Counted from the first letter of the stretch, positions 1 through 64,000 are shown. The stretch is 64,000 bases of DNA from an uncultured delta proteobacterium (GCA_963841435.1 CAWJCS010000005.1:448001-512000), one strand, 5' to 3'. A program made the numbers and translations. The notes: generated by a model not told the origin, from the letters alone.

Positions 1-97
1 GGCGGGGAAAGGCGCGGGGGCTGCGCCTGCCCCCACCCGCCTTCGACGAGCCGGAAGTGCCGCGCACCAACCGCTGCATGGTCTGACCCCCGCGGTC

Positions 98-1648
98 TCA
101 GACTTCCTTCGTCTCGCCGTTGACCTCGTAGACGATCTTGTAGAGATCCTTGCGGCGGTCGTTCCAGTTCTGCGTGGCGCCGCGATAGCGGTGGTAGCGG
201 AGCAGCTCGATGTCGAGGTCGTGGATCACGAGCGTCTCGACGTTGGGTTGGCACTCGGCGGCGATGCCGTCGCGCGCGAACGGGAAATCGCAGGGCGTGA
301 GGATCGCCGATTGCGCGTAATGGATGTCGGCGTTCTGCACCTGGGGCAGGTTCCCCGTGCACCCCGAGAGCGCCACGTACAGGTGGTTTTCGATGCAGCG
401 CGCCTGCGCGCAGTGACGCACGCGGAGGTACCCCGCGCGCTCGTCGGTATTGAAGGGGCAGAAAAGGATCTGCGCTCCCTGCTTCGCGGCAATGCGTGAC
501 AGCTCGGGAAACTCGATGTCGTAGCAAACGTTGATCGCGACGCGCCCGCAATCGGTGTCGAACACGTTGACTCGCGAGCCGCCCTCGACGCCCCACCAGC
601 GCCGTTCGGCGGGCGTGACGTGGATCTTGTACTGGCGCTCGATGGTGCCGTTGCGACGAAACAGGAACGCTACGTTGTAGAGCTTGCCGCGGTCGAGCGT
701 GAAGTGGCTGCCGCCGACGATGTTGACGCTGTATTTGATGGCAAGCTCGGTGAAAAACTCGAGATAGCGCGGCGTGTGCTCGGCGAGCTTTCGCGCCGCC
801 TCGCCAGGGCGGCCCGCGGGCGTGATGGAGAGCAGCTGCAGCGTGAAAAGCTCGGGGAAGATCACGAAATCTGCGTGATAGTCGCTCGCCGCGTCGACGA
901 AGAAACGCACCTGACGCTCGAGCTCCTCGAACGACTCGATGCGGCGCATCTCGTACTGCACGGCCGCAACGCGCACGTTGTGCGTGGGCCGGAGGCGCCG
1001 TCGATCCTCGGGTGAAAACGCAAGATTGAGCCACTCCATGTGCGTGGCCCAGCCGGCCGAGTCCTCGTCGGAGGGCAGGTAGTCGGCGATCAAACGCTGT
1101 ACGACGAAGCCGTTGGCAATCTGCGTCGTGAGCACGGGGTCGTAGAGCTCCTTGCGCTGCACGCGCTCGACGTACTCTTGCGGCGTCATCTCCTCCGCCT
1201 GCGCCTGGTAGCCCGGGATGCGCCCGCCGATCACCATGCGCTCGAGGTGCCGGTCGCGGCAGAGCTCCTTTCTTGCGTCGTACAGGCGGCGCGCGAGCCG
1301 CAAGCCGCGATACTCGGGGTGCACCATGATTTCGATGCCGTAGAGCGTGTTGCCCTTCGGTGCGTGATTGCGGATGTAGCCGCCGTCGGAGATCTTTCCC
1401 CAGTCGTGCCACTCGCTGTAGAGATCGAAGTCGAGGATCAGGCTGGAGCTCGACGCCACGAGGAGCCCGTCGAGCTCGATACCGATCTGCCCGTCCGGGA
1501 ACACCGTGAGCATGCTCTCGAACTGTTCCCGCACCCAGGGCCGCATCTTGGGAAAACAGAGCTTCTGCAGGGCGACCACGGCGTCGTAGTCCGTGAGCTC
1601 GAGCCGCCGCACCTTGACCCTCCGCTCGAAATCCTTGTGGTCGATCAT
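98..1648 (-). CDS. GNAT N-acetyltransferase / carbon-nitrogen hydrolase (nitrilase family) fusion
   Basis: N-terminal GNAT ([14 protein letters not shown]). C-terminal CN-hydrolase with E-K-C triad motifs ([16 protein letters not shown]). Confidence 0.9.
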
Positions 1649-1719
1649 GCTCCGGAAGGTAGCAGACTCCCCGGGAACGCTACGACGGAACCCCGAACCC
1701 CACGGCCCCTCGCGGTGCC

Positions 1720-2196
1720 TCAGCCGTCCGGATCGAGCTCGGCCGCCAGAGCGCGCAACAAGGCCCGCGCACCCTCCACCTGAGAAGCCGGTGCGGCAGC
1801 AAGCACTCGGCGCACGGTGGCTTCGACGGTACGCCCTCGCTTGCCGTTGAGCGAGCGCCCCTTGGCCGTGAGCGTCAGGATCGCGCGCCGGCCATCCTCC
1901 GGATCACGCCGCCGCGCAACGAGCCGCGACTGCTCGAGACGGCGCAGCACCCCGGTGAGCGAGCTCGGGTCGACGTGCAAGAGGTCGGCGAGCTCACCGG
2001 GTGAGAGCCGCGCGTAGTGTCCGACGAGCCTGAGCACGAGACGCTGCGGCCCCGTGACGCCGATGTCGGTGCGCATCTGCTTGGATGCCGACTCCAGACC
2101 GTGCGCGACGGCCCAGAGCAGGCGCATGAACCCCAACACTTCGCCGAGGGATTCGATCCCAGTCGGCGAGCGGGAGCTGACGTTTTGTTTGCCCAC
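1720..2196 (-). CDS. MarR family transcriptional regulator (start uncertain)
   Basis: [10 protein letters not shown]...[10 protein letters not shown]...[16 protein letters not shown] winged-helix signature. Confidence 0.85.
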
Positions 2197-2265
2197 GGCC
2201 TGCCATCCTAGCTTAGGGCCCTCTCGAGAGGGCAAGTCGCTTCATACGGGCGCCCCCAAAACGGC

Positions 2266-2499
2266 CTACATACTGGACTCCACGCACTGCCCTTCCTGGC
2301 AGCGGTGGTGGGGACCGCAGGAAGCACTGGTGACGCATTCCACGCAATGGTGGCGCACGCAGTAGGCCCGCCCCTCGTCGGCGTCGGGGCAGTCGGAGTC
2401 GTTGCTGCAGCGCGCGGTCTTCGCGTCCGGGGCGCAACGCAGCGTCCCCACGAGCAGCAGGAGGCAGGTCAGCACCAAGGTTGCGATTTGCCGAAACAT
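2266..2499 (-). CDS. small Cys-rich secreted protein
   Basis: Hydrophobic signal followed by tandem CxxDxDC/CxxxxC motifs typical of myxobacterial Cys-rich repeats. Confidence 0.65.
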   Translation of the reverse strand: MFRQIATLVLTCLLLLVGTLRCAPDAKTARCSNDSDCPDADEGRAYCVRHHCVECVTSASCGPHHRCQEGQCVESSM

Positions 2500-2642
2500 G
2501 ACGGCTGAGCGTAGCAAAATATAGTTTGAAGTTCAACTTTTATCGCCATGGTGCAATCGACGGGGTTGCGCGAACCGCCGCGCTTTGGTAGCCCGGGCAG
2601 AGCGCGGGCCAGCTTGCCCGCTTGCAAAAAAGGAGGTGCCCC

Positions 2643-3158
2643 ATGAAAACGCGAGCTTCATTGTTCATCGCCGCCGCGCTGGCGCTCCCTGCGTGCGCCA
2701 AGAGCGAGCCTCCCCCTCGCGCGCCCGCTACCGCGGCGCCGGCGCCCGTGCCGCCACCGACCGCCTCGAAGTCGCCGACACGCGGCGTCGTGCAGATCTC
2801 GGCAGACATTCGCAAGGCTTGTGGGATCTCCGACGCGGATGCTCACTTCGCGTTCGACTCCTCGCGGATCCGCTCGGGTGATCAGCCCGTGCTCGAGAAG
2901 CTCGCGACGTGCTTCTCCACGGGCCCCCTCAAGGGTCGGCAGATGCGCCTCGTGGGCCACGCGGATCCGCGCGGCGACGAGGAGTACAACCTGGTGCTCG
3001 GCGGGAGCCGCGCCGCCGCGGTCAAATCGTACCTGGTCAGGCTGGGCCTGCCCGACAGGCTCGCCGCGACGACCTCGCGGGGCGAAATGGACGCCCACGG
3101 GACCGACGAGGGGTCCTGGGCCGAAGATCGGCGCGTCAACGTCTTACTCGTCGACTGA
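2643..3158 (+). CDS. OmpA/Pal family peptidoglycan-associated lipoprotein
   Basis: RBS AGGAGG at 2631, lipobox LPAC, motifs HFAFDSS, GHADPRG..EYNLVLG..RA and DRRV. Confidence 0.9.
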   Translation: MKTRASLFIAAALALPACAKSEPPPRAPATAAPAPVPPPTASKSPTRGVVQISADIRKACGISDADAHFAFDSSRIRSGDQPVLEKLATCFSTGPLKGRQMRLVGHADPRGDEEYNLVLGGSRAAAVKSYLVRLGLPDRLAATTSRGEMDAHGTDEGSWAEDRRVNVLLVD

Positions 3159-3189
3159 GCCGGCTGGCCGAGCCAGGCTCCACGGGAAC

Positions 3190-3735
3190 ATGAAAGCCTC
3201 CGGGGCCTCTCCTTTCGGCGCGCTCCTCGCGGCGGTGATGATCGCTCCGCTCGGCAGCAGTGAGCCGCCGAGCTCGCTCGCGCCGCCCGGGGAGCCCGCG
3301 AGGCTCAGCCTCGTGTTCAGCAAGCGCGTGGTGAAGGCGTGCCTTCCGACGGAGGTGGAGGGGCGGGCGGCGTGCCAGCCGCGCACCGAGCTCGCGGCGG
3401 GAACCGCGGAGGTGACGCTCTTGCCCGTCCACGAGGCTTCGCTGCGTGGGCGCGAGGACCGGCGCTCGGCGCTGACCTTCCGCATCCAGGCGACGCGCGC
3501 CACGGACGCGGGCGCTTCGGGCGAGACCCGCGAAGCGACGCTGGCCCCCGGCGTCTGGCGCGTCAGCTGGCTCGGGGCGAGCCGGCAGCCGACGTTCGAG
3601 GCGCGGGCCGCCGTGAGCTACGTGCTCGAGCTCGAGGGGCTGCAGGGGCGTTGCCGGCGAACGGACGCCACCTGCCGACTCGACGAGGCGCCCATCGATC
3701 GAACCGTGAAGGTGAGCGAGAAGCCGGCTGGCTGA
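3190..3735 (+). CDS. hypothetical secreted protein
   Basis: ATG 32 bp after the ompA-like gene, signal-like N-terminus, two Cys pairs. Confidence 0.55.
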   Translation: MKASGASPFGALLAAVMIAPLGSSEPPSSLAPPGEPARLSLVFSKRVVKACLPTEVEGRAACQPRTELAAGTAEVTLLPVHEASLRGREDRRSALTFRIQATRATDAGASGETREATLAPGVWRVSWLGASRQPTFEARAAVSYVLELEGLQGRCRRTDATCRLDEAPIDRTVKVSEKPAG

Positions 3736-3762
3736 CGCCGCCGGCGCGAGGCGCTCGAGGCG

Positions 3763-4884
3763 TCACGCGCGCGCGGGTATCCCGCCGGAAGCGATGTGCA
3801 GCGTGCGCGTCGGGAAGGCGAACGAGGTGCCGGCGGCCTCCACGACGCCCATGAACGCGAGGAACATTTCCTGGCGGATCACGAGAAACTCGTTGAAGTC
3901 CGTGGTCTGAAACCAGGCCATGATGTCGATGTCGAGCGAGGAGGCGCCGAACCCCGCGAAACGCACGTTCACCGTGTCCGGCCAGATCTTCGGGTGACCG
4001 CGCAGGACGCCCTCCAGGTTGGTGAGCACCTGCCGCATCTGCGCCTGCGTCGTGCCGTATTCGAGGCCGATCGAGAGGGACAACCGGATGCGGTCGCGGG
4101 CGGCGTAGGTTTCGATGGGGGTCTCGGAGAGCTTGGCGTTCGGAATCGTAACGAGCGTGCGGTCGAGCGTGCGGACGCGCGTGGAACGAATGCCGACGGT
4201 CTCCACCGTACCGACCACGTTCTCGACACGCACGAAGTCGCCGGCGCGGCAGGGCCAATCGACGGCCAGCGAGAAGCCGCCGAACAGGTTTTCGATCGTC
4301 TTCTGCGCGGCGAGACCGATCGCCAGCCCTCCGAAGCCCGCCCCAGCAACGAGGCTCGCCACGGGGAAGCCGAACGAAGAGAGCACCGCAATGGCGCCGA
4401 CGGCGAGCACGGCGAGCTGGGCGAGGCGCCCGCCGAGCGAGATGAGAGCCACGGAGCCGGGGTTGTCCGTGGCCCACGCTGACGCGGCGGCGACGTGCTT
4501 GAGCACGCTGACGCTACGGTACAGGCCCCAAAACAGCCCGAGGAGCAACGCGGCGCGCAGGGCCTCGCTGGCCGCCGACGCGACACGGGGCGGCGCCTCG
4601 AGCTGCCCGAGCGTGACGTGCAGAATCGCCGCGAGCAGGGTGAGCCGGATCGGTCCTGCGAGAGCGACCGCCCACTCGTCGTCCCAGCCGCCCTCCGTGC
4701 GGGCGGCGAGGCGGCGCAAGATCGCCGTCGTGATCGCGGAAAGCGCGAGCGCCACGAGCACGGCGAGCCCCAGGAGCAGCGCGATCTCCGCCCATGGCGC
4801 CAAGCCCAGGCGCGCAACGAGCTCGGGGCCGACCCTCACGCCGCCGCCAAGAGCGAGCAGCACCGGTGCGTTCGACGCTTGCAT
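3763..4884 (-). CDS. MscS family mechanosensitive channel
   Basis: TM helices, GLAIGLAAQKTIENLFGG, GTVETVGIRSTRVRT, FAFPTRTL. Confidence 0.9.
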   Translation of the reverse strand: MQASNAPVLLALGGGVRVGPELVARLGLAPWAEIALLLGLAVLVALALSAITTAILRRLAARTEGGWDDEWAVALAGPIRLTLLAAILHVTLGQLEAPPRVASAASEALRAALLLGLFWGLYRSVSVLKHVAAASAWATDNPGSVALISLGGRLAQLAVLAVGAIAVLSSFGFPVASLVAGAGFGGLAIGLAAQKTIENLFGGFSLAVDWPCRAGDFVRVENVVGTVETVGIRSTRVRTLDRTLVTIPNAKLSETPIETYAARDRIRLSLSIGLEYGTTQAQMRQVLTNLEGVLRGHPKIWPDTVNVRFAGFGASSLDIDIMAWFQTTDFNEFLVIRQEMFLAFMGVVEAAGTSFAFPTRTLHIASGGIPARA

Positions 4885-5112
4885 CGGCCCCGTCTACCGC
4901 GGGCCGTCGGATATGGCTAGACCCGAGCTCGGCGAGCGAGGCAGAGAGTCGGAAAGCGGCGCCCCAGGGGAAGGTCGCGCGCCCGTCGCGGAGCTGAAAC
5001 CGAAGCATGGCGCCGGCCTCGCGCGGCTCTTCGCCTGGCGCGCCCGCTGCGCAAAACACCGAGGAAATCCGTATTTTTCGCACGATTTGATTTGACTTCC
5101 AACTAATTTTCG

Positions 5113-5127
5113 TGGCACGCTGGAGGC
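5113..5127 (+). promoter_or_regulatory. sigma54 -24/-12 promoter element
   Basis: TGGCACGCTGGAGGC (GG-N10-GC), just upstream of the RBS and start at 5146, after an AT-rich patch. Confidence 0.5.
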
Positions 5128-5145
5128 TCAAGGAAGGAGGTCACC

Positions 5146-5652
5146 GTGCGGCTCCTACTCACTGGACCGTCCGGCTCGGCTCGGATTTCGTGGAACCTTT
5201 ACGCCATGCTGCGTGACAACGTGCAGCATCACCTCGAAGAGGGCGCACCGAGCGCGAGGTTTCGCGCGCTCCACGCGCTCGAACAAGCCATCGACCGCGG
5301 CACGCACCAGGTCAACGCGGCCCGCCTGCGCGGGGAGGTCATGGGCGCCTGGTACGGCCTTTCGAAGCTCGGCGTCGGCGAAGCCGCCGTCAGCTTTCGC
5401 ACGCGCAGCATCATGACGGGCTGTCCCGCGCCGCCCGTCCAGCGCGGGACGGCGAAGCGTCGGCTCACGGGCTGGAGCCTGCCGGTGCCGGCGAGCAAGG
5501 AGGAGCCGTCGCTCGTCGAGCATGCGCTTGGTTTCGTCCTTGCCGTGCTCCGCATCACCGAGACGGCCGTCGATGGCGACGTGGTGGTCGTGACGCGCGA
5601 AGGCAGCGCTCCTCGCTTCGCTGCGGCCGCTCCGGCCAGCGCCGCCCGCTGA
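5146..5652 (+). CDS. hypothetical protein
   Basis: Strong RBS AAGGAGG before GTG; 168 aa with globular composition. Confidence 0.7.
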   Translation: MRLLLTGPSGSARISWNLYAMLRDNVQHHLEEGAPSARFRALHALEQAIDRGTHQVNAARLRGEVMGAWYGLSKLGVGEAAVSFRTRSIMTGCPAPPVQRGTAKRRLTGWSLPVPASKEEPSLVEHALGFVLAVLRITETAVDGDVVVVTREGSAPRFAAAAPASAAR

Positions 5653-5729
5653 GCCCCTCCGCGGAACGGCGCGCCTCGACCTCATTTCGGTGAGGAACCG
5701 GGGTCGCCTCAACCCATCGAGACTCCGCG

Positions 5730-6563
5730 CTAGCGGCGAGACGAGCGGCGCGGAACGCCGGCGCGCGAGAGCATCGCGACGGCGATCGCGACGACGAAGC
5801 CGATCGTGGCGTGCCCTAGCACGAGGTGCGAGCGCTCGTTCATCGGACAATGAAACAAGAGCGCCAGGTTGGCGACGAGGCCCGCGAGACCGCCTGCGAG
5901 CAACGCGTTGCCGAGGGGCAACCGTTCGTGACGCTCGACGCTCCAGGCGACGATCAGCACCGGGAGCGACAGCATCGCTCCGTACGAGAAGCAGCCGAAA
6001 GCGTGGCGCAGGAACGACGGGTCATGACCGACGGCGCTCGCCACGGGCTCCATCAGGCCGAGCGCGTAGAGCGCCGGTAGGACTAGCGCGACCAGCAGTG
6101 CCACGCCCTTGGCGGCGTCCGCGACCGCTGGGCGACCGGGCGACGGAAGCAGGAGCCGCACCATCGCGAGCGCTGCGAGCGAGAACAACGCGAGCCAGGT
6201 GGCGAGCGAGAGCGCGGGATAGGTCGCGAAGTCGGGCCGCAACTTGGCGGCGGCGGAGGCGACCCCGAGTGCGCCCGCAGCGACGAGCAACCCGCCGCGC
6301 ACGCGCGTGGGACGGCTTCGGAGCCAGGCACGCGGCCCCACCTCGGCGGTCAGCGAGCGCTCGAGCGACGCCCAGAGCTCCTTTTCCGGAGCCGGCACGG
6401 GCTCGTTCGACGCGAGCGCACGGCCGAGCTGCGCTTCGTCGGCGAAGAGCTCGGAGCAAGACTCACAGTCTGCCACGTGGTCGGATACCTCCGGACCCTC
6501 GGGAAGATGTCCGGCACGGAAAGCATCGCGAATCTCGGAGCAGCCCACGGGTCGTTCCGTCAT
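5730..6563 (-). CDS. membrane anti-sigma factor (ZAS motif, NrsF/DUF1109-like)
   Basis: HVADCESC zinc motif, several TM helices, FHCP...HLVLGH C-terminal motif; overlaps the sigma factor stop. Confidence 0.75.
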   Translation of the reverse strand: MTERPVGCSEIRDAFRAGHLPEGPEVSDHVADCESCSELFADEAQLGRALASNEPVPAPEKELWASLERSLTAEVGPRAWLRSRPTRVRGGLLVAAGALGVASAAAKLRPDFATYPALSLATWLALFSLAALAMVRLLLPSPGRPAVADAAKGVALLVALVLPALYALGLMEPVASAVGHDPSFLRHAFGCFSYGAMLSLPVLIVAWSVERHERLPLGNALLAGGLAGLVANLALLFHCPMNERSHLVLGHATIGFVVAIAVAMLSRAGVPRRSSRR

Positions 6564-7132
6564 ATGCCTGCTCCATGGGCTGGGTTACCGCCGTGCCGCG
6601 CGGCCCGGAGGTCGCCGAGCAGGGCGCGGAGCCCGTTGTAGCCGCGGTGGGCGCGCACTTTGGCGGCCGTGGCGCCGATTCCGAGGCACTCGGCAACCTC
6701 CGGAAACGAAAGGCCACCGAACCAGTGCAGCTCGATCACCTCGCGCTGGTCGGCGGGGATCTTCTCGAGCGCCCAGGAGAGCGTCTGCTGCGCCTCCGCG
6801 CGCTGCTGGCCGAGCGGCGGCACGGCGATCTCGACGGGAACCTCCCCGGCGGGCGCCTCGGGACGCCGCTTGCGGGAGCGGAAGTATTCCCGCTTGAGGT
6901 TCAAGGCGATGGTGAACATCCAGGGTTTGAAGCGCTGCGTATCGTCGAAGTCGAACCTCGCCCGATGCAGCTGTAAAAAAGCCTGCTGGACGAGGTCCTG
7001 CGCTATGTCGGGCTGGCGGAGATCCCGGGCCAAAAGACGCACGAGCACGCTCGCGTAGCGTTGAAAGAGCTCGCGAAAGGCGCCAGGGTCCCCTTCCCTG
7101 TAGGCGCGCATTAGCTCTTCGTCGGAACGCAT
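6560..7132 (-). CDS. ECF RNA polymerase sigma factor
   Basis: Region 2 DLVQQAFLQL..FKPWMFTIALN; region 4 LSFPEVAECLGI..AKVRAHR. Confidence 0.92.
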   Translation of the reverse strand: MRSDEELMRAYREGDPGAFRELFQRYASVLVRLLARDLRQPDIAQDLVQQAFLQLHRARFDFDDTQRFKPWMFTIALNLKREYFRSRKRRPEAPAGEVPVEIAVPPLGQQRAEAQQTLSWALEKIPADQREVIELHWFGGLSFPEVAECLGIGATAAKVRAHRGYNGLRALLGDLRAARHGGNPAHGAGI

Positions 7133-7248
7133 GGCGAACGCAGGGTACCCGCTCGGGACGCCCCGTCAGGTACGGTGGGCCCCCGCGGGCGGTTGCAACC
7201 GAACGTTCGATTCCACGAGGGCGCGCTCTTTTCCGGCGGCGGGCGCCC

Positions 7249-7704
7249 TCAGCCGGGAGTTCGCACCGCGAGCACGGGGCACGGCGCGAGCCGGACCACG
7301 CGTTCGGCGACGCTGCCGATCAGGGCACGCGAGAGGCCCGTGCGGCCGTTCGTGCCGATCACGATGAGGTCGTAGCTGCCCGCCTTGGCCGCCTCGACGA
7401 TGGAGTGCGCCGGCGAGCCCGGCTCGGCGCGCGCGGAGCCGATCGGCAGACCGCGCCCCGTCGCGTCGCTCACGAGCTGCTTCAGCGCTTCCTCCGCGCC
7501 GCTCCGCACCGTCTCGACGAGCGAGTGCACGGGTGCGCCCAGGTCGAGCGTCGTCCCCGGTGGCACGAAGCTCGGCACCTCCCAGACGTGCAAGAGGTCC
7601 AGCGTGGCGCCGAACGCGCGCGCGACGGTCGCTGCGTAGTCGAGCGCGGCGCGCGACGGTTCGGAGAAATCGACGGGCACGAGGATGCGGCGAATCGACG
7701 ACAT
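7249..7704 (-). CDS. universal stress protein
   Basis: RILVPVDFSE...DLIVIGTNGRTGL...IGSVAERVVRLAPCPVL. Confidence 0.92.
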   Translation of the reverse strand: MSSIRRILVPVDFSEPSRAALDYAATVARAFGATLDLLHVWEVPSFVPPGTTLDLGAPVHSLVETVRSGAEEALKQLVSDATGRGLPIGSARAEPGSPAHSIVEAAKAGSYDLIVIGTNGRTGLSRALIGSVAERVVRLAPCPVLAVRTPG

Positions 7705-7764
7705 GCGCGCGGTAGTGTACACAGTCGGGCGACCCTGGCACGGGTCGTGGAGGCGCAGGCACTC

Positions 7765-8889
7765 ATGCCCCACGAGGACGCGAAGCAAATGAACGCCGGT
7801 TCGTCACCCGCGAGCGGCGGGCGCGTGGAACGGCTCGTCCAGAGCGTGCTTCCGGGAGCGCAAATCCTGCGTGTCGTGCCCTTCCGCCCGGACACCGCGA
7901 CGGACGACGAGAGCACGAAGGCTCAGGGCTACGGAGCTCCGCTGCGCATCGACGCACGGCACGGCGGGCGCGACCTGTCGCTCGTCTTGCACACGGTGAC
8001 GGCCAACGACTTCGGCCACGATCGGCGCGCCGACAGGGCCGCTGAGGTGCTGCTCGCTGCGGACACGTTCGGGAGCATCCCTCGTCACGTCAACGTTCTG
8101 GACGTGGGGGCTTATCGTGGCAAGGGCTTCGTGTCGCTCGCGGGCACCGGCGAGTTCTACCTCTTGACGACCCACGCACCCGGTAGCGTGTACGCCGAGG
8201 ATCTGCGGCGCATCGCAAGCCGCGGCAGCGCGGAGCCGGGCGACCTCGAGCGCCACCGAGCGCTCGTCGCGTACCTTGCCGGGCTGCACGAGCCCGTGCG
8301 CGGCGGCTCCCCGGCCGCGTACACACGCTCCGTGCGCGACACGTTCGGCAGCGGCGAAGGCGTGCTCGGCATCGTCGACGGCTATCCGGACGAGACGCCT
8401 GCGGCGCCCCGAGCGCGCCTCGAGCGCATCGAGGAACGCTGCCTCGCCGCCCACTTTCGGCTCGAGCGGCAACACGGGCGGCTGCGGCGCATTCACGGCG
8501 ACTTTCACCCGTTCAACGTGCTCTTCGGCGAGGAGCCGGAGCCCTTTGTCCTCGACACGAGCCGCGGGTCACTCGGTGACCCGGCCGACGACGTTGCGTG
8601 CATGGCCATCAACTTCGCGTTCTTCGCGCTGGGACACCCGGGAGCGTGGCGCGGGGCGTTCAGGACGCTGTGGCACGGCTTCTGGAACGAGTACGTCGAG
8701 CGTACGAACGACGGCGGGCTCTTCGAGGCGGCGCCGCTGTTCCTCGCCTGGCGTGGCCTCGTGCTCGCGAGCCCCGCCTGGTACCCCGAGCTCGAAAGCG
8801 CCAATCGCGAGCGCCTGCTCGGCTTCGTCGAGCGCGTGCTCGAGGGTGCGTTCACCCCGGCAGTGGCCGAGGAGTTCTTCGACTCGTGA
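7765..8889 (+). CDS. aminoglycoside-phosphotransferase-like (APH family) kinase
   Basis: Brenner motif HGDFHPFNV, LDTSRG..GDPADD. Start at 7765 or 7789. Confidence 0.8.
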   Translation: MPHEDAKQMNAGSSPASGGRVERLVQSVLPGAQILRVVPFRPDTATDDESTKAQGYGAPLRIDARHGGRDLSLVLHTVTANDFGHDRRADRAAEVLLAADTFGSIPRHVNVLDVGAYRGKGFVSLAGTGEFYLLTTHAPGSVYAEDLRRIASRGSAEPGDLERHRALVAYLAGLHEPVRGGSPAAYTRSVRDTFGSGEGVLGIVDGYPDETPAAPRARLERIEERCLAAHFRLERQHGRLRRIHGDFHPFNVLFGEEPEPFVLDTSRGSLGDPADDVACMAINFAFFALGHPGAWRGAFRTLWHGFWNEYVERTNDGGLFEAAPLFLAWRGLVLASPAWYPELESANRERLLGFVERVLEGAFTPAVAEEFFDS

Positions 8890-9422
8890 GCGCCGGCGTC
8901 GTGATTTGGGTCACGGGGCTGCCATCGGCGGGCAAGACGACGTTCGCGAAGCGCCTCGTCGAGGGCTTGCGCGCTCGCGGCGACGCCGCTTGCCTGCTCG
9001 ACGGCGACGCCGTGCGCGAGACGCTCGTGCCGAAGGTCGGCTACGCGCCCGAGGAGCGCGACGCCTTCTACGCGACGCTCGCCGGGCTCGCGGCGCTGCT
9101 GGCGAGCCAGGGACTCACGGCCGTCATCGCGGCCACGGCGCATCGGAAAGCGTTCAGAGAGCGTGCGCGCGCCCTGTCGCCGGCGTTCCTCGAGGTGTTC
9201 GTGGACACGCCGCTCGAGGAGTGCGAGCGACGCGACGCGAAGGGGCTCTACGACGAGAGCCGCGCCGGTAAGGTGCGAGCGCTGCCCGGCGCGGGCGCCG
9301 CCTACGAGCCTCCCGAGGCGCCCGACGTCGTGGCCCACGGCGGTCGCGACGCCGACGCCCTGGGGCGGGCGCTCGCGCAATCGGTGCGCTCGCACTCGGT
9401 CGATCCGAAGGGCGCGCACTAA
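8886..9422 (+). CDS. adenylylsulfate-kinase-like P-loop kinase
   Basis: [39 protein letters not shown] overlap with the upstream gene. Confidence 0.8.
9375..9389. promoter_or_regulatory. putative EBP enhancer palindrome (intragenic)
   Basis: GCGCA-ATCGG-TGCGC, perfect match, about 95 bp upstream of the sigma54 element at 9482. Confidence 0.55.
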
Positions 9423-9481
9423 TTACCGGTCGCTCAGGGCACGAGGCGCTCCCTCGTCGCTCTTCCGAAAAAAACCGCGAC

Positions 9482-9497
9482 TGGTACGAGCCTTGCT
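9482..9497 (+). promoter_or_regulatory. sigma54 -24/-12 promoter element
   Basis: TGGTACGAGCCTTGCT, near-consensus, upstream of the ABC operon. Confidence 0.7.
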
Positions 9498-9510
9498 CGG
9501 CGGAGTCCGC

Positions 9511-10260
9511 GTGTCGCCGTTCGGTCGTGCCCCCACCGCCCTAGCCGGAGCCCCTTCGGATGCACTGCTTTCGTGCCAGGGGATCAAGAAGGTCTACCGC
9601 ATGGGGGAAGTCGACGTGCGGGCGCTCGATGGCGTGGATTTCGCGCTCAAGGGCGGCGAGCTTCTCGTGCTGCTTGGCGTTTCCGGCAGCGGAAAATCCA
9701 CGTTGCTCAACATCCTCGGGGGCCTCGACGTGCCGACCGAAGGCCGGGTGATCTTCGGCGACACCGAGCTCAGCGACGCGGACGAGGACGTGCTCACGGA
9801 CTACCGCCGCCACCACGTGGGCTTCGTGTTCCAGTTCTACAATCTGATTCCGAGCCTCACGGCGCGCGAGAACGTGGCGCTCGTCACGGATATTTCGGAC
9901 GACCCGCTCGATCCCGAAGAGGCCCTCGAGCTCGTGGGTCTCGGCGAACGGCTCGACCATTTCCCCGCGCAGCTCTCGGGCGGCGAGCAACAACGCGTGG
10001 CCATCGCGCGAGCGATCGCCAAACGGCCCTCGGTGCTGCTCTGCGACGAGCCGACCGGGGCCCTGGACTTTCGCACCGGCATCCTGGTTCTCGAGGTGCT
10101 CGAGCGCGTGAACGCAGAGCTCCGCACGGCGACGGCGGTCATCACGCACAACGCACCGATCGCCGACATCGCCGATCGCGTCGTGACGCTCGCCGACGGG
10201 CGCGTGCAGAGCGACCGCATGACGACCGACCGCGTGCACGCCCGAGACCTCAGGTGGTGA
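9511..10260 (+). CDS. ABC transporter ATP-binding protein (LolD/MacB-like)
   Basis: [34 protein letters not shown]. Confidence 0.92.
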
Positions 10261-10267
10261 GCGAGCC

Positions 10268-12637
10268 ATGTGGATGACGACGCTCGACAAGAAGCTCTTG
10301 CGCGAGACCTCGCGTCTCAAGGGGCAGATCATCACCATCGCGCTCGTGCTTGCGAGCGGAATCGTCTGCTTCATCTCCTTGCGCGGTTGCTATGCCTCGC
10401 TCCAGCGCGCGCGCGAGGCCTACTACGACCGCTATCGCTTCGCGGACGTGTTCGCGCGGGCGGAGCGTGTCCCCGAGGTCGTTGCACGCCGCATCGAGGC
10501 GCTGCCCGGCGTCCAGACCATCGAAACCCGCGTGGCCGAGGAGGTGACGCTGCCCATCGAGGGGATGCCGCGCCCGGCCTACGGGCGCCTCTTGTCCCTG
10601 CCCACCGCCCGCGAGCCCGCGACGAACGCCCTTTATCTTCGCCGCGGCAGGATGCCCGAGCGCGGGCGCGACGACGAGATCGTCGTGCTCGAGTCCTTCG
10701 CGGAAGCGCACGGGCTCGACCCGGGCCACCGCGTGCCGATCGTCTTGAACGGCAAGCGGCGCTCGTTTCGCGTCGTCGGCGTCGCGCTCTCGCCGGAGTT
10801 CGTGTACGCGATCCGCCCCGGCGCCATCGTCGACGATCCCAAGCGCCACGCGGTCTTGTGGATGGAGCGAACGGCGCTGGCGTCCGCCTTCGAGCTCGGC
10901 GGCGCTTTCAACGACGTGACGCTGAGGCTCGCGCCCAGTGCCTCCGAGCAGGCCGTGATGAAAGCCGTGGATCGCATCCTCGCCCCCTACGGAGGCACCG
11001 GCGCGATCGGGCGAAAGGACCAGATTTCGAACAAGATCGTCACCCAGGAGCTCGACCAGCTCCGCATGCTTTCGACGATGATCCCCGCGGTATTTCTGGG
11101 GGTCGCCGCGTTTCTGGTCAATCTCGTGCTCGGGCGCCTGATTCGCCTGCATCGCGGCGAGATCGCGACGCTGAAGGCCGTCGGGTACTCGAACGGCCAG
11201 GTGGGGCGCCACTACCTCGGGCTCGTGCTCGTCGTGCTCGTGCCCGGCAGCCTGCTCGGCGTGTTGCTCGGCATCGCGCTCGGCCGGCGCGTCCTCGCGC
11301 TCTACGCGGCGACCTTCCGCTTCCCGGACCTCGCCTTCGACGCGTCGCTGTCGCTCGTGGCGTCGGCCGTGCTCGTGAGCGGCGCCGCGGCGCTCGTGGG
11401 CGGGCTCGGCGCCGTCCGCTCGGCGATCAAGATGCCCCCCGCCGAGGCGATGCAGCCGCCGGCGCCAGCCCGCTACAGAAAGAGCCTGCTCGAGCGCTTC
11501 GGGCTCGGCATGCTCTTCGGCACGAGCGGCCTGATGATCCTGCGCGAGGTCGCGCGGCGCCCGCTGCGCACGCTGTTCTCGTCGCTCGGCGTCGCGGGCG
11601 CCGTGTCCTTGATGATCCTCGCGCACTTCGGCTGGGATTCGATCCTCGCCTACTTCGAGGGCACGTTTCGGCGCGAGCAACGGCAGGATCTTTCGGTGCT
11701 GTTCGCGAAGCCCGTGTCACCGCGCGTCGTGACGGAGCTGCGCGGCACGCCGGGGGTCATCAGCGCCGAAGGCGTACGCGCCGTCCCCGTGCGCATCAGT
11801 CATGAGCATCGCCAGCGCGACAGCGTGATCATGGGGCTGCCGCGCGGGGCGACGCTGCGCCGCCTCGTGGGGCGCGGCGGCAGCGAGGTGCGCCTGCCCG
11901 AGGACGGCATCGTGCTCGAAAAGACGCTCGGCCAGGTGCTGGGACTGCGCGTCGGCGACCGCGCCGAGATCGAGGTGCGCGAGGGCTCGCGCAAGACGGT
12001 GTACCCCGTCGTGGTCGGCTTCGTCGACGAGGCCGTGGGGCTCTCGATGTACGCGCAAGCGGGCTACGTGGCGTCGCTCGAGGGGGATCTGGGTGCCGTT
12101 TCGTCGGTGCTGCTGCGCGTGGATCCGCGCGAGGCGGATCGCATCGACGAGCGCCTGCGCCGCTCGCCGCGCATCATCGACGTATCGGACGTGACGGGCG
12201 ACATGCAGCGCATGCTCGACATGAACGCCTCGATCATGGACGTGTGGACGGCCGTTTCGATAGCGCTCGCGGCGAGCGTCGTGTTCGGCGTGGTCTACAA
12301 CAACGCACGAATCGGGCTGTCGGCACGCAGCCGTGACCTGGCGAGCCTGCGCGTGCTCGGCTTCACGCGCCGCGAGGTCTCGATCATCCTGCTCGGGGGC
12401 CAGGCGCTCGAGGTGGGGCTCGCCATCCCGATCGGGCTCTACCTCGGTCGCGCCTGGGCGCGCGCGTTCATGAAATCCGTGGATCAAGAGATGTATCGCT
12501 GGGCCGTGACGATCGCGCCGCGCACCTACCTGCTCTCGGCCTCCGTGACGCTTTTCGCGGCGGTGGTGAGCGGGCTTTGGGTGCGAAAAAGCCTCGACGA
12601 TCTCGACCTCGTCGGCGTGCTCAAGGCCAGAGAGTGA
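10268..12637 (+). CDS. ABC transporter permease, duplicated MacB/FtsX domains
   Basis: 789 aa with two periplasmic+FtsX halves ([22 protein letters not shown]). Confidence 0.9.
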
Positions 12638-12644
12638 GAGCAAC

Positions 12645-13952
12645 ATGAACCTTCTACCCGCCGAATCACCTTCGTCGCCGCGCGACGCGGCAAACGACGC
12701 ACCTCGCCGCGCCGAGCTCGACGCCAAGCGGCGCCACGCTCGCGAGCACCGCCGGCGCCTGGGCCGCAACGTTCGCTATGCGGTGCTCGGGTTGCTCGCC
12801 GCGGGCGCCGCCGTCGCCGCCGTGCTCGCGCTCAGGCCCCAACCCGTGCCGGTCGACGTTGCAGAGGTCGCACGCGGCACGCTGAGCGTCGCCATCGAGG
12901 AGAGCGGCGTCACGCGAGTGAAGGATCGCTTCGTGTTGTCGGCGCCCGTGACGGGCAGCGTGTCGCGGCTCGGGCTCGAGCCGGGCGATACCGTGAAAGC
13001 CGGCGATGCGCTCGCCGAGATAGCCCCCGCGCTGTCACCGCTGCTCGACGCGCGCACGCGCGCAGAAGCCGAGGCGCGGCTCGGGGCGGCGCTTTCCGCG
13101 CAGGGACAGGCCCGCGCCCAGGTGGCGCGCGCCAAGGTGGCCCAGGAACTCGCCGAGCAGGAGCTCGTGCGCGCGAAGAAGCTCGCTCAAACTCGCTCCA
13201 TCCCCGCGCAGGCGCTCGAGGAGGCGGAGTTCGTCACGCGCCTGCGCACCGAGGAGCTCCACTCGGCCGACTTCGCGAGCAAGGTGGCGACCGAGGAGGT
13301 GCGCGTCGCACGCGTTTCGCTCGGGCGCGATTCGAAGGGGGCCTCGACGACGGGTGATCGGCATGTCAACGTGCTCTCGCCCGTGTCCGGTCGCGTGCTC
13401 CGCGTCCACCAGAAGAGCGCGAGCGTGGTCCAGGCCGGCACACCGCTCGTCGAGGTCGGTGACCCGGAGCGACTCGAGGTCGTCGTCAACGTGCTCACGA
13501 CCGACGCGGTCCGCATCGCGCCGGGCACGCCCGTCGCGATCCGCGGCTGGGGTGGCGACCACGACGTCGCCGGTCGCGTGAGCCGCATCGAGCCCTCCGC
13601 GTTCACTCGTCCGTCGGCACTCGGTGTCGACGAGCAACGCGTCAACGTCGTCGTGGCCCTCACCGACCCGCGCGAGCGCTGGGCGAGCCTGGGCGACGGC
13701 TACCGGGTCGAGGCGCGGCTCGTGCTTTACCGGGCGGACGGCGTGCTCAAGGTGCCGCTCGGGGCGATCTTCCGGCGCGGCGACGGCTGGGCCGCCTACC
13801 GCGTCAACGGCGGCGTCGCGCACCTCGTCGACGTGAAGGTGGGACACCGCGGTGAGACCGAAGCCGAGCTCACCGGGTTGCCGCTCGGAGCGTCGGTTGC
13901 CGTGCACCCGGGCGATCGCGTCAAGGAGGGCGCACGCGTCGAGCCACGCTAG
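12645..13952 (+). CDS. periplasmic adaptor (HlyD/MacA family)
   Basis: N-terminal TM, lipoyl-like SAPVTG..GDTVKAG, helical hairpin, SALGVDEQRVNV. Confidence 0.88.
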   Translation: MNLLPAESPSSPRDAANDAPRRAELDAKRRHAREHRRRLGRNVRYAVLGLLAAGAAVAAVLALRPQPVPVDVAEVARGTLSVAIEESGVTRVKDRFVLSAPVTGSVSRLGLEPGDTVKAGDALAEIAPALSPLLDARTRAEAEARLGAALSAQGQARAQVARAKVAQELAEQELVRAKKLAQTRSIPAQALEEAEFVTRLRTEELHSADFASKVATEEVRVARVSLGRDSKGASTTGDRHVNVLSPVSGRVLRVHQKSASVVQAGTPLVEVGDPERLEVVVNVLTTDAVRIAPGTPVAIRGWGGDHDVAGRVSRIEPSAFTRPSALGVDEQRVNVVVALTDPRERWASLGDGYRVEARLVLYRADGVLKVPLGAIFRRGDGWAAYRVNGGVAHLVDVKVGHRGETEAELTGLPLGASVAVHPGDRVKEGARVEPR

Positions 13953-13997
13953 AGTGGCGCCTTTCGGGCTTGGAAGAACCGATCGCTTGTAGGGGCT

Positions 13998-14108
13998 ACG
14001 CAGGTTCTGCGCCGCGGCCCGCAGGCAACGCAAGTTGCGCGGGAGGTTGCGCGTCGGGGGAGCGCGTCACGCCGGATTCAGGGTCTCGGGCGACGGCACG
14101 GTTTCTGC
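13998..14108 (+). promoter_or_regulatory. enhancer palindrome plus sigma54 promoter
   Basis: ACGCA-GGTTC-TGCGC at 13998-14012 and CGGCACGGTTTCTGC at 14094-14108. Confidence 0.6.
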
Positions 14109-14138
14109 TTCTGCAAGAGGTCAGGAGGTCCCGTCCCC

Positions 14139-14366
14139 ATGAAGTGCAACGTGAACCACCTCGACCGTGCCATCCGCCTCGGCGCAGGCATGTTCCTGCT
14201 CGCGACCCCGCTCCTCGATCTGCACACGTACCCGGTAAACCTTTTCGGGATCGTGCTGATCGGCACTGGGCTCGCAGGGTTCTGCCCGCTCTACGCCGCC
14301 ATCCGCGCGCTCGTGCCGAAGCGTGAGCACGGCCTGCGCGAGGCGCACGCCACCGTTCGCCACTGA
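14139..14366 (+). CDS. DUF2892/YgaP-like small membrane protein
   Basis: MKCNV..LDRAIR...GFCPLY signature; RBS AGGAGG. Confidence 0.85.
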   Translation: MKCNVNHLDRAIRLGAGMFLLATPLLDLHTYPVNLFGIVLIGTGLAGFCPLYAAIRALVPKREHGLREAHATVRH

Positions 14367-14424
14367 GCCACGAAGCGCGGCCGCGGGCGCCCCGTCAATC
14401 CCGATCGTGGCAGAGGGAAGCGCG

Positions 14425-16107
14425 ATGGGAAAGCTCCACCTCGCCCTGCTCTGGCATCAGCATCAGCCGCTCTACCGCGACCTCGGCCAGCGCGAGGCCG
14501 CGGGCGCCTACCGGCTGCCGTGGGTCCGTCTCCACGCCCTCCGCGACTATTACTCGATGGCCGCGCTCGCGGGGGCCCGGCCGGGGCTCGCGCTCACCAT
14601 CAATCTGACGCCCGTGCTGACGTGGCAGCTCGAGGACTACGCCGAGCGCGGCGCCACCGATCGCGCGCTCGAGCTCACTCTGAAGCGCGCCGAGACCCTC
14701 GATGCCGACGAGCGACACGAGATGCTCTCGACGTTCTTCCACGCCAGTGTCGAACGCCAAATCGCGCCGTATCCGCGCTACCACGAGCTCCTTCGGCGTC
14801 GTGACGAGCGGGCGCGCTTCGCCTCCGAAGATTTGCGCGACCTCGCGGCCTGGTTCAGCCTCGCCTGGTTCAACGAGGAGTTTCGCACCGGCGCCGTGCG
14901 CCTCGTGACGGGCGAAACGGCGAGCGTTGCGCGGTTCGTCGAGCAGGGCGGCGGTTTTTCGCCGGCCGATCTCGAATCGATCGTCGGCGAGCAGCAGAAG
15001 ATCCTCCGCGCTGTCATCCCGCTCCACCGCGCCCTCCAGGAAGCCGGCAGCATCGAGATCTCGACGACACCGTACTTTCACCCGATCTTGCCCATCCTCG
15101 TCGACAGCGACACGGCGACGCTCGACGCGCCGGGGAGTCGCCCCCGCCCCTTTCGACATCCGGAAGATGCTCGAGCCCAGATCGCTCTCGCGATCGAGCA
15201 CCACGTGGCGCTGTTCGGTGGGCGCCCTCACGGGATGTGGCCCGCCGAGGGTGCCGTGAGCCAGGCGACCGTCGGGCTCCTCGCCGAACAAGGCGTGACC
15301 TGGATCGCCACCGACCGGGGCGTGCTCGAGCGCTCGGGGCGCTTCGGCTACCGCGCCGACGACCCGAACGTGCTTTGCCGCCCGTACCGCGCCGAGGAGG
15401 GCGGCCAGGCGCTCGCGGTGTTTTTCCGCGAGCGCGAGCTGTCCGACAAGATCGGCTTCGACTACCACCGGTATGCCGACCAGGACGGCGCCGCGCGCGA
15501 GTTCATCGACCACCTGCACCGCGAGCTCCTCGACCGTCTCGACCCCGGCGAGGACCACGTGGTGTCGATCGTGCTCGATGGGGAGAACGCCTGGGGTGCC
15601 TACCCGCACGACGGACGGGATTTTCTGAGCGCTCTCTACGGCCGGGTCGTGGCCGATCCGGACATCGTTCCCACGACCTTTTCGGGATACCTCGCAGGAG
15701 ATGCCGCGCGCCCGCCGCACGGCCTCGCGGACCTCACGCGCGTTTACGACCTTTACACGGGCTCGTGGATCGACCAGGCGGGCTCTGCCCCGGGCGTCAA
15801 CCTCGGCACGTGGATCGGTCACGACGAGGAGAACCGAGCCTGGAACGCGCTCGGCGACGCACGCGACGCTCTCGAGCGGGCGGGCAAGACGCCCGAGAGC
15901 TTCCCCGCCGCATTCCACGCGCTCTATGCGGCCGAGGGCAGCGACTGGTTCTGGTGGTTCGGCGAGGATCAGGGCTCGGATTGGGATCCCGAGCTCGACG
16001 CGCTCTTCCGCGCACACGTGCGGCAGGCGTACCTCGAGGGCGGCCTGTCGCCGCCGGCAAGCCTCGAGCAGCCCATCGCCGCGCGACTGAGACACACGGG
16101 AAGCTGA
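14425..16107 (+). CDS. glycoside hydrolase family 57 (amylopullulanase-like)
   Basis: LWHQHQP, PWVRLH, GMWPAEG, VLDGENAW, AEGSDWFWW. Confidence 0.92.
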   Translation: MGKLHLALLWHQHQPLYRDLGQREAAGAYRLPWVRLHALRDYYSMAALAGARPGLALTINLTPVLTWQLEDYAERGATDRALELTLKRAETLDADERHEMLSTFFHASVERQIAPYPRYHELLRRRDERARFASEDLRDLAAWFSLAWFNEEFRTGAVRLVTGETASVARFVEQGGGFSPADLESIVGEQQKILRAVIPLHRALQEAGSIEISTTPYFHPILPILVDSDTATLDAPGSRPRPFRHPEDARAQIALAIEHHVALFGGRPHGMWPAEGAVSQATVGLLAEQGVTWIATDRGVLERSGRFGYRADDPNVLCRPYRAEEGGQALAVFFRERELSDKIGFDYHRYADQDGAAREFIDHLHRELLDRLDPGEDHVVSIVLDGENAWGAYPHDGRDFLSALYGRVVADPDIVPTTFSGYLAGDAARPPHGLADLTRVYDLYTGSWIDQAGSAPGVNLGTWIGHDEENRAWNALGDARDALERAGKTPESFPAAFHALYAAEGSDWFWWFGEDQGSDWDPELDALFRAHVRQAYLEGGLSPPASLEQPIAARLRHTGS

Positions 16108-16134
16108 CCCGAGCGAAGAGCGCCCCATGGGCAG

Positions 16135-16235
16135 CGGCACGGAATGCGCACCCGGACCCGAAACGAGACGTTTCTTGCACGCCGAGTGCCCCGGCGCGCG
16201 CCAACGCGCACGTCGCGCTTGGTACGCCTGTTGCT
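16135..16235 (+). promoter_or_regulatory. enhancer palindrome plus sigma54 promoter
   Basis: CGGCA-CGGAA-TGCGC at 16135-16149 and TGGTACGCCTGTTGCT at 16220-16235. Confidence 0.65.
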
Positions 16236-16247
16236 TACATCCGAGTC

Positions 16248-16550
16248 ATGGCGACCCACCGAGTCCAATCGACGCGCACCGACGCCGCCAAGCCACTGCG
16301 GGTGGCAGACGTGATGCGACATCACGTGGCGACGGTATCGCCCCGCACGAGCCTCGCGGAGGCCTCGCGGACGATGGAGGAGTGCGGCTGTGGCTTCCTG
16401 CCCGTCGTCGATGCGCACGGTGCGGTGTGCGGCGTGGTGACCGATCGCGACATCGTGGTGCGTGCCTGCGCGAAGGGGGCAAACGTCGCCGAAACCAGGG
16501 TCTCGGAGGTGATGACGGTCGACGTCGTGAGCTGCCCGGTTGGGCGCTGA
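16248..16550 (+). pseudogene. CBS-domain protein, truncated in the second CBS repeat
   Basis: LRVADVM...LPVVD...GVVTDRDIVVR...VSEVMTVDVVSC, then an early stop. Confidence 0.7.
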
Positions 16551-16733
16551 CCCCTTTCGGCCTCGCCGGCTTCGCCGCCTGGAACGCGCTCGTGATCACG
16601 ATGTGCGCGCTCGCGCTCGTCGCTCTCCGTCGCCGGGCGAAGGGGGAGCGCTTCGTCCTCCAGCACGCGACGCAGGGCACATGACGGAGCTCGCAAACAC
16701 CACGCCAGGCAGGCTCGGGGACGGCACGGCGCC

Positions 16734-16835
16734 AAGCAGCGCTTGCGCGCACTCGGTGGGTTGCCGCAGCGTTTTCGCGCCACCCTGCTCCGTTGCCGGC
16801 AAAAATTAGCGCCGCCGCGTGGCACGCCCCGTGCA
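16734..16835 (+). promoter_or_regulatory. paired enhancer palindromes plus sigma54 promoter
   Basis: AAGCA-N5-TGCGC at 16734, CCGCA-N5-TTCGC at 16764, TGGCACGCCCCGTGCA at 16820-16835. Confidence 0.6.
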
Positions 16836-16859
16836 CGGTGTTTCCTCCGGAGGCCAGCC

Positions 16860-17271
16860 ATGATCGCAAGAGAAATCATGACCCCGGATCCGTACACCGT
16901 GAGCGTCACGACGAACCTGCGTCAGGTGCTGCGAGCGCTCCGGGAAGCGGACGTGCGCCACCTACCCGTGGTGGAAAACGATGCGCTCGTCGGCATCATC
17001 AGTGATCGCGACCTTCGCGACGTCGTGCCGGACGCGCTGTCGTCGTTTGCGAGCCCCGGACGCATCGAGGAGATCCTCGCGCGCCCGGCGAGCACGCTCA
17101 TGACGGCCAGCGTCGTGTCCGTGAATCCCGAGACCGAGCTCCCGGAAGTCATCGACTTGATGATCGAAAATCGCGTGGGCGCCGTGCCCGTCGTCGAGGC
17201 CGATAGCTCGAAGCTCGTGGGCATCGTGAGCTACGTTGAACGTGTTGCGCGCCGCGCGCGACGCTGTCTGA
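16860..17271 (+). CDS. CBS-pair protein (+1 frameshift near the C-terminus)
   Basis: Two CBS repeats. Removing one A at 17239-40 gives GIVSYVDVLRAARDAV* ending at 17271. Confidence 0.85.
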
Positions 17272-17280
17272 CGGCCCCCA

Positions 17281-18288
17281 TCAGGCGCCCGGCGCGTCGT
17301 CCGGCCGAAAGGAGGACAGCACACGCAGGTAATTCGCGCGCTCGTACACCCCCGGATCGGGGCAGCGCGAAAGGTTCATGCTGCCCTTGGCCTGGCGGAG
17401 AGATTCGTAGTCATGCTCTTCGAGCCACCTGACGAGCTCGGCGCGAATCTCGCCGAAACGGCGTGGGCCGTGCTTGAGGATCTCGGAGACGAGCTGCACG
17501 GCGTCGGCACCCGCCATGATCGCCTTGAGCGCGTCGAGCATCCCGTGCACGCCGCCGCTCACGCCGAGCGAAACCTCGAGCTGCGCCGACAGGATGGCGA
17601 GCCACCTCAGCCGCAAGAGCAGCTCCGAGGAGCTCGAGAGCTCGAGACGATGCGCGACCTCGAGCTCCTCGACGTCGATGTCGGGCTGGTAGAAACGGTT
17701 GAACAGCACGAGACCGTCCGCGCGAGCGTTCGCGAGCCGTGCCGCGAAGCTCGCAAGCGAGGTATAGAACGGCGAGAGCTTAATGGCGATCGGAAGCTTG
17801 GTGTAGCCCTTCACGCTCGTGAGCATGTCAACGGTGGTCTTCTCGATCTCCTCGGCCGAAGCTTCGGGGTCGCTCGCCACGCGGTACACGTTGAGCTCGA
17901 GCGCGTCCGCGCCCGCCTGGTCGACGAGGCGCGCGTATTCGAGCCAGCCTCGATTGGTCACACCGTTGAGCGACGCGATGACCGGCACCCGAACGGCGCT
18001 CTTGATGCGACGAAGCTGCTCCAGGTACTCGTTGGGCCCGAGCGCGAACTCGGCGCGATGCGGCCGAAAATACAGCGCCTCGGCGAAGGAGTCGTCGTGG
18101 CTCGCGACAGCGCGGGAGGCGGCGTGCTCGAGCGCGATCTGCTCCTCGAACAGGGAGTGCATGACGATGGCCGCGGCGCCGGCGTCCTCGGCGCGCCGCA
18201 CGGCGTCCAGGTCGTTGACGAGCGGAGAGGCGCCGAGCACGAGCGGATGCGGCAACTCGAGGCCCAGGTACGTCGTCGAGAGATCCAT
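17281..18288 (-). CDS. dihydroorotate dehydrogenase-like flavoprotein (PFOR-associated type)
   Basis: MDLSTTYLGL, SLFEEQI, IKLSPF, LFNRFYQPDID, ERANY; coupled to the nifJ stop. Confidence 0.88.
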   Translation of the reverse strand: MDLSTTYLGLELPHPLVLGASPLVNDLDAVRRAEDAGAAAIVMHSLFEEQIALEHAASRAVASHDDSFAEALYFRPHRAEFALGPNEYLEQLRRIKSAVRVPVIASLNGVTNRGWLEYARLVDQAGADALELNVYRVASDPEASAEEIEKTTVDMLTSVKGYTKLPIAIKLSPFYTSLASFAARLANARADGLVLFNRFYQPDIDVEELEVAHRLELSSSSELLLRLRWLAILSAQLEVSLGVSGGVHGMLDALKAIMAGADAVQLVSEILKHGPRRFGEIRAELVRWLEEHDYESLRQAKGSMNLSRCPDPGVYERANYLRVLSSFRPDDAPGA

Positions 18289-21200
18289 CAGCTCGTCTCC
18301 TTTTGGGCGCCGCCCTGGCGGATTGCCGAGAGCGCGGAGTAGAGCGCGATGCGATGCTCCACGTCACGCTCGGCGGCTTTCAGTAGCCGTTCGTAGCGGG
18401 CGGGGTCGAGCCGCTTCACGGCGTGGAAGCGCGCTTCGCCCGCCATGTACTCGCGTGCCTTCGCCTTGCCCGGCACCGCGTCGAGCGTGAGCGGTGGCTC
18501 ACCGGCGGCGAGCCTGCGCGGGTCGAAGCGGAACAGCGGCCAGACGCCCGAATCGACGGCGAGTCGCTGCTGCCGCGCGCCAAAGGCGAGATCGTAGCCA
18601 TGCGCGATGCAGTGCGAGTACGCGATCACGAGCGAGGGGCCGGGGTGCGCCTCCGCTTCGACGAGCGCGCGAACCGTCTGCGCGTCGCGCGCCCCGAACG
18701 CCACGCGCGCCACGTAGACGTGCCCGTAGCTCATGGCGTGAAGCCCGAGATCCTTCTTCTCGGCGTCGCGGCCGAGTACCGCGAACTTGGCGGCCGCGCC
18801 GCGCGGCGTCGCCTTCGACTTCTGGCCACCGGTGTTCGAGTACACCTCGGTGTCGAGCACGAGCACGTTCACGTCGAGGTCCGACGAGAGCACGTGGTCG
18901 AGCCCGCCGAACCCGATGTCGTACGCCCAGCCGTCGCCTCCCACGATCCAGACGCTCTTTTTCACGAGCTCGTCGGCGACCTCGCCGAGGTGCCGAGCCT
19001 CCGGACGCGAGATCCCGCCGAGGGCCGCTCGCAGCGTCGTCACGCGCTCGCGCTGCTCGACGAGGCCGGCCTCGCTCGTCTGGTCGGCGCCGAGCAGGGC
19101 CGCGACGAGCGCTGGGTCGAGCTCGCCCGAGAGCGATTCGAGCAGCGTCCGCGCCTGCCGAGCCCGGGCGTCCAACGCGAGGCGCATGCCGAATCCGAAC
19201 TCGGCGTTGTCCTCGAACAGCGAGTTCGCCCAGGCGGGGCCGCGACCATCCGCGCGCGCCGCCCAGGGCGTCGTCGGGAGGTTGCCGCCGTAGATCGAGG
19301 AGCAGCCCGTCGCGTTGGCGACGAGCAGCCGGTCGCCGAAGAGCTGCGTCAAAAGCTTGAGATACGGTGTTTCGCCGCAACCCGAGCACGCCCCGGAGTA
19401 CTCGAAGAGCGGCTCGAGCAGCTGAGAGCCCTTGACGTCGAGATGCACGCGGCGCCGGTCCATCTCCGGCAGCGAAAGGAAGAACTCGTAGCGCTCGCGG
19501 AGCGCCTCGAGCGTGTCTCCGATCGGCGTCATGTCGATCGCCTTGTGACGCGGATTGCTCTTGTCCTTCGCGGGGCACACCTCGACGCAGAGCCGGCAGC
19601 CCGTGCAGTCCTCGGCTGCAACGGCGAGCGCGTACTTCTCGCCGGGGAAGTCGTGGCCCTTCCACGCGGTCGCCGCGAAACCGGCGGGCGCCTTCAGAAG
19701 CTCGGGCTCGGCGAAAACCTTGGCCCGAATGGCGGCGTGCGGGCACGCGAGCACGCATTTGTTGCACTGGATGCAGAGCGCCGCGTCCCACGCCGGAACG
19801 CTCGTCGTGAGTCGGCGCTTCTCGAACCGGCTCGTGCCGACCGGCCACACGCCGTCCACGGGAAAGGCGCTCACGGGCAGTCGATCACCCCGCCCGGCGA
19901 TCATCGCCGCCGTCACGTGCTTCACGAAGTCGGGCGCAGCGTCCGACACGGGCGGCCGCCGCGGCTTGCCGTCAGGGAGCGCGGCCGGCAGCGCGAGCTC
20001 GACGAGCGCGCCCTCCGCTCCGGCAACGGCAGCGAGGTTCTGGCGAATCACCTCCGGTCCACCCTTTTCGTAGCCGTGCTGGATGGCCTCCTTCATGCCG
20101 AGCCTCGCCACCTCGGCGGGCAGGAGCCGCGAAACGGCGAAGAAGCAGGCTTGCATCACGGTGTTGATGTGACGACCGAGCCCGGCCTCGCGAGCCACGC
20201 GATAGCCGTCGATCGCGAACACCCTGAGCCTTCGCGTGACGATCTCCTGCATCACCTCGCGAGACAGGCGCGAGAACGTCTCCTCGGGTGAAAACGGCAC
20301 GTTGAGCAGCAGCACGGCTCCCGGACGCGCGTGCTCGACGACGGGCATGCGATCGAGCAGCTCGAACTGGTGGCAGCCGACGAAGTCGGCCTGCGTGACG
20401 AGGTACGGCCGCCCGATCGGGTGCTTGGCGAACCTGAGGTGCGACACCGTCACGGCGCCCGCCTTCTTCGAATCGTAAACGAAGAATCCCTGCACCTCGT
20501 GCTCGCCGCGATCCCCGACGATCTTGATCGTGCTCTTGCTGGCGCCCACCGTGCCGTCCGACCCCAGCCCGAAGAACACGGCCTCGTAGGTGCCCTCGTG
20601 CTCGAGCTCGAGCTCCACGTTGACGTCGAGCGACTCGTGCGTCACGTCGTTGACGATGCCGAGCGAAAAATGCCGGCGCGGTGCCGCGCGAGCGAGCTCG
20701 TCGACCACGGCCTTGACCATGGTGGGCGTGAGCTCCTTCGACGAAAGCCCGTATCGACCGCCGCTGACGGACACCTCCGGGCGACCCGCCTCGGCGAGCG
20801 CGCCCACGATGTCGAGGTAGAGCGGCTCGCCGACGGCCCCGGGTTCCTTGGTGCGATCGAGCACCGCGATGCGCCGCACCGACCGTGGCAGCGCTCGTGC
20901 GAAGCGCTCGACCGAGAACGGCCGATACAGGCACACCTTGACGGCACCCACACGCTCACCGCGCGCCGCGAGCGCGCTCACCGTCTCCGCGACGGTCGTC
21001 GCCGCCGACCCCATGGCCACGACGACGCGCTCGGCCTCGGGATGCCCCGCGTATTCGAAGAGGGCGTGCCTTCGTCCCGTGCGCTGGAACAGCCGCTCCA
21101 TCGAGCGCTCCACGACGTCGGGACAGGCAGCATAGAATCGGTTCACGGCTTCGCGCGCCTGAAAATAAGTATCGGGGTTGTGCGCCGTACCCCGGACGCT

Positions 21201-21842
21201 CGGACGCTCCGGCGTGAGCGCGGCACGGTGCCGCGCGCTGAGCCAGTCGTCGTCGAGCAAGGCGCGCAGATCGTCGTCGCTAAGCTCGTCGACGGGCGAG
21301 AGCTCGTGCGAGGTGCGAAAGCCGTCGAAAAAATGCAGAAACGGCACGCGGCTCTCGAGCGTGGCCGCGTGCGCGATGGCCGCGAAATCGTGCGCTTCCT
21401 GGCCGCCGGACGCCGCGAGCATGGCAAAGCCCGTCTGCCGGCACGCCATCACGTCGGAATGGTCGCCGAAGATGCTGAGCGCGTGCGTCGCCACGGTGCG
21501 CGCCGCAACGTGAATCACGCAGGGCAAGAGCTCGCCCGCGACCTTGTAGAGGTTCGGTATCATGAGCAGGAGGCCCTGCGACGCCGTGAAGGTCGTCGCG
21601 AGAGCACCTGCCTGCAGCGCGCCGTGAACGGTGCCCGCCGCTCCGCCCTCCGACTGGAGCTCCATGACCGTGGGCACCGAGCCCCACAGATTTTTTTGCT
21701 CGCGCGACGACCACTCGTCCGAAAGCTCGCCCATGGGCGAGGCCGGCGTGATCGGATAGATCCCGATCACTTCGTTGAGGCGGTAAGCCACCGACGCGAC
21801 CGCCTCGTTCGCGTCCATCGTCCTTCTGCGGCGCACGGGCAT
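18288..21842 (-). CDS. nifJ: pyruvate:ferredoxin/flavodoxin oxidoreductase, single chain
   Basis: IYPITPAS, QSEGGAAG, GLGSDGTVGA, two CxxCxxCxxxCP, SGACSGCGE, TPP motif GGDGWAYDIG. Confidence 0.95.
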   Translation of the reverse strand: MPVRRRRTMDANEAVASVAYRLNEVIGIYPITPASPMGELSDEWSSREQKNLWGSVPTVMELQSEGGAAGTVHGALQAGALATTFTASQGLLLMIPNLYKVAGELLPCVIHVAARTVATHALSIFGDHSDVMACRQTGFAMLAASGGQEAHDFAAIAHAATLESRVPFLHFFDGFRTSHELSPVDELSDDDLRALLDDDWLSARHRAALTPERPSVRGTAHNPDTYFQAREAVNRFYAACPDVVERSMERLFQRTGRRHALFEYAGHPEAERVVVAMGSAATTVAETVSALAARGERVGAVKVCLYRPFSVERFARALPRSVRRIAVLDRTKEPGAVGEPLYLDIVGALAEAGRPEVSVSGGRYGLSSKELTPTMVKAVVDELARAAPRRHFSLGIVNDVTHESLDVNVELELEHEGTYEAVFFGLGSDGTVGASKSTIKIVGDRGEHEVQGFFVYDSKKAGAVTVSHLRFAKHPIGRPYLVTQADFVGCHQFELLDRMPVVEHARPGAVLLLNVPFSPEETFSRLSREVMQEIVTRRLRVFAIDGYRVAREAGLGRHINTVMQACFFAVSRLLPAEVARLGMKEAIQHGYEKGGPEVIRQNLAAVAGAEGALVELALPAALPDGKPRRPPVSDAAPDFVKHVTAAMIAGRGDRLPVSAFPVDGVWPVGTSRFEKRRLTTSVPAWDAALCIQCNKCVLACPHAAIRAKVFAEPELLKAPAGFAATAWKGHDFPGEKYALAVAAEDCTGCRLCVEVCPAKDKSNPRHKAIDMTPIGDTLEALRERYEFFLSLPEMDRRRVHLDVKGSQLLEPLFEYSGACSGCGETPYLKLLTQLFGDRLLVANATGCSSIYGGNLPTTPWAARADGRGPAWANSLFEDNAEFGFGMRLALDARARQARTLLESLSGELDPALVAALLGADQTSEAGLVEQRERVTTLRAALGGISRPEARHLGEVADELVKKSVWIVGGDGWAYDIGFGGLDHVLSSDLDVNVLVLDTEVYSNTGGQKSKATPRGAAAKFAVLGRDAEKKDLGLHAMSYGHVYVARVAFGARDAQTVRALVEAEAHPGPSLVIAYSHCIAHGYDLAFGARQQRLAVDSGVWPLFRFDPRRLAAGEPPLTLDAVPGKAKAREYMAGEARFHAVKRLDPARYERLLKAAERDVEHRIALYSALSAIRQGGAQKETS

Positions 21843-21855
21843 CGTCACGGGGCCG

Positions 21856-22001
21856 TGCAGGGTTCGTGCCCGCGAGCAACTCGCGTTCACATCGAGCAAG
21901 CCGCGGCGCGCACGCGCAAAAGTTGCGTCGCCCCGCCGACAACGGCGCTTTCTGCGCCCCTCACGCGTCATGCATGCGATTCTCGCTGGCGCGCTCCTTG
22001 C
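21856..22001. promoter_or_regulatory. divergent sigma54 promoters sharing a central enhancer
   Basis: Minus strand GGGCACGAACCCTGCA (21871-21856), GCGCA-AAAGT-TGCGT (21914-21928), plus strand TGGCGCGCTCCTTGC (21987-22001). Confidence 0.65.
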
Positions 22002-22024
22002 CCGGTCGTGCCGCGTTCCCTCCT

Positions 22025-23875
22025 ATGCGAGATGTCTCCTTCGACCAGCGTTACCGCGCGCGCCTGCTCTCGCCGGCCGAGGCAATCGGCAAGATCGCTC
22101 CGGGGCGCCGCATCCTCATCGGGTCGGGCGCCGCCGAGCCGACGACGCTCGTCGCCGCGCTCGCCGAGCACGGTGCCCACCTCTCGGACAACGAGATCGT
22201 GCACCTGCTCACGCTCGGCCCCGCGCCCTACGTTCGTGCCGAGCTCGCGGCACGTTTCCGGCATACCGCGTTCTTCATTGGCCCGAACACCCGCGAAGCG
22301 GTGCAGGCCGGGCGGGCCGACTTCATGCCGGTGTTCCTTTCGGAGGTTCCGCGGCTCATTCGCTCTCGCCGCGTGCGCATCGACGTCGTGCTGCTGCAGG
22401 TGACGCCGCCCGACAAGCACGGCCAGGTGAGCCTCGGCGTCTCCGTCGACGTTGTGCGGGCGGCGGTTGACGCCGCGGACCTCGTGATCGCCGAGGTGAA
22501 CCCGAACATGCCCCGAACACTGGGTGACACCGTCGTGAACGCGGAAGACATCGACTGGCTCGTCCCCGTCAACACGCCCATCCTCGAGCTAACGCCCGAC
22601 CCCCCCGACGAGACGACGCTCGCGATCGGACGCCAGGTCGCGAGCCTGATCCCCGACGGCGCGACGCTCCAGACGGGCATCGGCGGCATCCCGCACGCCG
22701 TGCTAAAGGCCCTCGAGAATCGACGCGATCTCGGCGTCCACACGGAAATGCTGTCGGACAGCGTCGTCGATCTCGTCGAGGCCGGCGTGATCACCGGCCG
22801 CAAGAAGACCCTCTTGCCCGGCAAGGTCGTCACGTCGTTCGTGATGGGTACGCGACGCCTCTACGACTGGGTCAACGACAACCCGAGCGTGGAGCTCCGC
22901 CCGAGCGACTTCACGAACGACCCGTTCGTGATCGCGCGAAACGACAATATGATCGCCATCAACTCGGCGCTCGCCGTTGACCTCACGGGGCAGGTCGCGG
23001 CGGACACGATCGCCGGTCGCTTCTTTTCCGGGATCGGCGGCCAGGTCGACTTCATCCGCGGCGCGGCGCGCAGTCGGGGCGGTAAGCCCATCATCGCGCT
23101 GCCTTCGACCGCCAAGCAGGGCAGCGTGAGCCGCATCCAGCCCGTGCTCGAAGCGGGCGCTGGCGTCGTGACGAGCCGCGGCGACGTTCACTACGTGGTC
23201 ACTGAGTACGGCGTGGCGGACCTCTGGGGCCGCAACATCCGCGAGCGAGCGAACGCGCTCGTCGAGATAGCTCACCCCAGCTTTCGCGCGGAGTTGATGA
23301 ACGCCGCGAAGGAGCGCCACTACGTCTTCGCGAACCAGGTCGTGCCACGCGGCGAGCCGCCCTGGCAGGCCGAGTCGAGCGTCACCCTCGCCCGGGGGGA
23401 GCTCGTGCACCTCCGCGCCGTGCGCATGGCCGACGAGGACTCCCTCAAACGGCTATTTTACCAGCTTTCGGACGAGAGCGTCTACGAGCGGTTTCTCTGC
23501 CACAAGCGCAGTCACCCCCACGACGAGATCATGGCGCTCGTCAACGTCGACTACGAGACGAGCATGGCGCTCGTCGGCGAGATCGAGCGCGGCGAGGAAC
23601 GGGAGATCGTCGCCATGGCGCGCTACGACGTCAACCCGGCAACGCGCCTCGGCGACGTCGCGCTCGTCGTGCTCGATGCCTATCAGGGTCAGGGGCTCGG
23701 GACGTCACTCTTCCGGCGCCTCGCCGAGCTCGCTCGCGCGCGTGGCATTCTCGGTTTCACCGCCGACGTGCTACCGACGAACGCTCGCATGCTCGCGATT
23801 TTCAACAAGAGCGGGCTCAAGGTCGAGAGCCGGCTGGACGCAGGGCTCTTTCGCGTGCGGATGGAGATCGAATGA
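22025..23875 (+). CDS. acetyl-CoA hydrolase/4-hydroxybutyrate CoA-transferase fused to C-terminal GNAT
   Basis: TLQTGIGGIP, LGVHTEM, SGIGGQVDF, VVTEYGVA; GNAT YQGQGLGTSL...N.RML.IF. Confidence 0.9.
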   Translation: MRDVSFDQRYRARLLSPAEAIGKIAPGRRILIGSGAAEPTTLVAALAEHGAHLSDNEIVHLLTLGPAPYVRAELAARFRHTAFFIGPNTREAVQAGRADFMPVFLSEVPRLIRSRRVRIDVVLLQVTPPDKHGQVSLGVSVDVVRAAVDAADLVIAEVNPNMPRTLGDTVVNAEDIDWLVPVNTPILELTPDPPDETTLAIGRQVASLIPDGATLQTGIGGIPHAVLKALENRRDLGVHTEMLSDSVVDLVEAGVITGRKKTLLPGKVVTSFVMGTRRLYDWVNDNPSVELRPSDFTNDPFVIARNDNMIAINSALAVDLTGQVAADTIAGRFFSGIGGQVDFIRGAARSRGGKPIIALPSTAKQGSVSRIQPVLEAGAGVVTSRGDVHYVVTEYGVADLWGRNIRERANALVEIAHPSFRAELMNAAKERHYVFANQVVPRGEPPWQAESSVTLARGELVHLRAVRMADEDSLKRLFYQLSDESVYERFLCHKRSHPHDEIMALVNVDYETSMALVGEIERGEEREIVAMARYDVNPATRLGDVALVVLDAYQGQGLGTSLFRRLAELARARGILGFTADVLPTNARMLAIFNKSGLKVESRLDAGLFRVRMEIE

Positions 23876-24498
23876 CGGTCGCTCGGAGCACGGCGAGCCC
23901 GAGCAAGCGCTGCCGGCTCGTGCTCACGGGAGGGCCGGGCGGCGGCAAGACCACGGCGGCCGACCTCTTCCGTCGCGAGCTCGGCGAACGGGTCGTCGTC
24001 GTGCCGGAGTCCGCGACGATCCTGTTCGCGGGCGGGTTCCCGCGCACGCACGAGCCGGACGCGAGGCGCGCGGTCCAGAAGGCGATCTTCCACGTCCAGC
24101 GCAACATCGAAGACGTGCAGTCGGCGCTCTTCCCCGACCGCGTGTTGCTCTGCGACCGCGGCACGATCGACGGCGCCGCGTACTGGCCCGACGGTGAGGC
24201 GGAGTTCTTCGAGGCGATGGCGACGAGCTTCGAGGCGGAGCTCGGACGCTACGACGCCGTCGTGTTCTTCGAGACGGCCGCGATTGCTGGCAAATCCATC
24301 GAAGGCGGCAATCCCACGAGGAACGAAACGTTGGCGGAGGCGGTCGACCTCGATCGTCGCTTGCGCGAGCTCTGGTCACGCCACCCCCGCTTCTTGCTCG
24401 TTCCCCACACACCCTCCTTCATGCACAAGATCGGCACGGGGCTCGCGCTGCTCGAAAGCCTCGTCGCCGAGCTCGGCCCCGTCGTCGCCGAGCCGTGA
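23872..24498 (+). CDS. AAA_28 (NadR/Ttd14-like) P-loop protein
   Basis: LVLTGGPGGGKTT, VPESAT, LCDRGTID; ATGA-coupled to the upstream gene. Confidence 0.8.
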   Translation: MTVARSTASPSKRCRLVLTGGPGGGKTTAADLFRRELGERVVVVPESATILFAGGFPRTHEPDARRAVQKAIFHVQRNIEDVQSALFPDRVLLCDRGTIDGAAYWPDGEAEFFEAMATSFEAELGRYDAVVFFETAAIAGKSIEGGNPTRNETLAEAVDLDRRLRELWSRHPRFLLVPHTPSFMHKIGTGLALLESLVAELGPVVAEP

Positions 24499-24564
24499 CC
24501 CCCTTTCCGGGGTCGCGCGCCGCAGCGGTTGACGTCGCCTTGCCGGAGGCAAACGCTCGCGACC

Positions 24565-25647
24565 ATGCACCTCCTGATCAACACGGGCGGGGGTGACGCC
24601 CCGGGCCTCAATGCGGTGATCCGCGCCGTGACGCTGTCGGCCGTGCGTCGCGGTTTTCGTGTGACCGGAATTCGCCGCGGTTACTCCGGGCTGCTCGAGG
24701 AGGGCAGCGGCGGGCTCGTCACTCTCGATCGCGACGTCGTGCGCGGCATCGCCGACCGTGGCGGAACGCTACTCGGCACCGTGAACCAGGGCCAGCCCTT
24801 CGCGCGACCAGTGAAAGGGGCCGACGGCTCCGTCGTGCTCAGCGACGACAGTGATCTCGTCATGCGGCGTTACCGCGAGCTCGGCGCCGACGGGCTCATC
24901 GCGCTCGGCGGCGACGGGAGCCTCGGCATCGCCGCGCGTTTCCAGGAAAAGGGCATGAACGTCCTCCTCGTACCGAAGACGATCGACAACGATCTCGGCG
25001 GGACGGAGGTGACCTTCGGGTTCGACAGCGCAATGAGCTTCGCGACCGAAGCCGTCGGGCGACTCCATTCGACGGCCGAAGCGCACGGGCGCGTCATGGT
25101 GATCGAGCTCATGGGCCGCTACGCTGGCTGGCTTTCGCTCTACGCGGGTCTTGCCGGCGCGGCACATGCCATCTTGCTGCCCGAGATCGACTTCGACATC
25201 GACAAGGTGTGCGCCTCGCTCGTGCACCGCTGGAACACCGAGCGGCCGTTCGCCGTCGTCGTCGTCGCGGAGGGAGCGAAGCCACGGGGCGGCGCGTTCG
25301 TGCTCAAGGGCGAGGAGCCGGGCAAGGAGCCGACGCTCGGCGGCGTCGGGGCACTCGTCGCAAGCGAGATTGCTCGGCGTACCGGGCTCGAGACGCGCAG
25401 CCTCGTGCTCGGCCACCTGCAGCGCGGCGGCCCGCCGACCCCGGCCGACCGGCTCCTTTCGCTACGCTATGGCGGCGAGGCCGTGCGGCTCGCGGCGGCG
25501 GGGCAATGGGGCCGCATGCTGTCGTGGCGGCCGCCGCACATGACGTTGATCCCGCTCGGCGACGCGCTTTCGCTGCGCCACACCGTGCCACCGGACAACG
25601 ACGCCCTGCTCACGGCGCGCGACTTCGGCATCTGCTTCGGCGATTGA
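24565..25647 (+). CDS. pfkA: 6-phosphofructokinase (PfkA family, group III-like)
   Basis: TGGGDAPGLN, GGDGS, PKTIDND, ELMGR, LGHLQRGG. Confidence 0.92.
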   Translation: MHLLINTGGGDAPGLNAVIRAVTLSAVRRGFRVTGIRRGYSGLLEEGSGGLVTLDRDVVRGIADRGGTLLGTVNQGQPFARPVKGADGSVVLSDDSDLVMRRYRELGADGLIALGGDGSLGIAARFQEKGMNVLLVPKTIDNDLGGTEVTFGFDSAMSFATEAVGRLHSTAEAHGRVMVIELMGRYAGWLSLYAGLAGAAHAILLPEIDFDIDKVCASLVHRWNTERPFAVVVVAEGAKPRGGAFVLKGEEPGKEPTLGGVGALVASEIARRTGLETRSLVLGHLQRGGPPTPADRLLSLRYGGEAVRLAAAGQWGRMLSWRPPHMTLIPLGDALSLRHTVPPDNDALLTARDFGICFGD

Positions 25648-25648
25648 G

Positions 25649-25666
25649 GCGACCCTACGGGGTCGC
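25649..25666. terminator. GC hairpin between convergent genes (putative terminator)
   Basis: GCGACCC-TACG-GGGTCGC: perfect 7-bp stem with a cUACGg tetraloop right after the pfkA stop; no U-tract. Confidence 0.4.
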
Positions 25667-25677
25667 GACCCTGCGGA

Positions 25678-26130
25678 TCAGGCGGGCGTGCGCGTGCCGG
25701 AACCGACGCGCTGGTCGCCGTGAATCGTGACGTTGCCCTCGGTGTCGAGGGCGACGGCGAAGTGTGCGAGCGGATCACGCGCGGGGCCCTGTTGGACGTT
25801 GCCGTTGGCATCGAAACGACTGCCGTGACACGAGCAGTAGACGCCCGTCGCGCCGACGTTGCCGTCGATGGCCATGTTGCAGCCCTGGTGCGGACAGGTG
25901 AGCGTCATGGCGTAGAAGCCCTTGCCGTCGCGCCCGAGCGCCACGGGGAGCGTGCCCACGGCTTCCAGGCTGCCGACCGCATAGCTTGCCGCCGCCCCCA
26001 CCGAGACGTCGTGCACGGGCTCCGGCTCGACGCCCGCGGGCGCACCGCAGGCGACGACGCCCAGCGTGCTCGCGCCCGCGGACGCCACGACCTCGAGAAA
26101 TCGACGACGGGATGGATCACTTTTTGTCAT
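25678..26130 (-). CDS. Tat-exported Rieske [2Fe-2S] (lipo)protein
   Basis: SRRRFL twin-arginine signal, VVAC lipobox, CPHQGC and CSCHGSRFD. Confidence 0.9.
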   Translation of the reverse strand: MTKSDPSRRRFLEVVASAGASTLGVVACGAPAGVEPEPVHDVSVGAAASYAVGSLEAVGTLPVALGRDGKGFYAMTLTCPHQGCNMAIDGNVGATGVYCSCHGSRFDANGNVQQGPARDPLAHFAVALDTEGNVTIHGDQRVGSGTRTPA

Positions 26131-27220
26131 GGGTCACCTGCGCTGCCAGCTTCTCCGCCTCCTGCTTTCTGAATCCCGAAGGGAACCTCGCGAGGTACGA
26201 GCGGGCGGCGCGCACGGCCTGCTCCGTGCGTCCGGCGCGCGCGAGCGCCACCATCGTGAGGTACGCGGCATCCTCGCCGCGCCGATCGTGAGCGCACGCG
26301 CTCTGAAAGCGACCAAGCTCGCTGGCCGCGGTCGCGTAGCGACCTTGTGTGAAGGCGACCAGCCCCACGTCGAACGCATCGGCTTGCGCGCACGGCGCGC
26401 CCGGCTCGGGAAGGACGCCCGGGGCCCGGGGGCCCGGCGAAGCGCTCGCGTGGCCCCCTCGATCCCAGCTTTCGCCGGCGCCGAGCTCGATGGCGTCGAG
26501 CCCACTGAGCCTGAGGCTCACGCGCCCTTCCTCCACGCTCACGCGGTCCGTCCGTCCGTCGTTGACACGGACCACGAACACGGTCCCCACGTCCACGAGC
26601 TCGCCGTCCGGCAGCCGCACGACGACGCGCCCGTCCGCCGCGCGGTGCCGCACGGCGACGCGGAGCTGACCTGCGCGCAGCACGAGCGTCTCGCCGCCGG
26701 CCGTCGCCGAGCGCGACCAGTCGGCACCTCGACTCGGGTCCACTTCGACGCTGAGCGCCGCGAGCGGGGTCGGCCCCGGGGCTGACACCGCGCGATTGGG
26801 CGAACGCTTCGCGGGCGCCGCGGGCCCCGTGACCGCGACCGCGGGCTCGTGGCTCCGCTCCACGCCCGACAGCGCGTCGCGCGCGCGCTGCACCGCGCCC
26901 GTGCCGAGCATCAGCGCGGCGCTCGCCGCGAGCGCGAGGGTGACGGCCAGGGCGGCGACGCGCCGAGCCGCGGGGCGACGAGCGGGCTCGCTGCCGGCGG
27001 CAAACAGCAGGGCCTCGCGCTGACGGGCCACGTCGGCCGTGCTCGGCTCGTCGAGCGGCAGCGAGGCGAGCCCCGCGCGCAATGCTTCGAGCCGCCTCGC
27101 TTCACGCCCGCATGCCGGGCAGGCGCGCGCGTGCTCGACAAGCAGCGAGGCCTCGACCTCCGGCAGTCGGCCGTCGCGCATGAGCTCGATGTTGACGGTT
27201 TCGGGACACGACGGCGCCAT
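26117..27220 (-). CDS. anti-sigma factor: ZAS + TM + FecR-like + TPR-like C-terminus
   Basis: HARACPAC, TM helix, DVGTVFVV..VSVEEGRV, EDAAY...YLARFPSG. Confidence 0.78.
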   Translation of the reverse strand: MAPSCPETVNIELMRDGRLPEVEASLLVEHARACPACGREARRLEALRAGLASLPLDEPSTADVARQREALLFAAGSEPARRPAARRVAALAVTLALAASAALMLGTGAVQRARDALSGVERSHEPAVAVTGPAAPAKRSPNRAVSAPGPTPLAALSVEVDPSRGADWSRSATAGGETLVLRAGQLRVAVRHRAADGRVVVRLPDGELVDVGTVFVVRVNDGRTDRVSVEEGRVSLRLSGLDAIELGAGESWDRGGHASASPGPRAPGVLPEPGAPCAQADAFDVGLVAFTQGRYATAASELGRFQSACAHDRRGEDAAYLTMVALARAGRTEQAVRAARSYLARFPSGFRKQEAEKLAAQVTHDKK

Positions 27221-27843
27221 CAGGAGTCCTCCTCGTGCGGCACCATCCCGGAGAGCTCGCGCCGGGCGTGATGCAGTCGCGTCCAGACCGTACCGATGGG
27301 GATGTCGAGCGCCTCGGCGATCTCCGCCCCGGAGAGCCCCTCGACTTCGGAGAGCAAGAGCACGGCCCGCTTCGCCTCGCTCAGCGCTGCAAGCGCCGAC
27401 TCGAGACGCCCGAGCTCCTCGCGGGCGGCGAGCGCCCCTTCGGGATCGGCCGTCGCCCCCCACGCCGACGGACGCAGAGTGCCAAGCAGCCTCGCTCGGC
27501 GGGCACTGCTCGCCCGCGCGCGCTTGGCCTGATTGGCCGCGACGCCGAAGAGCCATGCCCGCAGCGAGCGCGAGGGATTGAAGCTCGCGGCGGAGCGGTA
27601 AGCGGCGAGGAACGTCGCGTGCACGGCGTCGTCCGCGTCGGCGACGTTCGGCGAGAGGCGCACGAGGAAGCGCCGCACGTTCGCCTGGTAAAGGTCGTAC
27701 AGGCGCCCGAGCGCATCCATGTCACCCGCGGCGAGGCGGGCCATGAGCGCGCGATCCTCGTTGACCGACGGGCTCGCCGCCGGCGCCGACGGCGCATCCG
27801 ACGCGGGAGCGAACATCAGCGTCGGCGAAAGCTCCCCACCCAT
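27220..27843 (-). CDS. ECF RNA polymerase sigma factor
   Basis: DDAVHATF..SLRAWLFGVAAN; LSGAEIAEALDIPIGTVWTRLHHAR. Confidence 0.9.
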   Translation of the reverse strand: MGGELSPTLMFAPASDAPSAPAASPSVNEDRALMARLAAGDMDALGRLYDLYQANVRRFLVRLSPNVADADDAVHATFLAAYRSAASFNPSRSLRAWLFGVAANQAKRARASSARRARLLGTLRPSAWGATADPEGALAAREELGRLESALAALSEAKRAVLLLSEVEGLSGAEIAEALDIPIGTVWTRLHHARRELSGMVPHEEDS

Positions 27844-28991
27844 CACTTCGGACTCCACGCGACGCCGAGCGACGCGCCGAGGTCGTAGGCGGCGAGCTCC
27901 GGAACGGAGGCACGCGAGGCGCCAAAGCGGTAAAGCGTGCGGCCGCCGTCGAGCTCGAGGTAGGCGCGCAGGGGCCGCGCGAACGCCATCGAGAGGCGTG
28001 CGAACGCCCCAGCGTGGAGCGCGAAAGCCGTCGCCGACACCATCTCGGTCTGGGGCGCGGTGGGCGTGACGCCCCCCACGCCAGGGTCGTCGCCGTCCGG
28101 CTCGGTGTCCATTTCGGTGCTCGTCGGCGGAGGCGCAACGGGCGCCTGCGCGAAGTGCGTGCGATCGAGCATCACACCCGGCGCTTCGAGGCCGAGATCG
28201 AGGTCCATCGAGCCGATGCCGAAGCGATGGCCGACCTCCGGTGAAAGCGAGAAGCGCAATGCGCTCTGGATGGAGCTCGTGGAGTCGCCGCCTCCGAGGC
28301 TCGTGCCGGAAAGCCCGAGGCCGAAAAGCCAGCCTCCCGCGCGCAGATTCCCGAGCGCCGAAGCGCCCGGCCCACGCAGCGCGCCAATCGATCGCCCGGC
28401 GGCAGCGAGCCCGAGCTCGAAGCCCGCAGCCGACGAGGCGGCGAGCGCGAGAGGCGCTCGTTCCGAGCCGCGGGGCGAAACGCGCGGCAGAGGCTCGGGT
28501 GTGCGCGGCGGTCGGGGCGACGGAGCAGCAGCCGTCGCGGCATCGCCGGCCGGCGAGGGCTCGCTCACGGACCCGGCCGTTTCTGCGTCCGGCTCGCCGT
28601 TCGCGCCCGTCGAATTTCCCGGTGGCAAAGCTGAGGTCGCACCATCGCGCGCCGTCGGCGGCAGCACGAGCAGCGCGACGGCGGTCGCCCCGAGCTCCTG
28701 AGGCCGAGCGAGCTCGCGCACCGCCGAGCGACCATCGCCCGCGCGCACCCGCAGCGCGACCTTGCTGCTCTGCCTTGTGACTCGCAACACCGCGCATGCA
28801 TCCACGTCAGAGAGCTCCGCGACGCGCTGGCGTGCGGCCTCGGCTGCCTCCGACCATTCCGCGGAACGCGACAGTGACCCTTCGAGCACGATGCGCGGCC
28901 CGGTGCACCCGGGAGCGCGCTCGCGCGGCACCGCCCCTGCAGCGGCCGAGCCGAGCACGAGAGCGACCGACCACGCGGCACCACGGCGCAT
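27843..28991 (-). CDS. secreted protein with probable C-terminal beta-barrel
   Basis: Signal peptide, Pro-rich linker, amphipathic strands ending LGASLGVAW; stop overlaps the sigma start. Confidence 0.6.
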   Translation of the reverse strand: MRRGAAWSVALVLGSAAAGAVPRERAPGCTGPRIVLEGSLSRSAEWSEAAEAARQRVAELSDVDACAVLRVTRQSSKVALRVRAGDGRSAVRELARPQELGATAVALLVLPPTARDGATSALPPGNSTGANGEPDAETAGSVSEPSPAGDAATAAAPSPRPPRTPEPLPRVSPRGSERAPLALAASSAAGFELGLAAAGRSIGALRGPGASALGNLRAGGWLFGLGLSGTSLGGGDSTSSIQSALRFSLSPEVGHRFGIGSMDLDLGLEAPGVMLDRTHFAQAPVAPPPTSTEMDTEPDGDDPGVGGVTPTAPQTEMVSATAFALHAGAFARLSMAFARPLRAYLELDGGRTLYRFGASRASVPELAAYDLGASLGVAWSPK

Positions 28992-29045
28992 GCCTGCAGT
29001 CTAGCGCCGACACGGCTGATCGCTCGTAAGAGTTGACCCCTGGAT

Positions 29046-30069
29046 TCATGGCACCATGATCCGCCCGGGCGCATCCTCTGCACCGCTTTCGGTGTGGCAG
29101 GCGTTGCAGTCGCCACTCGTCTGCTCGGTTGACATCAGTCGCTCGAGGGTGCCGCGCACGACTTTCGCGCGGTACGGCAGCGCGACGGCAGTTCCACGCG
29201 GCTCGTAGAAAAAATTGCCGGCACCGTTGACGTTCGAGCGTGTAGGTCCGGTCGTTGGCGTCCAGGATCACGACCTTCACGTCTCCGGCGCTACCGTCGA
29301 GGCCATTGCAGTCCGTGGGCTCGTGCGCCGAAGGGTACGCGGTGCCGGCGAAGGCGAAGACCGGTCCTTCGCCCTGCTTCTTGTGGCAGTCGATGCAAGC
29401 CCCGCCCGGGTGCATGTTCGGCGACTCGGCGTCTCCGCGGGTCCAGTGCACCCCGCTCGAACAGGTGACGGGCGTGTCGTACGGGTTGACGACGGGGCCC
29501 GACCCGCCCGTCCCGGAGTCGCACGTCGCCGGCATTCCGGCGGCGACCCAGTCACCGAGCAGCTGTACTTCCTCGGGCGTCGCGGGCGTCGCCGGCTTCG
29601 GAGGCATCGGCCGCACGGGGTTTTGCATCCGGCCGAGCGACATCACGGCGTTCGTCTGCGCGGGATCCGTCGCGGAGGCCGCCGCGAGATCGTCGGCAGT
29701 GACGAGCTGCATGGGGACGTCGGTCGCCAGGGGGGTCGAGTGACAGCTCCAGCAGCGGTCGTGCAGCATCCGCTCGACGTCGCACCACATGCCGGTGCCC
29801 ATGATGTCGGTGCCGCCCACGCCGCCCTCGGCCGTGCTCGCCGTGCCACCGGAGCCCTGATCCGTGCCAGCGACGGCGCCCGACGACCCGCCCGATGCCG
29901 TGCCGGCCGTGACACCACCGATGCCGCTCTGTGCTGCAGTCGGAGCGCCGCCGGTCGGGTCACTGCCGCCAGCAGCAGCGCCACCCGGACCCGCCGTAAA
30001 GGCCCCGCCGATGTTGCCGGTGCATCCGCCGACCAGCACGGCCGCGGTCGCCACCAAACCGAATCGCAT
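29046..30069 (-). CDS. triheme c-type cytochrome lipoprotein (+1 frameshift at ~29233)
   Basis: Lipobox VGGC; CWSCH, CIDCH and, after frame correction, GDCNACH...GRIMVP*. Confidence 0.78.
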
Positions 30070-30155
30070 ACACGGCTTCGCGCGGCCCCGAGCCGACCTT
30101 CACCGGGGCCCGCGCATTCGGCCCGCTGGCCGACTCACCTATCGCGGGCCCTCGG

Positions 30156-31556
30156 TCAGTTCCCGCTGGCCGCGCGCTGCTCGGGCGGGGGCTCGCTCCG
30201 GCTGCGGTGCGCCGCGCCGTACTCCTGGAGCTTGTACTGCACCTTGCGCACGCTGATGCCGAGGATCTCGGCGGCCTTGCTCGTCGAGCCGCCGACGGCC
30301 TCCATCGTCTTCAGGATGGCGTAGCGTTCGAGCTCGTCCATCGTCGCGCCGGGAATGGCAGGAACGCCGGGGCGCCGCGCTGCTGCACCGAGCTCGGGCG
30401 GCAAGTGCTGGACCAGGATCGAGTCGCCTTCGGCGAGCACGACGGCGCGCTCGATGACGTTCTCGAGCTCGCGCACGTTGCCGGGCCACGTGTAGCTGGC
30501 GATCAGCGTCAGGGCCTCGTCGCCAATCGTCTTGACGGGCTTGTCGTTCTCCTTCGCGTAGTGGCGGAGAAAGTGCATCGCCAGCGCGGGCACGTCCGAG
30601 GGGCGCTGGCGCAGGGACGGCAGGGTGAGGTTGATGACGTTCAGGCGATAATACAGGTCCTCGCGGAACTTGCCCGCCGCCACCATTTCCTTGAGATCGC
30701 GGTTCGTGGCAGCAATCACGCGCACGTCGACCTGGATCGTCTGACTGCCGCCCACACGCTCGAACTCGCGCTCCTGAAGCACGCGCAGGAGCTTGACCTG
30801 GGTTGCCAGGGAAATTTCGCCGATTTCGTCGAGGAACAGCGTGCCTCCGTTGGCGTGCTCGAAGCGTCCTTCGCGCTTCCGGTCGGCCCCGGTATACGCA
30901 CCGCGCTCGTGGCCGAACAGCTCGCTCTCGAGCAGGCTCTCTGCCAGCGCTGCGCAGTGCAGCCGCACGAACGGACCCGCGGCGCGCGGCGAATGGTGGT
31001 GGATCGCTGCGGCGACCAGCTCCTTGCCGGTGCCGGATTCGCCCGTCAAAAGCACGGTTGCCCGGCTTGGCGCCACCTGGGATATCGACTTGAACACGCG
31101 CTGCATCTCGGGCGAGGTGCCGACGATGTTGTCGAACGAGTAGCGGTCACGAAGCTGCGATCTCAGATCCTTCGCTTCGCGCCGGAGCTTGGCGCGCTCG
31201 ATGCAGCGCTCGAGCACGATCGAAAGCTCGTCGATGTTCAAGGGCTTGGTGAGGTAGTCCTCGGCGCCATCACGCATGGCCGCGACGGCCGTCTCGACGC
31301 CGCCGAACGCGGTCATCAAAACGACCGGGAGCTCCGTGTCCTGCTCCTTCACCTTTCGGAGCAGCTCGACACCGTCGATGCCCGGCATGTTGAGATCGGT
31401 GAGGACGGTATCCGGACCAAATTCGGCAAGGCGCCCGAGTGCCTTGAAACCGTCGCCGACCGCCTCGACCGTGTAGCCCTCGCCGCGCAGGATCTCGGCG
31501 AGCGAAGAACGCGCGCCCACCTCGTCGTCGACAATGAGGATTTTTCCCTTGCTCAT
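30156..31556 (-). CDS. sigma54-dependent response regulator (REC-AAA-Fis HTH; NtrC/AtoC type)
   Basis: [51 protein letters not shown]. Confidence 0.95.
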
Positions 31557-31600
31557 GGCTCTCGCTCCCGTTGGGGACCTGATGACTCAGCCAAGGTACG

Positions 31601-31749
31601 AGCGAAAATCGTGCCGTCCACCCCCAAGGGCGACGTTCTTGCAAAAGATTCTTTTAAATCCGGATGCTTACGATGTCCTTCTCGGGAGAGAGTGCATGCA
31701 GAATTTGCGCAACTCGCCTCACGCGTTGGGCTTTTGGCGCAGGACATGC
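31601..31749. promoter_or_regulatory. divergent sigma54 promoters with central enhancer
   Basis: Minus strand CGGCACGATTTTCGCT (31616-31601), ATGCA-GAATT-TGCGC (31696-31710), plus strand TGGCGCAGGACATGC (31735-31749). Confidence 0.6.
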
Positions 31750-31825
31750 GCGCGTTTTCGGGCAGGCTCGCGGTCACGTCGTTCGGCTTGTGACCCCCGC
31801 CCCCTCCGGGCTCAGAATGCCGCCC

Positions 31826-32245
31826 ATGCCCGACCGATCGACCACCGTTGGCGACGTGATGACGAAGGAAGTCGTCACGCTCGACCGCAACGAGAAGCTC
31901 CAGATTGCCGACGACGTGATGCGCCTCGGCCGGATCCGCCATCTGCCCATCGTGGACTCGGACGGGAGCCTCGCCGGGCTCGTGAGCCAGCGTGACCTTT
32001 TCCACAGCGGCCTCATGAGGGCGCTCGGCTACGGAAGCCACGCGCAGCGCAACGCCCTCGACATGGTGCTCATCAAGGAAGCCATGAAGACCGAAGTCGT
32101 GACGACCTCCGCCGAGACGCTGCTCTCGGACGCCGCGAAGCAGATGCTCGAAAAGAAGATCGGCTGCCTCGTGGTCGTCGAGGGAAAAAAGATCGTCGGC
32201 ATCCTCTCGGAAGCCGACTTCGTCAAGCTACACGTGCTCGAGTAG
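31826..32245 (+). CDS. CBS-pair protein
   Basis: TVGDVMT..IRHLPIV..GLVSQRDL and IGCLVVV..GILSEADF. Start at 31817 or 31826. Confidence 0.9.
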   Translation: MPDRSTTVGDVMTKEVVTLDRNEKLQIADDVMRLGRIRHLPIVDSDGSLAGLVSQRDLFHSGLMRALGYGSHAQRNALDMVLIKEAMKTEVVTTSAETLLSDAAKQMLEKKIGCLVVVEGKKIVGILSEADFVKLHVLE

Positions 32246-32305
32246 AGCGCGACTGGACGTGCTCTCGGGGAACCGCCGCCGGACTCGCAGCGGCCCCTCC
32301 GCGCT

Positions 32306-32731
32306 TCACGCCGCTTGCCGGACGAGGCGTTCGAGGGCGGCCTTGCCCATGGCACCGGTACCCTGAACCGCCGGGCGACCCGCCTTGAACACGACGAAGT
32401 GCGGAATGCCTCGCACCCCGTAGCGCGCGGCGAGGGCCTGGTTCCGATCGGTATCGACCTTGAGGACGACGGCGCGCCCCGCCCATTCGGACGCGAGCTT
32501 CTCGACCTCGGGAGCGACCATGCGGCAGGGCCCACACCACGGGGCCCAGAAATCGACCAACACGGGCACTTTCGCCTCGCTCACCACGCGGTCGAACGCC
32601 TCGGTGTCGACCGCGAGCGGCTCCGCGACCGGCGGAAGACCCCCCTTGCAGGCGCCGCAGCGCCCCTGGTCCGCGAGGTGTCGCGCAGGAACGCGGTTCT
32701 CACGTCCACAGCTCGGGCAGGTCCTGACCAT
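32306..32731 (-). CDS. trxC: thioredoxin 2 (zinc-finger thioredoxin)
   Basis: N-terminal CPSC/CGAC and WCGPC active site. Confidence 0.9.
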   Translation of the reverse strand: MVRTCPSCGRENRVPARHLADQGRCGACKGGLPPVAEPLAVDTEAFDRVVSEAKVPVLVDFWAPWCGPCRMVAPEVEKLASEWAGRAVVLKVDTDRNQALAARYGVRGIPHFVVFKAGRPAVQGTGAMGKAALERLVRQAA

Positions 32732-32791
32732 CCCATCAAGGTGTGCACCCTCTCCGCGCCGTCAAGGGGGCGAGCAGGTGCGGCGTCGAGA

Positions 32792-33190
32792 CTACTGACT
32801 CAGGAGCTCGGCGAGCGTTTCGAGCGCGTCCGTCGTCGTGAAAACGCCCACGACCTTCGTGCCATCGACGACCACGGCGGACCCGAGCTTTCGCGACGCC
32901 ATCTCGACGACGACCTCCTTGAGCGAGGTCTTCGGCCCGACGGCGTAGACGTCCTGACTCATGGCGTCTTCGACGCGCACGCGCTCGGGGTCCACGTCGG
33001 GGAGCGTCTCGACGAGGTAGAGGTCGCGCACCGACAGGAGGCCGCTCAGCTTGCCACCGTGCAGCACGGGAAGGTGCCGGATCTGGTGCTCGCGCATCAG
33101 GTCATGGGCCGCCCTCATCGACTGCTCTGCACCGATGAGGTGCGGTGTCTTGGTCATGCGGTCGGCGATCGTGAAATCCTTGTGTGTCAT
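32792..33190 (-). CDS. CBS-pair protein
   Basis: IRHLPVL..GLLSVRDL; GSAVVV..GVFTTTDAL; coupled to ccoS. Confidence 0.9.
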   Translation of the reverse strand: MTHKDFTIADRMTKTPHLIGAEQSMRAAHDLMREHQIRHLPVLHGGKLSGLLSVRDLYLVETLPDVDPERVRVEDAMSQDVYAVGPKTSLKEVVVEMASRKLGSAVVVDGTKVVGVFTTTDALETLAELLSQ

Positions 33191-33372
33191 GGTCGGTTCT
33201 CCTGGTTCTTGGTGATCGAGGAGCCTTCCGCGGGCTCGTCGTCGCAGAGCAAGCGGACGGCGGGAGTTTCGAGGTCGTCGAATTGGCCCGAGCGCGTAGC
33301 CCAGACGAACGCGAGCGCGGCGAGCGCGGAGAGCGCCACTGCCAGGGGGAGCACGACGAACAGCACGGTCAT
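33187..33372 (-). CDS. ccoS: cbb3 oxidase maturation protein CcoS/FixS
   Basis: TM helix then WA.RSGQFDDLETPA.R. Confidence 0.92.
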   Translation of the reverse strand: MTVLFVVLPLAVALSALAALAFVWATRSGQFDDLETPAVRLLCDDEPAEGSSITKNQENRP

Positions 33373-35834
33373 GAGGGGCTTGCCTCCGTTCGGAAGGTGC
33401 GGGCCTCGAGCGCGAGCGTCACCACCGTGATCGAGGAGAGCGGCATGAGCACGGCGGCGAGAAGCGGTGAGACCCAGCCGAGCATCGAGAGTCCGACGCC
33501 CACGAGGTTGTAGAGGAGCGAGAACAGAATGCCGCGGCGGATCACGCCGAGCGTGCGGCGAGCGCCGACCACCGCCCCAAGCACGCTCGCGACACCGGGC
33601 CGCGTGGTAAATCCGTCGGCGGCGGCGAGACTCGCTTCGGCGCCCCCGTGCACGGCGAGCGACACGTCGGCGGCGACCATGGCGGCAGCGTCGTTGACGC
33701 CGTCACCCACCATGACGACGGGCCCGCTGCGCCTGCGCCGCTCGACCCAGGCGAGCTTGTCCTCCGGGCTCATGCCGCCCCGCGCCTCGGAAAGCTCGCC
33801 GAGCTCGGCGGCGATCGTAGCGACGACGGCGGGGCGATCACCCGAGAGGACGCAAAGCTCGTAACCGAGCGCGCGAAGCGCACGGAGCGAGGCGCGTGCG
33901 TCGGCACGCAGCGGATCGTGAAAAGCGACGACGGCACGAACCTCGCCGTCAACCGAGGCGACGACCCCGGGGCGACCGAGCTTTGCCTGGCGCGCGAGCG
34001 TGACGGCGAAGGCGGGTGGAAGCGGGCGTGCCCCCGCGACGAAGGCCGGCGACCCGATGCGCACGTCGCGTCCGGCGACGCGCGCGGCGACACCTCCGCC
34101 GGGAACCTCCTCGACGTGGTCGGCGCGCAGGGCCGGCTCGCCTGCGAGCGCGGCCGCGAGCGCGCGCCCCATGGGATGCGACGCGCGCTCCTCGGCGGCT
34201 CGGAGGTACGGGCGCACCTCGGCGTCGCCCACGAAGGCCGCGACCGATAGCGCCCCCTCGGTGAGGGTGCCGGTCTTGTCGAACGCGATCACGGCCGGCT
34301 CGGCGAGCTTTTCGAGGAACTCACCGCCCTTGAAGAACAGCCCCGAGCGCGCCGCGCGCTTGAGCGCCGCGCTCACCGCGAGGGGCGTCGCCATGCCGAG
34401 CGCGCAGGGGCACGTCACCACCAGGAGCGCCACGGCATTGTCGAGCGCACGCGTGGAGTCGATGAACGTCCAGATGACGTACGTGAGCGCGCCAAGGCCG
34501 AGCACGGCGCTCACGAAGACGCCCGCGATGCGATCGGCAAGACGCACGATGGGCGCGCGGCGCTGCGCTGCGGTCTCGACGCTCTGCATCAGGCGGCCGA
34601 GGCGCGTTTCGGACCCGACCGTCTCGACGCGCACGCGAAGCGGCGCACCGACATTTTCGGTGCCCGCGTAAACGCGGGCTCCTGGCGACACCTCGACGGG
34701 CAGCGATTCGCCGGTGAGCCACGAGGCGTCGATGCTCGAGCTACCCTCGACGACGATGCCGTCGGCGGGCAGGCGCGCGCCCGCAGCCACCTGGACGAGG
34801 TCGCCGCGCTCGAGCGCGTCGGCGACGACCTCCAAGAGCGCGTCGCCGTCGACGCGCTGGGCCGTCGCGGGCGCGAGCGCCGCCATGAGCTCGAGGGTCA
34901 CGGTGGCGCCCCGATGGTGGCGCTGCTGCAGCCAGCGCCCCACGAGCAGGAGGAAGATCAGCACCGTGATCGAGTCGAAGTAAACCTCGCCGCTCGCCGT
35001 CACCGTATTCCAGGCGCTGCGCGAGAAACCCGCGAGGATGCCGAGCGCGACCGGCAGATCCATGTGCGGCGTGCGGGTTCTGACGGCGGCCCAGGCGCCG
35101 CGCAGGAACACGGACCCCGCGTAGAACACGGCCGGAATCGACAACACGAGGCTGCCCCAGCGAAACAGGGCGCGGTACTCGGCGTCGGCACTCGCGCCGC
35201 TGTAGAGGGCAAGCGCCATGAGCATCACGTTGCCCGCGATGGCTCCCGCCACGCCGAGCCGGACGAGAAGTGCGCGGTCGCGTTTTTGGTCGCCGCTGCG
35301 TTGCGCGATGACGCTCGGATGCGGCGGGTAGCCGAGCCGGTCGAGGGCACGTGCCACGGCGCTCGGCTTCGCGCGCTCGGGGTCGAACGTCACCGTGAGA
35401 GCGGCCCTGCCGAGGTCGAGCCGGGCCTCCTTGACGCCCGGCAAGACGCGCGGCAGCCGCTCGACGAGCCACAGACAGGCGCTGCAGTGGATGCCTTCGA
35501 GGAAGAGCTCCATGCGCGCGCCGCCGGGGACACTCGAAAGGTGACGCGCCGCGAACGCTGGGTCGTCGTACTCGGCGTAAGCACGGCCGGTACCGCGCGC
35601 GGGCCCGGCTTCTGCGCCCGACTGCGCACGATGGAGGTAGTACGCCCCGAGCCCTGCCTCGTGGATGATGGCGTGAGCGGCCTCGCAGCCCGCGCAGCAA
35701 AATGCGGGCGAGCCCGGCGCTGCCTGGGCGGAGCGTGGCAGCGCATCCCCGCAGTGGGCGCACGTCGGCGCGCCCGTGCCCTCGGCGACGAGCTCCGGCG
35801 AGGGGGCGCGCCCGACGCGCGCCGTCGCCGTCAT
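33369..35834 (-). CDS. ccoI: P1B copper-translocating ATPase CcoI/FixI
   Basis: CAHC/CCAGC, HCSAC, TGES, CPCAL, DKTGT, GDGVND. Confidence 0.93.
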   Translation of the reverse strand: MTATARVGRAPSPELVAEGTGAPTCAHCGDALPRSAQAAPGSPAFCCAGCEAAHAIIHEAGLGAYYLHRAQSGAEAGPARGTGRAYAEYDDPAFAARHLSSVPGGARMELFLEGIHCSACLWLVERLPRVLPGVKEARLDLGRAALTVTFDPERAKPSAVARALDRLGYPPHPSVIAQRSGDQKRDRALLVRLGVAGAIAGNVMLMALALYSGASADAEYRALFRWGSLVLSIPAVFYAGSVFLRGAWAAVRTRTPHMDLPVALGILAGFSRSAWNTVTASGEVYFDSITVLIFLLLVGRWLQQRHHRGATVTLELMAALAPATAQRVDGDALLEVVADALERGDLVQVAAGARLPADGIVVEGSSSIDASWLTGESLPVEVSPGARVYAGTENVGAPLRVRVETVGSETRLGRLMQSVETAAQRRAPIVRLADRIAGVFVSAVLGLGALTYVIWTFIDSTRALDNAVALLVVTCPCALGMATPLAVSAALKRAARSGLFFKGGEFLEKLAEPAVIAFDKTGTLTEGALSVAAFVGDAEVRPYLRAAEERASHPMGRALAAALAGEPALRADHVEEVPGGGVAARVAGRDVRIGSPAFVAGARPLPPAFAVTLARQAKLGRPGVVASVDGEVRAVVAFHDPLRADARASLRALRALGYELCVLSGDRPAVVATIAAELGELSEARGGMSPEDKLAWVERRRRSGPVVMVGDGVNDAAAMVAADVSLAVHGGAEASLAAADGFTTRPGVASVLGAVVGARRTLGVIRRGILFSLLYNLVGVGLSMLGWVSPLLAAVLMPLSSITVVTLALEARTFRTEASPS

Positions 35835-36646
35835 GGCGCCCTCGTTCCGGAGCTCGAGGCGCCGAGCGGCGCGGTCATGGTCGGGAGCTCGGAGCCTTTT
35901 CGCGGCGTGCCGCAGTAGGCGGCGGGAACGCGAGCCCCCACCGAAGGCACGGTCGGGTGGGTCGTGGCGGCGAAGGCCGGGAGCTGCAGGCGCGTGAACA
36001 GCGTGAGACCGCCGACCAAGAGCACGAGGGCCGAGCGTAGCCGCGGCAACCGGCCGCCGAAGCGACGTGCCGCGAGCCCGAGCGACATGCCCACGCCGAG
36101 CAGCATCGGCAACGTGCCGAGCCAGAACGTGGCCATGAGCAGCACGCCGTCCTTCGCCGAGCCGGTCGCCGCCGAAAGCGCCACGAAGGCGTAGAGCCAG
36201 CCGCACGGCAGGAGCGTCGACGTGAGGCCGAGCAGCGCCGCACGCGTCGTCGCAGCGGTGGAGCCCAAGCGCGCGAGCAGCGCACCGAGCTTGCGCGTGG
36301 GTGACCAGGCCGGGCGCGCGCGCAACCTAACGAGACGCGAGCGCGGCGCCAGCCCCGCCGCACCCGTGACGAGCAGCACGACGCCGGCGACGACACCCGC
36401 CATATCCGCGAGCCCCGCCGCGCGACCGGCGAGATCGAGCGCTCGACCGAGCGCGCCGGAAAGGGCGCCGAGCACGGCGTAGGTGACGAGACGCCCGCCA
36501 TGATACGCGACGTGCGACGCCGCGCGCCGTCCCGGAGCGCTCTCCGTGCCCGAGTACGCAGCGACGAAGCCGCCGCACATCGCCGCGCAGTGCACGCTGC
36601 CGAGCACGCTGGCGACGAGCACGGGGAAAAGCGCGGGACCGTTCAT
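35831..36646 (-). CDS. DsbD_2 / TauE-like cbb3 assembly membrane protein
   Basis: GSVHCAAMCG, YHGGR, LLPCGWLY, FWLGTLP. Confidence 0.87.
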   Translation of the reverse strand: MNGPALFPVLVASVLGSVHCAAMCGGFVAAYSGTESAPGRRAASHVAYHGGRLVTYAVLGALSGALGRALDLAGRAAGLADMAGVVAGVVLLVTGAAGLAPRSRLVRLRARPAWSPTRKLGALLARLGSTAATTRAALLGLTSTLLPCGWLYAFVALSAATGSAKDGVLLMATFWLGTLPMLLGVGMSLGLAARRFGGRLPRLRSALVLLVGGLTLFTRLQLPAFAATTHPTVPSVGARVPAAYCGTPRKGSELPTMTAPLGASSSGTRAP

Positions 36647-37158
36647 GGCGCGCTCTTGGGCGGTACGTCCACACGCACCGCTTCGGTGAAACGCTTGCCG
36701 GCATGCTCGACGACGAAGCGCACCTCCCAGAGCCCCGGTCGCGGCGCGGAAAGCCCGGTCCGGTACGCGCCCGAGCCCGCTTCGCGGAAAGCGAGCGCCT
36801 TCACGTCGCTGGCGCGAGCATTGGCGAACGCCTCGGCGCGGACGCTCGCGCCCTTGACGGGCGCACCCCCGCCGTCCACGACGCGCGCGACGACCCCGAA
36901 CGAGTCCCGAGCGGGCTCGAGCGCGACCGCCACGTGCCACCCGAGTCGCGCATTCTCGGCGAGCTGGGCCTGCTCGGTGTCCCAGTGAACGGCGCGCGTG
37001 TAATAGTCGCGCTCGAGGGAAAATCCGGGATCGTGCGTGGCGATCGACGCCATGATCGAGATCCCCACGACGCTCGTCGTGAGCAGGGCCACGGGCACGA
37101 GCATCCAGAAGAGGCCGTTCTTGCCGCCGCGGTGCGCGGGTCGCGAAAGGTCGGTCAC
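36643..37158 (-). CDS. ccoH: FixH/CcoH family protein
   Basis: N-terminal TM, DYY..A..WD, GLWEVR; position in the operon. Confidence 0.8.
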   Translation of the reverse strand: MTDLSRPAHRGGKNGLFWMLVPVALLTTSVVGISIMASIATHDPGFSLERDYYTRAVHWDTEQAQLAENARLGWHVAVALEPARDSFGVVARVVDGGGAPVKGASVRAEAFANARASDVKALAFREAGSGAYRTGLSAPRPGLWEVRFVVEHAGKRFTEAVRVDVPPKSAP

Positions 37159-38534
37159 GGTGTCCCTCCCGTGGGGCCGAGCAGCCGATAGGGCGTGTCG
37201 ATGTGCGAGCCGTGCTCGTCGGACACACGCACCGTGACTTCGAGGCGACCCGCGGGGAACGCGCTCTTCGGTGCCACCGCGAACACGGCCGTCGTGCGCT
37301 GGGCGCCGGCGCCGACCGGCAGCGGATTCTCCGGCGCGATGAGCTCGACGGTGGGCTTCGAGAAAAGCTCGATGCGGTAGTGCTCGTCGTGATCGGCACG
37401 GTTTTGCACCTTGACGCGAAGCTCACCCGTCACGAGGTCGCCCCGCAGCGTGAACGGCGCGCCGATGCCGCGCAGCACGGTCACCTCCGCAGCGTGGTGC
37501 GTCGAGCCAAACGCGACGAGCGCTCCGAGCAGCACCGCCAGGAGCACCGGGTACACGACGACGCGAAGCCGCAGAATGCGCGTCGCCTCTTGCGTCTCGA
37601 GCTGCTTCTGCGAGCCGTAGCGCACGAGACCACGAGGCTTTTTGATTTTGTCCATGATGGTGTCGCAGGCGTCGACGCACTGCGCACAGGCGATGCACTC
37701 GAGCTGGAGCCCCTCGCGGATGTCGATGCCCGTCGGGCACGCGACGACACAGGCGCCACAGTCGATGCAATCACCGCGCCCGGGTCCCGGCTTGCCCTTG
37801 GCACGTGGCTCACCGCGCAGGCGATCGTAGCCGATGATCAGCGAGCTCTTGTCGAGCAGCACCGACTGCAGGCGCGCGTAGGGGCACACCACCGTGCACA
37901 TCTGCTCGCGGAAGAACGCGAAGTCGAAGAAGACGAGCCCGGTGGTCGCCGCCACGACGAGGAAGGGCGTCCAGTGCTCGAGAGGCGAGAGACGCGCCCA
38001 GGCGAGCAGCCGGTTGACCCCGACGAAGTACGACAAAAAGACGTTGCCGAGCACGAACGCGAGCAGCAAGAACGCGACGTTCTTCGCGACGCGCCGCGGG
38101 CTCAGGCCGGCGCGATCGAGCCTCAGCTGGTCCTCGCGCCGCCCCTCGAACAGGCGCTCGATGGGCCGGAACAAGAACTCCATGTAGACCGTCTGCGGGC
38201 ACGCCCAGCCGCACCAGCCGCGTCCGACGACGGCCGTCAGCCAGAAGATGGCGACGAAGATCGACAGCAGGAGCAGCATCAAGAGCACGCCGTCCGTCGG
38301 CAGAAATGTGCGACCGAAGAGAATGAACTCGCGGTGAGGCAGGTCGAGCAGCATGAGCGGCTTGCCACCGAGCTTCAGCCAGGGGATCGCCGCGAACAGC
38401 CCCATGAGCGCCCACGCCACGATGCGGCGCGCCCTGAGGCGCGGACCTTGGTACAGGCGTGGCCGGATGCGGCGCCGAGTGCCGTCGGCGTTGAGCGTCG
38501 GTAGGACGCGTTCGGGAGCAACGGGTGCGGCCAT
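37155..38534 (-). CDS. ccoG: cbb3 accessory ferredoxin CcoG
   Basis: CGWACPQT, REQMC..CPYAR, DCIDCGACVVACP, ECIACAQCVDAC. Confidence 0.95.
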   Translation of the reverse strand: MAAPVAPERVLPTLNADGTRRRIRPRLYQGPRLRARRIVAWALMGLFAAIPWLKLGGKPLMLLDLPHREFILFGRTFLPTDGVLLMLLLLSIFVAIFWLTAVVGRGWCGWACPQTVYMEFLFRPIERLFEGRREDQLRLDRAGLSPRRVAKNVAFLLLAFVLGNVFLSYFVGVNRLLAWARLSPLEHWTPFLVVAATTGLVFFDFAFFREQMCTVVCPYARLQSVLLDKSSLIIGYDRLRGEPRAKGKPGPGRGDCIDCGACVVACPTGIDIREGLQLECIACAQCVDACDTIMDKIKKPRGLVRYGSQKQLETQEATRILRLRVVVYPVLLAVLLGALVAFGSTHHAAEVTVLRGIGAPFTLRGDLVTGELRVKVQNRADHDEHYRIELFSKPTVELIAPENPLPVGAGAQRTTAVFAVAPKSAFPAGRLEVTVRVSDEHGSHIDTPYRLLGPTGGTP

Positions 38535-38542
38535 GAAGGACC

Positions 38543-39160
38543 TCAGGGCGTGCCCGTGACGAGCGTGCCCTCGGGCGCCTTGCCGGGCTGATTTTGACCG
38601 CGCAGCGAGCCCACGAAGCCGGCGAGCTCCCGGAGCTCGATGCTCGAAAGCTGCATCTTCCACGGCGGCATTCCCTTTTCGGGGACGCCCTCGCTCACGG
38701 TGTGAAAGATGTCCATGAGCGTGCCCGTGCCGTGAATCCAGTAGCCGTCAGTGAGGTTCGGCCCGATCGCACCCTGACCACGCTCGCCGTGACACGGCGT
38801 GCAGCGCAGCAAGAAGAGCTTGTGGGCGTCGCCCATCAGCGCCGTGTCGGCCATCAGCTTCGCGAGCGCCTCCTCGCTCACCTTCTCACCGAGCGAACGC
38901 TTTGCCTGCTCCGCGCGAGCCTCGGCCATGTCCTTCTCGTAGGCCTCGGCGACCGAAACGCCGTTGCCCGAAAGGTGGAAATGAAACACGTAGCCGAGGG
39001 CGAAGAAGAACGTCCCCCAGAAGATCAGCACCCACCAGCCGGGCAAGGGATTGTCGAACTCCCGGATGCCGTCGTACTCGTGGTCCAACAGCTGCTCGGC
39101 CTTTTGTTTTGTGTCGCGGGCGCCCTCGGAGGGCGTGTCGTCGGTCGTAGGGTCGGACAT
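38543..39160 (-). CDS. ccoP: cbb3 oxidase subunit III CcoP (monoheme)
   Basis: HEYDGIREFDNPLP.WW, a single CTPCH, GPNLTD, GMPPW. Confidence 0.92.
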   Translation of the reverse strand: MSDPTTDDTPSEGARDTKQKAEQLLDHEYDGIREFDNPLPGWWVLIFWGTFFFALGYVFHFHLSGNGVSVAEAYEKDMAEARAEQAKRSLGEKVSEEALAKLMADTALMGDAHKLFLLRCTPCHGERGQGAIGPNLTDGYWIHGTGTLMDIFHTVSEGVPEKGMPPWKMQLSSIELRELAGFVGSLRGQNQPGKAPEGTLVTGTP

Positions 39161-39162
39161 CG

Positions 39163-39354
39163 TCACTCCTTCGGGGTGCTTTCGGGCTCGGGCGAGGCGC
39201 CGTCGTCGAGCGGCAGGAAGCGCAGCGCCTCGAGCCGGCTCCCGCCGAGCCACACGTAGAGGCCCACGCCGGCGAACACGGCGAAAAAAATCAAAAGGGC
39301 AATCTGGGCATAGGTGGCAAGGCCCATGCCCGACATGAGGTCACTGAGCTTCAT
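39163..39354 (-). CDS. ccoQ: cbb3 oxidase subunit CcoQ
   Basis: Small TM protein with LPLDD, between ccoO and ccoP. Confidence 0.8.
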   Translation of the reverse strand: MKLSDLMSGMGLATYAQIALLIFFAVFAGVGLYVWLGGSRLEALRFLPLDDGASPEPESTPKE

Positions 39355-41624
39355 CGGTCGTCTCCCGTGGTGTTGACGCGCGCCAGAGTGCCCGGCGTCG
39401 CGTCGGCTTTTGCCTGGGCGGGCGCGGCCGGTGATGCCGGCGGCATCTTCTTGATGTCGGTACCGAGGCGCTGCAGGTAGGCGACGAGCGCGATGATTTT
39501 CTTGTTTTCGAGCCCGCTCGGTCCGCCCTGCTTCACTACCTCAGCGCCCATCTCGCGAGCCTGAGCGCGAGCCTGCGCTTCGGCGTGCAACACCGAATCG
39601 CCGTACGGGACGCCCAACATGGCCATGGCGTCGACGCTCTTCTGAATGCGATCGAACTCGAGGTCGTCGCGTAGGAGCCAGGCGTACGCCGGCATGATCG
39701 ACTGCGGCGTGATGGCGCGCGGGTCTTCCATGTGCCGCACGTGCCAGAGGTGCGGGTACTTCCCGCCCACGCGGTGAAGATCGGGCCCGATGCGGCGCGA
39801 CCCCCACTGAAACGGATGGTCGTAGACGAACTCACCGGGCTTCGAATACTCGCCGTAGCGCTCCGTTTCGGCGCGAATCGGCCGAATCATCTGCGAGTGG
39901 CAATTGTAACAACCCTCGGCAACGTAGATGTCACGCCCCGCGAGCTCGAGCGGCGTGTAGGGCGTGACGGAGGCAATCGTCGGCACGTTCGAGCGAATCA
40001 AGAACGTCGGCAGGATCTCGAACAGCGACGCCGTCGCGACCGCAACCACCACCCACACCGTGAGCGTCAGCGGACGCCGCTCCCACATGCGGTGCCAGGT
40101 GGCCTCCGCGAAGTAGCGGAGCTTGTGGCCCGTATCCGCCATCATCGTATGGCGCGGGATGACGAGCTGCGGTTCCGGGCCAGTGTACGGCCCGAGCGCC
40201 GGCGCCGTCTCCACCGGTTCCGCGTAGGTCGCGGGACGGCCGCGGGAGGTCATGAAGATGTTCACGCCCGCGAGCACGGTGCCGAGCATGAACAGCGACC
40301 CGCCGAGCGCGCGCACCCAGTACATCGGGATGATGCGCACCACCGTCTCGACGAAGTCGGGGTACGCGAGGCGGCCCGTTTCGTCGAAAGCGCGCCACAT
40401 CAGGCCCTGCGTGACCCCCGCCGTGTACATCGACACGATGTAGAGCAGGATGCCGATGGTCCCGATCCAGAAGTGCGCCTCGGCGAGCTTCTTCGACCAG
40501 AGCTTCGCCTGGAAGACTCGCGGCGCAAGCCAGTACAGCATGCCGAACGTCATGAAGCCGTTCCAGCCGAGCGCGCCGCTGTGAACGTGGGCAATCGTCC
40601 AGTCGGTGTAGTGCGAAAGTGCGTTGACGCTCTTCACGGATAGCATCGGCCCCTCGAAGGTCGACATGCCGTAGAACGTCACGCCCACCACGAAGAACTT
40701 GAGCACCGGATCTTCGGACACGCGGTTCCACGCGCCGCGCAGCGTGAGCAGCCCGTTCAGCATGCCGCCCCACGACGGCATCCAGAGCATCACGCTGAAC
40801 ACCATGCCGAGCGTCGAGGCCCACTCCGGCAGCGCCGTGTAGTGGAGGTGGTGCGGCCCCGCCCAGATATAGAGAAAGACGAGCGACCAAAAGTGCAGAA
40901 TCGAGAGCCGGTAGGAGAACACCGGACGATTCGCCGCCTTCGGCAAAAAGTAGTACATCAGGCCGAGAAACGGCGTCGTCAGGAAGAAGGCGACGGCGTT
41001 GTGGCCGTACCACCACTGCATGAACGCGTCCTGAACGCCGGCGTAGATGCCGTAGCTCTTGAAAGCGCTCACGGGCAGCACCAGATTGTTGAAGATGTGC
41101 AGGATCGCCACCGTGATGATGGTGGCGATGTAAAACCAGATCGCGACGTACAGGTGCCGCTCTCGGCGGCGCGCGATCGTGCCGAAGAAGTTGATGGCGA
41201 ACGCCACCCACACGACGGCGATCGCGATGTCGATCGGCCACTCGAGCTCCGCGTATTCCTTGCTCTGGGTGATGCCGAACGGCAGCGTCAGAGCCGCCGA
41301 GACGATGATGGCTTGCCAGCCCCAGAAGTGGAAATTGCTGAGCTTGTCGCTGAACAGTCGTGCCTTCAGAAGCCGCTGGCTCGAGTAGTAGACGGCGGCG
41401 AAGACGGCGTTGCCGGCGAAGGCGAAGATGGCTGCGTTGGTGTGCAGGGGCCTGAGCCGTCCGAACGTGAGCTCCGGGCGGCCGAAGCTGAGCTCGGGCT
41501 TGACCAGCATCACGGCGAGGAACAGGCCAACGAGCGTCGCCACGATTCCCCAGAGCACCGTCGCGAACACGAATCGGCGCACGATCGCGTCGTCGTACTT
41601 GAAAGTTTCATTTTGCTCGGACAT
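39351..41624 (-). CDS. ccoNO: fused cbb3 oxidase subunits I+II (CcoN-CcoO)
   Basis: GRLRPLHT, QWWYGHNAV, WAGPHHL, HVH; CcoO part EGCYNCHSQ, WGSRRIGPDL. Confidence 0.96.
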   Translation of the reverse strand: MSEQNETFKYDDAIVRRFVFATVLWGIVATLVGLFLAVMLVKPELSFGRPELTFGRLRPLHTNAAIFAFAGNAVFAAVYYSSQRLLKARLFSDKLSNFHFWGWQAIIVSAALTLPFGITQSKEYAELEWPIDIAIAVVWVAFAINFFGTIARRRERHLYVAIWFYIATIITVAILHIFNNLVLPVSAFKSYGIYAGVQDAFMQWWYGHNAVAFFLTTPFLGLMYYFLPKAANRPVFSYRLSILHFWSLVFLYIWAGPHHLHYTALPEWASTLGMVFSVMLWMPSWGGMLNGLLTLRGAWNRVSEDPVLKFFVVGVTFYGMSTFEGPMLSVKSVNALSHYTDWTIAHVHSGALGWNGFMTFGMLYWLAPRVFQAKLWSKKLAEAHFWIGTIGILLYIVSMYTAGVTQGLMWRAFDETGRLAYPDFVETVVRIIPMYWVRALGGSLFMLGTVLAGVNIFMTSRGRPATYAEPVETAPALGPYTGPEPQLVIPRHTMMADTGHKLRYFAEATWHRMWERRPLTLTVWVVVAVATASLFEILPTFLIRSNVPTIASVTPYTPLELAGRDIYVAEGCYNCHSQMIRPIRAETERYGEYSKPGEFVYDHPFQWGSRRIGPDLHRVGGKYPHLWHVRHMEDPRAITPQSIMPAYAWLLRDDLEFDRIQKSVDAMAMLGVPYGDSVLHAEAQARAQAREMGAEVVKQGGPSGLENKKIIALVAYLQRLGTDIKKMPPASPAAPAQAKADATPGTLARVNTTGDDR

Positions 41625-41638
41625 CTGGGCGCCCCCTA

Positions 41639-41761
41639 CGCAAGCGGCGTGCCGGGGCTCCAACGCAAGAAACTCACTGGATCCGGCTCGATCCGTTTGG
41701 TCTCGAGCCGAGACGACGCAGTCCTTGCAGGCGGGAGGCGGGCTATGCGCACGTGTTGCGC
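41639..41761. promoter_or_regulatory. cco sigma54 promoter with paired enhancer palindromes
   Basis: Minus strand CGGCACGCCGCTTGCG (41654-41639), ACGCA-GTCCT-TGCAG (41716), perfect GCGCA-CGTGT-TGCGC (41747-41761). Confidence 0.7.
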
Positions 41762-41829
41762 GCCTTCGTGTCGGTAAACGATGACGACGCCCGCGCGCCC
41801 TGGCATGTCGGCTACACGTGAAGGATCGC

Positions 41830-44310
41830 GTGACCGAACAGGCGCTTTTACCCCTCGGCCTCACGGCCAGCGAGGCCCGGTCACGCCTTCGGACCTTCGG
41901 TCCAAATGCGCTGCCCGAAGAGAAGCGCCCGAGCTTCTTGCTCCGACTGGGGCGGCAGTTCCAAAACGCGCTGCTCTACCTTCTGCTCGTGGCGCTCGCT
42001 TTCGACGTCGCGGCGTGGATCTACAACGGAGCGCACGGCGCCCCCGTCGAGGCGCTGGCGATCCTCGCGGTGCTGATGCTGAACGCCGGCCTCGGTGTCG
42101 CGCAGGAGTACCGTTCGGAGCGTGCGCTCGACGAGCTGAAAAAGCTGGGATCGCCCCGCGTCTGGGCGTTGCGCGACGGCGAGCTCTCTCGCATCGACGC
42201 GCGCGAGCTCGTGCCGGGGGACGTGGTCAGGCTCGAGCCGGGCGACCGGGTACCCGCGGACGGAGCTGCGGCGGGCGCCGAGGCGCTCTCGGTCGACGAG
42301 TCGCTGCTCACGGGGGAATCGCTGCCCGTCGACAAGCCCGACGGCAGCGAGCTTTTCAGCGGTAGCGTCGTGATGCGCGGACGCGGCGATCTCGCGGTCT
42401 CGCGCACGGGGAAAGAGAGCACCATGGGGCGCCTCGCCGGCAGCCTCGCGGGCATCGAAGTCGGCAAGACGCCGCTCGAGCTGCGGATCGACGAGCTCGG
42501 CTCGAAGATCGCGCGCTACGTGGGAGCGCTGAGCTTTCTGCTCGTCGTCGGCGGCGTCTTGAGCCAGGGGGTCTCCCATTTTCCCAACGTCGTGATGTTC
42601 GCCGTCGCGTTCGGCGTCGCCGTCGTGCCGGAGAGCATGCCGGCCATGATGACGTTGGCGCTCGCTTTCGGCGTGCAACGCATGGCACGCCGCCGGGCGG
42701 TGGTGCGGCGGCTCAGCGCGGTCGAGGCGCTCGGCGCCGTCACGGTGATCGCCTCTGACAAGACGGGCACACTCACCTCGAACCAGATCGTCGTCGAGGC
42801 GCTCCACGCGGTCGACGAGGACGAAGCCTTGCTCGCGCTCGCCCTCGCCAACGACGCCGAGTATGGGCACGAAGCAGGTGACCCCCTCGAGCGCGCCCTG
42901 GTCGAGTACGCCCGGGGGCGCGGGGCCGATGTCCACGCGCTGCGCACGGCGTACCCGCGCGTTGCGAGCCGGCCGTTCGACAGCCGCTGGAAGTACATGC
43001 GCGTGTCCGTGATGGGCCAGGGGAGCGAGCCGAGGAGTTACGTGAAGGGCGCGGTCGAGGTCGTGCTCGAGCGCTCGCGAATCGACGCCGAGGCGCGCCG
43101 CTCGTGGCTCGAGCGAGCGGCCGAGCAGGCCGGGGCCGGCTACAAGGTGCTCGGCTTGGCGCGCGGCCGGCACGACGCCGAGACCGAGCTTTCGTTCCTG
43201 GGCTTCGTCACGCTCTGGGACCCTCCCCGTCCCGAGGCACGTCAGGCCGTCCAGGCGGCGAAGGACGCCGGTATCACCGTGCTGATGGTGACGGGCGATC
43301 ACCCCGAAACGGCGCGCGCGATCGGGGAGCGCGTCGGAATCGAATCGGCCCGCGTGCTCACCGGAGCCGACATCGAGGCTCTCTCGCCGGAAGAGATCGC
43401 CGCGTCGATCGACGGCGTGAGGATCTTTTCGCGCATGCTGCCCGAGCACAAGCTCCGCATCGTCGAGGCACTGCAGGCTCGCGGCGACGTGGTCGCGATG
43501 ACGGGCGACGGCCTCAACGACGCCCCGGCGCTCAAGCGGGCCGACGTGGGCGTCGCCATGGGTGAGCGCGGCAGCGAGGTGGCCCGCGAGGTGGCCGACG
43601 TCGTGCTGCTCGATGACAACTTCTCGACCATCGTGGCGGCGATCGAGGAAGGGCGCGTCATCTACGAAAACATCATGAACTTCATCCGCTACACGTTCTC
43701 GAGCAACGTGGCGCTCATGCTGCTCGTGCTCGGCGGCGCCGCGGGGTCGCTCATGCTCGGGCTGCGCACGGCCGACGGCGGGGTGCTCTTGCCGCTCACG
43801 GCTCTGCAGGTCTTGTGGATCAACTTCCTGGGCGACGGGCCACCCGCGCTCGCGCTGTCCGTCGATCGCAATCCACGCGTGATGCGGGCACCGCCCCGGG
43901 CGCGCAACAGCACCCTGCTCGACGCGCGCGCCGTCAAGTTCATCCTCGTCAACGGCGGATTCAAGGGAGCCGTGGGGCTCCTTTTGCTCGTGCTGCTGCC
44001 CCACTTCGGCGTCGGTCTACCGGCGACGGCCACGGTCGTCTTTCTGTACGAGTCGACGGCAAAGGTGCTGAGCGCCTACCCCGCACGCAAGATCGGCCCC
44101 TCGCCACAGATGAACCTCGCGCTGCACGCGTCGATCGCCGCTGGTGTGCTGCTCGGGTTCCTCTGTGTCCTCGTCGAGCCGCTACGCCGCACGCTGGGCC
44201 TCGCGTCGATCGGGCTCCACGAGGTCTGGCCACTCGGCGTTGCGACGCTCGTGACGGTCGCGAGCGGCGAGCTTTTGGCACGCTCGATCGGCCGACAAGC
44301 CAAGCAGTGA
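41830..44310 (+). CDS. P2-type cation-transporting ATPase (PacL/CtpF-like)
   Basis: GLTASEA..FGPN, TGES, VPES, DKTGT, TGD, GDGLND, LWINF. Start at 41818 or 41830. Confidence 0.92.
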   Translation: MTEQALLPLGLTASEARSRLRTFGPNALPEEKRPSFLLRLGRQFQNALLYLLLVALAFDVAAWIYNGAHGAPVEALAILAVLMLNAGLGVAQEYRSERALDELKKLGSPRVWALRDGELSRIDARELVPGDVVRLEPGDRVPADGAAAGAEALSVDESLLTGESLPVDKPDGSELFSGSVVMRGRGDLAVSRTGKESTMGRLAGSLAGIEVGKTPLELRIDELGSKIARYVGALSFLLVVGGVLSQGVSHFPNVVMFAVAFGVAVVPESMPAMMTLALAFGVQRMARRRAVVRRLSAVEALGAVTVIASDKTGTLTSNQIVVEALHAVDEDEALLALALANDAEYGHEAGDPLERALVEYARGRGADVHALRTAYPRVASRPFDSRWKYMRVSVMGQGSEPRSYVKGAVEVVLERSRIDAEARRSWLERAAEQAGAGYKVLGLARGRHDAETELSFLGFVTLWDPPRPEARQAVQAAKDAGITVLMVTGDHPETARAIGERVGIESARVLTGADIEALSPEEIAASIDGVRIFSRMLPEHKLRIVEALQARGDVVAMTGDGLNDAPALKRADVGVAMGERGSEVAREVADVVLLDDNFSTIVAAIEEGRVIYENIMNFIRYTFSSNVALMLLVLGGAAGSLMLGLRTADGGVLLPLTALQVLWINFLGDGPPALALSVDRNPRVMRAPPRARNSTLLDARAVKFILVNGGFKGAVGLLLLVLLPHFGVGLPATATVVFLYESTAKVLSAYPARKIGPSPQMNLALHASIAAGVLLGFLCVLVEPLRRTLGLASIGLHEVWPLGVATLVTVASGELLARSIGRQAKQ

Positions 44311-44336
44311 CGAGCGAGGCGCGGGTTGCGCACGCG

Positions 44337-44575
44337 GCGCAGACTTTGCGCGGAACCGACGCTGGCGGCTTCGCAAGCGAGCGTCGCGGGGATGACCGCA
44401 GCGCCCAGGGGAGAAGGCCTGGATTTTCTCACTCGCACTATCTGCGCGAGCGAGCCGGAGCGCCGTCTACTCGTGCACAATTTGCAGCCACGGACAGCAT
44501 CGGCGCAAACCTTGCCGCACCAGGCGAACCCGTGTGCGAGATCCTCCTACGATCGGCGCTGGCACGCGTGATGCA
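44337..44575 (+). promoter_or_regulatory. three enhancer palindromes plus sigma54 promoter
   Basis: GCGCA-GACTT-TGCGC (44337), GTGCA-CAATT-TGCAG (44473), GCGCA-AACCT-TGCCG (44503), TGGCACGCGTGATGCA (44560-44575). Confidence 0.72.
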
Positions 44576-44603
44576 CCTGTCGAGGCCGAAGGAGAACCAC
44601 GTC

Positions 44604-45260
44604 ATGACCGACAAGCCCTATGCCATCGTTTGCGCCGTCGATTATTCCCAAGCGGGTGATCTTGCGCTCGAACGGGCGTTCGAGCTCACCTCGGAACGTC
44701 CGCTGGCGCGTCTTCACGTCGTCAACGTTCTCCCGGTCTACCAGCCCGGCACGGCCACGGACGCCGCGTGGAGCGGTGCGCTGCCGTCAGTAGCGCAGGC
44801 CGCGGAGGAGCTACGCGGGTACGTCGAGCGGAAGAAGGCCGAGTACCGGGCGGCTCACGCCGGCCAGAACCTTCAATTCCTCGACACCGTGCTCGCCCAC
44901 CAGCGGGTGGAAGCACCCGCAGAAGAGATCGCTCAGCTCGCCGCCGATCTGGAAGCCGACCTCGTGGTCGTGGGAACCCACGGGCGCCGCGGGCTATCGC
45001 GGCTCGTGCTCGGCTCGGTAGCGGAAGCCACCGTGCGTCTGGCGCCCTGCCCCGTGCTCGTCGTGCGGCCGAAGGCCGTGCCGGCGCCCGTCCCGGCGAT
45101 CCAGCCACCCTGCCCGGTTTGCGTGGAAACGCGCAAGGCGACCGGCGGCAAGGAGATGTGGTGCGAGCAGCACCGCGAGCACCACGGCCAGCGCCACACG
45201 TACCACCAGGGCGACCGCGGGGGCGCCGACACGAACATGCCGCTCGTCGTGCACAGCTAG
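44604..45260 (+). CDS. universal stress protein with Cys/His-rich C-terminal extension
   Basis: RBS AAGGAG; USP motifs VVGTHGR..LGSVAE..APCPV; tail CPVC..WCEQH..HH..HTYH. Confidence 0.88.
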   Translation: MTDKPYAIVCAVDYSQAGDLALERAFELTSERPLARLHVVNVLPVYQPGTATDAAWSGALPSVAQAAEELRGYVERKKAEYRAAHAGQNLQFLDTVLAHQRVEAPAEEIAQLAADLEADLVVVGTHGRRGLSRLVLGSVAEATVRLAPCPVLVVRPKAVPAPVPAIQPPCPVCVETRKATGGKEMWCEQHREHHGQRHTYHQGDRGGADTNMPLVVHS

Positions 45261-45415
45261 CCTCTGCCCAGCTCGTTCGCGACGGCTTCACGCTTCGTTC
45301 GCACTGAATGTCCGTCTCGAGCCGGCGGGCGTAATCCGCAACGCTCGTGGGGTGTGTCCCCGCGTGTGGCGGAGCTCGCCTCACCGGCGATTGAACCGAG
45401 GAGAGGAGAACCGCC

Positions 45416-47804
45416 GTGACGCAGCACATCATCCCGTTTCGCGAGCTCGACATCGGCCGCGTCAGCGAAGTCGGCGGCAAGAATGCTTCGCTCGGGGAGC
45501 TCATCCAGGCGCTCGAGCCGAAAGGCATCCGCGTACCGGACGGGTTCGCCATCACCGCGGAGGCCTTTCGGCTGCACCTGAGAAGGGCGGGGCTCGAGGA
45601 GCGTATCTATCCGGAGCTCGAAAAGCTCGACGTGGCGGACCTCTCACGCGCTCGCCGAGGTCTGCTCGGGCGTGCGCGAGGCCGTGCGGTCTGCGCCGCT
45701 GCCGCCGGAGCTCGAGGCCCGCATCCTCGAAGCCTACCGCGCCTTCTCCAAGCGGTACGAGGAGGACGAGACCGACGTCGCCGTGCGCTCGAGCGCGACG
45801 GCCGAAGACCTTCCGACGGCGTCGTTCGCGGGGCAGCAGGAGACGTACCTCAACGTACGCGGCGGGGAGAAGCTCGTGCAGGCCGTGCGCGACTGCATGG
45901 CATCGCTCTTCACCGATCGCGCGGTCGTTTATCGCAGCGAGCGCGGTTTTTCGCATCGCGATGTCGCGCTGTCCGTCGGCGTCCAGAAGATGGTGCGGAG
46001 CGATCTCGGCTCGGCAGGAGTGATCTTCACCCTCGACACGGAGACGGGCTTTCGCGACGTCGTGGTGCTCACGGGAGCCTTCGGTCTCGGCGAGACCGTC
46101 GTGCAGGGCCGCGTCGATCCCGACGAGTTCTGGGTCCACAAGCCGGCGCTCGCGAAGGGCTGTGCGGCCATCATTCGGCGCGAGCTCGGCGAGAAGGACG
46201 TGCGCCTCGTCTACGGTAGCGGCGGAAACCAGGCGCTCGTCGAGGAGCGCGTGCCGCGCGAGCTTCGACAGAAGCCGATCCTCGAGGATGCCGAGATCCT
46301 CGAGCTTGCCCGCTGGGCGGTCCGCATCGAAGCGCACTACTCGGCGCGCGCCGGCCACCCGATGCCCATGGACATCGAGTGGGCCAAGGACGGCCGCACC
46401 GGGAAACTCTACATCGTCCAGGCGCGGCCCGAGACCGTGCACGCGCAGAGCGGACCACCGAAGTTCGAGATGTTCCGACTGCGTGGCAAGGGCCGCCTGC
46501 TGGTTCAGGGCAAGAGCGTCGGCAGCAAGATAGGCCATGGCAGGGCCCGCGTCGTGCACTCGCCGAGCGAGCTGTCGTCGTTCCGCGCGGGCGAGGTGCT
46601 CGTCGCGGCGATGACGGACCCGGACTGGGAGCCGGTGCTCAAGCACGCCGCCGCCGTGGTGACGGATCACGGCGGGCGCACCTGCCACGCCGCCATCGTC
46701 TCGCGCGAGCTGGGCATCCCCTGCGTCGTCGGCACGGGCGATGCCACGTCGACACTCGTCACGGGCGACGAGCTCACCGTGTCGTGCGCCGAGGGCGACG
46801 AGGGCAAGGTCTACGCGGGGCGGGTCGAGTTCGACCGCACGGAGGTGGACCCCGCGACGCTGCCGACCCCGCGCGTGCCCGTGATGCTCAACGTCGGCAA
46901 CCCCGAGTCGGCGTTCCTGCTCGGCCAGCTCCCGAGCGACGGTGTAGGCCTGTTGCGTATCGAGTTCTTGGTCTCGAGCTGGGTCGGGATCCACCCCATG
47001 GCGCTCGTGCACCCCGAGCGCATCGAGGAGCCGGCGGTCCTCGCCGAGGTCAAGCGGCGCAGCGCCGGACACGCGAGCCCCGCCGAATTCTTCGTCGATC
47101 GCCTCGCCACGGGCGTCGCGCAGATTGCCGCGGCGTTCTACCCGCGGCCCGTCATCGTGCGCTTCTCCGACTTCAAGACCAACGAGTACGCGGGGCTCGT
47201 CGGCGGCAGGGCCTTCGAGCCCGTCGAGGACAATCCCATGATCGGTTTCCGTGGCGCCTCGCGCTACTACGACGAGCGCTACCGCGAGGGCTTCGCACTC
47301 GAGTGCCGCGCCATGCGCCGCGTGCGCGAGGACATGGGGCTCACCAACGTGAAGCTGATGATCCCGTTCTGCCGCACGCTCGGAGAGGGCCGCGCCGTGC
47401 TCGCCGAGCTCGAGAAGAACGGCCTGCGACGCGGCGACCACGACCTCGAGGTGTACGTGATGTGCGAGATCCCGAACAACGTGATCCTCGCCGAGGAGTT
47501 CGCCGACCTGTTCGACGGCTTCTCGATCGGCTCGAACGATCTGACGCAGTTGACGCTCGGCATCGATCGGGACTCCGAGCTTTTGGCGTCGCTCTTCGAC
47601 GAGCAGGACCCCGGCGTGAAGCGCTCCATCGCGCTCGTCATCGAGCGCGCCCACGCGAAGCGCCGCAAGGTAGGGCTGTGCGGCCAGGCGCCGAGCGACC
47701 ACCCGGAATTCGCCGAGTTCTTGGCGTCGGCTGGCATCGATTCGATCTCGGTGACGCCCGACGCGCTGCCGCGCGTGCTCGAGGTACTCGCGATTTCCAA
47801 ATAA
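45416..47804 (+). CDS. ppsA: phosphoenolpyruvate synthase (+1 frameshift at ~45645)
   Basis: VGGKNASLGE in the first frame; VAVRSSATAEDLP, GGRTCHAAI, FSIGSNDLTQ, CGQAPS in the second frame. Confidence 0.93.
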
Positions 47805-47862
47805 GCGGGTAGCGGCGGGTTCTGCTTGCAGGCGCGGCGGAGCATGAGAAAAAGGGAGCGCC

Positions 47863-49119
47863 GTGGAGGAAAGCAAGGCACGAAAGCCGACGTGGACGCG
47901 CGCGCGCGTCCTCGCGTTCGCCGTGGGCGCCGCGCTGGTGCTGCTCGGTGCGAGCGCCTGGCGGACCTTCGTCGACGATACGGCGCTCCGGCTGGTGTTC
48001 GAGTCGCCGTATCAGGGCCGCTGCAAGCAGATCGTGACGCGCTCCGCGATCGATCGCTCGGTCGAGCTCGGCACACGCTTCCTGCTCGTCCACCAAAAGC
48101 CCGAAGGTAATTTCGACTACGAGTACGACTGGCGGGAGAAGCGCTACTCGAGCGATGACAACGAGGTACGGCAGGCAGGGGCGCTCTGGGGTCTCGCGCT
48201 CCTCTACCGGGATCACCCGACGGCTGAGCTCGGCGCGGCGGTCGAGCGAGGCCTCGCGTTCTTCGAAAAGCACGCGCGCGCGGCCGGGGGGGCGCGCTGC
48301 ATCGCGTACCCGGGCCGTGCCGAGCCGGGGATCGGCACCGTGGCGCTCGTCGCGTTGAGCTACATCGAGTACCTGGCCACGCCGGGGGCCGCGATCGCTC
48401 CGCCCCTGCGCGCCATGCACGAGCAGCGGCTCGCGGGCTACCTCGCCGAGCTTCAGGCCGGCGCGAATCCGGACGGCCTCTTTTTCGGGGTGTACGACGC
48501 CGCGACCTGCGCCCCCCGCGGCGCACCCTCACCCTACTCGGACGGCGAGGCACTGCTCGCGTTGATCAAGGCCGCGAAGTACCTGGGCCACGGCGAGCTC
48601 CGGCCGCTCGCCCTTCGCACGGCGGATGCCGGTCACCGCCTGAACATCGAGCAAGCGCGCGAGGATGAAGACGATTCCGATGTCACGAAGGGCTATTACC
48701 AGTGGAGCTCGATGGCCTTCTACGAGCTCGCGACGAGCGGTTGGCCCGACACGGACCGCTTCGCTCCCTGGGTGCTCGATCTCGCCGACTGGCAAATCGA
48801 CGTCCACAAGACCCTCACGCGTCGCCGCAACACCGGCTACGCCTACGAGGGGCTGATCCCCGCCTACGATCTCGCGCGTCGCCGAGGTGACGCGACGCGC
48901 GCCGCGAAGTACCGCTGCGTGATCGACCTTGGCCTCGGACGGCTTCTTTCGTGGCAGGTGGGTGGGCCCATGGCGTCGAGCTACACCGCCGCCGTCGACG
49001 CGGGCGACCGTGCAGCCGTCGGCGGCGTGCAGAACGCCAAGGACGAGCCGGCCTTGCGCATCGACGTGACGCAGCACCAGCTCCACGCGCTCTTGTACGC
49101 GCGCGCGCTCGTCTACTGA
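47863..49119 (+). CDS. membrane-anchored/secreted hypothetical protein, possibly alpha/alpha-toroid fold
   Basis: N-terminal TM, helical repeats, GNFDYEYD..DNEVRQAG, RIDVTQH motifs. Confidence 0.65.
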   Translation: MEESKARKPTWTRARVLAFAVGAALVLLGASAWRTFVDDTALRLVFESPYQGRCKQIVTRSAIDRSVELGTRFLLVHQKPEGNFDYEYDWREKRYSSDDNEVRQAGALWGLALLYRDHPTAELGAAVERGLAFFEKHARAAGGARCIAYPGRAEPGIGTVALVALSYIEYLATPGAAIAPPLRAMHEQRLAGYLAELQAGANPDGLFFGVYDAATCAPRGAPSPYSDGEALLALIKAAKYLGHGELRPLALRTADAGHRLNIEQAREDEDDSDVTKGYYQWSSMAFYELATSGWPDTDRFAPWVLDLADWQIDVHKTLTRRRNTGYAYEGLIPAYDLARRRGDATRAAKYRCVIDLGLGRLLSWQVGGPMASSYTAAVDAGDRAAVGGVQNAKDEPALRIDVTQHQLHALLYARALVY

Positions 49120-49215
49120 ACGGCGACACGCGAAGCACCAGCCATACTCCGCCCCATTGTCGTTTGGCGTGGCTGTTTCGCCGGATGGGTCGTCCCAAGG
49201 CACATCGAGCAGCGA

Positions 49216-49674
49216 CTACGACGGCGGCTCGGGCTCCCCGAGGTATTCGGCGAGCATGGCGGCCTCGGCGCGCTCGTGAACGCGAAATCGCGCGACGAGC
49301 TCGACAGCCCCTGCGGCGAGCGACTCCCCACCGTCGTCCATCCTCGTGAGCGAATCGAGGTGCGCCAGGGAATCGCGCATCGCGGCATGATCGGCCCTGA
49401 GGTCGACGATCGCCGGCAAGAGCGACGGCCGATCCGCCGAGATCGTCTCGAAGTGCGCCGGCCCTTCCTCGGCGGCGAAGTGCTCCTCGAGCTCTAGGCG
49501 CGAGAGGCGCAAGAGGCCGTGCAGGGACTCGGTGGGGTCCGTCGGCCGGCGCTCGAGGTCGAGCACCGTGCGCGCTGCCTCGTCGAGGCGATGCAGCAGA
49601 GCCGCGAGGCTCTGGTGCTGGGCGTGCACGAGCGTGAGGCGGCCGAAGAGGCTCGGTGGCGTGTATCCCATCAT
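49216..49674 (-). CDS. hemerythrin-like (HHE) domain protein
   Basis: QH, EHFAAEE, DH, VHERAE: metal-ligand pattern of a four-helix bundle. Confidence 0.75.
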   Translation of the reverse strand: MMGYTPPSLFGRLTLVHAQHQSLAALLHRLDEAARTVLDLERRPTDPTESLHGLLRLSRLELEEHFAAEEGPAHFETISADRPSLLPAIVDLRADHAAMRDSLAHLDSLTRMDDGGESLAAGAVELVARFRVHERAEAAMLAEYLGEPEPPS

Positions 49675-49787
49675 GGCGAGAACCCTCCACCGTCGCGAAT
49701 GGCGCCATAGCGGTTGGCGCGCGCACGACTCCAGGCTATCAGAGCCGCAGACTCGGGAGCACGGAGACTCTTTGTGCGCTTTTTCAC
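49671..49787 (-). CDS. putative 38-aa leader ORF coupled to the hemerythrin gene
   Basis: GAGG RBS, GTG start, stop overlaps the hemerythrin ATG; lies just downstream of a sigma54 element. Confidence 0.35.
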   Translation of the reverse strand: MKKRTKSLRAPESAALIAWSRARANRYGAIRDGGGFSP

Positions 49788-49810
49788 GGCTACCTCGCTC
49801 GCCTCATCGA

Positions 49811-49937
49811 AGCACGAGGCATGCCAGCGGCCCGTCCTTCGCGCCGCGCTCGCACGCTATGCACAAAGCTCGCAACGCTGCCGAGGAGCGCCTGGCGCCA
49901 CGCGACGCAGCACTCGTGGAGCGCGCAGAATCTGCCG
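49811..49937 (-). promoter_or_regulatory. sigma54 promoter plus enhancer palindrome
   Basis: Minus strand TGGCATGCCTCGTGCT (49826-49811) and GCGCA-GAATC-TGCCG (49923-49937). Confidence 0.6.
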
Positions 49938-50033
49938 CTCCGAAGCGTCTTCGCGCGAGATGCGCGTGCGTATTTCGACACCCGTCGGGTTTACCGAGTG
50001 AAGAGAGGACTTACGTTGCCCGCTAGAAGGATC

Positions 50034-51164
50034 ATGCGCGACGAGAAGAAAGAGCCTGCGGCGATTTTGATCGTCGACGACAACGCGGACAATCGCGCGC
50101 TCGCGAGCGCGACGCTCGAGGGCGAAGACTACCGCGTCGCTTCGGTATCGAGCGGCGAAGAGGCGCTGCGCGCCCTCGGAGAGGACCACTTCGACTGCGT
50201 GCTTCTCGACGTGCGCATGCCGGGAATGGACGGGTTCGAGGTATGCTCGCGCATTCGAGCGCTGCCTGGGGGCTCGCAGCTGCCCGTCGTGTTCCTCACC
50301 GCGCTGCGCGACGTTGACACCTTCGATGCCGCCGTCCGGGCAGGCGGCGACGACTTTCTCACGAAGCCCGTGCGCCCCACCGAGCTCGCGCTGCGCGTGC
50401 AGTCGGCACTGCGCCTGCGTCGACTCCACGCGACGAGCCAGGAGTACTACGAGCTGGCGCGCCGGCAGCGCGACGACCTCCTGCGCCTGCAGCTCCAGCA
50501 AGAGCGCCTCATGGCGTTCGTCGTTCACGACCTCAAAAACCCGGTCAGCACCGTGGATCTGCACGCCCAGCTGCTGCTGCGCGACAAGGAGCTGCCCGAG
50601 CGGCTGCGCCCCGCCGCTCAGGGCATCCGCGACGAGGTGCGAAGCCTCATGCGGCTCATCGTCAACCTGCTCGACATCAGCAAGGGCGAGGAAGGCAAGC
50701 TCACTCCGAATGCTGTCACGGTCGAGCTCGAACGGCTCGCGGGCGAGGTGCTCGAGTCAGTGAGCCCCATCGCGCGCACCGCCGAGGTAGCGCTCGAGCT
50801 CCGGCTCGAGGCCGCCGCGGCCAAGGCGGATCCGGACCTTTTGCGACGCGTCCTCGAGAACCTCGTGGAGAACGCCGTGCGCCACGCGCCCGAAGGCTCG
50901 ACCGTGCGGGTGACGAGCCGGGCCGCCGACGGTGGCGTCGAGATTCGCGTGGCGGACGAGGGACCGGGCGTTCCCGAGAACCTTCGCGAGGCCATCTTCG
51001 ATCGCTTCGTGCAGGGCGCCTCCGCCAAGCGCACGGCTCGCTCGGGGCGCGGGCTCGGGCTGGCTTTTTGCCGCATGGCAGCCGAGGCGCACGACGGTCG
51101 CATCTGGATCGAGGACGGCGCGCCCGGCGCGGTCTTCGCAGTATGGTTGCCCGATGGCGAGTGA
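50034..51164 (+). CDS. hybrid response regulator-histidine kinase (REC-HisKA-HATPase)
   Basis: IVDD..LDVRMP; HDLKNP; NLVENA, DEGPG, GLGL; no sensor domain. Confidence 0.92.
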
Positions 51165-53124
51165 CGACGCGACCTCCGGGGTCGCCACGTTCGGCGACCA
51201 GCTCTTTCAGCGACTCCTCGAAACCGCGCCCGATGCCATCGTCGTCGTCGACAGGAACGGCCGCATCGTGCTCGTCAACGCCCAGACCGAGCGCCTCTTC
51301 GGTCACCGCCGCGAGGAGCTCATCGATGCCTCCGTCGAAGTCCTGATCCCGAACCGTTATCGGGACACGCATCCGATCCACCGCCGCGGCTACGGCGCCG
51401 GTCCGGTCCCGCGCGGCATGGGCTCGGGGGTCGAGCTCTACGGGCTACGCAAGGACGGCAGCGAGTTTCCCGTCGAGATCAGCCTGAGCCCGCTGGAAAC
51501 GCCGAGCGGCCTGCTCGTCTCGAGCGCCATTCGTGACATCAGCGATCGCAAGCGCGCCGAGGCCACGGCGCGCCTCGCCACGGATCGCCTGCTCAGCGCG
51601 ATCGAGAGCATCCAGGGAGGCCTCTCGCTCTTCGATGCCCGCGATCAGCTGGTCCTTTGCAACAGTGCGTGCCGCGAGCTCTTCGGGTCTGGCATCGAGG
51701 GGGCCATCGTCGGGCGCACGTTCGCGGAGATCCTCGACGCGAACCTCGACGCCGGCTTCTTCGAGCTCGGCGACGAGCCGCCGGAGGCCTTCCGGGCGCG
51801 CGCGCTCGCGTACCACGAAAACCCCATTGGCTCGCTCGACGTGAAAACCAGCGACGGGCGCAGCCTGCGCCTCACGCACCGGCGCACCCTCGAGGGCGGC
51901 ATCGTCTCAACGGCGCTCGACATGACGGAGGACGCCGCGCACGAGGCGGAGCTCAAGCGCGCTCACCAGCAGGCCGAGGCGGCCAACGCGGCCAAAAGCG
52001 AGTTTCTTGCCTCGATGAGCCACGAGCTCAGAACACCGCTGAACTCCGTGCTCGGGTTCGCGCAGCTGTTGCAGCTCGATAAGAAGACCCCACTCAACGA
52101 GCGCCAGCGCGAGAAAGTGGACCACGTCATCAAGGGCGGCGAGCACCTCCTGCACCTCATCGACGACATTCTCGATCTGTCGCGCATCGAGGCCGGACGC
52201 GTGCTCATCTCGCCGGAGACGGTGGGAGTCGCCGAGGTGTTGCTCGAGGTGCAATCGACGCTCGACCCGATGGCGGAGCGCGCCGGCGTGAGCTTCACCG
52301 TGGCCCCGCTGCCCTCGACCGCGCTCGACGTGATCGCGGACCGCACCCGTTTTTCGCAGATCCTCATCAACTACGGCTCGAACGCCATCAAGTACGGACA
52401 GCCGGGCGGCCACGTCGTTTTGCGCGTGTCGATGCCCACTCCGAGCTGCATTCGCGTCGGCGTCGTCGACGACGGCATGGGTATCCCTCGGGAGCATCAA
52501 GAGAAGATCTTTCAGCCGTTCCATCGCGCGGGTCAGGAGACGGGGCCAATCCAGGGAACCGGCATCGGGCTCGCCATCACGAAGCGCCTCGCCGAGCTCA
52601 TGGGGGGCACGGTCGGATTCGCGAGCACTCCCGGCGAAGGCTCCGAGTTCTGGGTGGAGCTCCCCGTGCCTGCCGTCGCGCCGAGCTCGCCACCGCCGCG
52701 AGCCCAGGTACGCGCCGCACGCTCCGCGATCGAAGGCGCCAGTCGGTCGTTCACGATCGTGTACATCGAAGACAACCCTTCGAACATCGCGTTCATGCAG
52801 GAGCTCGTCGCCGAGCTCGAGCCCGTGACGCTGATCCCAGCGCCCACGGCAGAGGTCGGTATCGCCATCGTGCGCGCCAAACTGCCCGACGTCGTCATCA
52901 TGGACATCAACCTGCCCGGCATGAGCGGCTACGAGGCGACGCACCAGCTCGCGGAGTGGCCCGAGACGCGCGACATCCCCGTGATTGCGCTCACGGCCGC
53001 CGCCATGCTCGGTGATCGCAGGCGCGCGGAGCAGACCGGCTTTTACCGCTATCTCACGAAGCCCGTGAAGGTTCCGGAGCTGCTTCAGACGCTCGAAGAG
53101 ATCTTCAGCGGCGCCGACGATTGA
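51154..53124 (+). CDS. cytoplasmic PAS-PAS hybrid histidine kinase with C-terminal REC
   Basis: PAS/PAC ([14 protein letters not shown]), [24 protein letters not shown]. Confidence 0.92.
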
Positions 53125-54315
53125 TCAGCTCACGGCGAGCCCGAGCTCGTGCAGCGCGCGACGCAGCTCGTCCCCCGAGGCAGGCAGCATCGCGCCCAGG
53201 CGACGCGCATGCGTCCCGAGCCAGGGCGGAGCGTCGGGCAAGAGGTCGTATTTCACGTGGAAGCCGAGCAGCTTGTGCCACTCGCGCTGGTGGCGGGCGC
53301 CGTAGCCTTCGAGCAGGCCGACGTTGCTGCCATGGGACACGCAGGCGACGATGCGCTCGATGAAATCGTGGGCCTCGAACAAGCCGTTGTTCATGCTCTG
53401 CGCGCCGAACGGGCTCGTCACGTGCGCGGCGTCTCCCGCGAGCCACACCCGACCGCTGCCGAAACGCCGTACCAGGCGTCGCTCGAACTGGATGACCGAG
53501 CCCCAGTCGACGCGGCTCGCGCCATCCGGGTAAAAGGGAATGCGCTCGCGCGCGAGGCCCTTTAGTCGAGCAAGATCGGGCAACACGTCGAGGCCCTGGT
53601 CGATCTGGAAGCCGAGCCGCGCGCGGCCGCCCGTGAGCGGCACGACGGCCGACGCCAGGCTGCCCGCGAGGACGAGCTCCATACGCTCGCCCGGATCCTC
53701 CTCGACGGGCGCTTCGAACATCGCGAACGTTTCGGTGCGTCCGAGCTCCGCCGCCTCGATGCCCAGCGCGGAGCGGATGCGCGATTCGTAGCCGTCCGCG
53801 CCGAGCACGAAGTCGGCCGTCACCTGCGACGATTCGACGGGCTCCCACTCGCTGTAGTCGGCCGGCGAGCCGTGGCGGGCGAGCTCTCGGCGCACGAGCC
53901 GCACCTCGACGTTGGCAGCGCTCTGGCGCAGCGTCGTCGCCTGGAAGGGCGCAAGGAGCTCGACGTTCGCCTCGCGGAGCGCCGTCAAGAGCTCCTCCTC
54001 GAGCACGGCCTGAGGCACGGCAAGGGCCGGGGACGAAAGCGCTAGCTCCACGGGATCTTGGTCGTCGGCGCGCAGGCGCACCGTCCGCACGGGACGCCCG
54101 ACCTCGCGCAGGCGGTGGCCGACTCCGGCATCCGCAAGCAGGCCGACCGAGCGCGGATGCAGCAGCGTGGCGTAGCCGCGGCCCCAACCACGGAAGGTCT
54201 GATCGATCACCTCCACCTCGAGGCCGGCGCGAGCTGCTTCGAGCGCCGCGAACATACCCACGGGGCCTGCGCCCACGACGAGGAGCTGGACTGAGCGATC
54301 GCGCGCGGTGGCCAT
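53125..54315 (-). CDS. FAD-dependent monooxygenase (UbiH/PheA-like)
   Basis: VVGAGPVG, GADG..SRIR, LAGDAAH..SPFGAQSMN. Confidence 0.85.
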   Translation of the reverse strand: MATARDRSVQLLVVGAGPVGMFAALEAARAGLEVEVIDQTFRGWGRGYATLLHPRSVGLLADAGVGHRLREVGRPVRTVRLRADDQDPVELALSSPALAVPQAVLEEELLTALREANVELLAPFQATTLRQSAANVEVRLVRRELARHGSPADYSEWEPVESSQVTADFVLGADGYESRIRSALGIEAAELGRTETFAMFEAPVEEDPGERMELVLAGSLASAVVPLTGGRARLGFQIDQGLDVLPDLARLKGLARERIPFYPDGASRVDWGSVIQFERRLVRRFGSGRVWLAGDAAHVTSPFGAQSMNNGLFEAHDFIERIVACVSHGSNVGLLEGYGARHQREWHKLLGFHVKYDLLPDAPPWLGTHARRLGAMLPASGDELRRALHELGLAVS

Positions 54316-54335
54316 GACCTCAGTCCCTGCATGGG

Positions 54336-54538
54336 AGCAAAGATCGGGCCGAGGCCGCGTCTCACGTCTTTCCCCCTATGAAGGCCGAGGCAGCGACGCG
54401 GCCTGGAAAAAACCGCGCCGGCTGCGCAAATGTTGCGCCGGCGTGACCGGCCGACGCAGCCGTTGCCGCACGTCGCCTCGGCAACGAGCCCCGGGATCCG
54501 AAGGGGCCCCGGCGAGAACGCTTGGATCGAAGCTTGCT
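54336..54538. promoter_or_regulatory. divergent sigma54 promoters with paired central enhancers
   Basis: Minus strand CGGCCCGATCTTTGCT (54351-54336), GCGCA-AATGT-TGCGC (54424), ACGCA-GCCGT-TGCCG (54454), plus strand TGGATCGAAGCTTGCT (54523-54538). Confidence 0.7.
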
Positions 54539-54564
54539 ACCAGCTATCCCCAAGCCCACACGCG

Positions 54565-55020
54565 ATGACCATCCGGCGCATCCTCGTCCCCGTCAACTAC
54601 TCGGCCTGCTCGCTCGAGGCGCTGCGTTATGCCGCGGAGCTTGGGCGGACCCTGCGCGCGACGATCGACGTGGTGCACGCCTGGGATCGGCCCACCTACG
54701 TTTCCGACGCCGTGATGGTCCGCCACCCCGACGGCGGCTCGCGCTCGCTCGCCGACATGATCCGGGCGAACGCCGAGTCCGATATGGACAGTTTCCTCGC
54801 GACGGCGAACCTCGGACCCGATCTGCTCGGAGAGCGCCGGTTGATTTCGGGCGACCCCACGGGCAGGGTGCTCGAGGAGCTCGCCAAGGGCACGCACGAT
54901 CTCGTCGTCGTCGGAACCCACGGCCGCACGGGACTGGGGCACGCGCTGCTCGGCAGCTTCGCCGAAAAGCTCGTACGCCTCTCGCCCGTCCCCGTGTTGA
55001 CCGTCCGACAGCCCAAGTAG
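54565..55020 (+). CDS. universal stress protein
   Basis: RILVPVNYS...VVGTHGRTG..LGSFAEKLVRLSPVPV. Confidence 0.92.
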   Translation: MTIRRILVPVNYSACSLEALRYAAELGRTLRATIDVVHAWDRPTYVSDAVMVRHPDGGSRSLADMIRANAESDMDSFLATANLGPDLLGERRLISGDPTGRVLEELAKGTHDLVVVGTHGRTGLGHALLGSFAEKLVRLSPVPVLTVRQPK

Positions 55021-55063
55021 TCCTCCGCTCGCACGTTGCTGTCCGAAGCCTTGGAGCACGACC

Positions 55064-55513
55064 ATGTACAAGATTGGCAAGATTCTGGTCCCGGTTGACT
55101 TTTCTTCCTGCTCTCGAGCAGCGCTCGAGCATGCCCTCGCGATCGCCCAGACCGTGGGCGCCAAGGTCGACGTGCTTCACGTCATCGAAATTCCGTATTT
55201 CAGGGAAGAACCGCAGGTCACGTCGTCGAGCGGAACGGCCTCATTGGGCGACTATGCGCTCGCCGCGGCCAAAGCCGAGCTCGACGAGTTCCTCGGACAG
55301 CTGCCAGCCGACAGTCGCTCGAAGCTCACGGCCTACGTCGCCGTGGGGCGACCGCGAGACACGATCCTCGAGCACGCGGCGAAGGGCTACGACCTGATCG
55401 TCGCCGGGACGCACGGTCGCACCGGGCGCGCCCACTCCTTTGCGGGCAGCCTCGCGGAAAGCTTGGTCCGCAGCGCGACGTGCCCCGTCCTCACGGTGCG
55501 CGAGCCCGACTGA
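55064..55513 (+). CDS. universal stress protein
   Basis: KILVPVDFS...AGTHGRTG..GSLAESLVRSATCPV. Confidence 0.92.
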   Translation: MYKIGKILVPVDFSSCSRAALEHALAIAQTVGAKVDVLHVIEIPYFREEPQVTSSSGTASLGDYALAAAKAELDEFLGQLPADSRSKLTAYVAVGRPRDTILEHAAKGYDLIVAGTHGRTGRAHSFAGSLAESLVRSATCPVLTVREPD

Positions 55514-55517
55514 CGCC

Positions 55518-56957
55518 TCAGCCTCTTGGACGCTCGGCGCGCAGCGTCTCCGCGAGCGCGAGGAAACGGGCGCGCGCGGCGCCGTGCTCGACGATCGGCG
55601 CAGGATAGTGCTTGCCGAGCACGATGCCGGCGCGCGAGAGCGCGCCGCTCGGGGCGAGCCAGGGCGTGTGCACGTGCCGGGCACCGAGCCCCGCGAGCTC
55701 CGGCAGGTAGCGACGCACGTACACCCCATCCGGATCGAATTTCTGGCCCTGCAGGGTCGGGTTGAAGACCCGAAAGTAGGGCTGCGCGTCGGCCCCCGAG
55801 CCCGCCGACCACTGCCAGCCGAGGTTGTTTTGCGCCCAGTCGCCGTCGGTCAAAAGGCTCATGTAGTGAGCCTCGCCCCGACGGTAGTCGGTGAGAAGGT
55901 GCTTGGTGAGAAAGCTCGCCGTGATCATGCGCGCACGGTTGTGGACGAAGCCTTCGGAGGCGAGCTGGCGCGCCGCCGCATCGACGACCGGGTAGCCGGT
56001 CTTGCCCGCGCACCAGGCGTCCCACGCGCTCGTGGCGTTCTGGTACCCAAACTCACGGAACTCGGCGCGGAAGGGTTCTTCGAGCAGCTCGGGGCGCGCG
56101 TACAAGAGGGCGTGCGAGAACTCGCGCCAGACGAGCTCGTTGTGGAACGCCCGGAGCGCGGGCTTCGCCGAGCGCACGAGCGCGTCGTTTGCGGCGTGCC
56201 ACACGGTGCGCGCCGAGAGCGTCCCGAACTTGAGATCCTGGGAGAGACGGCTGGTTCCGTCGAGGTCGAGGCGGTCGCGGGCGGTGTCGTAGCGGCGCCC
56301 CGGCCCGGCGACGAAGCTTAGGAGCCGCTCGCGCGCCGCGCGCTCGCCGCCACGCAGAAGGCGCGGATTGCCCGCGATACCGAGCTCGGCGAGCGTCGGC
56401 AGGGGTAGCGACGGCGTGCGCACGTCGGCGGGCAGCGCCGGGAGGTGGGCAGGAGCCGGCAGCGGCCGCTCGAGCCGCGCCTCGCGCGCAAAGGCACGCA
56501 AAAAGGGCGTGAACACGGAGAACGGCTCGCCCGCGCGCGTCCTCAGCGCACCCGGGGGGCACAGCGTCTCCCCCTCGAACAGCTCGAACGGCACCCGGAG
56601 CGCCGCCCCGACGCGCCGATCGCGCTCGCGCGCGAATGGCTCGGTCCAGCGTGCCGCGACCACGCGCTCGACGCGCCACGCGCTCGCTAGCGCCGGCACG
56701 GCGTCGGCACTGCGCCCGGCCACCACCACGAGCCGCGATCCGAGCGCGGCGATCGTCTGCGCGAGCTCGACGAGCGACTCGAGCAAGAACTGCATGCGAT
56801 GCGGAATGCGGCTCGCACGCTCGGGCGCGAAAAAGTACGGATCGAGCACGAACAGCGGAATCACCTCGCCTTTTTCGACGGCGTCGGTGAGCGGCGCGTG
56901 ATCGGTGACCCTCAGGTCCTTGCCGCGAAACCAGACCAGGGTCCGCATCGAAGGCAC
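55518..56957 (-). CDS. phrB: deoxyribodipyrimidine photolyase (class I / cryptochrome family)
   Basis: WFRGKDLRV.DH, TSRLS, ELVWREF, GKTGYPVVDA, HNRARM, GWQW, RVFNP, FDPDG. Confidence 0.9.
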   Translation of the reverse strand: MPSMRTLVWFRGKDLRVTDHAPLTDAVEKGEVIPLFVLDPYFFAPERASRIPHRMQFLLESLVELAQTIAALGSRLVVVAGRSADAVPALASAWRVERVVAARWTEPFARERDRRVGAALRVPFELFEGETLCPPGALRTRAGEPFSVFTPFLRAFAREARLERPLPAPAHLPALPADVRTPSLPLPTLAELGIAGNPRLLRGGERAARERLLSFVAGPGRRYDTARDRLDLDGTSRLSQDLKFGTLSARTVWHAANDALVRSAKPALRAFHNELVWREFSHALLYARPELLEEPFRAEFREFGYQNATSAWDAWCAGKTGYPVVDAAARQLASEGFVHNRARMITASFLTKHLLTDYRRGEAHYMSLLTDGDWAQNNLGWQWSAGSGADAQPYFRVFNPTLQGQKFDPDGVYVRRYLPELAGLGARHVHTPWLAPSGALSRAGIVLGKHYPAPIVEHGAARARFLALAETLRAERPRG

Positions 56958-57029
56958 GAGCTAGCGCGGATGGCGCGCGGGCGCAGCCGTCAGGACGAAG
57001 ACGTCGGCGCCGACCGGTGGACGATTTGG

Positions 57030-58727
57030 CTATTTGGTCGTCGTCACGGTCACGCGGACGAAATCGCCCGCGTCGGTTTCGCCCGTGATTTCACGGAGCA
57101 CGCCGTAGCCGTCGGTCGAAAACGGTCCGTCACACTGCATGCCGGGCGGGCGGCCGCTGTAAAAAATGTAGAGCTCGGAGAGGGTGAGCTCCTGCCCGAG
57201 GGTGTACACGCTCGTGAAGCTCGGCACGACCCCGCACTCGGCGCCGTCCCCCAGGCCCTGGAGCAGCGCGAGATCGGTGGGGCAGCCGCCGTCGCCGCAC
57301 GCCGCGATCTGCGTCTGGCAGCCGGCGTCCGAATAGTAGAGGTTGAACGGAGACTCGGTCGTGACGCTGCTCGGAATGCAATATTGCTCGAGATCGGTGT
57401 AGCGCCTGAGGTCGCAGCTTTCGTCGAAGCTCGTGTCGAAGAGCCCTCCCTCGCTCGCGAACGCCGAGCCAATCGGTGCTCCGGCGGCGAGCAGCGTGCC
57501 GTCGGCATCGCGATACACATCGTGGCGCAAGCGCCCGGTGCCGAGCCGTGTGCTCGCGACGCCGGGGAAGCTCGACGCCATGACCTCCGCCCCGACGCGG
57601 TAAAACGGTCCTTCACCCGTCACCTCCGCGCAGCTCGCCGTGCTCCCACCGTAGACCGTGCCCTGGTATTCGTCGCCAGCCTCGTAGAAGACCCACGCTC
57701 CGGGATCGCCCACGAAGTCTGCGACGTAGAGCGGCTCAGTGCACGAGATGAGCGACAGAGGCACCTGACACTGCTCGTCCTCGAAGCGATAGTCACGGCC
57801 GCTGAAGACGGGCGCGGGAACGCAGATGGCACCCGAGCCGCGAGCGAACACCCGACATTCGCGATCGGCCTCGGGGTCCGCGAGCGCGAGGGTCTGGAAC
57901 GCACCATCCGCCGCCTCGACGCGCTGTACCGAAAGCCGCGTCGAGCTCGGGAGCACGCGCACGTGGCCCTCGACGAAATCGGCCGGAGCGGCGTCCGAGA
58001 GCACGTAGTAGCGAGACGCAGCCGTGGTCTGGCCCTGCTGGGAGCAGCCCCCGTTGTCGGCGTAGAGCGTCACGCCGGTCGCGAGCAACGTGGCGCGGAG
58101 CGGCTGGAGCGTGCTCGTGCACGCGGTGCTCGTGCCCGATTCGCTCGTGTAGGTGTCGGTGGCCGGCGCGCAGCTCGGGTCGGCCGTCACGACGCGCTCG
58201 GTGCAAGCGGCGTCGGCGAAGAGCTGCGAGCCCATCGCGAGCTCCGGGCGGGCGTCGGGTAGGCAGCGCAGGTGACCATCGGTCGCCGTACGAAAGCTGC
58301 AGTCGACGTCGAGCTCGGTGTCGTGAAAGCCCACGAACACGGGCGGCATGTCGCCCGAGCGGATCTCGTTGACGGCGAGGCGTGTTCCCTTTTCGTACGA
58401 AGGCAAGAACGATGCTCGGTCGCCGACCTCGCCCCCGGCGCCGCCTGCCTCGTTGCCGTTCGCGCCGCCCTCGCCGGAAGCGCCCGCGGCGCCCGCCTCG
58501 CCGGCACCGCCACCGGTTAACACGGCACCGGCGCTGCCACCGCCACCCGCGCGGCCCCCGGAGCCGCTCGCACCGCCGTCCGCCTTACCTCCCGAGCCGC
58601 CCGCGAGATCGCCCGCCGCGCCGCCCGTTCCGGCGGCGTTCGGCTCGTTGCCCGCGTCCTTCTCGCCGCACGCGGCGGCCGCGGTTGACACCACCACCAA
58701 GCACACCCCGAGCCGCACCGCTTTCAT
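57030..58727 (-). CDS. Cys-rich lipoprotein with Gly linker and internal repeats
   Basis: Lipobox AAAC, Gly/Ala linker, three D-x5-C...C(L/V/I)P modules. Confidence 0.75.
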   Translation of the reverse strand: MKAVRLGVCLVVVSTAAAACGEKDAGNEPNAAGTGGAAGDLAGGSGGKADGGASGSGGRAGGGGSAGAVLTGGGAGEAGAAGASGEGGANGNEAGGAGGEVGDRASFLPSYEKGTRLAVNEIRSGDMPPVFVGFHDTELDVDCSFRTATDGHLRCLPDARPELAMGSQLFADAACTERVVTADPSCAPATDTYTSESGTSTACTSTLQPLRATLLATGVTLYADNGGCSQQGQTTAASRYYVLSDAAPADFVEGHVRVLPSSTRLSVQRVEAADGAFQTLALADPEADRECRVFARGSGAICVPAPVFSGRDYRFEDEQCQVPLSLISCTEPLYVADFVGDPGAWVFYEAGDEYQGTVYGGSTASCAEVTGEGPFYRVGAEVMASSFPGVASTRLGTGRLRHDVYRDADGTLLAAGAPIGSAFASEGGLFDTSFDESCDLRRYTDLEQYCIPSSVTTESPFNLYYSDAGCQTQIAACGDGGCPTDLALLQGLGDGAECGVVPSFTSVYTLGQELTLSELYIFYSGRPPGMQCDGPFSTDGYGVLREITGETDAGDFVRVTVTTTK

Positions 58728-58904
58728 GGAGCCTGCGAATCTAGCCAAGCTAGGTCCGCGCTGAAAGCCCTGTTTGTCAGTGGATCACCGGCGCCTCATT
58801 TCGGAACCTCTGTGTGGAACGGCGGGGCCCGTGGGCATTTCGTCGGAGCACGGTGGTCGCCTCAAAAGACCAATGTTCGAAAAAGGAGTACTAACGTGTG
58901 ATCC

Positions 58905-60149
58905 GTGCGGCGCGTCCTCACCACCTTCGACGCGACGTGCCTCGGCGTGAACGCCATCGTCGGGAGCGGTATCTATCTGTTCCCGGGCAAGCTCGCGGAC
59001 GCGCTCGGCCCGGCCTCGATTCTCGCGTGGGTCGTCACCGGGGCGCTCTGCGTGCCGCTCGCGTTCACGTTCGCGCTGCTCGGCGCGGACGAGGACCGCG
59101 CGGGCGGACCGTTTCGCTACGTCGACAAAGCGTTCGGCATCGTGCCGGGCTTCGTGGTCGGTTTCTCCGCCTGGGTGACGGCCGTCATTTCCTGGGCCGC
59201 CGTCGCCAACGGCTTGCCGCACTATCTCGCGCCGTTCGCGCCGTCGCTCGCCGAAGGGGCCGCGGCGCGGGGCGTTGCCGCCGTGCTCGTCGTCGCGCTG
59301 TGTGCCCTCAACGTGGTCGGGGTGAAGCCGGGCGCGCGGTTCACCGATTTGCTCACCGTGGGCAAGCTCGTACCGCTCGCGGCGTTCGTCGTGCTCGGGC
59401 TGTTCGCCGTCAACGGCGCACGCCTCGCGGCACCGCTACCGCACGGCCTTTTGCCACTGCCCGCCATGACGCTGATGACGATGTTCGCCTACCAGGGTTT
59501 CGAGGTCGTGGGCGTTCCGGCCGCGGAGCTCGCCGATCCCCGCCGCGCCGTGCCGCGCGCCATCGGGATCTCCATCGGCCTCTCGGCGTTTTTCTACACG
59601 CTCGTGCAGGTGGTGTTCGTCGGCGTGGGCGGGGGCTCCACGGGTTTGCCACTGCCCGACGCCGCGCGCTCTTTCGCGGGGCCGTCGGGCGCGGCGTTGC
59701 TCGGAGCGGGCGGTGTGGTCTCGATGCTCGGGTTCAACGCCGGCACGGCGCTTTCCACGCCGCGCTACCTCGAGGCGCTCGCCGAGAAGAAGCTCGTGCC
59801 ACCGATCCTCGCGCGGGCCCACGCGCGTTTCGACACGCCCGCGGCCGCCATCGTCACGAGCGGCGCGGTCGCGCTCGTCCTCACGCAGGTGCTCGACTTC
59901 GAGCATCTCGTCAACCTCGCGGTGCTCGCCGTGCTCGGCCAGTACCTCGCGAGCTCGCTCTCCTTGTGGCGGCTCGGCCGCACGCGGAGCGCGCGCGCTC
60001 TGGGCGCGGTGTCGGCCGCCATCAGCCTGGCCTTCGCGAGCGAAGCGCGCCTCGTCGAGCTCGTCGTGCTCGCAGCGCTCGTCGGCGTGGGGGGAGCGGT
60101 GGCGCTCTTCACGCGGTGGGGCGCCGAGCGCACCCGGCGCCTCGGCTGA
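58905..60149 (+). CDS. APC family amino acid permease
   Basis: GVNAIVGSGIY, AGGPF.Y, FAYQGFE; about 12 TM. Confidence 0.9.
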   Translation: MRRVLTTFDATCLGVNAIVGSGIYLFPGKLADALGPASILAWVVTGALCVPLAFTFALLGADEDRAGGPFRYVDKAFGIVPGFVVGFSAWVTAVISWAAVANGLPHYLAPFAPSLAEGAAARGVAAVLVVALCALNVVGVKPGARFTDLLTVGKLVPLAAFVVLGLFAVNGARLAAPLPHGLLPLPAMTLMTMFAYQGFEVVGVPAAELADPRRAVPRAIGISIGLSAFFYTLVQVVFVGVGGGSTGLPLPDAARSFAGPSGAALLGAGGVVSMLGFNAGTALSTPRYLEALAEKKLVPPILARAHARFDTPAAAIVTSGAVALVLTQVLDFEHLVNLAVLAVLGQYLASSLSLWRLGRTRSARALGAVSAAISLAFASEARLVELVVLAALVGVGGAVALFTRWGAERTRRLG

Positions 60150-60164
60150 GCGGCCACTCGGCGT

Positions 60165-60422
60165 TTGTGCCATTCTCGCGCCCGCATTGAGCGAATCGAT
60201 CGGCGAGCCCGGGCGACGCGCGGCGGTGGGCGACGCATGGCGGCGCCTCACGCTCGCGCTGACGCCGCTGCTCGGCGCCGCGCTCGCCGTCGTGCTCGCG
60301 TGCCGCGCATTGCCCGAGGCAGCGCGCGCGCCGTTCGACAAGTCCGCCGTGGCGCGCGTCGCCAAGCGCCGGCCCGACTACGTGCTGCTCGGCAACTCGA
60401 TGGTTGAGACCCGCTTCGACGA
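60165..60422 (+). pseudogene. N-terminal fragment of a membrane-anchored SGNH-like protein
   Basis: TM helix followed by PDYVLLGNSM, then an abrupt switch into MBOAT sequence; start uncertain. Confidence 0.5.
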
Positions 60423-61304
60423 GTCGCCTCGGCGCGGCGCTTCGACCCCGAGCGCGCGCGCTCGGCGCTGCTGCTCGTCGCCTGGGGCTACTTCAAGAAG
60501 CTCGTCGTCGCCGACAATGTCGCGATCGTCGCCAACAAGGTGTTCGCGCTGTCGGAGCCGACGTTTTCGCTGATCTGGGTGGGGACGCTGGCCTTTGCCG
60601 TGCAGATCTACGCCGATTTCTCGGCCTACAGCGACATCGCCCGCGGCACGGGTCGTCTGCTCGGCTTCGAGCTCATGACGAACTTCGACCACCCTTACCT
60701 CGCGGACGGCCCCGCGGATTTCTGGCGCCGCTGGCACATCTCGCTCTCGAGCTGGTTTCGCGACTACGTGTACGTCCCGCTGGGCGGCAATCGCGGCTCG
60801 CGGGCAAGAACGAGCCTGAACGTGCTCGTCACCTTCGTTCTTTCGGGCTTCTGGCACGGCGCAAGCTGGAATTTCGTGTTCTGGGGCGCGTACCACGGGA
60901 CGCTGCTCGTCGCGTACCGCTGGGTCGATCAACGCGCCCGCGCGCTCACCCGGGCACCCACACTGCGACCGCTGCGCGTGCTCGTGACCTTCGCGCTGGT
61001 CAACGTCGGCTGGCTGATGTTCCGCGAAACCGACACGCGCCAGTTGCTCGCGGATCTCTCGCTCTCACCCCTTCACGACTCAGCGGACGCGCTCGCCGCC
61101 GCGGCGCATCTCTTCGCCCTGACGGTCCTCTACGCGAGCCCCCTCCTCGTCAACTCGTCGCTCGAGCTTTTCGGGGTCTATCGCCGCGCGGGGAACACGC
61201 GGGGGTGGGCGCTTTCTTTCGGCGTGACGGCTGCCGCGCTGGCCGTGCTCACGAGCGCCTTTTACAGCACGGTGCCGAGCGACTTCATCTACTTCCGCTT
61301 CTAG
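60423..61304 (+). pseudogene. MBOAT O-acyltransferase (AlgI/DltB-like), N-terminally truncated
   Basis: WGYFKKLVVADN, QIYADFSAYSD, FWRRWHISLS.W, SGFWHGA, FIYFRF; the N-terminal part is absent. Confidence 0.8.
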
Positions 61305-61392
61305 TCGTGCTGCGCTGGTCTTCGGCGAGAGCTGGCGTCGTGCGGCCGGGCGCCGAGCGGGCGGGCGCACCAAATTCCGGGTTACTCTCCCC

Positions 61393-62868
61393 ATGATGGC
61401 TGCCTACCCCACCCGACTCATCGGCGTGGCTCTCGTCGCTTCGAGCTGCGTCGCTCCGTCCAAGAAGGCGCCCGCCCCTGCCGCCGTTCCCTCGTCAGCG
61501 CCGACCGCCATGCGGACGGCACCCGCGCGCATGGCGACGCTCGTGCTCACGACGGCCGAGGTCCCGTTCGCGCGCTCGACCCTCTCACCGAGCACCGCAA
61601 AGGCCGGCCCCGCGACGGTTTCCGTCGACGACACCGCACTCGCACAGCGCATCGAGAGCTTCGGCGGCGCTTTCAACGAGAAAGGTTGGGACGCGTTGTC
61701 GGTCCTCGACGAGACCGACCGTCGGGAGGTGCTGCGCTCGCTCTTCGAGCCGGCGAGCGGGCTGGGCTTCGACTATTGCCGCACGCCGATCGGCGCGAGC
61801 GACTATGCGATGAGCCGCTACACCCTCGACGAGGCGCACGGCGACTACGAGATGAAGCGTTTCTCCATCGAGCGTGACAAGGAAAAGCTCATCCCTTACA
61901 TCAAGGCGGCGCTCGCGATTCGTCCGGACCTCGAGCTCTGGGCCTCGGCCTGGACGCCACCCACGTGGATGAAACAAAACGGCGCCTTCGACGGTGGCGC
62001 CATGCGCGACGACCCGAAGGTGTACGCCGCCTACGCCCTTTACCTTTTGAAGTTCGTCGAAGCGTACCGGGCCGAGGGCATCGACGTGACCATGGTGGTG
62101 CCCCAAAACGAGCCCGGGCAGCTCACGCACTACCCGAGCGCCGATTGGCAGCCCGCTCAGTACGTCACCTTCATTCGCGACCACCTCGGGCCGCTCCTCG
62201 CGAAGCGTTCGCCGGCCACGCGCGTGTTCGTCGGCACGATCAACCGCGGCGATTGGGACGTCGCGGCCGTGCTCTCCGACCCCGGCGTGAAAAAGGTCGT
62301 GTCCGGCGTCGCGTTGCAGTGGGGTGGCCTCGATCTCCTGCCCGCGGTGCGTGCGAAGTTCCCCGAGCTTTTCGTCATGCAGAGCGAAACCGAGTGCGGC
62401 AACAACCACTGGCAGCCCGGATTCGACCCCGACCGGCCACCGAACGACTTCGGCTACGCCGCGCACACCTGGCACAAGCTCCACGATTTTCTCGCGGGCG
62501 GCGCCTCGAGCTACATGCTTTGGAACATGGTGCTCGACACGCACGGAAAGAGCATCGACGCCGTGCGGCCCTGGCCTCAGAACGCCGCCGTCGCCATCGA
62601 CCGCGACGCCCGCCGCGCCATCTACACGCCGATGTACTGGGTGACCAAGCACTTTTCCGCGCTCGTTCGGCGTGGTGCCCGCCTCGCCAAAACGAGCGGA
62701 AGCTTCGCCGATTCGCTCGCCTTCGCGAACCCGGACGGCAGCGTCGTCGTCGAGCTCATGAACGAAACGGAGTCGCCGGTCGGCGTGACCGTCGTCGCAC
62801 GCGGCCAGAGCCATGCGCTCGGCCTCCCCGCGCGAAGCTTCGCGAGCCTCGTCGTCCCGCCCGGCTGA
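61393..62868 (+). CDS. glycoside hydrolase family 30 (lipo)protein
   Basis: FGGAFNE, RTPIGASD, SAWTPPTWMK, QNEP, QSETECG, WNMVLD. Confidence 0.9.
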   Translation: MMAAYPTRLIGVALVASSCVAPSKKAPAPAAVPSSAPTAMRTAPARMATLVLTTAEVPFARSTLSPSTAKAGPATVSVDDTALAQRIESFGGAFNEKGWDALSVLDETDRREVLRSLFEPASGLGFDYCRTPIGASDYAMSRYTLDEAHGDYEMKRFSIERDKEKLIPYIKAALAIRPDLELWASAWTPPTWMKQNGAFDGGAMRDDPKVYAAYALYLLKFVEAYRAEGIDVTMVVPQNEPGQLTHYPSADWQPAQYVTFIRDHLGPLLAKRSPATRVFVGTINRGDWDVAAVLSDPGVKKVVSGVALQWGGLDLLPAVRAKFPELFVMQSETECGNNHWQPGFDPDRPPNDFGYAAHTWHKLHDFLAGGASSYMLWNMVLDTHGKSIDAVRPWPQNAAVAIDRDARRAIYTPMYWVTKHFSALVRRGARLAKTSGSFADSLAFANPDGSVVVELMNETESPVGVTVVARGQSHALGLPARSFASLVVPPG

Positions 62869-62961
62869 GCGTCGCGCCGCCGGGCGCGGCGGTGCCCGAG
62901 CCGGACGAGCCACCCGTGCCCCCGCGCGTAGTAAGCTCGGCCGACGACGCGAAAAAGCGCC

Positions 62962-64000
62962 ATGAACGCCCACTGCCCGCACTGCAATGTCGCGCTCACG
63001 CCGGGCGCCAAGTTCTGCTCGGAGTGCGGCGCCAAGCTGGGCCCGGGTACGTCGCGGCGGCCCGTGGCGCCGGGCGGCGAGCGGCGCCAGGTGACGATCC
63101 TCTTCGCCGACATCACGGGCTACACGCGACTCTCGTCCGAGATCGACCCCGAAGAGCTGCATGCGCTTTTGAACCGCTACTTCGAGCGCGTCAACGCGCT
63201 CGTGCGCGATTTCGGCGGCACCGTCGACAAGCACATCGGCGACGCCGTGATGGGTGTCTTCGGCGCGCCCGTGTCGCACGGTAACGACGCCGAGCGCGCG
63301 GTGCGCGCCGCCCTCGCCATTCACGACGCCATGCCGGCCCTGAGCCACGAGATCGGGCGGCCCCTCTCCGTGCACATCGGCGTGGCCAACGGCGAGGTCG
63401 TCGCTGCGACGAGCGGCAGCGAGGTGCACCGGGAATACACCGTGCTCGGCGACGCGGTGAACCTCGCGTCGCGCTTGGACGGACTGGCGGGCGCCGGCGA
63501 AACCGTGGTTTCCGCGGGGGTGCAGCGCGCCGTCGCGCGGCTTGTCGACGCCGAATCGGTGGGCGAGGTGAGCGTGAAGGGGCTTTCGGAGCCCGTGCGC
63601 GTCTACAAGGTGCGCGGCCTCGGACCCGCGCGCCCTCGCTTCCAAGCGCCGCTCGTGGGCCGGGACGGCGAGCTCGTCGCGTTTTCGCGGCTCGCCGCGT
63701 GCGCCGTCGACGAGAGCCGGGGCGCGGTGCTGTCACTCTGCGGCGAGCCGGGCGTCGGCAAGACGCGGCTCGTTGCCGAGATGTGCGAGCGCGGGACAGC
63801 GCGCGGGTTCGAGATCCACCAGGGTCTCGTGCTGGATTTCGGCACGAGCCGCGGCACCGATGCCGTGCGCGCCGTGGTGAAGAGCGCGCTCGGGCTGTCG
63901 CTCGACGCTTCGAGCGCGGAGCGCGACGCGTGCGCCCTGGAAGCGGAGCGCGCCGGCTCCTACACCGACGACGAGCTCGCGTGCCTCAACGACCTGCTCG
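62962..64000 (+). CDS. zinc-ribbon + class III adenylate/guanylate cyclase + AAA ATPase (runs off the window)
   Basis: CPHC..FCSECG, ERRQVTILFADITG, KHIGDAVM, GDAVNLASRL, GEPGVGKTRL. Confidence 0.9.
   Translation, partial: MNAHCPHCNVALTPGAKFCSECGAKLGPGTSRRPVAPGGERRQVTILFADITGYTRLSSEIDPEELHALLNRYFERVNALVRDFGGTVDKHIGDAVMGVFGAPVSHGNDAERAVRAALAIHDAMPALSHEIGRPLSVHIGVANGEVVAATSGSEVHREYTVLGDAVNLASRLDGLAGAGETVVSAGVQRAVARLVDAESVGEVSVKGLSEPVRVYKVRGLGPARPRFQAPLVGRDGELVAFSRLAACAVDESRGAVLSLCGEPGVGKTRLVAEMCERGTARGFEIHQGLVLDFGTSRGTDAVRAVVKSALGLSLDASSAERDACALEAERAGSYTDDELACLNDLL

Follow-up and report, generated by a model that had tools for sequence, protein, structure and literature searches.

The question raised by this locus is whether some 50 kb of respiratory, fermentative and stress genes, which a preliminary description of the sequence had taken for one co-regulated hypoxia island, are under a common sigma-54-dependent control. 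The window, by which we mean the whole stretch of DNA analysed, comprises 64,000 nucleotides from the genome of an uncultured delta proteobacterium. The host is a soil myxobacterium in which about a dozen switch-controlled gene groups, serving respiration at low oxygen, the fermentation of pyruvate and survival under stress, lie side by side, apparently under one activator protein. The palindrome GCGCA-N5-TGCGC had been named in the preliminary description as the NmpR consensus of Myxococcus xanthus, with cbb3 oxidase in the regulon, and this attribution was correct: in the published account the motif is the EMSA-proven NmpR site, occurs as paired sites and acts in a sigma-54-dependent manner, while the regulon covers CBS, USP, P-type ATPase, cbb3 and hemN-hemerythrin genes and includes autoregulation (PMC11841059). 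Hypoxic, NmpR-dependent induction has been published for M. xanthus, where mxan_4236 is hypoxically induced (PMC11841059), and the NmpRSTU system of this organism has been described by Bretl et al. 2018 (PMC6211767) and McAllister et al. 2025 (PMC11841059). Judged by its sequence, the window probably holds the core of a regulon of this NmpR type.

All fourteen GG-N10-GC elements previously proposed as sigma-54 promoters are present in the window, but two of them were set aside. The element at 31735 overlaps a perfect palindrome at 31737-31751 and agrees with TGGCACG-N4-TTGCW at 4 of 8 flank positions, as compared to at least 6 of 8 for the other thirteen, and is an enhancer site, not a promoter; the element at 5113 has no enhancer in its upstream region, and its membership of the regulon is unsupported. 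The twelve retained elements score 6-7 of 8, are correctly oriented relative to their genes and belong to twelve supported promoter modules, located between 9375 and 54538 and heading about 28 genes. Start codons lie 28-60 nt downstream of the promoter in 11 of the 12, several with a Shine-Dalgarno sequence, the twelfth being that of the hemerythrin gene (152 nt, with a 5′ leader of about 125 nt). Sites scoring at least 6 of 8 number 16 in the window versus 5.8 expected from genome density, and rpoN is present at C6:1626847. A search for -24/-12 elements was negative at the CBS gene (31790), the P-type ATPase gene (41818), the kinase pair (50034) and the USP gene (7788), all of which have palindromes nearby. 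The elements, modules and putative target genes are as follows.

5113..5128, plus strand: sigma-54-like element without a core-intact palindrome
9375..9497, plus strand: module with perfect site 9375-9389, within the 3′ end of the upstream APS-kinase-like gene, and -24/-12 element TGGTACGAGCCTTGCT at 9482-9497
9511..13952, plus strand: ABC ATPase, FtsX-type permease and HlyD-type adaptor (MacAB-like exporter), start codon provisional
13998..16107, plus strand: module (site 13998-14012, one mismatch; -24/-12 at 14094-14109), then YgaP-like membrane protein and GH57 glycoside hydrolase
16135..16550, plus strand: module (site 16135-16149, two mismatches; -24/-12 at 16220-16235), then small CBS-domain protein 16248-16550
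16734..17432, plus strand: module (sites 16734-16748 and 16764-16778, 30 nt apart; -24/-12 at 16820-16835), then CBS-pair protein 16860-17432
17281..21818, minus strand: pyruvate:ferredoxin/flavodoxin oxidoreductase (PFOR, nifJ type), then dihydroorotate-dehydrogenase-like protein; TIGR02176, 1589 bits against a cut-off of 911, and NF005741, 419 bits against 303
21856..22002, divergent: module with shared site 21914-21928 (one mismatch) and weak partner 21943-21957; -24/-12 at 21871-21856 (minus, towards PFOR) and 21987-22002 (plus, towards CoA-transferase)
22025..25647, plus strand: acetyl-CoA hydrolase/CoA-transferase fused to a Pat-like GNAT, AAA_28 protein and 6-phosphofructokinase
32306..41624, minus strand: putative 10-gene operon (Pfam and NCBIfam)
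41639..41761, minus strand: cbb3 module with -24/-12 at 41654-41639, perfect site 41747-41761 and weak partner 41716-41730 (31 nt offset)
44337..45260, plus strand: four-site module (44337 perfect, 44433, 44473, 44503; -24/-12 at 44560-44575), then universal stress protein 44604-45260
49216..49965, minus strand: hemerythrin 49216-49674, with -24/-12 at 49826-49811 and sites at 49850, 49923 and 49951
53125..54315, minus strand: FAD-dependent monooxygenase (UbiH/aromatic hydroxylase family)
54336..54538, divergent: module with -24/-12 at 54351-54336 (minus) and 54523-54538 (plus), shared perfect site 54424-54438 and partner 54454-54468 (30 nt offset)
54565..55513, plus strand: two universal stress protein genes

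Four perfect palindromes had been reported (9375, 41747, 44337 and 54424), and all were found, together with a fifth at 31737-31751; shuffled versions of the window hold a mean of 0.76, with none of 100 reaching five, and the 76 copies in the 7.78 Mb genome correspond to 0.62 expected per 64 kb. The variant palindromes listed earlier are likewise all present, with one mismatch (13998, 21914), two (16135, 16734, 16764, 31696, 44503, 49923) or three (41716, 44473, 54454). The motif signal resides in position and in an intact GCA-N5-TGC core. With an upstream region defined by a palindrome centre 20-160 nt before the GG of GG-N10-GC, a core-intact palindrome occurs in 13 of the 14 regions, the exception being 5113 just as the preliminary description had it; 1000 dinucleotide shuffles gave a mean of 0.585 and a maximum of 4, so that the palindrome is clearly commoner near these promoters than in shuffled DNA, and comparison with genome density gave a binomial p of ~3e-17. 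Genome-wide, the distance histogram shows palindromes peaking 60-120 nt ahead of sigma-54-like sites, with 10, 13 and 10 in 20-nt bins versus a background of about 3, and partner sites peak at an offset of 29-31 nt (11 counts versus about 0-1 at each other offset), which amounts to the 14-15 nt gap that NmpR favours in M. xanthus (PMC11841059). Twelve of the genome's 51 candidate promoter-enhancer pairs fall in the window, which represents 0.8% of the genome; of the 39 outside it, about 20 are expected by chance on a density basis. Candidate promoters found genome-wide place CBS proteins, PPDK, glycogen phosphorylase, a cupredoxin and a ribosome-hibernation-factor-like gene in the regulon as well, and the window is therefore a dense cluster and not the whole regulon.

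The protein expected to read these sites is encoded within the cluster, next to a module of its own.

30156..31556, minus strand: NmpR-clade enhancer-binding protein (EBP) of 466 aa, with REC, sigma-54 AAA+ and Fis-type HTH domains (Pfam)
31601..31751, minus strand: autoregulatory module with -24/-12 element CGGCACGATTTTCGCT at 31616-31601, site 31696-31710 (two mismatches) and perfect site 31737-31751
31790..32245: fourth CBS gene, without an assigned promoter

On sequence grounds this activator belongs to the NmpR clade, as reciprocal best hits, tree and a distinctive DNA-reading helix agree. It is the reciprocal best hit of protoglobin-kinase-linked EBPs (70% versus 47% for the next best; 60% versus 46%), it falls in a quick tree within a clade of 15 (SH-aLRT 99) that includes none of 23 other EBP rows from its own genome, and its HTH is 55-75% identical within the clade versus 23-50% to paralogues; the helix ISxRK[IV]QY is common to the clade and differs from those of the own-genome paralogues. 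Orthology to M. xanthus NmpR (MXAN_4240) is indicated by proxy only, the synteny-defined proxy EBPs adjoining protoglobin kinases in 8 of the 10 loci examined. The protein carries D54 and V87, at the positions for which D54 and V87E are described in M. xanthus NmpR (PMC11841059). Its gene is transcribed alone, divergently from the CBS gene, with a start codon 60 nt past the -24/-12 element at 31616, an arrangement indicating that the activator would regulate its own transcription unit.

The conservation expected of such sites in related genomes was observed at the nmpR, CBS, fused ccoNO, PFOR and USP loci. Paired sites with a -24/-12 element lie upstream of nmpR orthologues in three relatives (L111, L112 and L001), in the same layout as 31601..31751, and upstream of a CBS gene (L118), while the same-genus genome G321 retains sites at ccoNO and both the module and the gene at the USP locus. 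Among related genomes, fused ccoNO loci have a site in 6 of 6 cases (at most one mismatch in 5 of 6, and a -24/-12 element at about -30 in 4 of 6), as compared to 1 of 12 non-fused ccoN loci. In the window the fused ccoNO is followed by ccoQ, ccoP, ccoG, ccoH, a DsbD_2-like gene, ccoI (Cu P-type ATPase), ccoS, a CBS protein gene and thioredoxin 2, and overlapping or abutting ORFs suggest a single operon of these ten genes. The proposed extension of the regulon to fermentative genes is backed by PFOR, an oxygen-labile enzyme: related PFOR loci carry a site with at most one mismatch within 400 nt in 5 of 11 cases, as compared to an expectation of about 0.03 per locus. PEP synthase (45672-47804) and a 418-aa gene product (47863-49119) may be co-transcribed with the universal stress protein gene at 44604-45260.

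We propose that the activator, once phosphorylated on D54, would bind the GCGCA-N5-TGCGC palindromes, often as a strong site with a weaker partner 29-31 nt off, centred about 50-120 nt upstream of the -24/-12 promoters, and that DNA looping would then allow its AAA+ ring to open sigma-54 RNA polymerase at the twelve promoters. Targets would be the activator's own gene, the 10-gene cbb3 oxidase and assembly operon, PFOR, the CoA-transferase/GNAT fusion with phosphofructokinase, the GH57 enzyme, the MacAB-like exporter, hemerythrin, the FAD monooxygenase, three USP genes and three CBS genes. From homology with M. xanthus NmpR and from gene content we infer that low oxygen switches the regulon on, and an induced cell would then turn to high-affinity respiration, to glycogen-fed glycolysis with pyruvate oxidised to acetyl-CoA/acetate, and to a stress or dormancy state. 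The notion of a co-regulated island of about 50 kb is thus supported with qualifications: twelve modules cluster with an NmpR-clade EBP, but about one in three genes of the span lacks a module (ECF sigma/anti-sigma pairs, Rieske, APH/APS-kinase-like genes, the P-type ATPase and kinases). Of ten promoters predicted in M. xanthus on the basis of imperfect sites, five were unbound (PMC11841059), and some of the weaker modules here (16135, 49850/49923 and those with three-mismatch partners) could therefore fail.

That the palindromes and GG-N10-GC strings are a functionless by-product of GC-rich sequence, arisen by chance, is hardly conceivable to us. Loose matches are common at 69% GC (1,616 one-mismatch and 16,929 two-mismatch sites genome-wide), window counts of such sites are 1.2-1.4 times expectation, and mismatch counting alone is weak (19 one-mismatch sites versus 13.3 expected); TGGCAC-N5-TTGC with up to two mismatches likewise gave 98 matches versus 55 expected. 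This reading is contradicted by the shuffle and genome-density controls, by the constant spacing and direction of the elements with respect to promoters and start codons, by the 29-31 nt pairing and by conservation across genera. Functional palindromes might be read by another regulator, be it a different member of the genome's set of about 40 EBPs or a dimeric factor that is not an EBP, with the 30156-31556 protein acting elsewhere; the genome has 52 matches to PF00158, one EBP at C5:344892 lies 3 kb from the outside candidate promoter C5:341702, and another adjoins C2:802362. We nevertheless consider this very improbable, as the motif is the EMSA-proven NmpR site (PMC11841059), as the gene of the EBP is itself preceded by sites, both in this genome and in three relatives, and as the recognition helix is shared in the NmpR clade and unlike that of every own-genome paralogue.

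With the NmpR-clade protein as the preferred reader, the nature of its signal has to be weighed against the kinases encoded nearby.

50034..53124, plus strand: REC-HisKA-HATPase kinase (50034-51164) and PAS(haem-type)-PAS-HisKA-HATPase-REC hybrid kinase (51154-53124) (Pfam)

In phmmer comparisons the N-terminal PAS of the hybrid kinase is similar to the haem domains of FixL and DosP (E 2e-15 to 8e-10), and its His in 'RDTHPIH' aligns with that in FixL 'RSRHDSY', which we take to be the haem ligand (BjFixL His200); the domain thus appears to be a FixL/DosP-type haem PAS with a conserved proximal histidine. This kinase pair is our favoured candidate input to the EBP, a choice we make tentatively and with slightly more doubt than confidence. 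All 10 of 10 family loci retain the pair, two of them beside an NmpR-clade EBP, but in the tree the EBP of the window falls with the nmpUTS-linked subclade, whereas those two EBPs form a separate one; the REC-kinase has the architecture of NmpS, but a phosphotransfer helix (DHp) region unlike it. A signal other than oxygen itself, such as energy or redox state, NO/CO or a starvation/dormancy cue, acting through the same activator and modules, would make 'hypoxia island' a misnomer. FixL/DosP-type haem PAS domains can also answer to NO, CO or redox, and the search for the protoglobin kinase, the defining member of the pathway in M. xanthus, was negative: Protoglobin (PF11563), present in 20 of 23 sampled same-family genomes, has no match in the host genome (95% complete, 6 contigs), and a family member's NmpU, NmpT and NmpS queries returned 30-40% kinase-domain matches only, with no orthologues found. 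The regulon also holds a ribosome-hibernation-like gene and many USP and CBS proteins, described as reporters of nucleotide/energy status (PMC11841059). Set against this, cbb3 oxidase, hemerythrin, PFOR and the FixL-like PAS jointly point to oxygen, as does the hypoxic induction published for M. xanthus, and we consider a non-oxygen signal unlikely.

The locus can be compared with other regulatory systems. It resembles NtrC/glnAp2 in its tandem dyads about 100 nt upstream of GG-N10-GC and in its REC-AAA+-Fis HTH activator, but differs in recognition helix, motif and physiological signal. DosR/DevR of M. tuberculosis governs metabolic down-shift genes and is driven by haem-sensor kinases. It shares a USP-rich, hypoxia-type regulon with the present system (PMC11841059), but is a NarL-type sigma-70 activator with another motif and no sequence relationship to the activator here. 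The rhizobial FixL-FixJ-FixK cascade (fixNOQP) is similar in having a haem-PAS kinase gene near a cbb3 operon with fixGHIS-type assembly genes, and in a logic of low-oxygen induction of high-affinity respiration; the output here, however, would be a sigma-54 activator with enhancers in place of FixJ/FixK and FNR-type boxes. No FixJ-like gene was seen by Pfam domains beside the kinase pair in the window. The kinase here is of the hybrid type, carrying REC at its C-terminus, has a REC-kinase as its partner and is linked to the activator only putatively. The closest likeness is to M. xanthus NmpR, with which the locus shares an NtrC-like activator with D54 and V87, GCGCA-N5-TGCGC sites that precede sigma-54 promoters in pairs separated by 14-15 nt, autoregulation, and cbb3 oxidase, USP, CBS and hemerythrin targets. 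In contrast to M. xanthus, no NmpU, NmpT or NmpS orthologue was found here, nmpR lies outside a CBS-led operon and not inside one, and 12 promoters with about 28 genes are gathered in 46 kb as compared to 7 scattered promoters with 23 genes. New targets are PFOR, the CoA-transferase/GNAT fusion, PFK, GH57 and the ABC exporter in the window, and PPDK and glycogen phosphorylase elsewhere in the host genome, so that this is apparently the same switch system as that of M. xanthus, enlarged and rewired.

The palindromes and -24/-12 sigma-54 elements of the window form a real pattern, far beyond what chance would give. In Myxococcus xanthus the GCGCA-N5-TGCGC site of the enhancer-binding protein (EBP) NmpR was defined by EMSA and reporter mutagenesis, and the accessible text of that study describes sigma-54 dependence, autoregulation and hypoxic induction for NmpR (McAllister et al. 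2025, PMC11841059). Within the window the perfect palindrome occurs five times (at 9375, 31737, 41747, 44337 and 54424) against a mean of 0.76 in shuffled sequence, with none of 100 shuffles yielding five copies, while the 76 copies counted across the genome (7.78 Mb, 68.7% GC, six contigs, 95% complete), of which the window spans C5:448001-512000, predict 0.62 per window. Loose counting of palindromes with one or two mismatches anywhere gave an enrichment of only 1.2-1.4-fold (19 observed against 13.3 expected and 169 against 139, respectively), and because mismatch counting is nearly uninformative at the GC content of this host, an intact GCA-N5-TGC core was adopted as the enhancer criterion, as was decisive for the M. 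xanthus authors (PMC11841059). The preliminary description had listed 14 GG-N10-GC elements and proposed that palindromes near them would exceed those of shuffled DNA, which was borne out, as a core-intact site was present in 13 of the 14 upstream regions compared to a mean of 0.585 and a maximum of 4 in 1000 dinucleotide shuffles (binomial p ~3e-17 against genome density). Thirteen of the 14 elements also matched the TGGCACG-N4-TTGCW flanks at at least six of eight positions, and the window contains 16 sigma-54-like sites at this threshold as compared to 5.8 expected. Of the 1610 core-intact palindromes and 703 sigma-54-like sites of the genome, the former gather, in the right orientation, 60-120 nt ahead of the latter (10, 13 and 10 in the three 20-nt bins against a background of ~3), giving 51 promoter-enhancer pairs, 12 of which are located in the window.

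Twelve of the 14 listed elements head a module, that is, a predicted palindromic enhancer combined with a -24/-12 element, while two fall out. The supposed promoter at 31735, TGGCGCAGGACATGCG, matches the flanks at just 4/8 positions and is itself the fifth perfect palindrome, an enhancer site which, together with 31696, sits upstream of the minus-strand promoter 31616 heading the activator gene; only the other four perfect copies had been listed as palindromes, and every listed variant is present with one to three mismatches. The element at 5113 is without a core-intact site and is unsupported as a regulon promoter. With 31735 and 5113 removed, the cluster consists of 12 modules extending from 9375 to ~55513, under which we place about 28 genes, operon extents being judged from gene spacing. 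Window genes were curated by Pfam/NCBIfam; the codon-bias gene calls are imprecise, so that assignments of the next gene genome-wide are approximate.

Units headed by the 12 modules (window coordinates)
9511-13952: MacAB-like ABC exporter
14139-16107: YgaP-like protein and GH57 enzyme
16248-16550 and 16860-17432: two CBS proteins
21818-17281, minus strand: nifJ-type pyruvate:ferredoxin oxidoreductase (PFOR) and dihydroorotate-dehydrogenase-like protein
22025-25647: CoA-transferase/Pat-like GNAT fusion, AAA_28 protein and phosphofructokinase (PFK)
31556-30156, minus strand: the activator (EBP)
41624-32306, minus strand: 10-gene run of fused ccoNO, ccoQPGH, DsbD_2-like, ccoI, ccoS, CBS and thioredoxin 2
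44604-45260: universal stress protein (USP); PEP synthase and an unknown gene may be part of the unit
49674-49216, minus strand: hemerythrin
54315-53125, minus strand: FAD monooxygenase
54565-55513: two USPs

In each of the 12 modules the enhancer site is centred 50-120 nt ahead of the GG, and seven carry a second, weaker site at an offset of 28-31 nt (13998/14028, 16734/16764, 21914/21943, 41747/41716, 44503/44473, 49923/49951 and 54424/54454). Genome-wide, partner-site offsets peak at 29-31 nt (11 counts), with smaller peaks at 21 and 42 nt, these two being whole helical turns, and symmetrising the sites gives GCGCA-(A/G)(A)N(T)(T/C)-TGCGC; for M. xanthus NmpR sites a preferred gap of 14-15 nt is given (PMC11841059). 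Start codons lie 28-60 nt past the promoter element in 11 of the 12 modules, several with Shine-Dalgarno sequences, the hemerythrin gene being the one with a longer leader.

Several genes inside the span are module-free, among them two ECF sigma/anti-sigma pairs, a Rieske protein, APH-like and APS-kinase-like genes, a type II P-type ATPase and two histidine kinases, and a -24/-12 element sought for CBS 31790, P-type ATPase 41818, the kinase pair at 50034, PEP synthase 45672 and USP 7788 gave best matches of at most 4/8. The ECF sigma genes (5730-7132 and 26117-27858) each adjoin an anti-sigma-like gene (NrsF-like and FecR-like) and are without NmpR-type modules. The P-type ATPase gene (41818-44310, Ca/Mg-like) runs divergently to ccoNO, with its start 57 nt past the perfect site 41747; as M. 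xanthus NmpR governs a P-type ATPase upstream of cbb3 (PMC11841059), this arrangement may be a remnant or may be served by another promoter. A palindrome absent from the preliminary list (7858-7872, one mismatch, ACGCAGGATTTGCGC) lies 70 nt upstream of a minus-strand USP gene (7249-7788), where no -24/-12 element was found, and inside the 5′ part of a long plus-strand ORF for an APH-family kinase (7405-8889), the true start of which is probably near 7800. The PEP synthase ORF (45672-47804) begins at approximately position 85-89 of the NCBIfam/TIGR models with only 30 further open codons upstream (stop-to-stop from 45582), and it seems that ~55 N-terminal residues are missing or that an unusual start is used. 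The gene at 22025-23875 follows immediately on an NmpR-type promoter, runs divergently to PFOR and encodes an unusual fusion of an acetyl-CoA hydrolase/CoA-transferase to a C-terminal GNAT domain resembling the protein acetyltransferase Pat.

The activator, a 466 aa protein with REC, sigma-54 AAA+ and Fis-type HTH domains (Pfam), carries D54 and V87, the positions altered in the M. xanthus NmpR variants D54A/E and V87E (PMC11841059). As a stand-in for comparison with M. xanthus NmpR (MXAN_4240), NmpR was defined by synteny as an EBP adjoining a protoglobin histidine kinase, as in PMC6211767 and PMC11841059; eight of ten protoglobin loci fetched from the phylum encode an EBP 57-70% identical to the activator over its full length, and two such EBPs searched against the genome returned the activator first (70% against 47%, and 60% against 46%, for the runner-up). 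In a quick maximum-likelihood tree of 38 rows, comprising 14 relatives and 24 EBP segments from the genome itself with 324 or more aligned residues (from 52 PF00158 matches, shorter ones being left out), the activator and all 14 relatives make up a clade of 15 (SH-aLRT 99) from which the 23 paralogues are absent. The clade shares the recognition helix ISxRK(I/V)QY(K/R) as opposed to the usual R-x-TLYRKL of the paralogues, and HTH identity is 55-75% inside the clade compared to 23-50% outside. The cluster belongs with the NmpR-type sigma-54 regulons, and the interpretation first offered was essentially right; oxygen control of the regulon and binding of the activator to the sites are inferences.

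The window is a dense cluster and not the whole regulon. Of the 39 promoter-enhancer pairs elsewhere in the genome ~20 are expected by chance, which puts roughly 40% of the real regulon promoters inside the window. Candidate modules outside precede three CBS genes, PPDK, glycogen phosphorylase, a cupredoxin, S30AE/hibernation-factor-like, alpha/beta hydrolase and SpoIIAA-like genes, plus some unrelated genes. The S30AE/ribosome-hibernation-factor-like gene (C6:811956, locus L131 1473-1850) has a 7/8 sigma-54-like element with a palindrome 89 nt upstream, and at a distance of ~1.3 kb a pair of sites 29 nt apart precedes a divergent alpha/beta-hydrolase gene. A mobile island is not supported, as the window has no tRNA genes and an even GC content (0.64-0.74), and in relatives, too, nmpR has cco, USP and CBS genes as neighbours.

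Comparison with relatives shows the DNA site, its pairing and the core targets to be conserved between genera. Upstream of the nmpR orthologue of one family member (L111) two perfect sites 29 nt apart accompany a -24/-12 element, the layouts in L112 and L001 are similar, and the arrangement recurs before a CBS gene in L118; G321, of the same genus, has a perfect site with a partner 29 nt away before ccoNO and a site before a USP gene. Two kinds of cbb3 oxidase occur in the family (L168-L185), and among the 18 of 20 relatives' loci examined (two cut at the 5′ end being left out) a site was found at -80 to -170 before fused ccoNO (78-80% identity) in 6/6 cases, with at most one mismatch in 5/6 and a -24/-12 element at about -30 in 4/6, as compared to just 1/12 loci, at -366, for separate ccoN (65-70% identity). 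The NmpR-type sites and -24/-12 promoter are a trait of the fused form, the separate form having one distal site only. PFOR is patchy (11 of 40 other family genomes), and among the 11 of 13 relatives' loci examined (one 5′-truncated locus and one fragment being left out) a core-intact site with at most one mismatch lies within 400 nt upstream in five, against ~0.03 expected per locus.

In M. xanthus, NmpR is fed by a relay of NmpU (a protoglobin kinase), NmpT (REC-REC) and NmpS (REC-kinase) (Bretl et al. 2018, PMC6211767). A protoglobin domain was not found in this 95% complete genome, despite its presence in 20 of 23 sampled same-family genomes, and NmpU, NmpT and NmpS proteins from L111, where nmpU-T-S-R are contiguous, gave only 30-40% kinase-domain matches. 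Inside the cluster lie a REC-HisKA-HATPase kinase (50034-51164) and a PAS-PAS-HisKA-HATPase-REC hybrid kinase (51154-53124), the first PAS domain of which matches the haem domains of FixL and DosP (E 2e-15 to 8e-10) with a histidine aligned to a FixL histidine that we take to be the haem ligand. This pair is kept as a unit in 10/10 family loci and directly adjoins an NmpR-clade EBP in two of these (G321 and the related genome G331). A simple sensor swap is argued against, since the EBPs beside the pair form their own subclade, the window EBP grouping with the nmpUTS-linked ones, and the REC-kinase has a DHp region unlike that of NmpS. That the pair provides input to the activator is nevertheless a serious possibility, if one against which we lean slightly. 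As an NmpS orthologue the REC-kinase was rejected, being 33% identical and outside the six best genome matches of NmpS, with its differing DHp region as a further reason. A DHp motif search for an NmpS-like kinase gave a single match, C4:349876, which is generic NtrB-like and uninformative. The second-subclade EBPs (G321 contig C254, L165; G331, L196) are 56-58% identical to the window EBP with a similar recognition helix; G321 has neither PFOR nor anything closer to the window EBP, and carries a protoglobin ORF elsewhere. In L116, next to the EBP, a globin kinase forms a direct fusion with an NmpS-like module. Sensor modules on the NmpR regulon evidently vary between lineages.

A fuller reading, which we consider rather unlikely with both its parts taken together, is that a FixL-like pair replaced the lost globin relay and that the regulon became one of anoxia survival. 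NmpU-T-S would have been lost, with the cluster-encoded haem-PAS hybrid kinase and REC-kinase feeding the NmpR-clade activator, and the regulon would have widened from using oxygen better to a full programme of glycogen breakdown, glycolysis through PFK, PPDK and PEP synthase, PFOR and CoA-transferase yielding substrate-level ATP and acetate, together with ribosome hibernation and energy sensors of the USP and CBS families. Myxobacteria are usually regarded as strict aerobes, and if true this would represent a DosR-like dormancy and fermentation regulon in such a group. The presence of PFOR, CoA-transferase, PFK, a hibernation factor and glycogen enzymes among the targets suggests that some soil myxobacteria meet oxygen loss with a fermentative or dormancy response under the control of an activator, a point relevant to the persistence of supposed aerobes in waterlogged soil. 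The missing globin relay and nearby FixL-like kinase offer a natural case for sensor-module exchange on a fixed regulon, and the 12 promoters a concrete, testable list for binding and reporter work.

The finding takes the NmpR regulator, described only in 2025 in one species, into another myxobacterial family. The M. xanthus regulon, as set out in the accessible text of PMC11841059, comprises seven promoters and 23 genes, with targets including pilR, the CBS-led nmpR operon, nmpUTS, a USP, the P-type ATPase and cbb3 genes, and hemN-hemerythrin; a term search of that text gave no mention of ferredoxin or phosphofructokinase, and a literature search turned up no report of sigma-54 control of PFOR in myxobacteria. 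Compared to the M. xanthus system, the defining globin relay was not found here, and the targets are tightly clustered and form a larger set of fermentation and dormancy flavour, with conserved sites at PFOR.
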